Source: Hyphochytrium catenoides (taxonomy: Eukaryota; Protista; Hyphochytriomycota). From it: a stretch of 64,000 nucleotides of DNA. The notes under the pieces were generated by a model. The model saw nothing but the letters and a program-made list of their open reading frames with translations, did no database searches and was not told the DNA's origin. The DNA is taken from the NCBI GenBank assembly GCA_900088475.1, contig FLMG01003337.1:82091-146090 (forward strand), in the 5' to 3' direction. Position 1 is the first letter of the stretch; every line of letters starts with the position of its first letter. Both the position numbers and the translations under genes were made by a program. Of the stretch, positions 1 to 64,000 are shown piece after piece.

Positions 1-7
1 TTTTTAG

Positions 8-546
8 GCGAGAGAGAATACTCCTGGTGGATCCCAAAGGTGCTGGATATAGAAAAGATGAGGAAAGGTGCCAGTTATCTGCTTGGTGCACATGACTTCT
101 CCGCCTTCAGAGGTTCCCATTGCCAAGCTATGACCCCCTTTACTACTGTCACCGATATTCACATTTCCGAGTCACCAAGTCTCTTCCACCCTCTCCGTCC
201 GGACTTGCAAAGCTTGAGGGACGGTAACAATAGTGCAAACAAATCACAAGGACTTCTCTGGGCAGAGTTATACCAGCCGCGCGTCATTACGGTGCGCATC
301 TCAGCTCGCAGATTCCTTTACCATATGGTTAGGAATATCGTTGGGACTCTCTATGAAGTAGGGATCGGGAAAAGGGATCCAGAAGAAGTGGAAGAATTGC
401 TGGCAAAAAAAGACCGCAGCACCGCGGGGGCTACGGCACCTCCTCAAGGTCTATTCCTTGCCCATGTGCACTATCCAGACGATGAAGATTTGATGAGGTT
501 GACCATAAAACAAGACCCACCGCAGAAGCGAGCAGCTTTACCATAG
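8..546 (+). CDS. tRNA pseudouridine synthase, TruA family (final exon; gene starts upstream of the window)
   Basis: Acceptor tttttag at 1-7, then an open frame with TruA C-terminal motifs LLGAHDFSAF, ARRFLYHMVRNIVG and GATAPPQGLFL; stop TAG at 546. Confidence 0.93.
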
Positions 547-2703
547 AACTTCTGGCACACGATCTGGTAGCATTCCTCAGTGGGGAAGGCATGTTGAAGA
601 TTTTTATCAGTCTCGATGTTTCTATCCTATCTCCCACTTTGCCTACAGAGGTCCCATCTGACACTGGCTTCGTTTCGGCAACAAAACTCTGTCTCATATT
701 CAAGCTCTTCCACTACTCCCTGCCTATTCTCCTCAGGATGGCTTCTATCCCGTCCTAAACTGAGCACCGTTATTGTGGAACGATCATACCCTTAGCAGTG
801 CCATCCCTAACGAAATAGGACTGACACGAGGATGCCCGGCGGTTGCAACTGCCTCGGTTCGCTACGCCAAGTGGCGGGAGACTCTGCAAGGAGTTGATGC
901 TAAGTATATATATATATGTTCAGAGCTGGCGTTGTGCTGCACATCTGGTCCTGCTTCACTGGACGCCCTTCGAGCGCCTGGTATGCCATTTCATTAGAGT
1001 CGGGTGCTTAGTGATGCCCCACGGGTCAACTCCTTACTCTCTCCGGTTTGGTCAAGTGTGGGTTGATCGTGGCGGCTATCGTCCGCAGCTCTTTCCTATC
1101 TGCATGTATTCTACATTTTCTTGTGGCCCTTTACTAACCTCCACTCTAGGGGACTGTATGAGAGGGATTGCAGCGCCTAAAAGCAGCCCTAGAGAATTGA
1201 TGAAGTAGAGCATTGAGTCAAAGATGTCAGTATTTGCGTTCAAGCTATAAAGGTTCTTTGGCAGCCAAGTACTCTCGCTTGTGATATTATACTCGTAGCT
1301 CTGATAGCCCCCAATGCCTTTTTTGCCCAGGGGTGTGGGAAAGAGGTGGTGTGTCGGGCTAGGTTGGTGTGCCGGACTAATGCTTGTGACTCTTTAGCGG
1401 AATGTCGCGGTGCCTTGCGGACCCCTCTGCTCCCCGACCAACTCTAACCCGTCAACTCACTCTGTGAATCGCTAGATGGCGGTGAAACTTCTCACCATGT
1501 GGCCGGGGCCCGGCTAATCGGGAAGTTGCCTCAATGCCCGCTAGCAAAGACTGCCGCTTACCTCATCTATTTTCAGTTACTTGCTATCCTCGGAGCGCAC
1601 TTAAACAATAGGATAGCGTGACAGCATTCACCCTCCTTTTCCTCCTAACAACGTACCTCAACATGTGATAGGTCAATGGCTTTGGGAATGAGATGTCTGC
1701 AGATGAGAGCAGCTTTACTCTCCTCTCACTGTGTGAATGGAGGGGAAATGGCGTCTTGTGAATAGAAGGTCGTGCAAATCCGTGTAGGGTCTCCTGTTAT
1801 TGTCGCCATAAAAGGGGGAGAGTTTTCTACGCCTACTATAGTTACCTCTGTCTAACCCTACCAGCTATAAGCCGTATCGTAGATCACTTGACAAACCTAG
1901 GAATGACTTGTATCCATTGACATACTTGGTAAGTATGACATACGCTCCCAGTAATAACACTGTCCGCTTCCTCAACTTTCCCGCCAAAAGCGCTGGCTCG
2001 AACTTCCACTAGACCAACAGAAAAGCGCTTCCCCCATCTCGTAGAAGATGCTTCTGAAAGCTTCGTTTCTTACATCCTGAGGCTTTCCGCTGCAACAATC
2101 AACATACTCAACATGCTGCGTGGCCTTCTGAAATATTCCCAATAGTCTGGAAAGATACAAAGGGCGGGAAAAAGCGATGGCAGAAAGTGATGGCTTCCTT
2201 CCAATTTCCCTTCACCATCAAAATAGCGGCCGAACAGCGAAACTGTTTCTCTATTCGACTGCGAGATAAATCTGCATCTCTCTCGCGTCTCCATCTCAAT
2301 CTTCCAGACTATCGATTCTTGTCTCCACGGCCGTCGCGGAGGAGTTAGTGGTGCTGGACAACTCCCGTACTGAGCAGAAAGCCGACGTCAAAGGACGCGG
2401 TGATCGAGGACTTTTAGGGCTCTCAAGAGTCAGGGTTAGATACCAGGTGCCGTCTCACGGGCCGCAGATGTTTGTTTGTACCAAGAAACAAGAGTCATCA
2501 CACTAATGCTGCCAGGCATAGGATCTTCGAACGCTTACAACAGTGCCAGATCCTCTCGGGTATGTGTATTGTGATACAGCAGCCGTCCCTGAAAGTGTCC
2601 ACTTGTACGCTCGCCTGACTACTCTCACTCACAACCTGCTTTCCGTCATCCTTGCTCTTCGCTCTCTGAATATTTATAATAGAGGAGAACTCCGACCCCA
2701 CGA

Positions 2704-5700
2704 ATGCAGTCCTACAATGCAACAAGAAAAGCTCCTCTTGCTCTTCGACGACCTCTGGAGCAGGACCTTCAAATGTATCCTGTCATTCTAGTTCCTTCAT
2801 CAACGCAGGATATGAGTTCAGGGTCACCATCGCATCCCAAAGAACAGGAAAGGACACCGCCAAAGATACCAGAAACACCTTCTCTTCAGCGTGTAGCATC
2901 CAATGCCATAGCGCATGATGAGGCCAGCTGCTCAACACCCTCACCTTTGCCGGAAGACCCTCCTTCTGCCACTCCTGGAAGTGACTTTGCCATCAAGAGG
3001 AAGACAAGCAAGATTTCCAGCATGCAAACGCCTCCTCCTATTGACGTGAGCGAGGATGATTATTCGAAGCGCTTAATGAGGATATTATCCTCATTGCCAG
3101 CAAGTCAGCCGTCAACAGATGGTCTACTGACAGCATCTAACCCTCCATCTCTCCTGCTCTCCCTCCTGGAAGAGAGGATCAAAGATACTGTTGTCGAGAT
3201 GCGGCAACTTAAAGCTGCTAATGCGCAGCTAGAACAGGATTTCTATCAGATCGGCAAGGATCTTGAAGGCTACCGCTACAGTAACTCATCTCACAAGAGG
3301 GCTATCAAGGAATCAATGTAAGAGATGATCATCGGAGCGAAAAAGTGGTAGGCGATGAAGCTATCAAGTTAGAAAGAGAGCTATGTTGGTGACCACACGT
3401 GAAGGACGATTGGCTTTATGTTTTTGACGTGATCTCGCCCCTCTTTTGGTCATTAACTTGCAGGACTATGTCTGCAAAGCTTGCCGCGGAGTTAACGGTG
3501 ACGAAGCAACAGCTAGAGGCAGAAAGCAGGGAGAAACAGCGACTTCTGGATACCTGGAAAGCCGAAACTGAGGACAAGATAGAAAAGATTATGCTTAGCA
3601 AGCTGCTAGCTTTTGAGGTAATTATTGGCAAGTGTGAGACAACAGTACAAATGAGAATGGGAAAACCAGACCCACTATTGACACTTATCCATCATAGGAA
3701 CGCGACATCATCACGTCGCTTGCTCAGCATTGCAGTCAGTCCATTTTAGGGTGCAAAGCTAACAACCTCGGTTCAGGAGATGGGTACGAAGCCAGACTAT
3801 TCATAAGTGACCTGCTTCTTATGCTGGGGAGACTACCTGGAGTTGCTGAGGAACAGTTAGCTGAGGCTTGCTCAGGATCAGACGAGCTGATGTTAAGTCT
3901 CCTATCACACCACAAAGAACAAGTTAGCCACGGCCAAAAACAGCCATTTCTGCCAGCTCTCTCTGGACAGCTCAGAGAGTGGCAGGACACGGAACTAGGC
4001 CCATTACCCGCGAAAGCAGCATCGCAGCTTTTCTTGCTCTCTTCTCTGGCCCTCAAGGAGGCTCTGGGAATCACCTTAAAGGGACGGCTCGACCTGCAAA
4101 CAGCGCTTGCAAAGGAAGAAGAGCCAAAATGTGTGGACGACAGGGACTCGTTGGAGGCCATGCCGGAAGAGATAGCAAAAGAACAAGTTGTTAACAAGTC
4201 AACAGGCAACGACGAGGTTATGGAGGGGATGCATCGAGAACAGAGCGGCCAAGTACTTCAGCCGGTCTCTTCTGAAGGACACGAGCACATCGAGGTGCAA
4301 GGGAACAAGTCAAATGAGGACGAAGAAGACAGTACTCTATTGTCAGCGCTGCTCTTACCAGTCCAAAGAGAGGCAGGGAATGTCACGCAGTCGCCAAGGA
4401 ATGGAAGCGTCGACGACAGAGTGAAAGAGGTGGATCAACAGACAAGGACTGATGAAGACTTGCGCAATGCAGTAGATGGACGGGCTTACAACGCAATAGA
4501 AGAAAGTTCAGCAATTGACAAGAAAGAAGAGACACCGACAGAAGGAGGAGACACCTCAACAACTGCGAGTATATGTTCCCGCGCTCCAATGATAGGGGAG
4601 ACAGATCAAGAGACTGGGCCACAGGAAAGTCTGTTCAACTTTTCCGGCTCATATGTCGTAATGGAGGAAAGGGGCGACAACACGAGCATAACCGAAAAAG
4701 AAGTTTTGACTATCAGCTCCCCCATTCGCCTAGCTGAAGCTGAGGAAGAAGAATATGAGTCCGCGGAACAATCGGAGCCTTCAGTTGCCCTCGACACTAG
4801 CAGGTCTTGCCTCCCAGAAGAGATTGTAAAGCAGCCAACGACAGATAAGGAGCCAGCGCTGCCTGCAAAGGGGCTAGAACACGCAACATCATTATTGAGC
4901 CATGGCAAAGGAAAGGAGGAAGACAAGGAGAACATTTGGGATATAGTAGATAAGGATCCGAAAGATGCTTCGGTCCTCGATGCGCACGAGAGAGAAGAGG
5001 AAGTTCAAGGGTCAACAGAGATACCTGAGGTTGGCAGCACTCCATCCCGCGGTAGAAAGAGGCGCTTATCTCAGACGCCGTATAGAAGTCGAGAAAGGAA
5101 GAGGAACAGATCCTCGAGCACCCCTAGACGAGAAGGAGGCCAAGGAGGGGGAAGAAGGAAACTGCATATAGCCACGCAGCAACTTGCGTCCCCTGACGAC
5201 AGTAACGGAGGACCAGACGAGTCATTCACGTCGAGTTCAAGCCCAGTGGTTGCTGCTACGCCAAAGCTGCAGAGCAAAGGAGCTAAGAATCTCAACAATC
5301 GAGGGCCCAGACCTGCCGCATATCAAGACGCTGACAAGGCAAAGCATGAAGAGACTGCGTCTAGTCTTCCTCACTGCTCTCCCTCTCGGGCGCAGGGACC
5401 ACTTTCTTCCCGCTCACCAATTTTTGCTACCTTACTAATGACAAACTCGATGGCAGAGAAGCGTGACTTGCACTTCGAGCTCCTCTGCGCCTCGCACCCT
5501 CTAGCAGATCCCGCCAAAGACTGGCTTCAAAAGAAGTTTGGAACGTCCTTCAATGACCTATGGGAGGACAGGTACCCTTCGCTGCGCTTCCTTCGACTAT
5601 ATGTTGGTCTTGTCGCTTCTGGGCTACTCCGTACATATTTTCTTCAAACTTACCTTAGTAGAGCATTCGGTCGCTTGCTACCTGTGCTGCGGTTTGTTTC

Positions 5701-7018
5701 TATTCACTATGTTCGTCTTAGGTGTCCCGCTCTATCATTCACCCGTAGTGTGCCCGTTCTTGTGGAGTCGTGGAAGTGGATCCTCTAGTTTCTTCAGAAG
5801 TTTCGGCAACGCCCACTACAGATGGTCCTCCTATTCAGCATGGCTTTCCATTTACTTCTTGTTCGGTTGCTCTTCGATTGATCTACAGAAAACGCTTTAC
5901 AGTGGCTCTGACGCCCGTGAAAGAAGGTGGCAAGATGCTGGCCATTTGTGTTTTCCGCTTGAATGATAATGACGTTGAGCTCATCTTCCTCACGGTCAAA
6001 GACGAGCATAAACAGATGGGATTGGGAAGGTAAGAGGCGAGATGGAGGATTTATCACCTCGACCTTTTGTGCAGTGATCTGTCCTCTAGGGTCCCCCTAT
6101 CTATCCTTTGAAGGCTAGTGCTTACTATGACGTTCGTCCTGCATCTTTCTCGTGATGGCATCCTTCTCGAAATAGGATGCTCTTATGCTTTGTAGCTGAA
6201 GCTACTATCGCAATGAAGAGAAGCAGGCTGCTCATCGACAGCACTACTGCTGCTGAAAAGTACTGGGCCAACCCACGATTGGTGGGTATCTACTTCACGC
6301 TCTATTCTGTTTGGTCTTTGGTCTTTGGTGTGGCGTTGTGAGCTATTGATCTTTTCTCCTTACGGTGGCATTGTCATTTACTCTCTTGCCTTAGTGCGGC
6401 AGCCTCTTCTAGTCTGTTACATGTGTTCATTGATAGTTCATGAGTTTTATCCCGCCCTTTCATTATTACGTCGGCGTTGAGATGTTCTGACGCCTCGTCG
6501 ACTTCTCGTTCTAGCTCGGAGAGAACTTTCCTGCTATCAATCGTGACGCTAGCTGGCCTCACGACGCCTACGGACGACGGTTCACGGGTGCATTTCCTTT
6601 TCTGCACCGACCTATCCCTAGACAGAGCAGGGAATACATAAGGGAAGCGCTTCTTCGCCTCAAGCCAGGAATTGGGTTAGCTGCCTAGGACTGGGAATAA
6701 GAGCCTTCGTCTCCTCGACTCTGTCCTTCAGGACCTTTCTTCCCTGTAACCTCTTTTAGCTCACTCTTTCTTCTGTCCCTCATTCCTACTTATTGTACGC
6801 CCGCAATTGATATTTATTTGAGACTAATAAGGTACAATGACTTTTTTTTCGTCAAAGAGAAGGAGTCCGCCAGCATAGATGAACGGACGCGTCCCGGTCC
6901 AGATACTTTCTACTTTCGTCAAACACTAGAGGATCCCTCAGGAACATCTTTCTCAGAATATTTAGAGTTTCTTCTACTCTCAACTGGCATAGATGCTGAA
7001 GTAGGAAACTCCTCTTAG
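2704..7018 (+). CDS. Large low-complexity/coiled-coil protein with C-terminal GNAT (GCN5-like) acetyltransferase domain; ~8 exons, ~1000 aa
   Basis: Stop-free spliced chain, approximately 2704-3317, 3463-3617, 3698-5571, 5889-6029, 6176-6281, 6515-6579, 6622-6676, 6832-7018. GNAT segment reads MLAICVFRLNDNDVELIFLTVKDEHKQMGLGRMLL...LLIDSTTAAEKYW (motif A-like K-Q-x-G-L-G). The start codon is uncertain. Confidence 0.75.
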
Positions 7019-7047
7019 TCTTGGTCCTACAGCATCCTTCTTATCCA

Positions 7048-10000
7048 CTACTTCTTCTCCTGCTTCGACGCTGAGGCTTTGGCCTTGCCTTCCGCTTTGG
7101 TGCTCTCTTCTCCCTCTCTTCCTCCGCTGCTGCCATCTGTTCCTGCCTTTAGTCTTTGTCTTCTCTCCACCTCCTTCTTATAGCGGGCCAGCTCCTCCCT
7201 GGGAATCGCAGTCAGCATAGTACGTTGGAAGAGAGAGACAATGGATCTATCAGTATGGAACGAGTAGGGACAAAGCCAGAGAGGGGGACCACAAGTAAGA
7301 CGAACAATGCTGGTTGAACTGAGAGCTAATAAATATGGCGGGAGAAAGAACAGAGCGCAGTGACCGCACCAGCCGAAGACAAGGAGGCCTCCAACCCACA
7401 CATGAACACCAAACAGACGATTCATAATGTAGAGGAGAGATTATTCGGAAGAGAGTGCGTACTCTCTCCCGTAGGGACGTGACATCGTGTTGGCTTACTC
7501 TTTCTGCTGAAACATAGCGTCAATCGTCGGCTCAGGGTACCGGTTGCCTTCATCTTCTTCTTTAGCTTCCGGTGCTGGAAGACGGAGGCCAAGGTTTCGG
7601 TTGAGCGGCATGCCATCACCTACCATCTCCTTGCTCAACTTCTTTACCGCGAGCGCGAGAGTCCCACCTACCATAGCTCGTTTTAACCTATTCTCTTATA
7701 GTGGGCTTACCTGTCTCTGTTGGAGGAAAAGTCTCTGCTACAAAAGGGAGCCAAGCCTTCATCCTGTTGTCACTACTCCCCACCTCAGAGATGGACCGCC
7801 CGGCCTTGGGAGGACCAATGTTCTGAAAGGAATCGGAGCCTATTCAATGACCGCAGTAGCCAAGATGAATATTAGAAGCAGCATACCGCAGAGCAACGCA
7901 AACCGACAAAGGTGACCAACTAAGTTGTAGGAGAACGCTGAGGTCAGGAGCTAAGAGTAGACAAAATAACTTAGACCGGAGTGCAGGAGTTGTAAAGCAA
8001 CAGGAAAAAAGAGAACCAAGCTACGCTATCGGGACGCTAAATCAGCAACGGCAAGAAAGATGAGGACCAAATCAGCGAGAGAAAGTGGGACGATTGCACC
8101 TGCAGGTATGAGAAGTGGTTTGCTCATCTCTGCTTCCGCTGTCTTCCTAGCCTCGCCTCTAAAGACATGTGCATTAATGACCCCGCGGAACTGTCAGAAA
8201 GCCAGGCAAAACAATGTCAGAACAGCATGCACGCAAGAAAGGTGTTGATAGCGTTAGTCGATCAGCAGCCGAGTAAGTACAGACCGAATAGCCTGCTTAG
8301 CGAAGATTGGAAAGCACGCTCAAGAATTAGAAGCTGGTCGTAACAGAGGATACGATAGGAGGAATAGTGGAAGCAGGGTAAGGGTCACAACAAGATCATG
8401 AAGTCGTTCTAGGACGATCAGGCTCTCCCTGATAGCTTCGGCTCACATTAGCTACTAGGGTCTTCTCCTTAATGGAGGAAGAGAGAAGGGTGGCGCCCTG
8501 TAGATGACTGATGTACCGCAGTGCCTGATTTAAAGCTTTCCGCTTCGAGCTGTAGAGGGGAAGCAGTAAGTATATACTAATCTGAGCAAGAAGTCTACAT
8601 GAGGGGAATGTGGCAAGCAGTTGTGCGAGGATGCAACAAAGCAAGTGCTACTTCTCAGCGGATGGGAGGGGATAAGGACCAAGGAGTGAATGGTGATGCG
8701 GAAAACTAAGAGATGATAACTAAAGGAGCACTTAGGAGGCGGTAGCGGCAGCCATGGGTTAGCACGAGAACAGGCCTAGAATTGCTTACGTCTCCTGCTC
8801 CTTGAAGACATCGTGTTTATGTGCCAGGATGATCATAGGGATAGGACTGGGATCCACAATCTTTTGGTCTTCATGGCCCTCTCCATACCTTGCCTTCGCC
8901 TTCTGCAGCAGCTTCTCTACCTCTTCTCCTCCTTTCTTTCCTCTGCCTAACTCTCTCACAGCTTCTCCCACTCTCTCTCGGACCAGCGAGAGAGAGCGAA
9001 GAAGTTCAGGAATGGCTTCTCCTGGCTAGTGGAGGGGAAGAGACATCAGATACAGAGAGTAACTTGCTAAGAGACAACTGCGGGCATGAAACACCATAGA
9101 CAAGCAAAACAGAAAGCCTTTCAGAGAGGGAACGCAGAGGAGAAAGGACAGGATTGGAGACTCAAAGGTTCTCGATAATAAAGCGCTGCCTTATGCCATG
9201 GACCTAATAGCTAGTGGTATCTCTGCTTCCTTTTCTTCTCGTCTCTTTCCGGTGTGTCTCTCTCGCTCTTTAGTTCATTGAATGAAGGGATTGAACCAGC
9301 CCAATGCTTGAGTTGAATCTTTGCTCACCTTGGAGAGATCGACGACGATGGCTAAAGTCAGGGAGCAGAGTTTATCGGAGGAAATCGGGATCTTGGTAAG
9401 CTCTGAGATCTTGCTACCACCGGCTGGAAAGGAAAGAGGAGGTGAGAGTCAAGCCGGTCACTCCATGGAACGTGTCAAGGTGTTGGACGTTCTTTAAATC
9501 CATCCATTTGGAGTCGGGCTTAATTCCCATCCCCTTCCTCTCCCTCTCTCTCTGCGAATCTTGGTGCTTTCCCTTGCAGGCGTTGGGTGTGCCACTTACC
9601 GAGTTCCCAGACGTGACAGACATCCTTCACTGCAGCGCCTCCGGAGCCAGACTTCCTCCAGAAAGAGTATTCCAAAGCTACTGTCGGTTTTGGTGCGTCG
9701 TCGCCTAGTGTTAAGGATAGCGTGGTGATGCAATGAGTCAAAGAGCTGCTTATATTAGCGACAAGCTAGTAGAAGGAAGCTATGGACAGAAAAAGCAGAT
9801 TATGGGCTTGATCGGAACTGCAGAAGACGGAACACTATAGAGTCACGCAAGAGCTACAGCGGTAGTTCTCTAAGGCGAATGGACAGTTCAACAGCGAAAG
9901 CAGCTTGGGTTGAGGGAGTAGAGCCACTGACTTTTCGCCGAGGAAAGGAAGTTCTGAATGATCGAAGACTTCCCACTGCCACGAGGCCCAATGAAGAGAA

Positions 10001-10383
10001 TGTTACTCTCAGACGGAGCTCTACCGCTGGATCCTACAATAGCGGGACAGACACTTGTTAGGCCATAGACGTAGATAGAACAGGGGAGAATAAGCCACTA
10101 GGTAAGGCCACTAGGTGTTGCATATGAAGTCTAGCTCTATAAGCGACATGCTCACCCTGGTTGTCCTCAAGTCGTGCCCGGCTTACATCCTCCGCGACCA
10201 TCTGAAGTAGATCCCTAGGCTAAGAAGGGAGGAGTAAGGAGGAATCAAACGTCAGAAGAAGTGTAGGGTAAGTGATCAGCAGCTAGCATTCAGAGCTGGG
10301 TGAGAGAAACATATAGGTCTGGATGAGCTCAACGGAGTTGAAGCCAAGAAAGACCCTACCTCCAATCCCTTGGCCTCCGACAT
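7048..10383 (-). CDS. DYNC2LI1: Cytoplasmic dynein-2 light intermediate chain (IFT dynein), 11 exons
   Basis: Spliced exons give ILFIGPRGSGKSS (P-loop), PKPTVALEYSF, KDVCHVWELAGG, AIVVDLSKPG, IILAHKHDVF, KPLLIPAGSDSF and YPEPTIDAMFQQKEEELARY, all typical of D2LIC. All introns are GT-AG. Confidence 0.92.
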
Positions 10384-12241
10384 CGTTCTTCTGCTCTGCA
10401 CACCCCAGCCCCGGCGCTAAAGGGACCCAGCCAGCTTCCACACTGAGCGCCACTGCAGCCTTTCAACAGCTGCAAGTGACGGTGGATAACCTAGCGCCAC
10501 GGAAGGAGGGGCGATGAAAAGGAGATGTAACCTCGCGGCAGAGGCGCCGCTGGAGTTGCAAGGAAGGAGGAGCAAGCGCCACTTCTGTCACCTTGCTTGG
10601 TACAATTCATAGACAAAACGAAAGGACATGGAAGGGTCTTTAAGTACTTTGGTATGAAATGACCCTAGACAAGGAACTGATGGATTTAAAGCCTCAGGCC
10701 AACAGGCATTGTCATTTCTATACAGTTGTACAGGTTATTTACAGGCAATGACGGAGACCTCGGTCGAAAGATTAGAGCAGCTTCTCACATACACAGCAGA
10801 GCCTCACCAGCAGCAGCAGAGACAGAGAAAGATCTCTTCGAGTCAAGAACATCGGTAGTCACGTCCTCTACAGCTAAGCGTGCGAGAGGCTGCAGACATT
10901 ACTTACTGCATATTGTTATTAGGAGGTGTTACTAATGATGTAGCCGCGTTCACTGCTAGGCAGCACGAGCTTCTCCGATAACGTTGATAGAGCCACAGAT
11001 ATTTGCTTGGTCGGCTGGGCAGAGGCGGGACCTATGTCGTTATTGTTGCAACTCTACATACGCTACTGCCGCATAAAGAGGCGTTCCTCATGGCCTGTGA
11101 CGCCCCAGGCGGGCTATTTATTAGGGGTTTCGCAATAAGTAAGCGGCCGGGTCCCTACATCCACAGACTTTGTTCTGCCATGCCAATACCAGGATGAGGT
11201 CTATGGAACCATAGGGAAGGAGACAAAACACGATTAAGCAGCAGTCAGTAGTCTTCTTGCCTGCAGTTGCACTACCCAGATCCGGCCAAAGCCGACTCGC
11301 TGATACCACTAATACAGCGATCGGAGGAGTGCGGGATCAAGGAAAGGATTAGGTGTTAGAGCCGTGCTGGGAAGAAGTTGATGGAGGGGCGCATGAAAAT
11401 GCATTGAATCAGCTTCCGGTGTGGCTAACTCTTAAGCAGAGCCTAGCTAGTTCTTCAACTCCCCATCGAGCCCCGTGAGGGAGAGTCCAAGAAGGTATTT
11501 GCAGACTTATCACTCTACCTATCTTCAGCGTCAGCACTGGCCAGCCTGAATTTCAAAACTCTCTACGGCCCATAAGCTCATCTAAGAGGAGAGTCATAGA
11601 CGCTAGCTAGCATCACTCAGAGCAGAGACAATGATAACAGGTCCCTTTGAGATCGAAGGGAGAAACCGCAGGTCCCTGTAAAAGCAGAGCTCCCTAACAA
11701 TTAGACAGCGCAAGACAAGAGATCGCAGGCCTGTCGAGCTTGCAAAAGCTTTCTGCCGTGTCCAGCAGCGGCTAAGGGTCTCACATCTCTCATCATCATC
11801 TGCAGATAATTCCTCTGGCGTCTGCTGCAGTCGGTATCTACACGATGGACAGCATTATTTACCAGGAATGGTTTCTGTTTGCGAGGAGGTTGGAGTTGAT
11901 GACTCTAATCGCTAACCGCCCTGCCATTCATAAAGCAAAGAAATACAATAAGGCGGCACCGCTACGCACCTAATCCTCTTCCGCCCCCACACGCTGCCAT
12001 CATTTCCCCAACATCACTTCCTTCCCGGAGCAATTCCTCCACCATCGTAGTGCTTCCTTTTCTTGATAGCCTCATTCACAGCCTTCAGAAGCTCTATTGC
12101 CAAGCTGCACACCGACCTGCCGGCAGGAGGCAAGGCTGTAGCAGAATCCGAGGGTCACTCAGAGTCAGTCGACCCGGTGAATAACTTGCACGCAGCCCAT
12201 GAGCAGCCGCAGCCTTGCTGGCAGCAGGAGTCGTTGGTCTG

Positions 12242-14387
12242 ATGGCCTCAGAGTCTCCGAACTTCGCCCTAGTGGGGAAAGCGGAGAAGGATCACAGTCT
12301 TACCGCTCCTTCTCGCTCGGCCGACGGCAAGGCTCTCGGTGACTCTTTAAGAACGATACAATGGGATGAGCTAGACAAGAAGAAGTACTACTTCTTCGGA
12401 CCCACGCTATTCCTAGGTGTTAGGGCTATTGTCTATCCTTCCAACCTGGTCAAGACGATTCTGCAGGTACTACCGGAGACCCACAGGGTGTATGGCTTCT
12501 TTGTCATCCTCCCCTTGCCTTTATATCAATAAGCAATTCGCTCTTTCTCCAATGACATCGCTCGGCTCCGTGTATATCTCTCTTTGTGTTCCGAGCAGCC
12601 ATCACCTCAAAAACAGCTGTCCTCCTTGCTTGCTTCTATTTGTGACTCTTCTTCATCGACCTGTTGGCGTTCATTCTTTGGTTCTTCATCCAAAATAAGT
12701 CGATCCTGACTGCATTGGGCCTCAACCCACTGTTACATGTCTTCTATGCCCGTCACTTTCGCTGCGCTAGGTGCAACATCCAGGCGACGTTCGCTATCGA
12801 GGGACATTTCATGCATTCAGAGAGATCATTAGACGAGAGGGGTTTTTGGCCTTGTACAAAGGTTTCTGGGCGAACAGTCTGGGCATAGTGTCAGGAAATA
12901 TCTACATTTCATCGTACGAGATTATCAAACACTGGCTCCAACGGAGAGGACATGTGAGTTCTGTTCAGACTTCATCACAGAGCGGTACCCTTCCGTCCGT
13001 CCTTAACTCCTTGTTTCTCTCTCTCTCTCTCTGGCGTCTCTGGTCATGACCTTTGGTCTGTCTATCCTATTCCTTGTCAAACAAGGATAAGGCAACCTCG
13101 AACCTGGTGAGCGGTGCCTTTGCTTCAATGGTCTCACAGACGATCGTAGTCCCTCTGGACATTGTGTCACAAAAATTGATGGTAAGAAGCGCCGCAGCAG
13201 CTACAGGAGGCCTATTCTGAAGCAGAACCAGTGTCTTACTCGACCCTTGTTGCTCCTTATCTTTCTACTACCTAACTCGCGTAAATATCAGGTGCAGAAG
13301 CCCCAGGAGCAGCGGATGACCGGCATTCAGATCACCCGGAACATATTGCGGACAGAGGGCGTCCGCGGTCTCTATCGGTTCGTCTATCTCACCTGCCTTT
13401 AACCTTCAATCTCCAGTCCGTGTTGTCCTTTGCTCCTACCAAAGTTTATATCTTGCCCTTGACCCTTTCTGGCTTCTTTGGGCGATCTCTCCGCTAACTG
13501 CGATTCCTGATTGTGTCGTCCAATTAGGGGTTACTTCGTGTCGATTGCTACCTATGCGCCGAGCTCAGCAATCTGGTGGACCACCTATGAGCTTGCTCTT
13601 CCAGCAGTCTACCGCTCCACCCCCATTCACGATGGTCTGTCTAGTTCTTAATTAGCTTGTCCATTCTTTGGCCTCTCCTTATCTTGTCCTTTGTATATGG
13701 TCATCGAAGTGCTTCATGCATCTGCTGCTCTCAAGAAGTCTTAACATCGGCCTTCTAGTCCTACCTCTCCCTTTCTGGCTTCTCCTCCTGGGAGGGCATT
13801 CACCTATAAACTCTCTTGAAACTCTCTCCCAGACTCAGTCTCTGGTCTTGCTCCCGCTAGCGCCAAGTTTGGCAGTTTTATCATATCAAGTGACGCTTCT
13901 CATTGACTGCTGTTTCCTCCATCTGACGGCTATGTTCCCTGCTAGATACCACGCGTGAAGTAGTCTCCCAAGCTTTCACTGGTGGTATCTCAGGAGTGGT
14001 AGCTGCGGCTTCAACTAACCCATTTGATGTTATTCGAACCCGGACGCAGGTAATTGGAATAGCCTACTACGGTCTCCTGCCTCTGGAAGACTACCTCTCA
14101 CTTTATTGCCTACTCTATAACCTTGCCTCTATATACCTTGCCTGTCGTCTACTCTTATGATCCATTATCTCTTTGTACCTCCTGGTGCACCCTGGTTATT
14201 GCAGGTTGAGGGCACAGGAACTATGGAGACGGTGAGAACTCTACTAAGACAAGAAGGGCTCCGAGGACTATACAGCGGAGTGAGCGCTAGAATGCTTAGT
14301 ATGGGACCTTCTGGGGTCCTGGTCATCTCAACTTATGAGCTTGTGAAGCGATTGTCAAGGAAAGCACCCTCCAACGTGGGCACATAA
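12242..14387 (+). CDS. SLC25A44: Mitochondrial carrier, SLC25A44-like (7 exons)
   Basis: N-terminal IQWDELDKKKYY signature of SLC25A44. Three carrier repeats: YPSNLVKT..EGFLALYKG, VPLDIVSQ..EGVRGLYRG, NPFDVIRT..EGLRGLYSG. Confidence 0.9.
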
Positions 14388-15151
14388 GTAAAGGACAAGC
14401 AACATGCCGGCAACAACCTTTGGGATGGGTCGCATGAATGATATCTTCTCGTGCAGGACAGAAAGACATTCGAGCGTCCTTTGCCATTAGACTGCTTCCG
14501 AACCTTTCACTGGACTGCTGCAGAATCTCCCCTTCCAGTTGCGACTGCACAGTTTTGGGAAGTGGCATGCTTACGCAGTGGTCGGATATCTAGCTTTTAC
14601 TTTGAGGGAAACCTTAGGCGTGACAGCTGGGGATCGGGTGAGCATGCCAGACGACGCATCGTAACGGATTCAAACGCCCTTGTTCGGGCCCTCTTCTCAG
14701 GCGCCGCGCGGTAGTGCTAGAGACCTAGACCGAGAGGCTCTCTGATGAGCTCCTGCAGAGTTTCAGAGCTTCTTCAGAGTCTGCAGATCCATCTTTGCAA
14801 GTCACTTCCTCTCCATGAATCCAGGATAATATAGTGTCTCTTAAGACTTATACCTCATAGATGATGATGGTATCCTCAATAATCCAGTTGAAGTTTTGGA
14901 AGATTTTTGTCCCACAGAGCACGAGAAATATCAGAAGCGGGCCGACAACACCCATCACGCTGACAGTCCTGACTTCTGTCCGTCATCGATCATCAGCCTT
15001 TATATGCAGCTCACTCTCCCACAGACGTTTGAAAGACGAAGTGAGAGCTTTATAGAGGACCGAGAAGTGCATGTACTGGGCCACAGCTTATACTCGCTGT
15101 GCTCTAATCGTACACTACCCAGTCCTCCAGGCGTTAAACCTGTGAACCACA

Positions 15152-18100
15152 ATGGGGGGAGTGGGGGAGGACGAACTCAGCATGCCTCTAGTGGCTCCTG
15201 AGGTCCCTTTGAGAAGCAAGAGAGGTCGGAGAGGGAAGTGGCAAGCTCTTGGCGTTGTTAACCGAGGAAAGAAGTATCCGGTCATCACGGCCGTGGCATT
15301 CACGATCAACTATATCTTTGGCGCTGGTAAGCCACGCATCTTAGCTTCCTAGCTCTTAAAATGGGCCCGATCTGTCTATGCCACCCCGTACGTGCTGCCT
15401 CGTAATGTCTGACCATATCTCTATCCATCTTCCAGGTGTACTAGCTATACCTTTGGCCTTTTCACGAGCGGGGATACTTGTTAGTGTCCTCCTTCTAGGG
15501 TTCATCTCATTCCTCTCCAATATGTCGATGAACTGGCTGCTAGAGGTAGGTACGCTCTTCTCTTTTCTCATCTCGATCGGCCCCTTACCAGCATTAGGTT
15601 TGCTGCCTTACGATGTGCTCTATCTAGTCCATCCCCTGGGGCTTCTTTTGCTAGTCTATCGTGATGGGGGTTAAGATAATCCTTCCGTGTACCTATCGTT
15701 GTTTTGGTCTGCAGACCTGTGGCCGTGCCGAGGCCATAATATCCTCCAATGAAGCCGAACTGACAGTTGAAGAAACAGAACTAGAAGTCGAAGACGGCGA
15801 AGAAGAGGAAGATCTCTTCTCCCGACGACTCATCCGGATCTTTCCGCGGTTTGAAGTTGGAGAAAGAAAGTTCGAGGTCTCTGAACTCTGTGACATCTTC
15901 ATTGGAAAGGTAAGAGTTTTTTTTTGCGCAGCGGACCCGTCATGTCTCTCCTACTATCTTGTTCCTTTTCCATTTGTCTCTTTGATGCTTTGATATACCT
16001 ACCGTACATCATTTGTTGCTTATCCACCTTCCGTTGCCTAACCATGAAAATTTATCTCCTCCTCTCCACGACGCCTCGCGGTCTCTTGCGTCCCTTAACC
16101 TCTGTCCGATCAAGTGGGGTCGGTCCGTCTTTGAGTTGGCTATGTCTCTCTACGCAATCGCGAGTATGTGGTTCTACACAATTATTTTTGCTCTGTCCAT
16201 GCTTTCTCTTCTCCCTCTTCCGGTGTCTCTCTTCCACGTGGACACTACTTCCTGTAGCATAGAGGAAGGGCTTGGCCATCTCTCGAGGGGCTGTAGAGCA
16301 GCATACAGCTGTTTTGTGCTTTTCTATGGCGGAGCAATGATGACGCTAGCGTCCTTCAACATCAATGAACAGGTATGCTACTCCTCGCCCACACACTTGC
16401 TTTGTGCTGTCTTTCTTCACTGTCCAAGTTTAATCTCTCCATTCTCCTTGGCGGTTTTCTTCTTATACACGAGGTTGCTTCCCTTTTTCTTTCAGATTGC
16501 TTCTTTCCACTGCCTCTCTTAGAGGCACTTTACCCTTTAGCTCCGTAATGGTACTGCCTCACCTTTGTCTAGCATAATGCCTTTCCTTCACGCACTTAGC
16601 AGCTATCCTACCCTCTTGCTCAATAAACTTTCGAATGACCTTTGCCTTTCTTAACCTTCTCTCCGGTTTCAAACGCAACGTGACAAAAGACAAGAGTTCA
16701 GATGACTCTGACAGCCTTTGGAATTTCCTGCCTGGTATTGATGCTGGTGACTACTCTGGTCCCTCTTATTAGTGGACCAGCTTATGATCCGCAACACACT
16801 AGGACCCCAAGCTCTCACATGTAAGATGAACAGGATAGAGATTAAGATCCGAGAGCGATATCAGCGTCTATGGGCCTTTGTATCTTTACTTTTAGACCGT
16901 TTAGTTGGTTATTCAATATCTGGCTGCATCCTTTTCTTTAGTACGTCGAACCAGCCACTCTTGCACACTTTAGTCTTTCTCTTTGCTATTGTCACGTCTC
17001 TCCCATTTCAGGCGGCGAAGAGCGTAACAACTGATAGTCTCCTTCCTCTCCCGCTATCTCTCCTCTCTGGACTCATTTCTCCCCGGAAACTCTCCAACCC
17101 CGAAGCTCAGATGTACCTCTAGTCTTTGACAGAAGACACTTCGGAACCGCCTTCGGTACCTTTGTCTTTGCACAGCTTGCTCACCATGGTATGGCCCAAG
17201 AATGCAAAGCTAGGGCCACTGCAAGCTGAAACTAGCCCAACCGAACCAGAGTTTCTGAAACTCACCCTGTAATCTCTATCTGATAGGTGTTCCCCAGCTA
17301 GTGCAGCTGTTGAGAGACCCGAAAGACGCACCCAAAGTGTTTAGCACGGCACTCTCCACCACTTTCTGTCTTTATGCAAGTAAGACTTCAGCGTTTTGCG
17401 CCTTCTTCTTTGCGAAGCCTGCCGTCCATGTTTTATGGCACGTCCTAGAGGTTGCCCTACTTAGTCCAGCGATTGGTCAAATTCTTCACGATGCCAGTCT
17501 TTGCAGTTGATAGCCGTCATTCACACAGTCGAATTTGCAATATATTTTGGTTTGTCCTGCCTTCTTCAATCCCTCATCCGACCCGCTGACAGTTCGACTC
17601 CAGCCTTAGGGATCGTCTGCGGCCTGTATTTTGGCTCTCACGTGGAGAAGATTATTACACTTAATTGGAGAGACTACACTGCGGAGACGGAAGGCGGGAA
17701 TGCGCTCTCTCACATCATCTCAATAATTGTCCGGCTGTTTCCTGTCATAACTGTTTCTGCCGCCTTCCCGCTGAATGCTATAACCATCGGAGACAGGTAG
17801 GAATGCCTTTCCTCAACTAACTAGAAACTTCTAAAAAGGACTGTAAAGCCAGACCACCTTCCCAACCCATCTACCGTCATAGGTTTGGCTCTAGATGCTG
17901 TCTATAACACCACTAACAGGGTTTATGTAGCTGGAGACTTCGTGTCGCAAGATCGTGGAATGTCCAGAGCCCTTCGTAAGTGATAGAAGCAGATCTGTGG
18001 TCTTTCCTCTCGATAGCAGGTTCTCTTGAAAGCTCTTCCTTTCCTTCTCTCACTCAACCTGGGTGTCTACTACGTCCTGCTCTAGTCCCATTCCTTCTAT

Positions 18101-18746
18101 GAAGCCGTCATTCCGGCTCTAATTGTTCCCTTCGCCTGGCTAAACGTAGGTGGCAACTTGGTTTCCGGTGGATCGCGTGCACCCCTCCCATTATCGGGGC
18201 CCTTCTTCTTGCCGATGTAACGACAATCATAAATGCTTGCGGCTTGGTAAGAGAATCTCTTATCGTTCTACCTATCGTACATTTTCCTACCTTCTTTTGT
18301 TATCCGAATCCCGGACTGGTCCCTGAAGTCGGGAACTCTTGAAGCATACCCACTTCGTTAGTACTACCTTCCTCCTTCGTCCCTTTCTATGATAACACCG
18401 AGTCATTTGCGTAGATTGGTTTCATGATTGTCTTCTTTGTCCCTGGGGCGCTGCAGCTACGCTCCAAGAGCTTCTGTGCGAAGAGGTGAGCTAGTTTCTC
18501 TGTATGGCAACCCTACACATGTGCCATGTAGACCCTTGCTTGACATGTGGAAATCCTCTATGGTCTTTGCTAAAGCGGGTCCATAGTTAACCTGCGCCTT
18601 TGCTACTTTCTGTCCCGTCTAGGTGGGGCAGCGTAGCCGCGGAGACTGGATATTCAAAGTGGTACAGCGGTGATCTCTATGTCTACGGCGCTATGATCTT
18701 CGCCACCCTTGCATTCTGCTACTCCTCCTACAATTTGCTTCACTAA
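15152..18746 (+). CDS. Amino-acid transporter family protein, TMEM104-like (~12 exons)
   Basis: Spliced protein contains AFTINYIFGAGVLAIPLAFSRAG, WLLETCGRAEA, RKFEVSELCDIFIG, FAQLAHHGVPQL, IITLNW, LFPVITVSAAFPLNAITIGD and many hydrophobic helices. Confidence 0.85.
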
Positions 18747-19119
18747 GATGGTAACACAGCACGTCCCCACGCTACTCTATCGATCAAGTTCTTTCTCCCA
18801 TACTTAGGTCCTTTTGAGTTATGTTCTCTTCTTGAAGACAAGGTTTCGACGTAGGGGAAGATAGGGGAGCAAGGTGTAGACATTGCCTCCAAGAAGAGTG
18901 AGGGGACGGTGGGGTGCGCTCCAAAGAAACATGAGCTAAGAGTGGTGTATGTACGGCATCTCAACGAACTCCACGGCACATGAGTCCGCTGGTATTTACT
19001 AGAGCACTTATCACGGACTCCTCTCTATGTCAATGTGCCCTTCCTCCATACCTCGAGCCTTGATTCCCGTTCCTGTCGTCCACTTGAAGATGGAGCTCAG
19101 CTCCACATAATCTGTCAGC

Positions 19120-20738
19120 TTACCGAATGGTGTTACGACGACAGATGCTACCTCTAAAGCGCTTGTAAGGCTCCAGCAGCATGCGGGCTACTTCTTCATC
19201 GATGGGAGCCCAAAAGTACTCTTCAGAGCCTCGCTCTTGAAAGGACGCCAGCATCATCTGACGAAGCCCATCGCTAATATTTAGCTCGAGCGGGGCGTTA
19301 CTCTTGATGTAAACCTCTATCATCTTTCCCGTGGCGGCCTGCCGCTCTTCAGGTGGGAGGCTCTTGAAGGCCACAGAGGCCTTCACGTAACAGCCGTTCT
19401 CCACACAGAATTCCGTCACCAGATAAGAGGAAAAGAGTTGCAGCAGCTCTGAGCTGCTGAGGAAGAGGCGCTCTTTCAGCTCCGTACTAGTGTGCAGTGC
19501 AGGCACGCTGGACTGTTGTGACACGTCGGCTACTTTCCGCGCCAAGTCTGTGAACATGGAATTCTTCCTTTGGTTGATATTATATCGAGAACCTCCTTTT
19601 CTCTCATAGGCAAAGGAGTAGTAGAGCAGCCGAACCGGGTAGACCCATGTGTAAAGGTGTGCAGCCAGCATGTACGAGAGAGCAGCGCCTTCGATGTAGT
19701 TGTATGCCTTGTCAGGATCTTGCTCCCCTTGCGATATGGCAGACAGGATGTCATAGCCCATCATAGCAAAAAGGATGACCGTAGCCGCGCTAATCAAAAG
19801 CGACTTGAGACCGAACACTTCCTTCACATTCCTCAGCAGCGTGACGGAGAGAAAGAAGAGGACGAAGGGATAGAGGATCCCGTTCGCAAAGTCCAATTGG
19901 AGCTAGAAAAAGAGAAGATAAAGGAAGCGTTACAATGGGCATTCAGCAGTCGGTCTAAGAAATGACAAGATGGCTTTGGCCCAGGAGGGTCTACGTGTCT
20001 ATGATGTAAAGAACTAACATCTATCACCGTCAAAAAATGACGAATGCAAACAGGGCTAGAGGTGACGGCACGAATCAGGAAGAGGAGGATAGATAGGCGT
20101 TAGGAGGATCAAGGACTTACGTCAGTAGGTTCAAAGTTGAGGCATTCAGCACTGGCGTGAGCATGGGACCAGTACGGAGCAACCCTCACCGCTCTCGGGA
20201 TCACTGAAAGCCATGCCTCCACCATGCAGACCACTGCCACAGCGGCAATGAACTTTTTGTTGGTCAGCGAATGATAGTGCCGTACCACCCAGGAGGAACG
20301 CCCTTCAAGCATATCTCTGTTATAGTCGTGCTCCAGCCGTACGCGAATAACGGAAAGGATAAGGCACCAAGCCAGCGGGAACAGTAGCATGTCCCATCCT
20401 AGAAGCTGTAGCCAACAAGGTGCACCAGAGAGAAAATGCTGAGCACAAGCCAAAATGGCTAGCATCACACCAAGTTCACATACTATCAACGCGTTGACGT
20501 TGATAATATAAAGAGGGAAAGTCTTCCGCCTAAGATACAGGAGGACAATAACAATCGAGGAAAGTGTATAAGCGGAACAGAAGATTGCTCCTTCGAGTGC
20601 CGCAAAGAGTTCTGGACGGTTGTCCACGTCCTCCTCCTGACCCAAAGAATTTTCTCCCCCTTCTCCTCCGCTACTAGCATCCGCCAGGCCCGCCAGTTGC
20701 GGAGATGATACCATGTCTTCGAGGGACAACTTGCTCAT
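19120..20738 (-). CDS. 7TM-RGS protein, paralog A (2 exons: 20738-20121, 19902-19120)
   Basis: Seven hydrophobic segments, including PCW at the start of TM3, followed by an RGS box: LFSSYLVTEFCVEN...YIKSNAPLELNIS...LEPYKRF. One phase-0 GT-AG intron at 20120-19903. Confidence 0.9.
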
Positions 20739-23700
20739 TATGTTTCTTTGCGTCACCTTGAAGAATATGTCTCTTTTTTTCGTCTCTCTGTTCGTTCACT
20801 GCCTTCCCAAACTGTTTGGAAGGTAGCTTTCCAAGCGATAAGCAAAAGGAGGAAGTGACGACTTTCTGTGAAGCAGAAGGAGGGCCTCAGCAGAGAGCTA
20901 ATATCCGGCTTGGCACCGTGATGATGATGCGTTCTCGTCTTCGACTTTACGAAGGAAGATCCAATGCTTTGATGGCGAATACTAGACTGAGACGGTTTGG
21001 CAAAATGACAGTGGCAGGACCAAAGACTTCGCGGTGCTTGCGTGCCTGGGTTGCCGTCGTCTTTGTCGTCTGGCATTCCCCAGCTGGGTATTGGAGTAGT
21101 ACAGAGTTGAAGAAGTAAGAGAAAGAGGAAGGAGAAAGAACGAGGAGATAGCCTAGGATGGGCAGATTGCTACGCACTGGTTTAGGGTTGATCAGTACCG
21201 CGGGCCAGGTACCAGAAGGGGAGAGATGCTGGTGGCGAATACCAAGAGAAGAAAAGAAAGCGAGAAGAGGATCAGCCTGGGAGAGGAGAGCCCTGAAGAA
21301 GCCCGCCTCACTAATAGCGCTTCTTTTTCAAGGGCTCTTCTCCTGATGAAGGAGCGAAGACATCGAACGGAGAGAGACAGGACGTGGAGAGAAGAAGGGA
21401 AGTCAACGAAAGACTGGGTTCCAAGATTGGAAGGTGGTCAACATTATTTCAGAGGCAACGTACGCAGTTTATTATTAGGCCGCACCAATAGAGCAGATCC
21501 TCATCCTCATCCTGCCTGCTGCAAGCTCAGCTTCTTGCAGGGATCAGAACCCAAAGAGTTCTACTCCGGCACTTGTTGGTGTCTATCTCTTGCATTTGTT
21601 ACTATTATACACCTCGTGTTTGTCTGTGGGTCGCAAAGGTACTTCTCTGGTCTGTCTTTCCCTCCTTGCTTCTCTCGCTCCCTTCCTTCTCGATCCCACT
21701 CACTGCCTCCTTTTTCTGTGCCTCTGTGCCTTCTCCCTGCCTCGTCCACCTCTCCTTTCAGTCCTCCTCACATAATAATAGGGGACCGCACTAGCGGCTA
21801 TGACTCTAGTCATGCATCATGTTATGGGGACATTGATGGTTGATGTCCACCTGACTATAGAGGCTAGCTGGCTTTCCCTCATGCTTCTCTTCCTTCTTTT
21901 CCTCCCTTTCTTGTTCTTCTTTGGCTCTCCCATCTTTCGCCTTCTCATCAGTTCTCTCTTCTTCCCTCAATCCTTCTTCTCTCCTCTCATCACCAGCCAA
22001 ACCTTCCCTCCCTTTTAAACCAGCACATTTGCACCTGCACCTGCTTGATAACCGCCTCGTCCACGGCCAGAACATAGCTACCAGCAGCCACCGTTCAAGG
22101 CTCGGTTGTGGTTTTTGACCCTACTCCGTCTCCCCTTCTCGTACGTCCCGTCACTTCATCACGTCACTCGATCGTTACGCCTCCCTAACACGACTCCATC
22201 TGTTCTCCTCTGGACTCTTGGTTGTTACGCTGGGAAGAAGAGCTGGTAGGCGCATGCTAAGGAGAAAAGTGGAAGAAGAACTGAACGAAGAAGGATCATC
22301 AGGAACAGGTGCAAGCAGTGAGAGTGGACGATGGAGGAACAAGTGAAGGGCGAGCAACAGGAAGGGAATGAGGTGAATTTCTTGACATAAAGCACTGTGA
22401 GAATACAGCAAAAAGGGAGAACAAAAGGTACGAGTCAGCGCAGAAGGAAGAGCCAGGCCGAGGCCGAGAGAGAGAAGAGAGGGCGATCTGCTTGGGGAAG
22501 GCTTTGCTGTCCCATCGTCCCCTCAAGTGCCTGCTCTTGCCATGCTGCCCGTCTGTATAGCCTTCCTAAGAGTAGACCTAGGACGAGAGGCGAGCTGCTG
22601 TGCCAGGCTCAATCACACGCCAGCCGAAACCTTTGCACATGGACCATTTCAAAACCAAAGCACCGCCCCACTTAGCAGAAGAAGAAGCCTATTCTACTTG
22701 GTTGACACGTGGTCCCAGTAGAGGAGTAAAACAGAAGTGTAACGGCCTCAGCTTTCAAAGTTTTGGATCTTAGTCTGTCCCTCCCTCTCTCCCTCCTCCA
22801 GCTCCTCCTCCTCTCTCGCTATCGCTTCGCCCTATGGTTCGGTGCTGGCACTCCAGAGCTTGCTCTGTCTGTTGGTCGTCTGCCTCTTCTCGACAACGAT
22901 CTTATACGTTTGCCTCTGCTCCCTCGTCTCCTCTTCCTTGGGTTCGCGCGGTTCTCGATATTCATTATCACGTGCTCGCTCTCGGGTTCTTTGCCTTTAT
23001 TTGTTCTCTGTCGTCCTCCCAGCTTTCGGGCGTAGTGCATGGTTTGGTCTCGTCAACTATTCAAAGTGGTCGTCGAGGGAACTCTTGTTGATCCTCCGAT
23101 CTTCGCGTCCCTTCGGGCTCTTCCTCATCTCTATCTTTCCCGCCTCGGTTTTAAGAGCCACCCGTTCTTCTTCTCCGCCAGTCCTTCCTTCCTTCACTCC
23201 TCATCTGAATGTACTATCATATCTCAGCGGCCACCGTGATAAGCCGAAGAACCTTTCAGACTCAAAGCGCGTCGGCAATCGCTTGAACTTTTATAATAAA
23301 ACTCTTAAGATCAACAATCTCCTTTCCTACTTCGAAGACTTTGTTCTCCCGAGTTTAATGACTGATTGGTATATCGCTCTCGTCAACTTTATCAGCCTGT
23401 TCCCTCACCGCTGGCTTACATACGATACCAGCGCTTGTCCTTCTTCCTTCGGTTTGTTGTTGCGAGTGAAGAAGGTACACTGTCATTTTTTTTCCTACTT
23501 AGACCAAACTGTGGCTTCCATACTTCCTCCTCCCGACAGGGCACTGTCGTGCTTTAACACCCATCAGTCCAAATAATGTTTCCAATATATTCTTCTTCGG
23601 AGGACCCCAGCAGCAGCAGCACATGACGCTAATAAGCCAAGAGACACAAGGCACGGCCGGTAGCGTCTGTCTGATGGATTGATTGATGTGATGATGAGGT

Positions 23701-24597
23701 CTGTGTCACTTAAGGCTCCCTCTACGCGCAATCTTTTGTCATTTGAACATGGTCCGGTGGCTAGCCATTGGATAGATGTTGATGGAAGATAGAGCTTGTT
23801 CTCGACGTTTGTAAGGCAATGGAGGCGCATCAAGCTGATAAACTATGCACTGTCCTCATTTGCTTTAATTCACCACTGTCCTTGTACGTGGGCTGCTGCT
23901 GGCAGTCTTAATAACCATTCATAACATGCTCACCATAGATTAGAAAGACAGTGGTGGCTTGACCGTTGCTCATCAACCACATCGGCTATGCAACAGGTCA
24001 CTGCCCATCCTCCTATGAATCCTGCATACGTACCATGGGCAGGCTTTGAGGAAACACGAGGTAAAGGAAGCCGTAGAGCCACGCCACCACTAGGTGGGCA
24101 CAGACTATAGAAAGCGCTGGATGTCAGCTGATAGAGGATGGTGGACCGAGTAAGAATATGCCCTGCGAACCTTTCATCAGATTCATGCCTTAGTAGAGAG
24201 TACTACTATCTGCAGCGGCACTCAGAGCCTCGAACACTAAGCGCCGCATAGATCTGCTATTATCTCCCTTACTGGCCCCTAGCCGACAGCAAGTAGAGGA
24301 GACTCCTGACCATTACCTGGTCCCGCACAGGTGTGGAGGACGATCAAGACGCCAGCGTGAAGAGAGAGGCACCTGAGCTGACAACCTGCAGCATAAAGCA
24401 TCCGGGACGGGTTCGCCTGGGGCTATGACGTGACAAGAGGTGCTGCTAAACCTACTCGAAGACAACAGAGGCCACTGCTGGATATGACCAAGTCCAGATT
24501 TTTAAAGGTGGAAGTAGTGTGATAGGGCGAACGTTGCCTCTAGTCTTGTATGAGACCGTCACGCAATCCTTGAGTTTGGAGAATCTTGATGGAGCGG

Positions 24598-24837
24598 CTA
24601 GAGTCTTTGGTCCTTATTATTCCCTGACAACCTCTGTTTTTCTTCCAGCTGCTGCTGATAGGGTTGTTGAAGGGGAGCTTGTGCCGAGGGAGGTGGCGGA
24701 GGAGGAAGAGCTCTTTTCGGTCCCCGGATCATGTCATACCGCGTGAAAACGATGCCTGCGGTCACGATTCCTTGAAAGACAAGCAAAGCCTTCCAACGGT
24801 GCTCGTATAGGTAGCTCGCGAAGCCTCTGGAGTTCAT
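24598..24837 (-). CDS. Putative small single-pass membrane protein (79 aa)
   Basis: ATG-started ORF with one hydrophobic helix (WKALLVFQGIVTAGIVFTRY) and a Pro/Gln-rich tail; no recognised family. Confidence 0.4.
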   Translation of the reverse strand: MNSRGFASYLYEHRWKALLVFQGIVTAGIVFTRYDMIRGPKRALPPPPPPSAQAPLQQPYQQQLEEKQRLSGNNKDQRL

Positions 24838-27800
24838 AGCTGCGATTGAAATGGAGCTAAGGATAACGTTTACGAAGAACACCTCCTGCCACCACCGTCG
24901 AGTTGAAGGCTCTTAATGATAATAATGTAAGTAGATTCAATCACCGCGCAGCAAGCAGCAGCAAGCAAGATGGCCAATTGTTGAACGGTGCGGCAGCAGG
25001 AGGGCGCAGCGGGCCGACGGCGCGACGTCTTCTGACTACGACGAAGGTTCGTAGCAGATGAGATCAAAAGGATCCAATGTCCAGACGAATGGTGAAGCCT
25101 AGCAGTGCTGGTAACGGCTAGATCAATGTGAGATGGGCGTTAGCTGCTACTACTGGGTTGGTTCCTTGGTGCATAATGACCTGCCATCATCATTGCTTGT
25201 GCGTGTGTCTGCTGGTGGGAGAGGGAGGGAGGAGGAGGATTCGATGATGGTGGAGAAGTGGAGAATGAGGAAGAGGAGAATGGGAAGGAGGAGGAGTAGC
25301 CCTGCCCAGCAGCCACTTTTTTTTGTTTTGACGGCAGTAGCAGCATCGACAGGCTGCAGCCAGCAGCAGGATATGGCGGCGACATTAGTAGGGCCGCAGG
25401 AGGAGGACAGTAGTAATAGATCACTCTCCAATACCTTCTTCAGCAGCACGCACTTGCGGCTGATAAGATTTTTATTTTTTTTACTGTTGTCGGTGGTGGG
25501 TCATCATCATCCACAACCATAGTGATTATACCAGAGACGCGGGAAAGTAGAAGAGGTGGGTTCGACGATACTACGACGTCAGTATATATATGCCAGTATA
25601 TGGGAGGAGGACGTGTTGCGCGAAGAAGAAGAATAATGACGATAAGGAAGAACAACTAAGTAGTAGGGGATTAGGTGGGGTATTTTTTGGTGGGGTTATG
25701 CCCGTCGCCGCTGGGCGTGGTTGCAGTTAGTTGTTGTTGCGAGCATATTAGTTTTTGACGCCGCCGCGCCGCCGCGCCAACAAGATTCATCTGCACCAGG
25801 AGCAGAGGACAGCGGCTGCTGGATGGTCGTCTGCCAGTCCGCCGGCTGCTGCGCTGCTGTTCTCTCCAATTGCTCTTCTCTGCTGTTGCTGATACTCAGC
25901 TCCGTTTATTGCTACCCGTATCATAAGAAGTGATGCCTTGAAAAAAGGAGCCACGTCACTTCAGGCGCAACACCACCGATCATCATCATCAGAAGAAACT
26001 CTGCCGTCGAAAGCATACATGGTGTACATTCATCGCCAAAGACAGAGCAGATTAACAGAAAGAGGCATCGGGGACCAACAATGCTACGAGCTGACTGCAC
26101 CTGCCCCCATTGAGCGGCGGATGGCTTTCACTCATCAGTACTGAACTTGTCCATTACTAAGCAGAGCTTATACCTGACATTATGGAATCGCCTTTGCTGC
26201 TAGCGGCCATACTACCACCACAAATGACTCGGGGTAGATGATGACAGAAGAGGGGAGGAATAACATAATAGAGAGACTGCGTTCAGCAGGAAGGAGAGAA
26301 GATATTACCTGTGCTGCCGGGTCCTGGGGTCTCCTTTTGGTGAAGGTTCAAGAAAAAAACAGGTCAACGAGCTTATTTCACAGTCAGTAGCGCAGGAACT
26401 GTTATGGGGGAAGATCAATATAAGTCTTCACTTTGCATTCGGCGCGAACATCAGATGATTGAGACTAAAGGAAAACCTGTCTTGCATGTCCCGCCGTCTG
26501 CGGAGACATTAACATGGACTGCTACGGATATTCGTACTATTACTATGCAGCACTTACCCAAAGCAGCTTTGAATCTACAGCAAGCGCTCTTACACTCATC
26601 ATAGCCGCCACACTTATAAGAGCAACAGCGTTGTCTGGACTATCTGGAGCAACAAATCCCTTGTCGTCTGCTCCTTCTAGAAAAAAAGGTACATGCGGTG
26701 ACTTAGCGGAGAGTAAGTTCGTGGTGGTGGTGGTAGAATCTTATCTCCTAGTTAATAACTGCTTCAGCCCCTCAGACCATGTGTACCTGCTGGTCGCCTC
26801 CTAGCACTCGATCTTTGACATGCCGGAGCAATGCATCGATGGTGGACAAGAAGTCAGAGCTCTGCTCTTTCTGTTGACAACCTGTCCGTTTCAAGTGCTC
26901 TAGTCACGTCCTTCTTAACGGACCGCCTCTCAAGGACTACACCATTCTTGGCAGGTCCAGGTGGGCCGGTCCACCATACCAGGTGGGTTGATGGTTGTAA
27001 CGGATGAAGGTGAAAGTGGGCCGAGAAAGATGATGCTTTAGCCTCCTCATGAGTCTCTTCTTCTTCTGCTCATTCCTTCTCCCTTTTCTAGCGCCACAGT
27101 GTCCGGTCCTGTCTGTTACGTTCGGTCCTTAGCCTTGGTGGTGGTGCCACGTCATCAACGTTGTCCCATCTCTTCAATTCCTCTTCTCTATTCCTTTAGT
27201 GTCAGCCCGGCCCTCATAACGTTCACTGACTTGAGGTCTATGGCTTTACGTTGGATGATCGAATGATAGAGGGAGCAGAGAGAGTTAAGTAGGCAGTACC
27301 CAGCACATCATCCGACCATGTTTCTTTTCACCCGACGAGTGGGTTCTTGGCTAACTTCTCTGTGATGACAAGAGAGAAAGATTAGTAAAAATGACGTAGT
27401 GGTTCATTAGAGGAGCCATAGGTTTGTGAGAAGAGGAGCCAGGAGTGCTGTCAGAGGAGGATAGAGAGCCTAAGACGGAGAGGAATATAATTGAGCATAG
27501 CGTTGTCGTCGGACGACGACGAAGGATTAGTCGGTGGAGGAGACAGTTAGCAGCAACGACCAAGTTGCTGAGTCACCCACTCGCTTCTCTCATAAGCAGC
27601 GGTCATTAGCATATCCAAGTCAATCGACTGCCAGGTACAAAAGAGAAAGAAGAGTATACGCGTCTGACACAGGGAGGGTGGGGAGAGAGTAGTATAGACA
27701 ACAGCAGAAGACGAGCCTAGGACAGCAGAAAAGAGGGGGAAGGACAGCGTATTAGCAGTAAGCCTCACCGTAGTAAAGGCGAACGACAGATTAAGAGGGT

Positions 27801-28639
27801 CGAGAGTGGGGCAGCAGCGAGGAGCTCTAAGCTAAAGCAAAGTTTGACCAAGAACGAGCTGCCACTCAATTTCTAGCCCTAAATGATGAAGAGGGCGATC
27901 GGAAAGCTAACCTACCTCCTGCCGATCCGGTTCAAAATGCCCAGCAATAATGGAGGAAAAAGCGTCTCACCCCTATGATGAAACGCCTAGTAACGACAAG
28001 CTATTGACCTCCTCATCAGCAGAGGCAGCACCGAGAAGGAAGGCGGCTGCCTTTGATCTGCAGGAGAGAGATCTGATCAGAGCTAGCACCTCATCAGTCC
28101 CCATATACTGCTAAGAGACCTTTTCTCACCGCATCATCCAGGTCACCTCCTCCTCCTTCATTCTTCATCATCACCTATCGCTCTTTTTGTCTAAATTAGA
28201 GGTAGGACGTGTCCGAACGGCAGGCCAAGTCAGCCTAACCAATATGTCACGTGAGGACAAGGTTTGGTATTGCCAACCTATCTATCACCGCAAGCTTGGC
28301 ATTTGCCTGAGGATTGTGGCATGACTACCTGCAAATGATCAAAGACACGCTTTGATCCCAGTTCTGGGCCGCCAATGGCTACCTATCTCTTTCCTTTATA
28401 GTTTTCAAGTGCGCTGATGAAGATCATGCCAGGGCAGCATTGAAGGTTTTGGCTGATAACACTGAACTAACAGCAGCAATCTCCTTTGGCAGATTTACTT
28501 CGTCGTCTTGAAGACGGTACGAAAGATTAGAGGAGGCTCGCGATTGCCCAATTCCTCCACCGGTAAAACTCGCGGACTACTCAGCAGACACTCTCCTTGC
28601 TGTTTGCAACAGTGTATCGCTAGAGAAGCGAAGAAAGAA

Positions 28640-30303
28640 ATGGCCTCATCAGAACTCGTAGGGGAGACGAGATCAGCCTCAACCCAGGCAGTAATGGCGG
28701 ATGGAGGAGCCAGGGCAGACGATGAAACCAGTCAAGAAGTGGACAACCGTCCACAGATTTTTGCTGCTCTGGAAGGAACAATCTTCTGTTCAGCTTATGT
28801 ACTGTCCTCAATCGTGATAGTCCTCCTTCATCTAAGGCGGAAGACTTTCCCTCTGTACATACTGAATGTTAATGCGTTGATAATCTGTGAGATAGGAGTG
28901 ATGTTAGCCATCGTGGCAAGTACACAGCACTTCCTTCCAGGTGCACCCTGCTGGTTGCAGCTTCTTGGGTGGGACATGCTGCTGTTCCCATTAGCTTGGT
29001 ACCTCATCCTGTCTGTCATCCGCCTTCGGTTGGAGCATGACTATAACAGAGATATGCTGGAGGGGCGGGTCTCCTGGGTGGTGAAAAATTATCACTGGCT
29101 GACCAACAAGAAGTTTATCGCCTCTGTGGCGCTGATCTGCATGGTGGAAGCCTGGTTATCTATGATTCCCCGAGCTGTGCGAACGGCCGCCTATTGGTCC
29201 CATCCTCACGCCAGTGCTGAGTGTCTCAACTTTGAGCCCGCAGATGTAGGTGCCCGTACCTTATTTAGCTGCTCTACTGCAATATTTGTTGAACTTCTGT
29301 GTCGTCCGGGCATATCTATCAATAACCTTCACGTCTCTTCATCCAACTTTTATAGTTCGTTTATCTGTAGCTTGGCATGTCATAGAAGTGTATCGTCATT
29401 TCCACTGACTCTGCGCCGTCCCTCTGTCTGCTTTTCTCCTTACCAATGCAGCTGCAACTGGACTTTGCCAATGGTATTCTCTATCCTCTCCTCCTTTTCC
29501 TTCTTTCCGTAACAATGCTCAGAAATGTGAAAGAAATCTTCGGCCTCAAACCTCTTCTCATCGGCGCCGCTACTGTCATCCTCCTTGCTATGATGGGCTA
29601 TGACATTCTAACCGCCATAGCACAAGAGGAGCAAGATCCTGATAAGGCTTACAATTACATTGAAGGTGCCGCTCTTTCTTATATGCTTGCTGCACACCTC
29701 TACACGTGGATCTACCCAGTTCGCCTTCTTTATTACTCATTCGCCTACGAAAAGAGGGGATCGCAGTACCGCGGCCGAGAGAGGAAAAACTCCATATTCA
29801 CAGATTTGGCTCGGAAGGTAGCCGATGAGTCTCAACAGTCCAGCGTTCCTCCGTTGCAGACGAGCACCGAACTTAGAATGCGTCTCTTTCTAAGCAACTC
29901 AGAATTGCTCCGTCTCTTTTCTTCTTACCTGGTGACCGAATTTTGCGTGGAAAATGGTTGTTACGTAAAGGCATCTGTGGCCTTCAAGGGTCTCCCGACT
30001 GAGCAACGCCAAGCTGCGACAGACAAGATGATAGACATCTATATCAAGACCAAGGCTCCCCTAGAGCTTAATATCAGCGATGGCCACCGGCAGATGGTGC
30101 TGGCGTCTTACCATGAGCGGGGCTCTGAAAAAAGCTTCTGGAACCCCATCGACGAGGAAGTTGCGCGGATGTTGTTGGAGCCGTACAGACGCTTCAGAGG
30201 CGCCATCTGCCGCCGTAATACAATCTATTATGCTTGTTTAAGATTGGATGAAGCCCACAAGATGAGCAGCGGCAATCAATTGATGATGCGGCTTTATGAC
30301 TAG
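28640..30303 (+). CDS. 7TM-RGS protein, paralog B (2 exons: 28640-29245, 29452-30303)
   Basis: Near-colinear paralog of A with the same intron position (CLNFEPxD|LQLDFANG) and RGS box EFCVEN...APLELNIS...EPYRRF. Confidence 0.9.
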
Positions 30304-31192
30304 AGCGCGGGCGGTTAGTAAGGAAGATGAGCACAGTTTAGATCACTCGCAGAGGGAAAAGGAAAGTCATCAGTTTCTTGTTGTTTAGTGAAGTCGATAA
30401 CCGGTACGATGTAGAGAGGAGCGAGAGCGTCTTCTTAAGTCGTAGTACTACAAGAACAGGGAAGACCCAGTAGGGAAAGTAGTCTCATCTTTCTCTTGGG
30501 AGAGAGTGAAACTGGGAGCGCCAACAGGCCCAGGCGAAGTATCCTATAGTTGTCCAACAAAAAAGATGGCCCTGAGGTGGTCTATCAATAGCAAACCCGA
30601 GGAAGAAGGGAAGAAGTCAAGTTCAAGCATGGCGCTAAGGACGTCTGCAGCAGCAGCGCACACCAAACGATGGAATTTGAGGACGGCTGCTGATTGAGAA
30701 AAGCATATTAATGCTGAGAAAAGTGAATGCGGACCTTCCGAGGGCTCGGGGGAGATAATAAGACGAAAGGGAATCCCTCAAGGAGCTTCCCCCCTGAGAT
30801 CTTCTGATAATACACTGATGACGGGAAAGTGGCAAACACGCAGTAGAACGAGGAATCGGTCTGCTCACTGAAGTTGAAGTTCCTTCCTCCGGGCACTGAC
30901 GGCTCATAATATCTTAAGGTACTGATGCAACTCTTTCCCCTTATCATGCGCTAAGGAAGCAACCATGAGATGGGTTGTTTCTTGGCCATTCTCGGGGTCT
31001 TTACGGCTGCAGCCAAGAAAAGGTTTCTTTCTCTTCTTCTTCTTGCACAACGGTAGTTCACCACATCAATCAGTCAGTAGCGACCAAAACCCCATTATTG
31101 TCATTTCTTTTTATTACGAGTAGTCCACCTAGGAACTCCCAGCTGCGACGGTCGCTCCACCCTGTCACCAACAACAAGCGAGTCCTGAGATA

Positions 31193-31805
31193 ATGGCAAC
31201 CGCAGACATGATGATGATGCCCTCTTCCTCCAGCCCTCCTTCTTCTTCTACAACAACAAGCCCAAGGCCTGGTGCAGTTGAAAGACTGGAGAGAATGCGA
31301 AAGGTGATGTCCTTGTCATGATGGATAGTGAGATAGTTGAAGCTTTCAAAGAGTTGATGGGACATTTCATGAAACTTTGCACCCCAGTCCAATGCTTCAC
31401 ACCTCCGTCCCGTCATACATTTCCTTTCTTTTGCAGGAAGCTTTCAGGCGAAAAAAACGAAACAGAACCACCACAACAACAGGATCTCTTCACATCGTGA
31501 CACCTTTTGGCCTTTCCATTTTTCCTTTCTTTGGCGTCGTCGCCCCTGCCGAACCAGCGGCAGCGGGCACCATCCGCCGCCCCTTCCTTCACTTCATGCA
31601 GCAATCCAGCTCCTCTGACAAAAAGAATCCACCAAGCAGCAGGAAGTGTGGGCGGCCCCGCCATCCGTTCATCACAAGATCTTTTCTCAAGGAATCATAC
31701 TCCTGCTGCAGTTCAAAGAGGAAGAAGGCAGCATTGCCACTATTATCAGCAGAGTCCGTCAGCCAGAGAGACAGCCCGAGAGACTGGGGTGGCGGTGTAC
31801 AATGA
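31193..31805 (+). CDS. Hypothetical basic/Ser-rich protein (2 exons: 31193-31303, 31437-31805)
   Basis: A GT-AG intron joins ERLERMRK|EAFRRKKR in frame without stops; no recognisable domain. Confidence 0.35.
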
Positions 31806-32269
31806 CGAAATTCAATGAGCGAAGGATGACGAATAAATCCGGCAGATAGAGTAGGAACTATCCTCTCTCGCTTGCTTATTACGACTACGTTTCAGACACT
31901 GCTAAACTTGCTGCTCAGATGCATGCGTCGGGCGTGGCACCACTGCGCCTGTTGATGGATAATACAGGATCTATCTAGTTGTACCCAACAACCTGTGATA
32001 GCCTTCTACATACATACTGTCCCGTCTTTCACCATTGGAGGTTCAATTTGCAGACAGCACCTCCCTTCCTGTTTCACGTCCTCTATATGCAGTCAAGAGA
32101 ATGGCAGACATTGCCGGGTCTCATTCCTAATCTTCGTAGAGAGTTCGGAAGTCTGGCCACCACTACTGCCTTCGACTTCAAAACTCGGGCCGGCCCGCGC
32201 TCATAAAAACATCATTGAGCCATAAGGGTTTAGCTGCTGCCGCCCAACCATACGCCGACCCCAAATAAA

Positions 32270-33112
32270 ATGGTCAAGGAGCTATCCCCTCCTGCACTGC
32301 GCACCTTCCTCTCAATCCTTCCGTGCTTGCTGGTGCAAGTGCTCTACCTAAGTCCTCTATTCTCGGTGCGGGAGATACTGAAGAAGAAATCGACAGAGGA
32401 CAAGAGCCCCATGCCGTTCATCGGCATCCTCAATAATGGGGCAATTTGGTCCCTCTACGGGTTCCTGGTGGCGGATCTCACAGTCGCCATTCCCAACATT
32501 ACAGGTGCTATCCTTGGCATATTTGGCACAGCAGTGTTCTCCAAATACTGTCGGATGGACGTAAGACCTTATATCGCTGCAGCGGCTGCCATAAATGTCA
32601 CGGCTGTTGTTATCGCAACTACAGTCCCAAACCCACCTGCTCCGGCGATAGTGGGATATCTTGGGTGTGCCGTCACCGTTATTCTCTTCGCATCCCCGCT
32701 GGCCACAATTGTGCACGTTGTCCGGACAAAGGACACCTCGTCTATGCCCTTTCCTATGTCGGTAGCAGTCGTATGCAATGCCCTCAGTTGGGTTGTTTAT
32801 GGCGTACTTGTGGCTGAGGATATTCTGATTTACATTCCCAACGCCATTGGGCTGGCTTTGGGGATTCTACAACTGTTTGTCTACGCAAGATATCGCAGGT
32901 ATAGCCGTGAGCGCAATAGCCTTGTGACTACTTGTTGCGGAGACAGGGACTGTAGCCCTCACCACCACTTGGTGACAAGTGCTTCGTCTGAGGGAGGGGA
33001 CCTGAAGAAGCCAACTAGGGGACAAGGTGAAAGCGATGAGATGGAAAACGATGGTAGGGCACCATCACCTATCCTCTCTAGACCCGGCGTGGATTATGTT
33101 CCTTTAGCTTAG
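32270..33112 (+). CDS. SWEET (MtN3/saliva) sugar transporter, intronless
   Basis: Two MtN3 repeats: LSPL..ILKKKSTE..PMPF..WSLYG..PN and FASPLATIVHVVRTKDTSSMPFP..WVVYG..IYIPNAIG. Confidence 0.95.
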   Translation: MVKELSPPALRTFLSILPCLLVQVLYLSPLFSVREILKKKSTEDKSPMPFIGILNNGAIWSLYGFLVADLTVAIPNITGAILGIFGTAVFSKYCRMDVRPYIAAAAAINVTAVVIATTVPNPPAPAIVGYLGCAVTVILFASPLATIVHVVRTKDTSSMPFPMSVAVVCNALSWVVYGVLVAEDILIYIPNAIGLALGILQLFVYARYRRYSRERNSLVTTCCGDRDCSPHHHLVTSASSEGGDLKKPTRGQGESDEMENDGRAPSPILSRPGVDYVPLA

Positions 33113-34301
33113 CTTCATGATCGCATTTCGGCTGGAAGGATAGCAAAGTTCTCACGGTAGTAGAATGACCAAGCATTCTGTTTTGGTAGCTGAGATTCAG
33201 TTCACGAGCCAGAGGATGAGGTGAGCTTCTATTCGGCAGCACTGATGATGTGGTTGCTGGGTTTCTATGCTTCTGGTGGGCGGTTGGGTTGGTAAAGCTG
33301 CATAATAGAGTGCCGCCCAGGAAAATTACATCAAGATAGTGATCACCAGGCAAGCAAGCATCGTTGATCACGGTGCGAAGGAAGGGAAGGGGACAGGCAG
33401 GCGTTTAAACTAATTTGGAGACAAAGGCCGTCGCTTCCTTAATTACAGAAGACTGCAACCTATCTCTCCAAGTCGTCGCAGGTAGTTCAGTACGTACTAC
33501 GGTCCTTAGTACAACCAAAAGACTCTCTGTTTGTATCCTAATCCAGCTGTCAGCTTGGAAGTATATATTGTCATTAATTGGCTTCGCCCCAAGGTCTCGA
33601 TTGTATGGAATCAATGTCTTATCCATCGTTTGCAACAAGATTTGCTTCTTGTTGAGGCGGGCGAGGAAAGAGTGAGGTGGGTGAACCACGCGAATAGTTG
33701 TACATGCTGCTGATATGGATTATGGCACTCGAAAGGCGCGAAAGTTGAGAGAGTAGAAAAAAGGTCGCGTGAGTCTCAACCTAACAATAGGGTGCAATGC
33801 CACCCCAACCGCTGACATAGTAGTATCTACATGTTCTTCTGGTGCTGCAGCAGCCAAGCGATTCCTTGTGCGGACCAATGGCCATCTCATACATGCTACT
33901 GCACGGTCTTTTGACCCTAAGCAAGCAATTTCCCGTCTGTGCAGGGTAACTGTTATCTAAATATTACCCGGTCCACATGCTTGACTATCCAAATCTCGGC
34001 CACCCGCACGTAGATCTACCTCCTTGCTATTGGGTCCCGCTAGTTCGCAGCGTTGCGTTTCTATCTCTTGCGTGCTTCCCAAATTGTACCGAGGGGTTCA
34101 TCAACCTGAAGATAACGCGGCACCAACAACGATCGTAGCACTATGGCCGAGAATGCAATCGTGATAGTGCTTTCCTCCTTCTTGGTCCTTATAATATCTG
34201 TACAGTTAGTGTATGGTGCCCATGATGAGAAGGGGCGTGAACAGTTGTAAGGGACTATTCGTAGCAAGAGAGAGAGAATCGAAAAGGGAAAGGACACACA
34301 G

Positions 34302-34307
<6 letters not shown>

Positions 34308-34361
<54 letters not shown>
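34308..34361 (+). repeat. (AG)n microsatellite
   Basis: Near-perfect AG run. Confidence 0.95.
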
Positions 34362-35329
34362 TTCCGCACCTCAGATAGAGAGATGATCCCTAGTTAGAGA
34401 CATAGATAGATCCTTGTATCTTTCACGTGCTGAAGTGCTGTAAGTGCTGATGATGGCAGCTTGGCCTTCTGACCTGCGTCAGTAATAATACTAGCACCTC
34501 AACCTGTCAAGGTATAGGAGATGTAAAATAGTACGCTGGAGCTGAAAGGTTCTGATCATCTAACCATCCATTCCCACTACCCCCATATTACTACTTCCGC
34601 CGTATGCTTTATATATACGCGGGTGATTATGATTATTCACGTTTATTATTACGTAAGTCAAGCGTATGGGTTCTGATGGCCAACCTTGGACCGAAGAGCT
34701 GCTTTCCTCCTCCTCCTTCCTTCCTTTCCCTCCTTCCCTGGTACACAAGGAGCTGGTGATTGGAGGAGAAGTGAAGAAGAGAGAGGGGAGCGATGGAGAG
34801 CGAGAGGCAGAGAGAGAGAATGGCGGGAGAGAGAAAGATAGCTACCGAGAGGAAGATGAGAGAGAGTGAAGGTGACAGAGGGAGAGAGAGAGAGAAAGAG
34901 TGAAAAGAGGACCGTGCGAGAGAGGAGAGAGGGGCCAATAGCGGGAGAGAGAGAGGGAAACGGAGCAAACATAGACGAGGAAGGACAACGACAAGAAAGT
35001 GGGGAGTGGAAGGGAGTGAGGTGGAGACTGGGAACAAGAGAGCACCTACAGTAATTAAGATCCGGTCATACCAGGGCTTGGAAAGTATAATTGGAGATAA
35101 GAGAGAGGGAGACGAATTGTGGAGACAGGATAAACGTCTTCCAGACAGCGTGCGAACTTGCAAAACAAGGCAAACAGAGGAGTGCTAGGCCCTACTGCTC
35201 CGGCGCCCGTCCAACTCCCTCGGAGGCAGCCACTTTAGCAGCATCAAAGCTCTGCTGCATACGCCCGCGAAGACCGCTTTGTACTTCATCGTGTCCTGTT
35301 TTCAGAGGTCCATCACACGTCTATCCACT

Positions 35330-37650
35330 ATGGCGTATGGGGAGAGGTCACCGCTTCTGGCCTCTCCGACGAAGGGGGCAGCAGAGGAGAAGCAGGAAAG
35401 CTTTGCCTGGACGGTGGCCGTAATCTCAGTCATGGGAGTTCAGATATCTGCAGCTACTATTGCCCGCATCCTGCTTGGATCTATTGACGTCGGGTTCTTG
35501 GGACATCTAGGAGGAAAAGAGTTAGCAGCTTCCGCAATGGCGCAGTTGTACACCAGCGTGCCGCTTACCTTTGTCTGGGGTACCACGGCTTCCCTCATCA
35601 CGGTAGGGACAGGAGTAGTTGTGGAAGTAGGAGCGCGATACATAGAGAGAGAGAGACTCTGGAGGGACATAATGAGTAGAGAGCTCTTTCTAATTGTCAC
35701 TTCTAAGACCTGAAGGTGCATCTACCTTACACCTAGCTTCTTTTCTGGTCAATTGGTAGCTCACTGGGCTCTTGGTTACTTGTTGCAGCTCTGCGGTCAA
35801 GCATATGGAGCCGGAAACTACAAGCTCGTCGGCACTTGGCTGCAGTTCGGTCTGCTTTTTTCTTCAGTTGCAGCGATACCTGTCTTTGTTTGCTTCTGGT
35901 ACAACCGTGTGCTTCTTTCGTTGACGCTTGATGACGCGGAGGTGGTAGAGCTCGGCAGTCTTTTCTCTCGAGTTATATCCATTTCCATCTGGCCCCAGTT
36001 GTGGTATGCCTGTCTCAGGTCAGTGGCTATCTATCAATCCACTCTCTGTCTGGCCGCAATTCTCTTCAGTCTCCTAGATGATAATGGCTGCTGCATCTTA
36101 CTTGTCAATCTTAAACTCTCTCGACCGTATATTTGCGTTACCCCTCCAGGAAGAGCGCAGGCTGACCTGGGCTGGTTATACTTTGGTTGACAACCTCTGC
36201 CTTCTCCTTTGCGTTGCTCATAAGTCATCTTTAGATAGCACTTCTTTAACAGCTTTCCCATAATCTGTAGGCAGTACTTCCAGTCCATGGGTTACATCTA
36301 CCCCACCACCGTCACAGGCGTCTCCGCCGTTGCTGTCTCCGCCGCACTCAACTACATTCTCATCTTTGGTTGGGGCGGCTTACAAGGTCTTGGCTTCATC
36401 GGTTCCCCGATGGCTACTGACATTGCGGCGTTCTACCAGCCTCTCGTTCTATCTCTTTTCTGTTGTGTGGTCATGAAGTACCATAGAAAGACGTGGCACG
36501 GCTGGTCTCTTGACGTGCTAACCTGGGAAAGGTTGAAGAGCTTCCTCTCTATGGTAAGAAGGTTCTATGCAATGGGCCATATGTTTGTAGTTTCCCAGCA
36601 GCTGGGGGCTCTCTCACCGTCGCTTCTCTTGTCTCGCTGTACCTGCCACTTCCAGTCTCCTAAGCTCTTTGAATGTCTCTAGTCTGAGCCTTCACAATCA
36701 TTTTCGGTCGGTTCTTCTTCTCCAATCCTGTGTGGATAAGCATACTATCTTTCAACTTTAGCTTTCTTTCCTGATTAACATTTTCCTGTCTTTAGGCTGT
36801 ACCAGTTGCGGCGGCTGACACCGTTCCATCCATCGCACTCTCAATGGTTGGGGCCATCGCCGGGCGGATGGGTTCGGACGTAGTAGCCGCGAACTCTATT
36901 GTCTCTGGTCTCTGGAGCATCATGTGGGCTCTCTTTTGGGGCTTTGGATGCGCCTCTCAGGTGAAGGTGGCCAACTTTCTCGGCGCAGGGAAGGCAAATT
37001 CAGCTCGTCGAGCGCTGCAAGCAGGCATCCTTTGCACTGTGGTCATTGTCCTCGTCATTCTGTCTCTCACCACGCTCTTCAACCACCAACTCTTTGGCCT
37101 GTACACCACCGACCTCACCATCATCGAAAATTGCAAATCCATTTGGCCATGGGTAGCCCCTGGGTTTGTGATTGAGAGCTTTGAACTGTTATTTATGTCG
37201 TGCTTCCAAGGTATGGGCGAGGTCGGTCGGACATTCTGGGTGAATACCCTCTCCACTTGGCTCGTACACCTACCGTCCGCCTTCCTCTTCGGAATTTACC
37301 TCGACTATCGCCTGAAAGGTCTCTGGATGGCAAGCTTACTATCTGAGGTTGTCAAGCTTGCGGTCTTTGCTTGGTATATGATGAATGTGGACTGGGAAGC
37401 GCAGGCGATGAAAGCACAAGCCCTTGCAGAGGTAGAACAGGCACAAGGTGCACCAGAAGACGATCAAAAGACTGTCAACGCTGAGATTGGAATTGTAGAG
37501 GCCCAGCTGTCCAGCCCCCATCTACCTATGACGCCGCAAGCTTCGTCACTCCTTCGAGTACGCGATACGATGAACATCAAAAACAAGCTCCGACATGACG
37601 CTGCCGAGGGTGAATATCAAAAGTTGAAGCGCACCATTTCTGCCATATAG
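35330..37650 (+). CDS. MATE family efflux transporter (4 exons, approximately 35330-35602, 35789-36018, 36271-36552, 36797-37650)
   Basis: DVGFLGHLGGKELAASAMA, LCGQAYGAGNY, RQYFQSMG, GLGFIGSP, VANFLGAG and GLW motifs; N-terminal ERSPLL dileucine motif. Confidence 0.93.
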
Positions 37651-38857
37651 ATCGAATATTATCTTGTTCCGAGCTACTAGATGGAGCTAATCTCCAGTAA
37701 TACATAGACTTCTACGTTGTTCTCTGGCTGATGTTACTTTTGCCAAAACTTTATTGACCTTCTACGATTTCCTCAACGCTAAGATTCAGGGTTTCTCCTC
37801 ATCGTGCAGCTGACAGTTAGCGAGGGAAGAAAAGGAATCCTCAGTAGCTAGGCAAGGAAGTGTTCGTCATCAAAGTCTATCACTAGTCCGCTTCCAGAGA
37901 CAGCATCAAGGCTCCTTTGTTCAATCAAGGGCCCTAGAGAGTCCCCAAGCGGACCAACAATGTTTGAAGTGGGAAGTATGATGCCTTAGCTGTGAAGACT
38001 CGGTTGATAAGCGAGTCCACCAAGCACCTCCAGAGGTGGTCAGCATGTAATCTCCCCCGAAAGGTAAAGACTCCGTAGCGTTAAGTCGAAGCCTCCCACA
38101 GAGACACTAAAGGCAGAGGACCATTGTCAGTAGAAGAAGAACTAGGAAGAGTATGAGAACGAGGCATTCAAGAACGCGATGACAGCGATGACAGAGAGAC
38201 ATTGCTGTTGACAGAGAGACCAGACCGTCCTGACCTTTCCAGTGAGGGACAAGTGAGCTGTCTCTATGAAGCTGTTTTTGACAACAGGTCAACTTTCTCG
38301 CTATAATTGTCAGAACTTGAAATGACCATCTGATTCTTCCCATTCTTCCTTACTCTTTTCTATAGTCTTACAGTTTGCCAGCATCTACTGCCAAGATTGA
38401 CATTGTGGTATCGTCTATGCTAGTAATCTGTGAGATTAACTGTCAAATAACGGTTCGTGAGTGATGTTTCACCACTCGTACTGTAGGAAGGCGAGAACTA
38501 ACTCGAAGTTGGCCAGAAAGCTTGGTGTTTGGTGTTGGCGCTGAGTGCTGACACAGCTCGGAATAGCGGCCGCTTCGGGGTCATCTTGGCACCGACGGGA
38601 TCCCAGTGGCAGTGACACGAGCGCAGGGTGGGCAAGGGAAGAGTGCATTGCGTTTCTATGCGCAGAAAGCGAGGGAAGAGCCACAGAAGAATAGTATACC
38701 TGGCACTTCTTGACTTTACGAGCTGACAACTGTAAGGCAAGCGTTGTCCGGGGCAGCTTACCTCTGGAGCTCCTTCCCAGATTAGACAGAGCAGCCTATC
38801 AATAGGAAGAAGCAAGCAGAGAAGTAGGCTAAGTACTTGCTTCTGGGAGAAGGAAGG

Positions 38858-40505
38858 ATGGCTAGAGCCTTCCGTTTCGAAGGAAATATAAACTGGTTTC
38901 CGGGCCATATGACCAAAGCCTCAAAGTCCATTGAAGGATTGGTCAAGAAGGTGAGGTCAGAGGACTCCTTAATCTGCCTCCACTCTGTAGAAGCCGCGTT
39001 CTTTCTAAGCCCAGTCGCCTCCTCCTCCCTGTCACTTGCTTACTGCTTTCCCTTTGCAGGTAGACCTAATTGTGGAGGTTCGGGACGCAAGGATCCCTTT
39101 CTCCAGCGTAAACTCGCATCTGGAAAGCTTAACGCAACAGAAAAAGCGACTTGTTGTGTGCAATAAAAGCGACCTCTCGAACTCCCGTATGAATGAAAGA
39201 GTCAGAGCTATATTGAAAGAGGAGCAGGGGCATGACTGTCTCTTTACCTCTGTCACTAAGGGCAGTAGAGTCATGGACGTCATTGACTGGGCCAAGAGGA
39301 CCGCCAAACAAGAGTTCACGACAGGAGGTAACCCCCACATCTTCACTATGCAGACCTGCATGTCACCTCATGCTAGACTTCGGATGTAGAAGTAGTAGAC
39401 TTCTGCCTCGTAGTCCCGTACGCTCTGATTTCCTCTTCCTATTGACTTCCTTCGTCCTGTTCACTGGGTGGTCTTGGTCGCTAGGTATCTTGACACCTAA
39501 ATTACCGTGCTTTGTTCTCTCTTCTCTCCTTGGACAGTGGACTCTTCCCTACCATTTTCGCCCTCATTTTCTCCGTGCTATAGCTCTGGCATCCCCGTAT
39601 CTTCGGAGCCTTCTCACCGTTCTCTTTGAATTATGATCCTGGTACAGCTCTCTCTTTTCTCCACATCTCCTCCATCTTCACGCCCATCCTTCACATTCTT
39701 GCTAGGCACCATGCTCATGGTAATAGGCATGCCAAATGTCGGCAAGTCCTCATTAATCAACGCACTTAAAGCAAGATCCACGTCACTGGAGCTCCGAGGC
39801 AAGCGTTCTGCCAAAGTTGGCCCAACTCCAGGCGTCACACTTCAGACAAATCAATTTAAGGTGAGCCTCCACGTGTCTTCGCCAGACTCCTCGTCTCTCT
39901 GTTGCCAAGACGCTTGCACTAAAGTTCTGGCCCTGGTGACTCCGTTTGTCCCCACGCCTTACCCTTGGCATGCTTTATGCTACGAAGCTCTATCTTTCCC
40001 TTCTTTGTCTTCGCTATAAACGCTTTTTGTCGTTGCTTGCCTCAACCCTTTCTATTGCTTTCCCTTGGCCAACCCCAACCCTGGTGACGGCCTGAAGATT
40101 GCAGTTTCTCCAGCCATTTACATGGTGGACACGCCTGGAGTCTTTGTTCCGAAAGTTGAAGACCCGGAAGTGGGTTGGAAGCTAGCGTTAACGGGAGCTG
40201 TACGCGACTCAGTCGTTGGAGAGACTGCTCTGGCCGAGTTTCTTCTCTACACTCTCAATCTGAGGTATCCTAAGAAATATTGCGAAGTGCTAGGACTGCA
40301 AAGGCCCTGCAGCGACATCAACTTCCTACTATCACTTGCCCAGAAAAAGGCAGGAGTGAATTCCGGCATGACTTCAGAAGAGCGAACCACTGCTGCAGCT
40401 CGGTATCTTCTCAAAGAATTCAGGAGAGGAGCCTTTGGACAGATAACACTTGATGATGTTGCCCTAGATGGAGGTGATGGCAAGAACACCAAGCCGAAGG
40501 GCTAA
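38858..40505 (+). CDS. MTG1: Mitochondrial ribosome-associated GTPase 1 (RbgA/YlqF circularly permuted GTPase), 4 exons
   Basis: INWFPGHM, VEVRDARIP, NKSDL (G4), GMPNVGKS (G1), PGVT (G2), DTPG (G3) in circularly permuted order. Confidence 0.93.
39340..39615 (+). pseudogene. Decayed fragment of 7TM-RGS paralog C exon 1 inside MTG1 intron 2
   Basis: 39459-39590 aligns to 50945-51075 at roughly 85% identity by hand count, with one indel and an in-frame TAG; weaker similarity continues on both sides. Confidence 0.8.
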
Positions 40506-41092
40506 TGGAAGGCTGGTGCGCAAGCAATTCCTCGGGACCAGCAATAGCTAATCGACCTGACTTGGATGGTAGACGACGCCATTCAATACGTGGCCATTCA
40601 CAATCGGAGGTTGCCAGGCAGGCATGTAGCAAACAAACACTGCCAACATGCCGCAATTTCTACCTCGCAGGCCACCAAGTCACATTTAGAAACATGCCAG
40701 GCCAGATTGTGAGTCTCCTTTCTGAATCCTTTTCCCCTAGTCGTTTGGAACAGCAACCTTCCGACAGCTAGCAACTACCACGGAGAACTGGACGTGTCCT
40801 TTCATAGAGGGAAAGCAGGAAGGGATAGCAATGGGTACCCATCTAGCATCCGAGGAAAATAGCAGAGATCTAGCTGGATAAGAGAGTGTGAGGCATCCTG
40901 TTCTACGAGGTAGCTTGTGTGAATGGCGTTATTAGGGAAAGGTGGCTACAAGCTATCACATTTAAACGTTAGGTATTAGAGCCTGATAAAAGGCGTTCTC
41001 AGTGGTGGACAGTATGATAATAACATCAAGAGTCTTTCGATACATACTTTCACTCTGTCTCTTTGAGACTCCACCACATCCTCCTATATCCT

Positions 41093-44000
41093 TTATCTTT
41101 CTATTCCGTCGTTCATCACAAAGGCGGTCTCGTCTGCCAGTGTTCCTTGGCGGTAGCGGATTCGTATATCGGGTACATTGGTCATCTTTATATCTGTGGC
41201 AGCGGTGCAGATTGAGATTGAAGAACAGGTCAGTGGATAATAAACGAGGACCTGGCTTAAAACAGTAAATAGACGGGAAGGACAAGAAGGAGAAAGCAAC
41301 TATCTTTGCACTGCCAGCACTTGTTCCTCCTCTACTTTCTCCACTTACCATTGCCTTGAGCTCCCTCGAGATACCTGTCCCCAAGGAAATGCGCCTTGAA
41401 AGGGTGCTCAAAACCACTCTGCAGGACGCTGTTCCTGGCTATCTCACACATGTCTGCAGACGAAAGTTTCCACACTTGCGCAGCTACGGAATACTCCTCC
41501 ACCAAAGGATCCTAGGATGCGCAAGACGTAGCACGGCTTGTGAGAAAGGCAAAATAAGAGAATGTGGGCCCCATACCCGAAGGAAAAGCCACGAAGGATC
41601 GCGCAAGAGCAAACAGTGTTCAAGAGAGTGTAAAATAGTCTGCCAGAGGGGCGTGTACCCATTCCATCGACTTGAAGTAGCAAACAAGGCCATAGAAAAT
41701 ACACATACAAGGAGAGCCCACGAGAAGTGGGAAGAAAGGAAAGACTCTTCACCTTTGTATAGTGTAGCATAAGCGGATCATCTGTGCTGATGGACACATT
41801 GAGGCCGCGGGCAAAGTATACTGGAAATGGGTTTCTATGGTAGTCCAGGAAGAGACGGTTGTTACTGAGTGGCGACATCGCTATGCCAATCTGCTTCAGG
41901 TAGTAGAGATACTGCAGACCAGGGGACTTGCGAAGCATGATGCCATGGTTGATCTGTAGTTGACGCCATGTGTCTCGTTAGAACAGTAACAAGAAACGAG
42001 ATAGGAGAACAGGCTCTTCGTGGGAAGTAGAACTTGAATAGTTAAAAAGTTCACATATGCAAAGCGAGAAAGCAAGAGATTGAAAGGAAGCCGACAAATG
42101 AGCGTCAAAATTGTCCAAAATTTGTCTGCGCGAGATGTTAAAAGTTTGGAGCAGCATGCATCCGTCATCGCTGATTGCCAGCAGAAGATCATGCAGCGAA
42201 AGTTCGGGACACGGAGAGCACAGAAAGCTGGGTACCTGATCTGCAAAAAGGAAGGCGGCAGCTAGATGATCGGGATCACCCGCCTCCCCACAATGTGGCC
42301 GAAACTCAAAAGTGGAAAGGCCCTTTCCTGCCCGGAAGGTGTTCAGAGACTTCATGTTCGCACTTAGATAGTAGGTCCAGTAGTCATATGGGGGATTAGC
42401 ATCGAAGTTCCAGTCTTTTGGCTTTGGCAGGTGGCGGTGAGGTGTGGCTCGGATCTGGGAAAACAGAAATCAAGAGGAAAGTTAGAAAGCTATATGAAGA
42501 GAAGCAAAAGCAACCACTCCGAGAGGAATCTGCCAGCAATGACGAAGGCTAGGTAACAGGTATGCCAGCACACAAGCTGCAAAAGACCGGACTATCAGAC
42601 AAAGCGTAGTCCTGCCTTTTGGGCACGTCATGGCGTAGGAAGGAAAGGCCTAAATCTTGGTAGCTTACCGGCTCTGGCTTGCTTTCATCATCCACGCAAT
42701 CGAAGCCCACCACCGTGGCTAGGAAGATATGTAGTGCAGGGTTGGAAGAAGGGTCTAGAGAGACTTCAAAAAGAGGCTGGAAGATGTTGTCGATCATATC
42801 TTCAAAGTTGTCGATGTCTCCAGAACTGTAACAGTGCGGATCAATAAATGAAAGATAAGGGCAGAAAGGTGAGAAGGTGAGCAGGCGTGGCGGCCAATGG
42901 AAATGGAAAGCTGGTGAGCAGTCATGGAGGGCAAGGGAAATGAATCGCAAAATCCATAACATCGCGGATAAAGTGCAGGGACAATGCATACCCTAGGGTT
43001 CATAAGCGAAGTGGAGAATATTGGAAAGAGGAGATGAACTTGGAGAGTACGACCAGACCCCTTCCGCTCGTCGGTAAAGCCTCAAGTTTCTTACCGCTTA
43101 TAAACGTGATATAGCCTGGGTATCTGTATGATCCAGCGCACGTGGTAGGCCGCTAGCTTATTGGTGTAAAACCAGCGGGCAAGCTTATCCCATTCGGAAC
43201 CCTTTCTCCCATAAATAGAGAGACGCCACTCCACGAGCTGGTACTTTGTTTGCTCCAAGTCACTCATAACCTCTTTCGTTAGCTCTGCTAGATACCTACG
43301 AAATAGAGTCGTAGTCAGAGAGCATCTGTGAGCGAGAGGCAAGCAAAGGCATGGTAGGAGTAGGCAGATTACTATTAGCAGAGCCACAGAGTGTGCCTAG
43401 CTCCAGNNNNNNNNNNNNNNNNNNNNNNNNNNNNNNNNNNNNNNNNNNNNNNNNNNNNNNNNNNNNCATAGCTTGGCCTGCCGCTGTACAAAGGCTAGTG
43501 CTCTGGAGACGGCGGCCGCACACATAGATAACGTACGCCTAAAGAAGCAAAAGTTCTCTTACCGCCCAGCTATGAGGTTATCGGTTTTCAAAAATATCTC
43601 TCTCAATCTGCTCTGTCCGCAGGGGTTGTACTTCAAGTTGAAGCGATCAAAGCGGTGGAAGGTATTGGTGGCATGCATATCCAAAGTATCAACGCTACGT
43701 CGGGAAAAGGGGGTGAATGGGTCAGAAGCACTATTGAGCAGAAGGGACACGGTTCCACGGATATTGCAGGGCAGCAGTGCGGCATTATTGTTCGTCATAA
43801 AACATCAGACCCCTGACAAATCTCCCTCTACTCATGTTCGCAACATGGCGGTCCGGACGGCCGTCAATAACAGTACCTCAGGTCATAGGCAGTGAGATGT
43901 AGAGAGTGGAAGACCTCTTTGAGCGTCATGAACCTCCCATCTCTATAAATCACCATTTCCTCAGGGCTTCGTCTGAGCTTGCTTTTGATAAATCGCAAAA

Positions 44001-46088
44001 GGTGTTTCTGGTTCATACAGGCGGAGTGGTGGACATGAGTGTCGACCTGTAAGAGAGCATAGGAGGTTAGGCATGAGGCGTAGAGAAATTAAAAGATAGA
44101 TCAGCGAGAGTACAACTGCAAATGTCGGTTCTGGTGAGCACGTCTAGTGACCATAAATCGTCCCAGGTTGCTGATGAGGCAACCAAAAAGCTGTTATGCT
44201 TGTTCGAATCTCAAAGAGACTAAGAGAACCCAAATGAGAGAGGCGAACCTTTCTGATATTATAGAAGTCACGATGGGGGACAGACTTCTGAGCTGAGAGC
44301 TCTCGATCCGCGTTGAGGAGAATATGGAAGTTAAACTTTGCTTCAAGAAGCTGCAAACGCTTGAAACATACGGTCTGTTTGAACCCACCAAGTGGGAGTC
44401 AAGGATGGCATGGTTAGCATGGGTCACTTCAAGGCAAACAGTCAAGCCTCGAGATGCTTGAAGGGTCACTGTATCTGCAAACTCGAGAGGTCAATGGGGA
44501 ATAGTTACATCACCTTTACTGGGCCATAGTTGACAATATTTCTCAGTTTAAAGTAGTCCTCATAGAACTCCTCTACAGAGGGAATGTGCACCAAGGGCAC
44601 CTCTCGCCTTTCCTCATACACTTGGACAACACCATCCACTTTCTCTATTCGGTGTTTCGTGGCGGAAGGAACCTGCAGGGGAACATTGCACTTCATAACC
44701 ATTCATTGAGGAGCGAGATAGACCTGCACAAAAGAGCACCCTCTCAACCTCAAAGGAAGGATCTCTTAAAGAGATTTCCTTATCGAAGACGCGATAGATA
44801 GAGGGTCAACGATGATACCGCCTAACAAGCGGAGTGAAACGGAAAACGAACCTTAAAATTTGCATCTATGGTTTTTTGGAGCTTACCGGGATGTCAAAGA
44901 TCTCATACTTGAGATCGTGCCTCCAGGTTACTTTCTTGGCTGCTGTGGTGGGAGAGTCTAGTAAGGCATCTCCCTTTGCTTCAAAGGACGGAGATGGAAG
45001 GCCTTTATCTCCTCCTCTTCTGTTCAGCAGAAAAGATGAAGGCTCTTTCTTGAACATCGTGCCGCGAAAAGACTCTGGGCTGGTATGATAGCGCTCTTGA
45101 GGGAGCCCTCCGTAGTACTTGCCAGGCTACATTGAGATATAGGAGGGCGAGAAAGTAGTCGCGTCTGGTCAGCCTCCAATATTATGTGGCAGTCAGGCAT
45201 TAATTAGAGTCTGACGGCTGAGAAGAGGCATCCGAGGCATACCTTTTGATACAAACCCATCCACTTCTCTCTCATTTTCAGAGCTTGCTTGAGGAGGCCG
45301 CAAACCTCCTTAATCTCCGGCTCAACTTCCTCCCCAGTGGTCGTGATCTTTATCATCTGGTAGCTTGAGGTCTCTGGCATGGGGTACGGCTCTGGGATTT
45401 CCACAAAGAGCTCTGCGGGATGTAAAGCACCAACAGGAGACATAGAGTTGGCAAGGAAATGAGAGAGATAGTCTGAAGCACAAGCTCACAAGCACTTCGG
45501 CGGTGACAGATGAAAGAAGAGCAGTACTAGAGATGAAGAACGGATTGGGGTACGATCGTCGCAGAAGGTGCCCACGAAGAGAGAAAAGTGTTTAGAGAAC
45601 CTCATAAAAAAGAAGGTAGAGAACCTCATCAAAGCCAAGAAGAAGGACCCAGGAAAAAGAGAGAAAGAGATGGCGGCACAATTTTTACCCTCCACTTCCT
45701 CTTCATCCATAGAAGTGTGGCGGCTAGGTCCAGCCCGTGCTCGGGCTGTCCTGGCAATGGCTTCAAGAGTCTTAGCCTTCTTGATCTCTTCCAACGACGG
45801 ATTATCATACTGCTGAGCCACCTGATCGTCATACTTTGGAGAACGAGTGCCGTTAGGAACCACTATACTGTACTTTAGGAGAGTTCATCATAACGATGAA
45901 AAGCAAAGCAGGAGAAGACCCCTGGAAAACGATACACCCGAGACTGGACGTCCAAAGGGATGGGCAGCCCTTACCTCTTCCTCGTTTTCATCGAGCTCCA
46001 CACTCAAACTCCGCTGTCTAGCTACTGGGCTAGTAATAGGCGGGACAGTATCATCCTCTTCTTCATATTGAGGCGGTAGCGTCGGCAT
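41093..46088 (-). CDS. AMPD: AMP deaminase (~15 exons)
   Basis: Exons give [99 protein letters not shown] and [11 protein letters not shown]; stop TAA at 41093-41095. Confidence 0.97.
43407..43466. other. Assembly gap (60 N) inside an AMPD intron
   Basis: Run of N; the flanking AMPD exons remain contiguous in protein sequence. Confidence 0.99.
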
Positions 46089-47070
46089 CTCTAAAACGCG
46101 TCCCCTGGGTTCGGTCGAAGAACCAGACTTTCTGAACGCGCGGGAGGTTTAGTAGTACGCTTCTCTCCCCAGAGGATGCGATCCACGGCCAACCAATGAT
46201 CAGGCTGTGAAGGCGCTACACCTGAACTTCGATAGGAGCCTTTAGAGAAGAGGGGGGCGTGATTGCTGCCAGTACTGAGAGAGGAGAGAGGAGATAAGGG
46301 AGAAGTTTATAAATGAACAAAGATCAAGGAGGAGCCCGTTAGTGCAACAGTCGGACGCCAGTTCGTGGTTGGAGGACGAAGGGAGCAGTGCACAAGAAGA
46401 TGGAGGAGCAGCAGGGGAGAGAATGACAACCACGAAGAAGGTTGCTTGTGAAGCTGGTTGATGTCTTCCCTCACCTCCTCCTTCCCGTCCTCCACTCATC
46501 ATCAGAACCCGCGTGCTTCTGACTTCTGACCTTGCCAACTGCTGTCTCTTTGGCCTTCCTCCAAGGCTGGTCCGACCTCCAACGCAGCTTTTGGTCCCAA
46601 CCAAGGCGAAAAGGTTCAAGTGGCCGACGAACGGGTGCACATACAGACAGAGTATTATATACGGATGATAGAGTACGGATGGTCCACGAACATGATATGA
46701 GAAAGCTGTAATATAAAGCATCATAGACAGAGCACTCAACATCATCAACAACAAGGGGCGCTTCTTCTTCATGGTAGGGAAAGATGATGACTACGATGGC
46801 TATGAAGGAGGATTATGAAGAAGAAAGTATTAGGACTAACGCCAGAGGAGATCCAAATTGCTGCTGCACTCTTCGCGCACCAGCAAGGAGGAGAAGCAGA
46901 ACGAAGCGATGAAGCCATCCAGCGATAGATAAGTTCTAAGAATATACGGGTACAAACGAAGAAGGAAGAGGAAGAGGTCAACAACAAAGGTTAAAGGCGG
47001 AAGCAAGAACAATAGATATTGTTGTGAGGAAGAAAGGGCGAAGCATTGATTTGGTAGAGCGTGGGGTGGT

Positions 47071-47432
47071 ACGTCTAAGATTCAGTGGAATGAGAAGATG
47101 GAAAGGTAGGTGATGATGGCAAGCTTTGCCTGAAGATTATTGATTGCATCATTAGAAGAACAATCATAAATGTCCAAGCGAGCGGAGGAAAGGAGACAGA
47201 GCGACAAGCAAGAAGACAGAGTACTATTACTAGATGTGGTTGTGACACGTCTAACATTCAGTGGAATCAGAAGATGGAAAGCTAGGTGATGATGGCAAGC
47301 TTTGCCTGAAGAAAGATTGATTGCATCATCATAAGAAGAAGAATCAATGAATGTCCAAGCGAGCGGAGGAAAGGAGATAGAGCGACAAGCAAGAAGACAG
47401 AATTACTATTACTACTAGATGTGGTTGTGACA
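47071..47432 (+). repeat. Direct tandem duplication, two imperfect units (~176 and ~186 bp)
   Basis: Both units begin acgtctaa(g/c)attcagtggaat and end tagatgtggttgtgac; they differ by small indels and substitutions. Confidence 0.95.
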
Positions 47433-49061
47433 AAGCAACAGTCAAAGGAACAGGTAGCAAGAAGAAGAAGAAAGTATTATTCTAAGGATAAGAAGATTGT
47501 GGCATCAAATCAAACCAACAAAGACAGAGCAAGGTAGGAAGAGTTGGGACTGACAGCAGCAGGTAGTAAAATGAAAGCTGAAAGTGTGGCAAAGACTTAA
47601 GAGTCCTCAACAAATCCATCGTTTGAGCTCCGGCAAAGCTAAGAATGAGGTGACCGAGGTGGCGAACTTCTCGCCCTGTCATCATCACTAGTAAAACAAA
47701 CGTCGTAAAGATATTTAAGGTGACTGAATGCCCGATATTTCTTCGCTCGTTTCTTTATAAACGCTCTTGAAGTTACTAATACTACGCTCTGCCGCAGAAG
47801 AAAAAGCCACTAATAAAGCTCGGCAGGCTAGTGGACATGAGAAAGCGAGTCGTATAATCCTTTACTCCTCTCCTCTTAAGTCACTCCTGTAGTCCAAAGC
47901 AGCTGCACCCGGCCACAACCTACCGCATATCTCGTCGCGGAATGACTGATATGTGCATACTTGACACCTCGCCACCTCTGCAGGACCCAGCAGAGAGATT
48001 AATAAATTGACCTTTGCTTCTTATTCTGGACTCCTAATGCAGGACGTACACTCCCTTCTCTTGCGTGCAGAATGGAAAGACTAATGGGCGATGGACGAGG
48101 TATTTCTAATAACCATGTGCATGTGAGCAACAACAAAGCAGACTGGCCCCTGACAGCAGACTTATTATAGCATATCAAGCTGTTGACTATTTCCCTTGGA
48201 AAAAAGGGAATCGAAGGTTAAGGACTCAAGCTAGTCACGGTCGTCATCATGCTGCTATTGTTTGTTAGCGCTAGGTCAACGAAGAACTCTTGTTCTTCTT
48301 TTTTGTTTCTGAGTAGATGCTTGAGTCGATGGCTGTATGGATGGCAGCTCCGTCCGAGTCCGCCTGTTTATAAAAATTCTTAAGGCTGAAGTCACTAACT
48401 CAAACAATTTAGATTCTGAACGGACAGGCATCCTCCTTGAGTAGAAGCAATGCTATCTCGGATGTCTCTGAAGTACCGACAAGGGAGAAGTGGTAGACAC
48501 CTCATGCAGCCTTGTGACCTCCTCTTCCGTCGCTCCCAAAGTGGGGAAGGGGAGGGTAATTATTATTATGTTGGCCTGTGTCCCTTCTTACCTGCCATTG
48601 TTTCTCTGCATCTGTAATCGACAGTATACAAAGTATCATCGCCCGCCTACCTTCTTGACGAACCTCCTCCTTCTTCTCCTCTTTTCGTGCTTTCATGGCC
48701 CATGCGCACAGACACTCGTCTTCTACTCCGCTATATGATAGTGCTAGTACCCTTCTCTTTCTTTCTGCTCCCGCTGTTGTCTGGCAAACTTCTCACTCCT
48801 TCTCTCTCTCTCCTCGTCTCTTCCCCTTCTTCCGCCTCCTGAAGATCTGCCTGTCTCTTGTCTACCTGTAAAAACCTAGCGACAATGTAACGTCTGCCTG
48901 ATGGGAAGAAATCAGCTCCAGGATGGGTGGTACCAGAGTAGTAGAAGCTGAATCCCTTTGGCTTCTCAGCGATTACTAAGGTGGGTGGGAGGGACACCAA
49001 TAAGAGAGAAGCAGAGTTTGTAGTTTGTAACGGCTCCAGGAAAGGCTGGCTCTCTTTCTAT

Positions 49062-49108
49062 CCTCTCTCTCTCTCTCTCTCTNNNNNNNNTCTACCTCTC
49101 TCTCTCTT

Positions 49109-49147
<39 letters not shown>
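49062..49147 (+). repeat. (TC)n microsatellite containing an 8-N gap (49083-49090)
   Basis: Seen directly in the sequence. Confidence 0.9.
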
Positions 49148-50516
49148 TTTTTGTTCCTTCCTCTCTCTCTCCCTCTCGCCGGCCAGTCCATCATCTCTTC
49201 TCCTCTCTTCCCTTTTTTTCAGTACCCCATTCCTCACTTTTCTCTGCATCCTTCTTGGTCTCTGTGAGAGCAAGCTGTACGGCTGGCTTATCATCAATGG
49301 CGAATGTATGCAGGTAGAGGAAGCCGAATGAGAGGAGAGAGGCTTTGAAGGCTACCTCTTATTATCCTATAAGCCGCTTACTACTGGGAAGACTAAGTCT
49401 GCACCGCATCTTTGGGTCCTCTTCCTCCTCACTAGCACAGAGTTTCCCTCTTTTTGAATGTAACGCTCTCAATCTCTCTTTAGCCATTCGCCTGCTATTT
49501 TATGCAGTAAACCTGAGCTGAGAGAGAGAGTAAGACCTTATATTAGACCAGAAGAGAAGAGAAAGAACAGGAAAGTTTCACCGACACGAACATTGATGAC
49601 CTCTCTCCCCTTTGGTCTCTTCTCTTCCTCCGTTTAGATCCTGCTCACCATTCAGCGAATTGTGGTGCCTCCTCCATCCTCTTTCCGTGGTGACGCAGAG
49701 CCTTCTCCTTCCATGATGGTCATATAGCTCCCCCTCTCTTCTTCCTTTACTTTGCTGTCGTGGCACTTCTTCTCAGTTAACTCCTTTGGGGTGACCATCT
49801 CCCACGCTTTGCTGATGAACGTGGTAGTGCTGCTCTCTTAGCTGTCCTAGATTACTTCCTTGGGCCTTTCTCTAGGGATGATAATTCTTCCTCGTCACTC
49901 TTCTGTCTCGCACTATTGTTATGCGTCTGGTGCTTTTTATTATCTTAGAGTCCCATCATCCTCGAGAGATTATTAACAGTTACAAAGTGCTTCCGGCTCG
50001 CGCTCACGATTGAAGGGCATCTTTTGACTATCAGCATCTCCACCTACTACTCCATCTGCCATCCGCCCCACGCTCTTCTTGCTCACTATCTTGCTTGATA
50101 ATCTTTGTCTCCTCCTTCTATCACCTTCCCTCTCGCCCCTCCACCTTGAGCTTACGAAGCAGGGATGAGATCTTTCCCCATTTCACTAGTCTTACACAGC
50201 TGATCCGACTAGAAGAGCCAGGCCATTGTAGACTATTCAATTCCACGCTTTCCTTACAGGCGCGCGCCATTCTTTGATTGATGCAGGAAGGGAGTTCGCC
50301 CACTTCATACATTCACTCTGTTGACCAACGCCCACGCAGGCGCTGCTGACGTCTCAATCCACTTGTCTGTGTACTTAAAATGTGGCATAACTTGGTCGAG
50401 GATGACTGAGAGCGTTGCTCGCAACTGGTGGGCTGCTGAAGTATAGCTGGCCCGTGCTACCTTGGACTACTATATAACACTGGTTGGTTACTACTGCTCT
50501 AGGAAGCGTCTTCAGG

Positions 50517-53371
50517 ATGGTTGGACTACTTATCTGGTGCTCTCCACGAATGGTGCTTGGATGTCTGCTCGTCTCCTGCCTGTACCTTCAGACTCATTCC
50601 GTCCTGGTGGAAAGCAAAAAGCCCACGTCGGAGCATATCGCAAGTGAAGGGCGGGCCCCTTCAGCATTGCCCTTCTATACGACGCCAGGACCTGTTCTCC
50701 ATTATGATGAGCCAGCTGGCGTCGGAGAAGAAGGCAACAGCACTAATGGAACAGATACGAGCAGCTTAATTCAGAGTCCCGACACTTCTGAGGTCCTTTG
50801 GCAATATTACCCCACCCTGATTCTAGTCATCCTTTCGTTCACTGTCTCATACACTTGCATCATTCTCATCTACCGCAGACGCCATCTCTATCCCCTGTAC
50901 GCGCTCAATATCCCTCTGATTATTGGCAATGAACTCGTTGTGCCGTTCACTGTGTGGTCTTGGTCGCTAGGTATTCTGACACCTAATGCACCGTGCTGGT
51001 TCTCTCTTCTCTTCTGGGGCACCGGACTCTTCCCTACCATGTTCGTTCTCATTTTGTCCGTGGTAAAGCTATGGCTTGACTCGCGGTATCAGTTTGACCT
51101 TCTTAAGTACTGCAATGGGAGCTTCAGCTCTAGCAGCGGCGGAGGTGGTGCATGTGGCCCTAATTCTCCATTGGCACCTAAGTCGGGTACCAATCAACCC
51201 AATTCCAGTAGTGGGCCGGTTTCCATTTCTACTCCTAAACCAAGGCTCAGTCTGGGTCCCAGAGTCTACCTCGATCCTAGCTCTATGGCTGGGGATGGCG
51301 AGGTTCCCGCTAGCGGCAGCCGAGTCAGCTTCACCGGCGCTGATTCTTCTTCAGCTGCGGCCACGAATGCACATGCCCCCGCCAAACCACGAGGTAGCAT
51401 GTCTTCTACTGCTAACCAAGTCCATGCCCCTCGCCCTACAAGACACAACAGTAACTTGAGCATGGGCCCTGATCTCAGCGGAAATCCAACCATAGCTCTC
51501 CTAACTTATCCTGGGACTGAAGGTGCTGCACCTAGTGGTGGCCCTAGTGCTCAGCCCGGTCCCCCGAACCTTCTTGGTGCTGCCGGTCGTAGAAGGATGA
51601 GTAGTGCGGTGTCTGTCACTAGTCTTTTAACTGCTGCTGCTAGTGAGGAGAAGATAGCGAAGACTTGGGTGCTGAAACATTATCACTGGCTTACCAGTCC
51701 CAAGTTTCTGGTCCCTGTGGCCTTTGTCTGCTGGATCGAGGCCTGGATTCCTACTCTGTTAAGAGGCATCCGTGTCTGGAGCTTTTGGAACGACTCGGCG
51801 ACCGGATCAGGGTGTGCTGACTATCAAGAACTAGAGGTGGGCCTCTCCATATATATATCTGTCCTCCCCTCCATTAAAGCCACATAGTGGGTTTACACTG
51901 TCAGATTATACATTATGTACCTGTCAAGCCACAGTCACTCCTTTTGACCCTTTATTCTTCTTCGTCTTACCGTCGCAGTCTAAAAGCTCTTGCTGAATGA
52001 ACTCTTTGCGCTTTACAGAACAATTGGGACTTGGCCAACTACTATATATGGGATGCCAGCTGCGTCTTCCTAGCCATCTTTCTCCTCCGCCATACTCGCG
52101 AGGGATTCAATATGAGAAGACGCTTTATTCTGGCAGGCCTGGCGCAGTTTGTCGCAGGCGTATTCTACTACCTGTGGGTCTCTCTAGCTGTGCTATTCGA
52201 GGAGAAAGGGGAAAGCGCCCGACAAGTTTACGTCATGGTGTCCGGTGTGGCGGCGTTTATTACCTCCCTCTCTCTCTTTATCTACACGCTAGCCGTGCCG
52301 TTCTCAGCCCTTATGGCTTCTTATGCAGCTGAGAGGCTTCAAAAGGTGAAGGAAGAGGGACTGGCGGCTTCGGACTTGGCCTCATCTGCAGCCGACAGCA
52401 CAGCAGGCTCCGATGGACAAGCCCTACCGGACGGTTCCCAAGAGAGCAGGGGGAGGGTTGTGCAGAAGAGGGATGACGTCAAGCGGCTCTTACTAGGAAA
52501 TGACGTGGACCACCTCTTTCTGAACAAGTTCCAAGGTTGGTGGACAGAGTCTATCCCTCTTTTCATATACTTGCGACTCCTCACTAGCTAAAAGAACCTC
52601 TGCGACTTTCTGTGGCCTCATTCAAGCTTTACCGGAGGTCAAATTTGAGTGACAAGTTCATTATCCGTCCGGTATGCCTGGGTTCTAATACTGAGCTAAT
52701 TTGTCGTCCAGAGTACACCGCGTCAGAGTTCTGTGTGGAGCCTATGGTCTTCATGATGAGTCTTCGAAAGTTCAAAGCTCTTCCAGAGGCGGACAGGAAA
52801 GCCCGCAGAAAGTTGTCCATCCATATATTCCGCTCGCATATCCAACCAAACTCCACACTGGAGCTCAATATCAGCCAGGATATGAAGCTACGCATCATAG
52901 AAGAGATGAAACAAAAGGGAGGCGGCGAGGATCCTGGCTTCTGGGTAATCGGCCACCTATCGCTCTTCTGTCTTCTGAGTGGGCTCCTCTGATTCTTAGT
53001 ACTACGTTTAGCATCCTTCATCTTCTCTTGACAGCCACCCCACTTAAGCCATTCTTTCGTCAATATTATCCATGATTGTTCGTGAGCAGTGCAAGGTTGA
53101 GTTCCTCCGTTACGTTTTTTTTTTCTTGCCAGCTGCTATGCCTTTTTGATTGCCTTAACCATCACAGAGTTACCTTTTTAATGTCTAGAAGATGATTGCA
53201 CGCATTTACTGACATTTCTCTCACTCTCGTGCTCCCTATCAGGACCCTACGGCAGACGAAGCCTGTTCACTGTTACTAGCTCCTCTGACTCGATACATGC
53301 AGGGCAGGAGGAGCTCAAACCTATATCGAAAGCTTTCTGCCGTCACACCAACTCCTAACACTAATGCATAG
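50517..53371 (+). CDS. 7TM-RGS protein, divergent paralog C (4 exons: 50517-51836, 52019-52535, 52712-52944, 53243-53371)
   Basis: Shares RRHLYPLYALN, APCW, WVLKHYHWLT and EGFNMR (equivalent to EVFGLK) with A/B, and the first intron position. RGS box EFCVEP...HIQPNSTLELNIS...FWDP. Also has a signal-peptide-like N-terminus. Confidence 0.88.
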
Positions 53372-54454
53372 TAGCGGACCTCGTCGAGGAAGCCAAGTGG
53401 CTGCTCACGTAGAAGTGTACTTACTGATCCCCTTCCTTCTTCAGGTTGCTCTTCGTGGTCTGCGCTGCGGCGTATCAAACGTAAATCTCAGGCTTGGGCC
53501 GAGTAGACCACGAACGCGACCTATCGGCGGCAAGCCCATAATGCGCTCCTGACGAGCACATATTTAGAGAACAGCGGCAACTGCCACCACATTTCCTAAT
53601 CTTTTCTGGTATCCTGTAGCTAGAGGGTGCACCAGGAATAAAATAGGCTACTCTCCACGTGATGGCGAGCTAAGTGGTTCATTGATGATTATATACCCTT
53701 GCACTTAGGGTCAATAGCAAATGAAGATATGCAAGTATAGAGCGAGAGAAAAGAACAAAACGAGTTGCCGCCCTGCGGAGAAAAGGAGAGCCATGACAAG
53801 GAGGATCTGGTCTAGAGGTAGTTGACGTAGAAGAGATTTAGTAAGTGGCCTGAGTAGCAGCACCTTCCAAGGCTGTAAGGTAGAGAGGTTTTTAGTGGTG
53901 GTACAGGAAGGGCCTTGCACTACCTCTTCTAGCTGCGATAATGAGTTCCTCCCCTCTATCGCTCGGGTGGCCGAGAGGGATGGAAGCAGCAGCTATTATT
54001 GCGCAGCAACTGAAGAGGACAGCGGAAGACAGAGTAATCTGGATACCCCTCAAGCTCAGCATGGGCTCTCAAACGTCTCTTTTTGTTGGGCACTCTATTC
54101 CTCCGTGTGAGGAAGAGTCATCTCGGTCAAAAGGGACGAGGGTAGAGTAGTAGTTACCAAGAGCCGTAGAAGAGGTTAAAACGTTGGCTGACCCTCCAGC
54201 CAACTTATAGTTGTCTTTGGGCTGGGGTCTGCCCGCCTCTTCTATTGCGCCTGCGCCCAAGAGGTTCCGTGAGGTAGCTTTTGATGGTTGATGGCCATAA
54301 AGAGGGATTTGCTGATCAGGACTCCGCATCCACGGCGGAGATACAATAGCTGAAGGTTTCTGGGTAGTGGAGACCACGGTCCTTGGCATGGCGAAGAAGG
54401 TAGAATGCGAAAGACGAAGGCAGAGAAGAACATGGAAGATAAGGTGTCCTCTTC

Positions 54455-57281
54455 TTAAGGCTGAAAGTCCTCGGAAAGGCAGGTGTGGCAGCAGGGTCCA
54501 TAGTAGGATTGCAACAACCTCTTCTTTCGGATCCACGTAAGAACTCGCTCCATCGGGGCTCCTTGTTGCAGTGGCTCGTTAGGTAACTCGAGAACCTTAT
54601 TGGCTTCCTCCTGTTGGGTCTCTGTTTTCTTCATCCTGGGCTTCTGAGGGTCATGAAGAGGCGGCGCTCCTGCCGTAAGTTCCGCTTCGACGATGAACAT
54701 AAGGGGCGAGACCTTGGCATCAGAAGGGGATTTCCATCGTAGCAGAATTGGCTCAGGAGGCGGAGGATTCAGGAGCTGCAAGAGCACAGCACGAATTGCA
54801 GCCTGGCGACGTCTAGAGGCTCGTGAGAATCGTCCGCGGTTGTTTACTTTCGCTTCTTTCTGAGCAGCTGCCTCTCCAGCGGTATCTTCAGCATCATTAT
54901 TGGGTCGTATGGGCTGTTCCGGGCACTTTGGCAGTCTCTTTCCAGGGAAACGGCGCCAGTAGGCCTGGACGGCCTCATTGTACAGCTTGAGAAAGAAGAG
55001 CTCCATTGCAGGGAACAAATTGTAGGCACATAGGCGGAAGAGGTTGGCAGCTTCATCCAGCCACTGATGTTGTGATAAAGATGACCATGAATGGTGACGG
55101 AGAGAATGAGAGTTGGAAGCAAGACGAGCATTGAGGAATGGTGAAGTGATTAGATGGATAGTGCCTTTTCCATCCGTGCCTTACGCAATTATTACCTCCT
55201 GGCGCATCCAGAACTTTCCAAGCTGGACCATGGTCTCGGCCTCAAACTGCAGAGGCACATTACGGCTCCGATAAACAGTGCCATAGTCTGCCATTGCAAA
55301 GTCCGGCAAGTTCATCTTTTTCCAGCAGCAGCAGCAGCAGCAGCAGTAGCAGTAGCAGTAGCCGGAGGAGCACACAACCCCACAGGAAGGAAGAGCTGAT
55401 TAGTGAAAGCCGGAGGTCTCTATAAGCGCTCTACTTACCATCTCCCAGCACAAAGCCCGCTCTAAGTAGACCTTCCCATCAGTCTCACATACTGATAGCA
55501 ATAGGCAATGAGAGAGGACCGAGCTTTAATTAGCCTTCCAGTCAAAGAAGGATAAGGTGATACCACGTATTGATCTTAAGTCCTTACCGCGAGGAAATAA
55601 GCTCGGAAAATATCGGCTCATAGCACGATAGAGCCTCAGGGAGCTGTTATACTGCTTTACCGCCTCTCGGAATTTGCCTGCATCACGATGACGTACACCA
55701 TCCTTAATAAGCAGATCTTGATGATGGAGTCAAGAGGGCAGGTGGCTCCTACTAAAAGCTTGCCTACCTTTTCCATAGAGTTCCCCTGCTTCTTCCTTCA
55801 CTCGATAAAACGCTGCTCTTGCAAGTGAGCTGTTGGTGTGCAGGAGCGCCAAAGGTTGAGGAGCGCAGCGCGACGGTAAGCTTCTGAGATGACGTAAACT
55901 GTGCCTCGTCACTTACATAGCCATCTGTTGAAATGACGGGGTCCATATACCGTGGAGTTGTATGGCAGCTTCCTTGTAGGAGCCCTTATTGAGAAGCGCC
56001 TGCAAGGGACAAAGAGATAATAACAAGAAGACGGAGAGGAACGTTGCCATTAGTCTGGCCTCCTGTCTCTGCCCCGTGGAGCCACGAAGTTGCATTCCTT
56101 ACATCTACATATTCTATACGGAGGGCATCGATGTCCGCGATGTCTAAGGAGAGCGTTTTGCGCCTTCGCAGACTGATCGCCATGCGGATCCCCTCTCTTC
56201 AAAAGGAGCAATGGGAGAGAAGTCTATGAGGTCCTATTCTGCTCCAAAACGCGCCAGAAAGTCCATTAACTTACTTCAGGTCGTCAGCTCTAGCCCAGTG
56301 GTCTCCGAGATCTCGCAGACTAAGAGATCGACGAATCAGGCACTCAAAGTAAAGCCTCTTTCCGGTCGAGGATAAATCGTTCTTTAGCTTTGTGAGAGCC
56401 TGTGTATAAAGACGCTGGGAACATTAATAGAAGTTAGATAGTGGCTCGGATGTGTCGTGCGTATTAAGTCATTAGGCTCGCCCCAAACGATGTCTTACTT
56501 ACCGTGGTCTTAAGGGCTTCATTATGCTTCTCTTCTTGTCCCTTCACGCTCTCCAAAATCTTGACCGCAGCCTTCACGTGGCTAGAGTAAATCTTAAAAT
56601 ATGCGGCCGAAGGCTCTGGTTTAGTTCCAAGCCGTTCAGAGAACGGAAGGGAGAATGGCTCCGTACAGAGCCCCTTCATAAGTAAACCCATGTCTCTCTT
56701 CAGCGAGTATACTAGCCACTGCACAAGGGCTAGGAGTTTGGTAAGCGTGCCCTGAAGATATCTTGCCGATACTCGAAGAGCTTCCCGGAGTAAACACTCT
56801 GCTGGACGGTTGTAGATAGAGTTCCGCGGGTCTCGGCTTTTTGCGGAATGAGGTGGACAGCAGATGTGCGCAGATGGAAGAAGTAACAATAGTATAAGGA
56901 GTCAGTCCCCGCTGACTCCTTCCATTTGGTGCAGCAAGGCAACAAAGAGAGGGCGAGAGAGAGAGAGAGAAAGAGAAGAGAGCGAAAGAGAGAGAGAGTG
57001 AGCGAGAGACAGAGAGAAAGAGAGAGGGAGAAGAAATCGGAACAGAGAGAGAGAAAGAGAGAGAGAGATCGGAAGAGCGAGAGAGACGAGGGAGGAAAGG
57101 AAGCATCGGAACAAGGCTGAGAGGGCATTGAAAACAGGGGTAAGAGAGGACCAACGGTACGGAAGGTTCTTCACCTCTTCCCTTGCTGATTGTTGTTGGT
57201 AACCTCCTCTCGGCCAGACTGTGGAGCATCTCGCTCTTCTGATTCCAACGGACCAAATTCTGACTCAGCATCTACTACCAT
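54455..57281 (-). CDS. TPR-repeat-containing protein (~9 exons; both ends uncertain)
   Basis: Eight GT-AG introns join stop-free exons into TPR-like helices: ELYGKDGVRHRDAGKFREAVKQYNSSLRLY, VYLERALCWEMMNLPDFAMADYGTV and MVQLGKFWMRQEWLDEAANLFRLC. Confidence 0.7.
55323..55361 (+). repeat. (CAG)8(TAG CAG)2 TAG trinucleotide repeat inside a TPR-gene intron
   Basis: Seen directly in the sequence. Confidence 0.95.
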
Positions 57282-57630
57282 CTCCTCCCCAGAGGCAGTT
57301 GCTGTAGCTGGGGTTTCATCCGCGCTTTCTTAGTGAGAGGGAGGTGTTGCTGGGCTGAGACAACGGAACTCTAGGAGCGAGACATGTTACTGAGCCAGCA
57401 AAGAGGAACAAATAAAGAGGAGAGAGACAGAGAGGTGAGGCTAAAGCGTTGAGAAGAGAGAAAGAGAGAAAGGGAGAGAAACAGGACAGAGAGAAGAGGA
57501 GAGAGACGGACACAAGTCCGGCTAGGGAAAGAGTACAAAAGTGAGAGTGGGAGAGAGCAAGCAAGCGATAGAAGGAGAGCAACAAAGAAGCAATAGAAAG
57601 AGAGCATTGGGGAAAGACAGAAGCGGGGGC

Positions 57631-57667
<37 letters not shown>

Positions 57668-57702
57668 GAGAGACAGAGAGAGAGAGAGAGAAAGAGAAAG
57701 AG
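56945..57702 (+). repeat. Two AG/AGAC-rich low-complexity tracts (56945-57115, 57410-57702), i.e. TC-rich introns on the minus strand
   Basis: The tracts are flanked by minus-strand GT/AG splice sites. Confidence 0.85.
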
Positions 57703-60189
57703 GAAATAGCACCGAATCAGTAGCTGCAGGATTCTCTCCCGCGTTATCAAGTGATGAGAGTCAACGTGACGATCAGAATGGGCCACTAAGCTGAGGAATG
57801 ACAAAGGATGGTCTGATGTGTAAAGAGGCAGAGAGCAGGTTCAATTGCGAACCGTCGTCTCCTCTCAAAACCTCCTGAGCATCAACCGGGTTGTTGCTTT
57901 ATCTTAGGGTAAGAGTGGCTCCTGGAACTACATCTTTAACCGCCTGCACAGCTTCTTAGGCCTACTAAATGCTAGAGGACGACTACTGTTTTACCCCATA
58001 GTTCTCTGCCAGCGGCGCCGGTGATTGGCTAGTCCGGAGCCTTATGCGTTGGAGCCGTTACTGCTCCTGTTCGCTGATCCTGCCAAACTCCGGTGATAGA
58101 AGCCTTGTTCTTCTCTTGCTCGCGGCGGCTGTTGTCTACTGCTCTGGACTATAATACCAATAGCTATACCAGTACCTGCCATTATTAGGGAAGGAAGGCA
58201 CCATGTATACTTACCCTTGTCTAACAGTGGTGGTAGTAATAGTTGGTGCCGATTCCTGGCGGTGCAGCTTGACTGGAAGGACGTTCTGGGCGTACAAAGT
58301 AGGTAGTTGTGCTTTCTTCGTGTTCCTCTTGGCCCCTCATGGTGTTCCGTACCGTTCCTGGCGGCAGGAGAAGGACGTTAATGAGGTAATATCATTCCTG
58401 TCAATGAACGCCATACACACCCTCTCAATAATAGGTAGCTTGTTGACGATAATAGGCTGACACCATGGACGTGTTGTCTGTCTCACCACGTTCCTATGCT
58501 ACTAGTTCCATCGATGAAGCCACCGAACACGCCGTGCCTTGACTACATTGCCGATCGAACGCTGGGCGGGGAAGTCCTAACAGACACCTATCACCCTCTG
58601 ATAAGGGGTCACGAGGGCAAGTAAATAGTAGACAGTTCTTCTGGTTCTTTTTCTCTTGTCAAGCGCTAGTGGTATGGAGGAAAACAACAGCAGAGACTGG
58701 CGTGCGGGCGTATCCCGTAGGAGTCAAGCGGTCACCAGGAAAGCTCGTCCTGCTGTAGAGCCGTAGACAAGGGTCAAGGAGCGTCCAACAGATGCGTTAT
58801 TAGAAAGAACCTGAACCCTAATGAAATAAGTTCCTTGGGCAACTGAACGCAAAGACTACTCTCTGCTGCTTCCGATGGAGCTTGCTTCCCTGGCCCAACG
58901 AACGAGGGGTGTGCTGACCGGCACTGTATGGACTACCTGGAGGAAGCCCTATCCTCTCTCTGTCCATAACCATCCCTCTTTCTAAGAGCCGCTTTGCTCC
59001 TCCATTTGATCAGGGAGTAACGACATGGTACCGGCTGTGACGCAACGAGCTCAGAACCTGTCCACATTGGTGGTGCCCTTGTCCTTCCCCAACTAACTGT
59101 TGATGTCAACATCTACTGCCGTTTGGCAAAGGTATGGGCCGGCCTAGAAGAGCAAAGAAGATAACGGCCTGCGCTCTACCACTACTTTAGACGGTGTAGG
59201 TAGTCTCTAGCTAGATCTATCACGAATCTCATAAATCCTGATAAACGCCAAGCTGCTATCTTTGTTTCAGCCTTCGATGACGCTGGAGGCGGCTGGTGTG
59301 CGGCTTTTCGCAAGAAGCTTGATGGGCATGTTTAGCTTTAGATTATGAGACATAACCAACTTGGCAAAATCGTTGGTGGGCTTCTTCGTCTGAAGCTTGT
59401 GGCAGATCAGATGTTATCTAGAGAAAGGTGAGGACCACATGTCCTCCACAAAGAAGGATGAGGTCCAACTAGTATATGTGGACCTAGGCTCACCAAGGGC
59501 ATATGATCAGCATCACTATTATGACTACTACTACTAGAGACACAAGCAGCTATAAGCAAGCTCGACTAAGCAGCACCAACTGATGAAGATAAGAGATAAA
59601 GGGAAGGAGAACTTGCTGACATGACATCATGTATGTTCCTGGCGGGCTGCTCATGGTTACTCAATCTTCCAGTATATCATTCCTCTAGGAGGCGCTACCG
59701 TCAGCGGTGAGCGACGGACTCTAAAGAGCATCTTAGGTGGAGGTTTAGAGCTTGTCAAGTGTATCTCGCCCACCATCAACCTGGAAAGTGCCCATTAGAT
59801 AATACCTGCGTCACTCTGACTAGACAATGAGGGAGGTCCCCTGGCTCAACCTCCCATATCCTTTATCCTCCATCATCGTTAGGAGCATTGTGGCCGTGTT
59901 GGGGTTCTTGTGCAACAGGAACCAAGCAGCTGCAGAGGTGACAGAAGGAGGTGTGTTTGAGGTTGTTGAGAGCAGAGTTGGAGCTCAAATTACACAGTTC
60001 CCACAACGTATGGAAAGTAGCTCAAATGAGAGTGGCTGGCTCGAAGTGAACTGTAGGGCAGCGAGAGCGAGCGAGGAAGAAGAAAGAGAGATCATTTTGG
60101 TTCCCATAACCAGCTCACCCGTTCAGATCTGGCTTGCTTTCCTAGGAATGGTGGTGGAACAGTGAATGGAATGCTTCACTCTTGTCTAT

Positions 60190-60406
60190 CTGCTCTCCCT
60201 CTCTGTTTCTCTCTTTGCTCGCTCTCGTTCACTCTCTCTCTTTTCTCTGTCCTCTTTCTCTCATCTCCTCACTTTTCCCTCTCTCTCACTCCCTCTTGGT
60301 CCCTTGAGCCTTTCTCTTTCTCCCTCACTACCGTCTCATTTCATCTTTTCTCCTTTGCTTGATCTCTCCCTCCCTATCTCTCTCTCTTCTCTCTCACTCT
60401 CTCTCT

Positions 60407-60447
<41 letters not shown>
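60190..60447 (+). repeat. TC-rich tract ending in a perfect (TC)n run
   Basis: Seen directly in the sequence. Confidence 0.9.
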
Positions 60448-60448
<1 letters not shown>

Positions 60449-60498
60449 CTTTTCCTCTGTTGTGGATGGATTCTATGTATTGACCTTTATATGCTTTC

Positions 60499-60680
60499 AG
60501 CCAATCAGATGTCCTTAATGCGACACACCATAGAACCTAGCAGTGCAATCTGACCAATAAGAGCTTAAATATCTTAGTCCATTGACCACCCTTGGCTGCA
60601 GGGGCCAATGTGATTGGCTATATTTGCATCTTCGGGTTGACTAAAGACCATCAATTGACCAATGAAAAGCCACCAATCTT
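60499..60680 (+). promoter_or_regulatory. Cluster of six CCAAT/ATTGG boxes upstream of the CBM1 gene
   Basis: CCAAT at 60501, 60554, 60605, 60659 and 60673; ATTGG at 60613. Confidence 0.55.
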
Positions 60681-60965
60681 TGCTTCTCTTGCTATCCTTT
60701 TCTGCGGCGCTGACCCTGACTTGGTCTTGATTGTGGGTGCCGAATTTCATAATGAAAGATCAATAGCTTTCAAGAAAGAGGAGATAACCTCGAGTGTCAT
60801 GCCACAGCTATCTGCCCGTCATTCCTAAAGTTACTTTCCATATCCAAGTCCATACCCGCCTTGACATACCATCTCCAACTGTTAGCGAAGAGTTAGAGCG
60901 AGACATAAATCATCACGCTCTTTCGGTCGCAGGAAAAGTAGAGAGAGCTTCGAACACCAAGAAAA

Positions 60966-61829
60966 ATGACAAGACTTCTGCTTAGCGCCTTGCCACTGGT
61001 GTTGGCGTACGTAAGCCCAGCCCTTGCCGGAGCTCCATCCTGGGGTGTGTGCGGAGGTATTAGTGCTTTTGGAGGTGACCAGAAGTATGTGGACTGCGAC
61101 AATCCTGTCCAGCAGTGCAAAAGGTATGATGCCTACTACTGGGGCTGCGCGGACGTGCAGGATAGACTGCAGCCAGCCCCTGGCGTCGCTGGGCCTTGGG
61201 AGCAATGTGGTGGCGGTTCTGTAGATGCCAAGACCAGAGAGTGTATTGGTGGGTACACTTGTACCAGAATCAGCGCCCAGTGGTGGCAATGCAGTGCCAA
61301 TCAATACAATCAGGCTCCTGGAATGCCTCTCCAACAGCCGAATCAGCAGCCGCAGTACCAATATAACCAGCAATTCCAGTTCCACGCACAACAGAATGCC
61401 CAGCAGCCGGAGATAAGGGGCTCCAACCCATTTGGTTTCAATCCTCAATCTGGTCCAAATCTTTACGAGTCCGTTCAGGCCAATCCCAACAAGTTCAATG
61501 CCTACCCTGCGGCAGGCCAAAATGGACCCTATCAGATGAACGCTGGTGTCGAAAATGGCCCGTACCACAAGGCCAGTGATCCCTTTGGATTCAACACGTT
61601 GATGAACGAGCACTTGAACGCCGGATCGTCTGGTGACTCTGGCAGCGGTGGACTTTCGTTTGCAGGCATTGTGATGATTTGTGTTGGTGCTGTGGTCGGC
61701 GTAGCTTTCCTTGTGACCCTAGCGGTAGTGGCGGTTCGCCATCGTCGCCGCAAGGCTAAGAGTGCTCTGAATGACCCCATGTCTCCTGCAAACGACTCCG
61801 ACGCCAGATTCCAAAAGCTTGACATCTAA
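60966..61829 (+). CDS. Type I membrane protein with two CBM1 (fungal-type cellulose-binding) modules, intronless
   Basis: Signal peptide MTRLLLSALPLVLAYVSPALA; modules WGVCGG..C..C..YYWGC and WEQCGG..C..GYTC..WWQC; Q/N/P-rich stalk; TM helix GIVMICVGAVVGVAFLVTLAVVAV followed by RHRRRK; short cytosolic tail. Confidence 0.85.
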   Translation: MTRLLLSALPLVLAYVSPALAGAPSWGVCGGISAFGGDQKYVDCDNPVQQCKRYDAYYWGCADVQDRLQPAPGVAGPWEQCGGGSVDAKTRECIGGYTCTRISAQWWQCSANQYNQAPGMPLQQPNQQPQYQYNQQFQFHAQQNAQQPEIRGSNPFGFNPQSGPNLYESVQANPNKFNAYPAAGQNGPYQMNAGVENGPYHKASDPFGFNTLMNEHLNAGSSGDSGSGGLSFAGIVMICVGAVVGVAFLVTLAVVAVRHRRRKAKSALNDPMSPANDSDARFQKLDI

Positions 61830-62505
61830 TAGTCAATATATGTGCATATATACTACTGTCAGGGGAAGGTCGAAAGATGGGCTGAGTGAGCTCATTCCTT
61901 TTACTACATAAATAACAAACCATATATATCTTAGGGCCAGCAGCCTTTAGCATCAACAAACTTACAATTCGTCTGGCATCATACTCTCACGACAGCATCA
62001 TCTGAGGCAAATGAAGAACGAGCTCTTAAGATTGAGCACATGGCCTCCGGCAGCCTAAAAGGATCGCTACAGGAGCGACTATTGAAATCGCCGGTGCAAG
62101 GCGTATCCATTTCCACCGTTTGTATGTCAACACATAGAGAGTTTTACAATAGTCGCTGTTGCACCAGCTTCTTCGATCAACCAATCCTTCACCCCCATCG
62201 CGCAGGGCCAAGAGCGGCTTTTTGTCTGGGTAATCTACATCCAACCCAGGCTTAAGCCGGTTGATCTCTTACTAGCAACATAGCTATAGCGGCGTTATTA
62301 CAAAAAGAAGTGTTATATAGGTGTCATACACTAAGCATGTAAGACTCTCGGCTAATGTAAGTGGTAAGGTATCTAAAACTGGCTTGGTCCACGTCTCAAA
62401 CAAGTGCCACGTTGAACACTGGGGGCAGCAGGTTACTCTTCTCATGATGCTGTCACCATTTTCCATACTATGCATATTTATGGCCAATTAAAGAGCGTTT
62501 GGGCT

Positions 62506-63360
62506 TCATGCCTTCATTCGTAGCTCGCAGTAGTCCCAGGCAAGTCCTGACTTCCACCAGTCAGAATGATTAGAGAAGGCCACCAACACTTGAGCATCAT
62601 CCGTCTCCACCACAACATCTTCTAGAGTTATTAGGGTCCATTCGCTTCCAGGGTAGTTATGGCGTGGCCTGTACCGTAAAGTCAAAAAGTTCATACGTGG
62701 ATCCACAGCCTCATCAGGCTGATGGGCTGCTACTGGAGGGCAAAGACGCTTCAATTCGTCTGGAGCAAACTTTTGGGTTGCTCCTCTTCCTTTCGATGGA
62801 GATAGAACCTCCGCAGTCACCGACGTTAGTTCTTCTTCTGGTATGTGAAAGTCGGGTAACAGCTTAACTCTCCAGTGAACTTCATAGCGCCCCGCAGGAA
62901 CATGGTGAAATGTGGTTCGCAGGTCCAACCAGCAGACGCTCCGAAGCACGACGCACTTCTCTGACTTCGCAGTAGGATCGAGTTCCACAGCCAGATAAGA
63001 AGAATCATTTAGCCATGTGACCTCTGTCTCTGCGGCTTTCCTGCAAGGTTTGGTGGTGACGAGAAGCCGTAGAAGCTTCATGATTTTTGATGTTGCCCAT
63101 CCAGTGATGTCGTATGGCTCCCCCAAAAGGCCTGTTTCCTCTCGACGCATTAGCTCTTGAGCAATCTCTCTGATAAAGCTGTCATCAGCAGTGACATCAT
63201 GCGCCTGCTTATCACATTGGGAGTACGCCCCAATGTCTTGAGGGTTGCAGAGCATCAAGATCCGCGACTGGATAATATCACTTGGTAACTGACTTAGGAC
63301 TGAGGTATTGGACGGCACCGCCGCCTTATCTTGATTCATTCCTGCGCCGGTATCACTCAT
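62506..63360 (-). CDS. F-box protein with PP2/Nictaba lectin-like domain, intronless
   Basis: F-box LSQLPSDIIQSRIL..PQDI..SQCDK; PP2 motifs VTWLND..Y, LRSVCWLD, GRYEVHWRVKL and WWKSGL..D. Confidence 0.82.
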   Translation of the reverse strand: MSDTGAGMNQDKAAVPSNTSVLSQLPSDIIQSRILMLCNPQDIGAYSQCDKQAHDVTADDSFIREIAQELMRREETGLLGEPYDITGWATSKIMKLLRLLVTTKPCRKAAETEVTWLNDSSYLAVELDPTAKSEKCVVLRSVCWLDLRTTFHHVPAGRYEVHWRVKLLPDFHIPEEELTSVTAEVLSPSKGRGATQKFAPDELKRLCPPVAAHQPDEAVDPRMNFLTLRYRPRHNYPGSEWTLITLEDVVVETDDAQVLVAFSNHSDWWKSGLAWDYCELRMKA

Positions 63361-64000
63361 AGCTGACTCACTATGTATGACTACGACGGCCCCTTAATTT
63401 GAGTGGTGAGCCTTGAAAAACGTTATCTCAGGTAGCCTTGCAATGTCTTTGCTTGCTTGAGCTCTTTGCTTCGTCCGGTTCCTCAGTAGGCTGGAAGCTG
63501 CTGCAGTGATAGGATGGATATCTTCCTGCTGGACGTGCTGCACTGTCGCTGAGGTGCTGTTGGATGCAAACTTAAGTTCTTCAGGTCTGGGAGGTGTGCT
63601 TCGCGTGAACAATGCGGTTGTCTTTGTGAAGACGCAGACTCATAACTCATAAGAAATCACTTGGGCGCTTGGCGAACAGAGGAAGAATAACCACCTTCGC
63701 CGCCTTCCTCATGATCCTCTTTTCTCCATCCTTAGTCGCAGACTCACTCAAACAAACGAAATAATAGTTCATGAAAGAAAGGAGATTTACGGTTGCTGTT
63801 CGTAGATATATTATTAGGGTGGAAATATTGCCAAGCGGAATTGAGAGGAAGAAATCATCCCGCTTGAGTGTGTTTGCTGATCTTCCTCGTTCTAGTAGCC
63901 CTTTCCTAGTGTTGAGTTAGCCCGTGTTAATATTCTAGCCCACACTGTGTGAGACAGAAGAACAAACAGTACGGTCACCGACAAAGACAAGGAGGTCAGA

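Follow-up and report, generated by a model that had tools for sequence, protein, structure and literature searches.

Within a 64,000-nucleotide window of the Hyphochytrium catenoides genome (the whole stretch of DNA that was analysed), three genes, G1 (minus strand, 19120-20738), G2 (plus strand, 28640-30303) and G3 (plus strand, 50517-53371), each join seven predicted transmembrane helices to a C-terminal RGS box. We consider them functional members of a large H. catenoides 7TM-RGS family and most likely membrane-anchored GAPs, a reading to which we assign a probability of roughly 0.6. The N-terminus would face outward and be followed by a GPCR-like seven-helix bundle with a Cys pair, a cytosolic linker and an RGS box that appears to keep the residues by which RGS proteins grip the switch regions of GTP-bound Gα. 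Such a membrane-anchored GTPase-activating protein would act on two or three Gα subunits, and the seven-helix domain may control Gα access or GAP activity through ligand, phosphorylation or internalisation, by analogy with Arabidopsis RGS1 and Magnaporthe MoRgs7.

That the genome is from H. catenoides was shown by a 100% match to the solved HcCCR chain. The gene models were built from six-frame translations and splice signals, the splice sites of the three genes being set by consensus signals and conservation in paralogs. Searches and folds were run exon by exon, and the scores given below for the three genes apply to single exons, not to whole proteins. G1 and G2 consist of two exons each and G3 of five; every exon is open and the splice signals are intact. 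Exon 1 of G1 (minus strand, 20121-20738) runs without a stop for 206 codons, starting at the ATG at 20738 and ending at a GTAAGT donor, and encodes the N-terminal tail, TM1-TM4, visible as four hydrophobic segments in the hydropathy profile, and most of the loop preceding TM5. It shares 78% amino-acid identity with exon 1 of G2 (plus strand, 28640-29245; 202 codons), which covers the N-terminal tail and TM1-TM4 and includes two invariant features, the Cys-Trp ahead of TM3 and the loop Cys. Beyond a phase-0 intron (G1: minus strand, 19903-20120, 218 nt, GTAAGT..TAG; G2: plus strand, 29246-29451, 206 nt, GTAGGT..CAG), exon 2 (G1: minus strand, 19120-19902; G2: plus strand, 29452-30303) encodes TM5-TM7, the linker, the RGS box and the stop codon, with a C-terminal tail in G2. 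In G3, all on the plus strand, exon 1 (50517-51836) begins with a signal-peptide-like start, contains N-glycosylation sequons and TM1-TM4, and is enlarged in the TM3-TM4 loop by some 190 low-complexity residues, an insert that is largely specific to G3 in a nine-sequence alignment. Intron 1 (51837-52018; 182 nt, phase 0) occupies the position of the G1 and G2 intron. Exon 2 (52019-52535) encodes TM5-TM7, as three hydrophobic segments, and the linker; it scores 62 bits over positions 1-155 of the profile of the family's C-terminal modules and is matched as a single full-length block in paralogs L016 and L017. The least certain exon, exon 3 (52588-52637), would start the RGS box; it is too short for a profile score of its own and was placed by its splice signals and by its fit to G1, the junction of '..LIQALPE' with 'YTASEFC' matching G1 'LLQLFSSYLVTEFC' without gaps. 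Exon 4 (52714-52944), the RGS core, is again matched in L016 and L017 as a full-length block, and exon 5 (53243-53371), with the last RGS helix, the tail and the stop codon, falls in order at profile positions 241-257 and is matched from residue 1 in the same two paralogs.

Two short runs of N lie in the window outside G1, G2 and G3, one (43407-43466) abutting an AMP deaminase exon (minus strand, 43091-43387) and the other at 49083-49090. An assembly gap that breaks a 7TM-RGS gene was ruled out, the gap sitting in the unrelated AMP deaminase gene.

A decayed G3-like relic of 132 nt is present between G2 and G3 (plus strand, 39459-39590); it covers the TM2-TM3 region with 85% nucleotide identity to 50945-51075 and contains a frameshift and a stop codon. 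Together with an in-frame stop in at least one paralog elsewhere (C3832), it is what could be expected if one or more of the three genes were unexpressed or decaying and the apparent cluster were a leftover of gene turnover. We regard this as very improbable, since all exons of the three genes are open with intact splice signals, the G3 exon ends are conserved in L016 and L017, and synonymous change is in excess between G1 and G2, with 183 synonymous versus 89 amino-acid-changing codon differences. The DNA similarity between these two genes is limited to exons. Judged from these comparisons, G1 and G2 are old head-to-head duplicates with purifying selection on both, and they would have arisen by an old inverted local duplication.

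The first-pass annotation had described the three genes as a local family. Our tree grouped G1 and G2 as sisters and joined G3 to paralogs from contigs C3767 and C4189 in a starred clade, and an AU test rejected a clade of G1, G2 and G3 (p = 0.0027); G3 lies outside the pair and the claim was abandoned. G3 would thus represent a different subfamily, whose 20-kb proximity to G1 and G2 may reflect an ancient array or chance. The proposed expansion itself was borne out, as about 32 loci in the genome carry the N-terminal module with four transmembrane helices, followed downstream by an RGS domain in at least 29 of the cases, and the genome holds 65 RGS matches in total; these loci are spread over the genome and are not mainly local. 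The assembly is diploid, and near-identical pairs such as C4006/C2531, C3767/C4189 and C44/C325 may be alleles or haplotigs and not true paralogs. The phase-0 intron shared by the three genes is likewise real in all of them, though it had been placed directly after the Cys of the loop preceding TM5 and in fact lies 7 (G3) or 8 (G1, G2) codons downstream, in the context C-x7-[DE] followed by GT. On other contigs, at least 13 paralogs have an intron at the same, homologous position, which makes the intron a family-wide feature and not the mark of a local cluster. One apparently intronless paralog, L001 (C4284), was discarded because, where the family intron lies, its 688-codon frame runs through a stretch of CT repeats. 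Beyond the genome, exhaustive HMMER searching among 1.84 billion representative proteins returned only 15 matches at E<=0.001, the best with 39% identity, and at the level of sequence the family appears nearly private. G2 exon 2 had no match at E<=0.001 in a word-index protein search, a blank that means little because relatives missed there were recovered by HMMER.

The union of seven helices with a C-terminal RGS box was confirmed for the three intron-containing genes by hydropathy, by Pfam and family profiles and by the G2 model, the RGS box being likely in the case of G3. By hydropathy, each gene has four helices encoded in exon 1 and a further two to three in exon 2; TM7 in the case of G1 and G2, and TM2 in that of G3, fell below the 1.6 threshold, and clear helices were found at the matching positions of paralogs. 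The AlphaFold2 model of G2 exon 2 (pLDDT 80.7) consists of three long helices followed by an RGS fold. The complete seven-helix fold was modelled on the distant paralog L002, and not on the window genes themselves; this full-length protein, encoded without the family intron, folds as seven long helices and an RGS domain. In the membrane part of G1, G2 and G3 the Pfam search found no model match, and ESM Atlas look-ups with exons 1 and 2 of G2 led to generic eukaryotic membrane or RGS clusters without a useful relative. Structural alignment of L002 residues 1-271 with VIA-align paired it with class A and class C GPCR bundles (GPR156, GABA-B, CB1, 5-HT1E, CaSR) at Z 14.3-15.4 over 220-250 residues, the pairings at Z of about 15 having 230-245 aligned residues and an rmsd of 3.5-4.6 Å; these Z values stand slightly above the helical-bundle noise of about 13-14 and carry no class assignment. 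Foldseek gave a probability of 0.99-1.0 for GPCR bundles but E values of 0.03-0.1. Two cysteines, numbered C160 and C433 in G3, are unchanged in all nine aligned sequences, G1, G2 and G3 among them; the first belongs to the 'PCW' motif ahead of TM3 and the second to the loop preceding TM5, and they would form the classic GPCR-type pair, presumably as a disulfide. G3 and paralogs have N-glycosylation sequons in their N-terminal tails, and sequons also occur before the loop Cys; such signs of topology fit a cytosolic RGS domain. As to the suggestion that the genes present diversified ligand-sensing faces, the outward loops of G1 and G2 are 83-92% identical and as conserved as the helices, with divergence confined to the N- and C-terminal tails, and the comparison speaks against it.

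The proteins could also be true GPCRs, exchange factors for Gα whose own RGS box would switch the signal on and then quickly off, giving short, sharpened signals in place of standing repression. The structural alignment of the family's seven-helix domain with G-protein-coupled receptors, the retained Cys pair and a conserved 'LLRxVxxAF' motif after TM5, on the cytosolic face where GPCRs touch G proteins, all agree with this alternative, which we nevertheless judge unlikely: a shared fold does not demonstrate function and, to our knowledge, no exchange-factor activity has been reported for AtRGS1 or other studied 7TM-RGS proteins. Receptors of the GEF and GAP types do coexist in several lineages (De Mendoza et al., PMC3971589). 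The H. catenoides genome itself, for which the first-pass annotation proposed a non-animal mode of signalling with a putatively self-activating Gα, has about nine loci for candidate GPCRs resembling cAMP receptors (Dicty_CAR).

The preferred reading is that of receptor-linked GAPs. Exon 2 of G1 (34.3 bits) and of G2 (29.4 bits) exceeded the gathering cut-off of 23.9 bits for the Pfam RGS model (PF00615), whereas the core exon of G3, taken alone, remained below it at 20.2 bits. Against the profile built from C-terminal modules of the family itself, the same exon scored 57 bits, and exons 2, 4 and 5 of G3 are collinear and in the correct order on this profile; G3 therefore likely contains an RGS domain, as judged by profile comparison. 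The model of G2 exon 2 aligned in Foldseek with RGS16, RGS8 and RGS4 at TM-scores of 0.77-0.80. In RGS4, Glu87, Asn88 and Asn128 contact the switch regions of Gα. Alignment of G1 with RGS16 paired 'TEFCVENG' with 'TEFSEENL' and 'APLELNIS' with 'APKEVNID', so that G1 keeps the Glu-Asn pair as well as the 'ELNIS' Asn, with 'EEN' and 'EVNID' as their RGS16 counterparts. G2 has the same motifs and is identical to G1 at the Gα contact sites, while G3 keeps the Glu and the 'ELNIS' Asn and has Pro in place of the Asn88 equivalent. The family consensus reads 'YLVxEFxVEN', 'ExNIS' and 'DPYxRF'; most paralogs retain the contact residues, and L002 and L008 have lost both the E-N pair and the Asn. Because the Gα-contacting residues are conserved, a receptor-linked GAP role for G1, G2 and G3 is plausible.

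A partner for such a role is present in the same genome, where a search with PF00503 found two or three Gα genes: C3226, full length at 364.7 bits, C2421, interrupted by introns, and the partial C4706. The C3226 open reading frame starts with MGAC and contains canonical switch I and switch II motifs ('RTTGI' and 'DVGGQRNERKKW'). Prediction of a complex between this Gα and the RGS box of G2 (exon 2 residues 125-270) gave a score of 0.24 (mark 0.34), which counts neither for nor against binding. Genome searches for Ric8 (PF10165) and for Gγ (PF00631) found neither; with split exons the first blank is uninformative on absence, and the second is not proof of it.

The numbers of genes weigh against the GAP reading, as does the Pro of G3. 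Some 30 receptor-RGS genes and 65 RGS matches stand against only two or three Gα genes, and this could mean that many of the RGS boxes are scaffolds and not GAPs, comparable to the RGS-homology domains of GRKs and sorting nexins, with the proteins serving trafficking or a signalling loosely tied to heterotrimeric G proteins. The substituted Asn88 position in G3 and the contact residues missing from L002 and L008 point the same way, and GAP activity is known to have been lost in some RGS domains (PMC3971589). That most of the boxes are such scaffolds nonetheless seems improbable to us, given that the contact residues are kept in G1, G2 and most paralogs and that the nearest structures are R4-type RGS domains, which act as GAPs. 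If the family does consist of receptor-GAPs, the same numbers allow a wider and rather doubtful proposal, namely that the approximately 30 7TM-RGS genes are the main chemosensory receptor repertoire of H. catenoides, with many receptor-GAPs converging on two or three Gα subunits. Sensing would then work by lifting or imposing GTP hydrolysis instead of catalysing exchange; if true, the family would match a small GPCR repertoire in scale and be opposite to it in sign.

Plants, fungi and many protists are already known to have the 7TM-RGS design, and the genes of the window are nothing new in kind. Their value lies in G1 and G2 as clean, apparently intact examples and in G3 as a divergent one with a large cytosolic loop. 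The design is central to the debate on whether non-animal G-protein signalling works by regulated GAPs as opposed to GPCR exchange factors. With about 30 7TM-RGS genes and only two or three Gα genes, a free-living stramenopile 'pseudofungus' would offer a compact system in which to test the regulated-GAP idea and also to ask whether a single Gα is tuned by many receptor-GAPs.

Our literature search found no description of RGS or 7TM-RGS genes in Hyphochytrium. A close parallel in architecture is AtRGS1, the best-studied model of a receptor-linked GAP, which has the same order of seven helices, flexible cytosolic linker and C-terminal RGS box with the Gα contacts kept (PMC3386157, PMC12017998). 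The likeness is one of domain order. Plants have one or a few copies in contrast to about 30 in H. catenoides, and the window genes differ by their very short outward loops and, in G3, by the large low-complexity TM3-TM4 loop. 7TM-RGS proteins have been reported from plants, many bikonts, chytrids, filastereans and ichthyosporeans (PMC3971589; PMC3386157), and among protists the same fusion occurs in Trichomonas vaginalis (PMC3971589; PMC3865004). Protist expansions of RGS genes are known as well, with 229 in Naegleria gruberi (PMC5784254). The fungal class VI receptors, Aspergillus GprK and Magnaporthe MoRgs7, similarly join seven helices to an RGS-type domain when compared by architecture, and MoRgs7 is internalised with Gα, tuning cAMP signalling (PMC6405168; PMC10184898); these are single copies in ascomycetes, unlike the stramenopile family of about 30. 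Oomycetes, the stramenopile 'pseudofungal' relatives, link seven-helix receptors to C-terminal signalling domains in their GPCR-bigrams (GPCR-PIPK, GPCR-AC and others), but RGS is not among the listed partners and is named only as a plant example (PMC6033456, PMC5784254).

Three genes of the window, here called G1, G2 and G3, each fuse a seven-helix membrane domain to a C-terminal RGS box, and matches to the Pfam RGS profile, hydropathy, an AlphaFold2 model and a family profile confirmed this observation of the first-pass annotation. Gene models were built from six-frame translation and splice signals on this eukaryotic, intron-bearing contig, and searches and folds were run exon by exon, so that the scores refer to single exons and not to whole proteins. 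G1, on the minus strand, comprises exon 1 (20738-20121) and exon 2 (19902-19120), separated between 20121 and 19902 by a 218-nt intron (GTAAGT..TAG), while G2, on the plus strand, comprises exon 1 (28640-29245) and exon 2 (29452-30303) with a 206-nt intron between 29245 and 29452. G3 (plus strand) is composed of exons 50517-51836, 52019-52535, 52588-52637, 52714-52944 and 53243-53371, and position 53371, previously annotated as the end of the family region, is its stop codon. The ends of the G3 exons reappear as full-length blocks in the two closest paralogs, and these block borders support the predicted exon model. An eight-base N run (49083-49090) lies outside all three genes; the start codon of G3 follows it after 1.4 kb.

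Exon 2 of G1 and exon 2 of G2 scored 34.3 and 29.4 bits against Pfam RGS (PF00615), both above the gathering score of 23.9 bits. Three further introns divide the RGS domain of G3, whose core exon on its own reached 20.2 bits, below that score; on a family profile of 16 C-terminal modules (TM5-TM7, linker and RGS) the G3 exons are collinear, with exon 2 covering positions 1-155 (62 bits), exon 4 positions 166-239 (57 bits) and exon 5 positions 241-257. In the AlphaFold2 model of G2 exon 2 (pLDDT 80.7), three long helices are followed by a linker of weak model quality and by an all-helical domain modelled with confidence, which superimposes on RGS16, RGS8 and RGS4 with target-normalised TM-scores of 0.77-0.80. 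In the alignment of G1 with RGS16, 'TEFCVENG' corresponds to 'TEFSEENL' and 'APLELNIS' to 'APKEVNID', sites that correspond, by the established structural data on RGS4, to its Glu87/Asn88 and Asn128 contacts with the switch regions of G-alpha. At these sites G2 does not differ from G1, and G3 retains the Glu and the second Asn, with Pro replacing Asn88.

By hydropathy, every exon 1 encodes four hydrophobic segments and every exon 2 two to three; TM7 in G1 and G2 and TM2 in G3 are the weaker of these and have strong counterparts in the other genes. Invariant across a nine-sequence alignment are 'RR..P' following TM1, a Glu within TM2, 'CW' preceding TM3 and a Cys of the loop that leads into TM5, and the two invariant Cys are positioned as in the classic GPCR pair. 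The N-terminal tails of G3 and of some paralogs carry N-glycosylation sequons, which also occur just before the loop Cys, a placement that fits a predicted outward N-terminus and cytosolic RGS domain. In G3 the cytosolic loop between TM3 and TM4 is extended by a low-complexity insert of about 190 residues, of which the closest paralogs carry a short form. The fold of L002, a full-length paralog on contig C1791, shows seven long helices and an RGS domain (pLDDT 77). Its residues 1-271 align solely with GPCR bundles, of class C (GPR156, GABA-B, CaSR) and of class A (CB1, 5-HT1E, S1P, SSTR), with Z scores of 14.3-15.4 over 220-250 residues that are barely above the helical-bundle noise of the tool, and with Foldseek probabilities of 0.99-1.0 but weak E-values. 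Because the Z scores are near noise and L002 is a distant paralog, a GPCR-like fold of G1, G2 and G3 is likely, not proven.

The phase-0 intron common to the three genes is real, although it lies 7-8 codons past the loop Cys (C-x7-[D/E] then GT) and not directly after it as first annotated. On other contigs, 13 or more paralogs show a GT donor right after the aligned codon, an AG acceptor right before the next aligned codon, or both; therefore the intron is, judged from these alignments, old and family-wide, and it is ruled out as a mark of the G1-G3 cluster. L002 is without it. In another family locus, L001 (G000:C4284, ORF 901-2967), a 688-codon frame runs exactly at the family intron position through a CT-repeat ('LSLSLS...'), which is a stop-free intron mimicking coding sequence.

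G1 and G2 point away from each other, and 7.9 kb separates their start codons. The two resemble each other in DNA (76-78% similarity) up to the exon borders, protein identity amounts to 78% in exon 1 and 83% in exon 2, and codon differences are synonymous in 183 cases and amino-acid-changing in 89; by this pattern G1 and G2 stem from an old duplication, and purifying selection has retained both. The proposed diversification of ligand-sensing faces does not hold for this pair, since identity in the outward loops is 83-92%, similar to that of the helices and the RGS box, and divergence is confined to the tails; G3 differs from both throughout. A maximum-likelihood tree built from 29 N-terminal modules pairs G1 with G2 as sisters (support 100/96) and groups G3 with L016 (contig C3767) and L017 (contig C4189) (support 99/98). 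The best tree uniting G1, G2 and G3 had a log-likelihood lower by 25.2 and was rejected by the AU test (p = 0.0027), so the three genes are not one local clade. That the G3 lineage has undergone some turnover locally follows from a 132-nt relic (39459-39590), 85% identical to the TM2-TM3 region of G3 exon 1 (50945-51075) and carrying a frameshift and a stop, which is the decayed remnant of a G3-like copy. Given about 32 loci spread over 61 Mb, a third member would, by a rough estimate, land no more than about 25 kb from the pair with a chance of a few percent, and thus an ancient array is possible.

The relic lies just upstream of a GTPase gene whose exon near 39633-40019 matches MMR_HSR1. Genes for a SWEET/MtN3 sugar transporter (32270-33112) and a MatE transporter (35753-37650), both unrelated to the RGS family, are situated between G2 and G3. 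The N run 43407-43466 adjoins a minus-strand exon (43091-43387) corresponding to AMP deaminase profile positions 286-353, with further exons at 42549-42989 and 41444-41938; the gap therefore interrupts an AMP deaminase gene (41444-43387, minus strand; three or more exons covering profile positions 286-543), the 5' part of which should lie beyond it, and has no bearing on the 7TM-RGS genes.

Searching the genome (61.0 Mb, 4759 contigs) yielded 65 RGS (PF00615) matches. The four-helix N-terminal module of G2 matched 35 times, at about 32 loci, and in at least 29 of these loci an RGS match follows shortly downstream; some additional loci showed similarity to TM5-7 and RGS only. Very short tree branches were observed within the pairs L009/L014, L016/L017, L003/L004 and L030/L031, each on different contigs. 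These near-identical pairs may be uncollapsed haplotypes of a diploid assembly, and the true gene count would then be lower. Among 1.84 billion representative proteins, an exhaustive HMMER search returned 15 matches at E<=0.001, the best being a 238-residue fragment with 39% identity; at the sequence level the family is thus nearly private to Hyphochytrium catenoides. Two to three G-alpha genes (PF00503) were found, one of them full length (MGAC start, 'RTTGI', 'DVGGQRNERKKW'), and about nine loci hold Dicty_CAR-like receptor candidates. Contig C2531 (68 kb; loci L023, L035, L036 and L014) carries two channelrhodopsin-type genes (7223-8107 and 15707-16882) between 7TM-RGS genes at 2321-5266 and 33966-35863, a proximity of sensory genes that is probably coincidental. 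At locus L033 (G000:C3799:5375-8683), the first exon of a rhodopsin gene (ORF 1063-2145, minus strand) matches the solved cation channelrhodopsin HcCCR (8GI9/8IFU) at 100% over 194 residues, which identifies the genome as that of H. catenoides.

The analysis establishes the order of the domains, conservation of the RGS contact residues, a G-alpha in the genome and purifying selection on G1 and G2, and a GAP role of the three RGS boxes is plausible from their sequences. In such a scheme the RGS box would act as a GAP on self-activating G-alpha subunits and would be regulated by the seven-helix domain. Of the first-pass interpretation, the architecture and this plausible role stand; the local family and the cluster-specific intron do not. 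The genome paper of H. catenoides nowhere mentions RGS, GPCRs or G proteins (PMC5795050), and in the literature library searched, 'Hyphochytrium' and 'RGS' occur together just in an unrelated C. elegans methods review. The data are of value chiefly for revealing how large this family is, which had not been reported before, in a stramenopile that has very few genes for G-alpha. Expansions of RGS genes in protists are known, for instance 229 in Naegleria (PMC5784254), and 7TM-RGS fusions were described in plants (AtRGS1; PMC3386157), in Trichomonas (PMC3865004), in 'many bikonts', chytrids, filastereans and ichthyosporeans (PMC3971589) and in Magnaporthe (MoRgs7; PMC6405168). G1, G2 and G3 share the fusion design already known from AtRGS1, MoRgs7 and the protist proteins.
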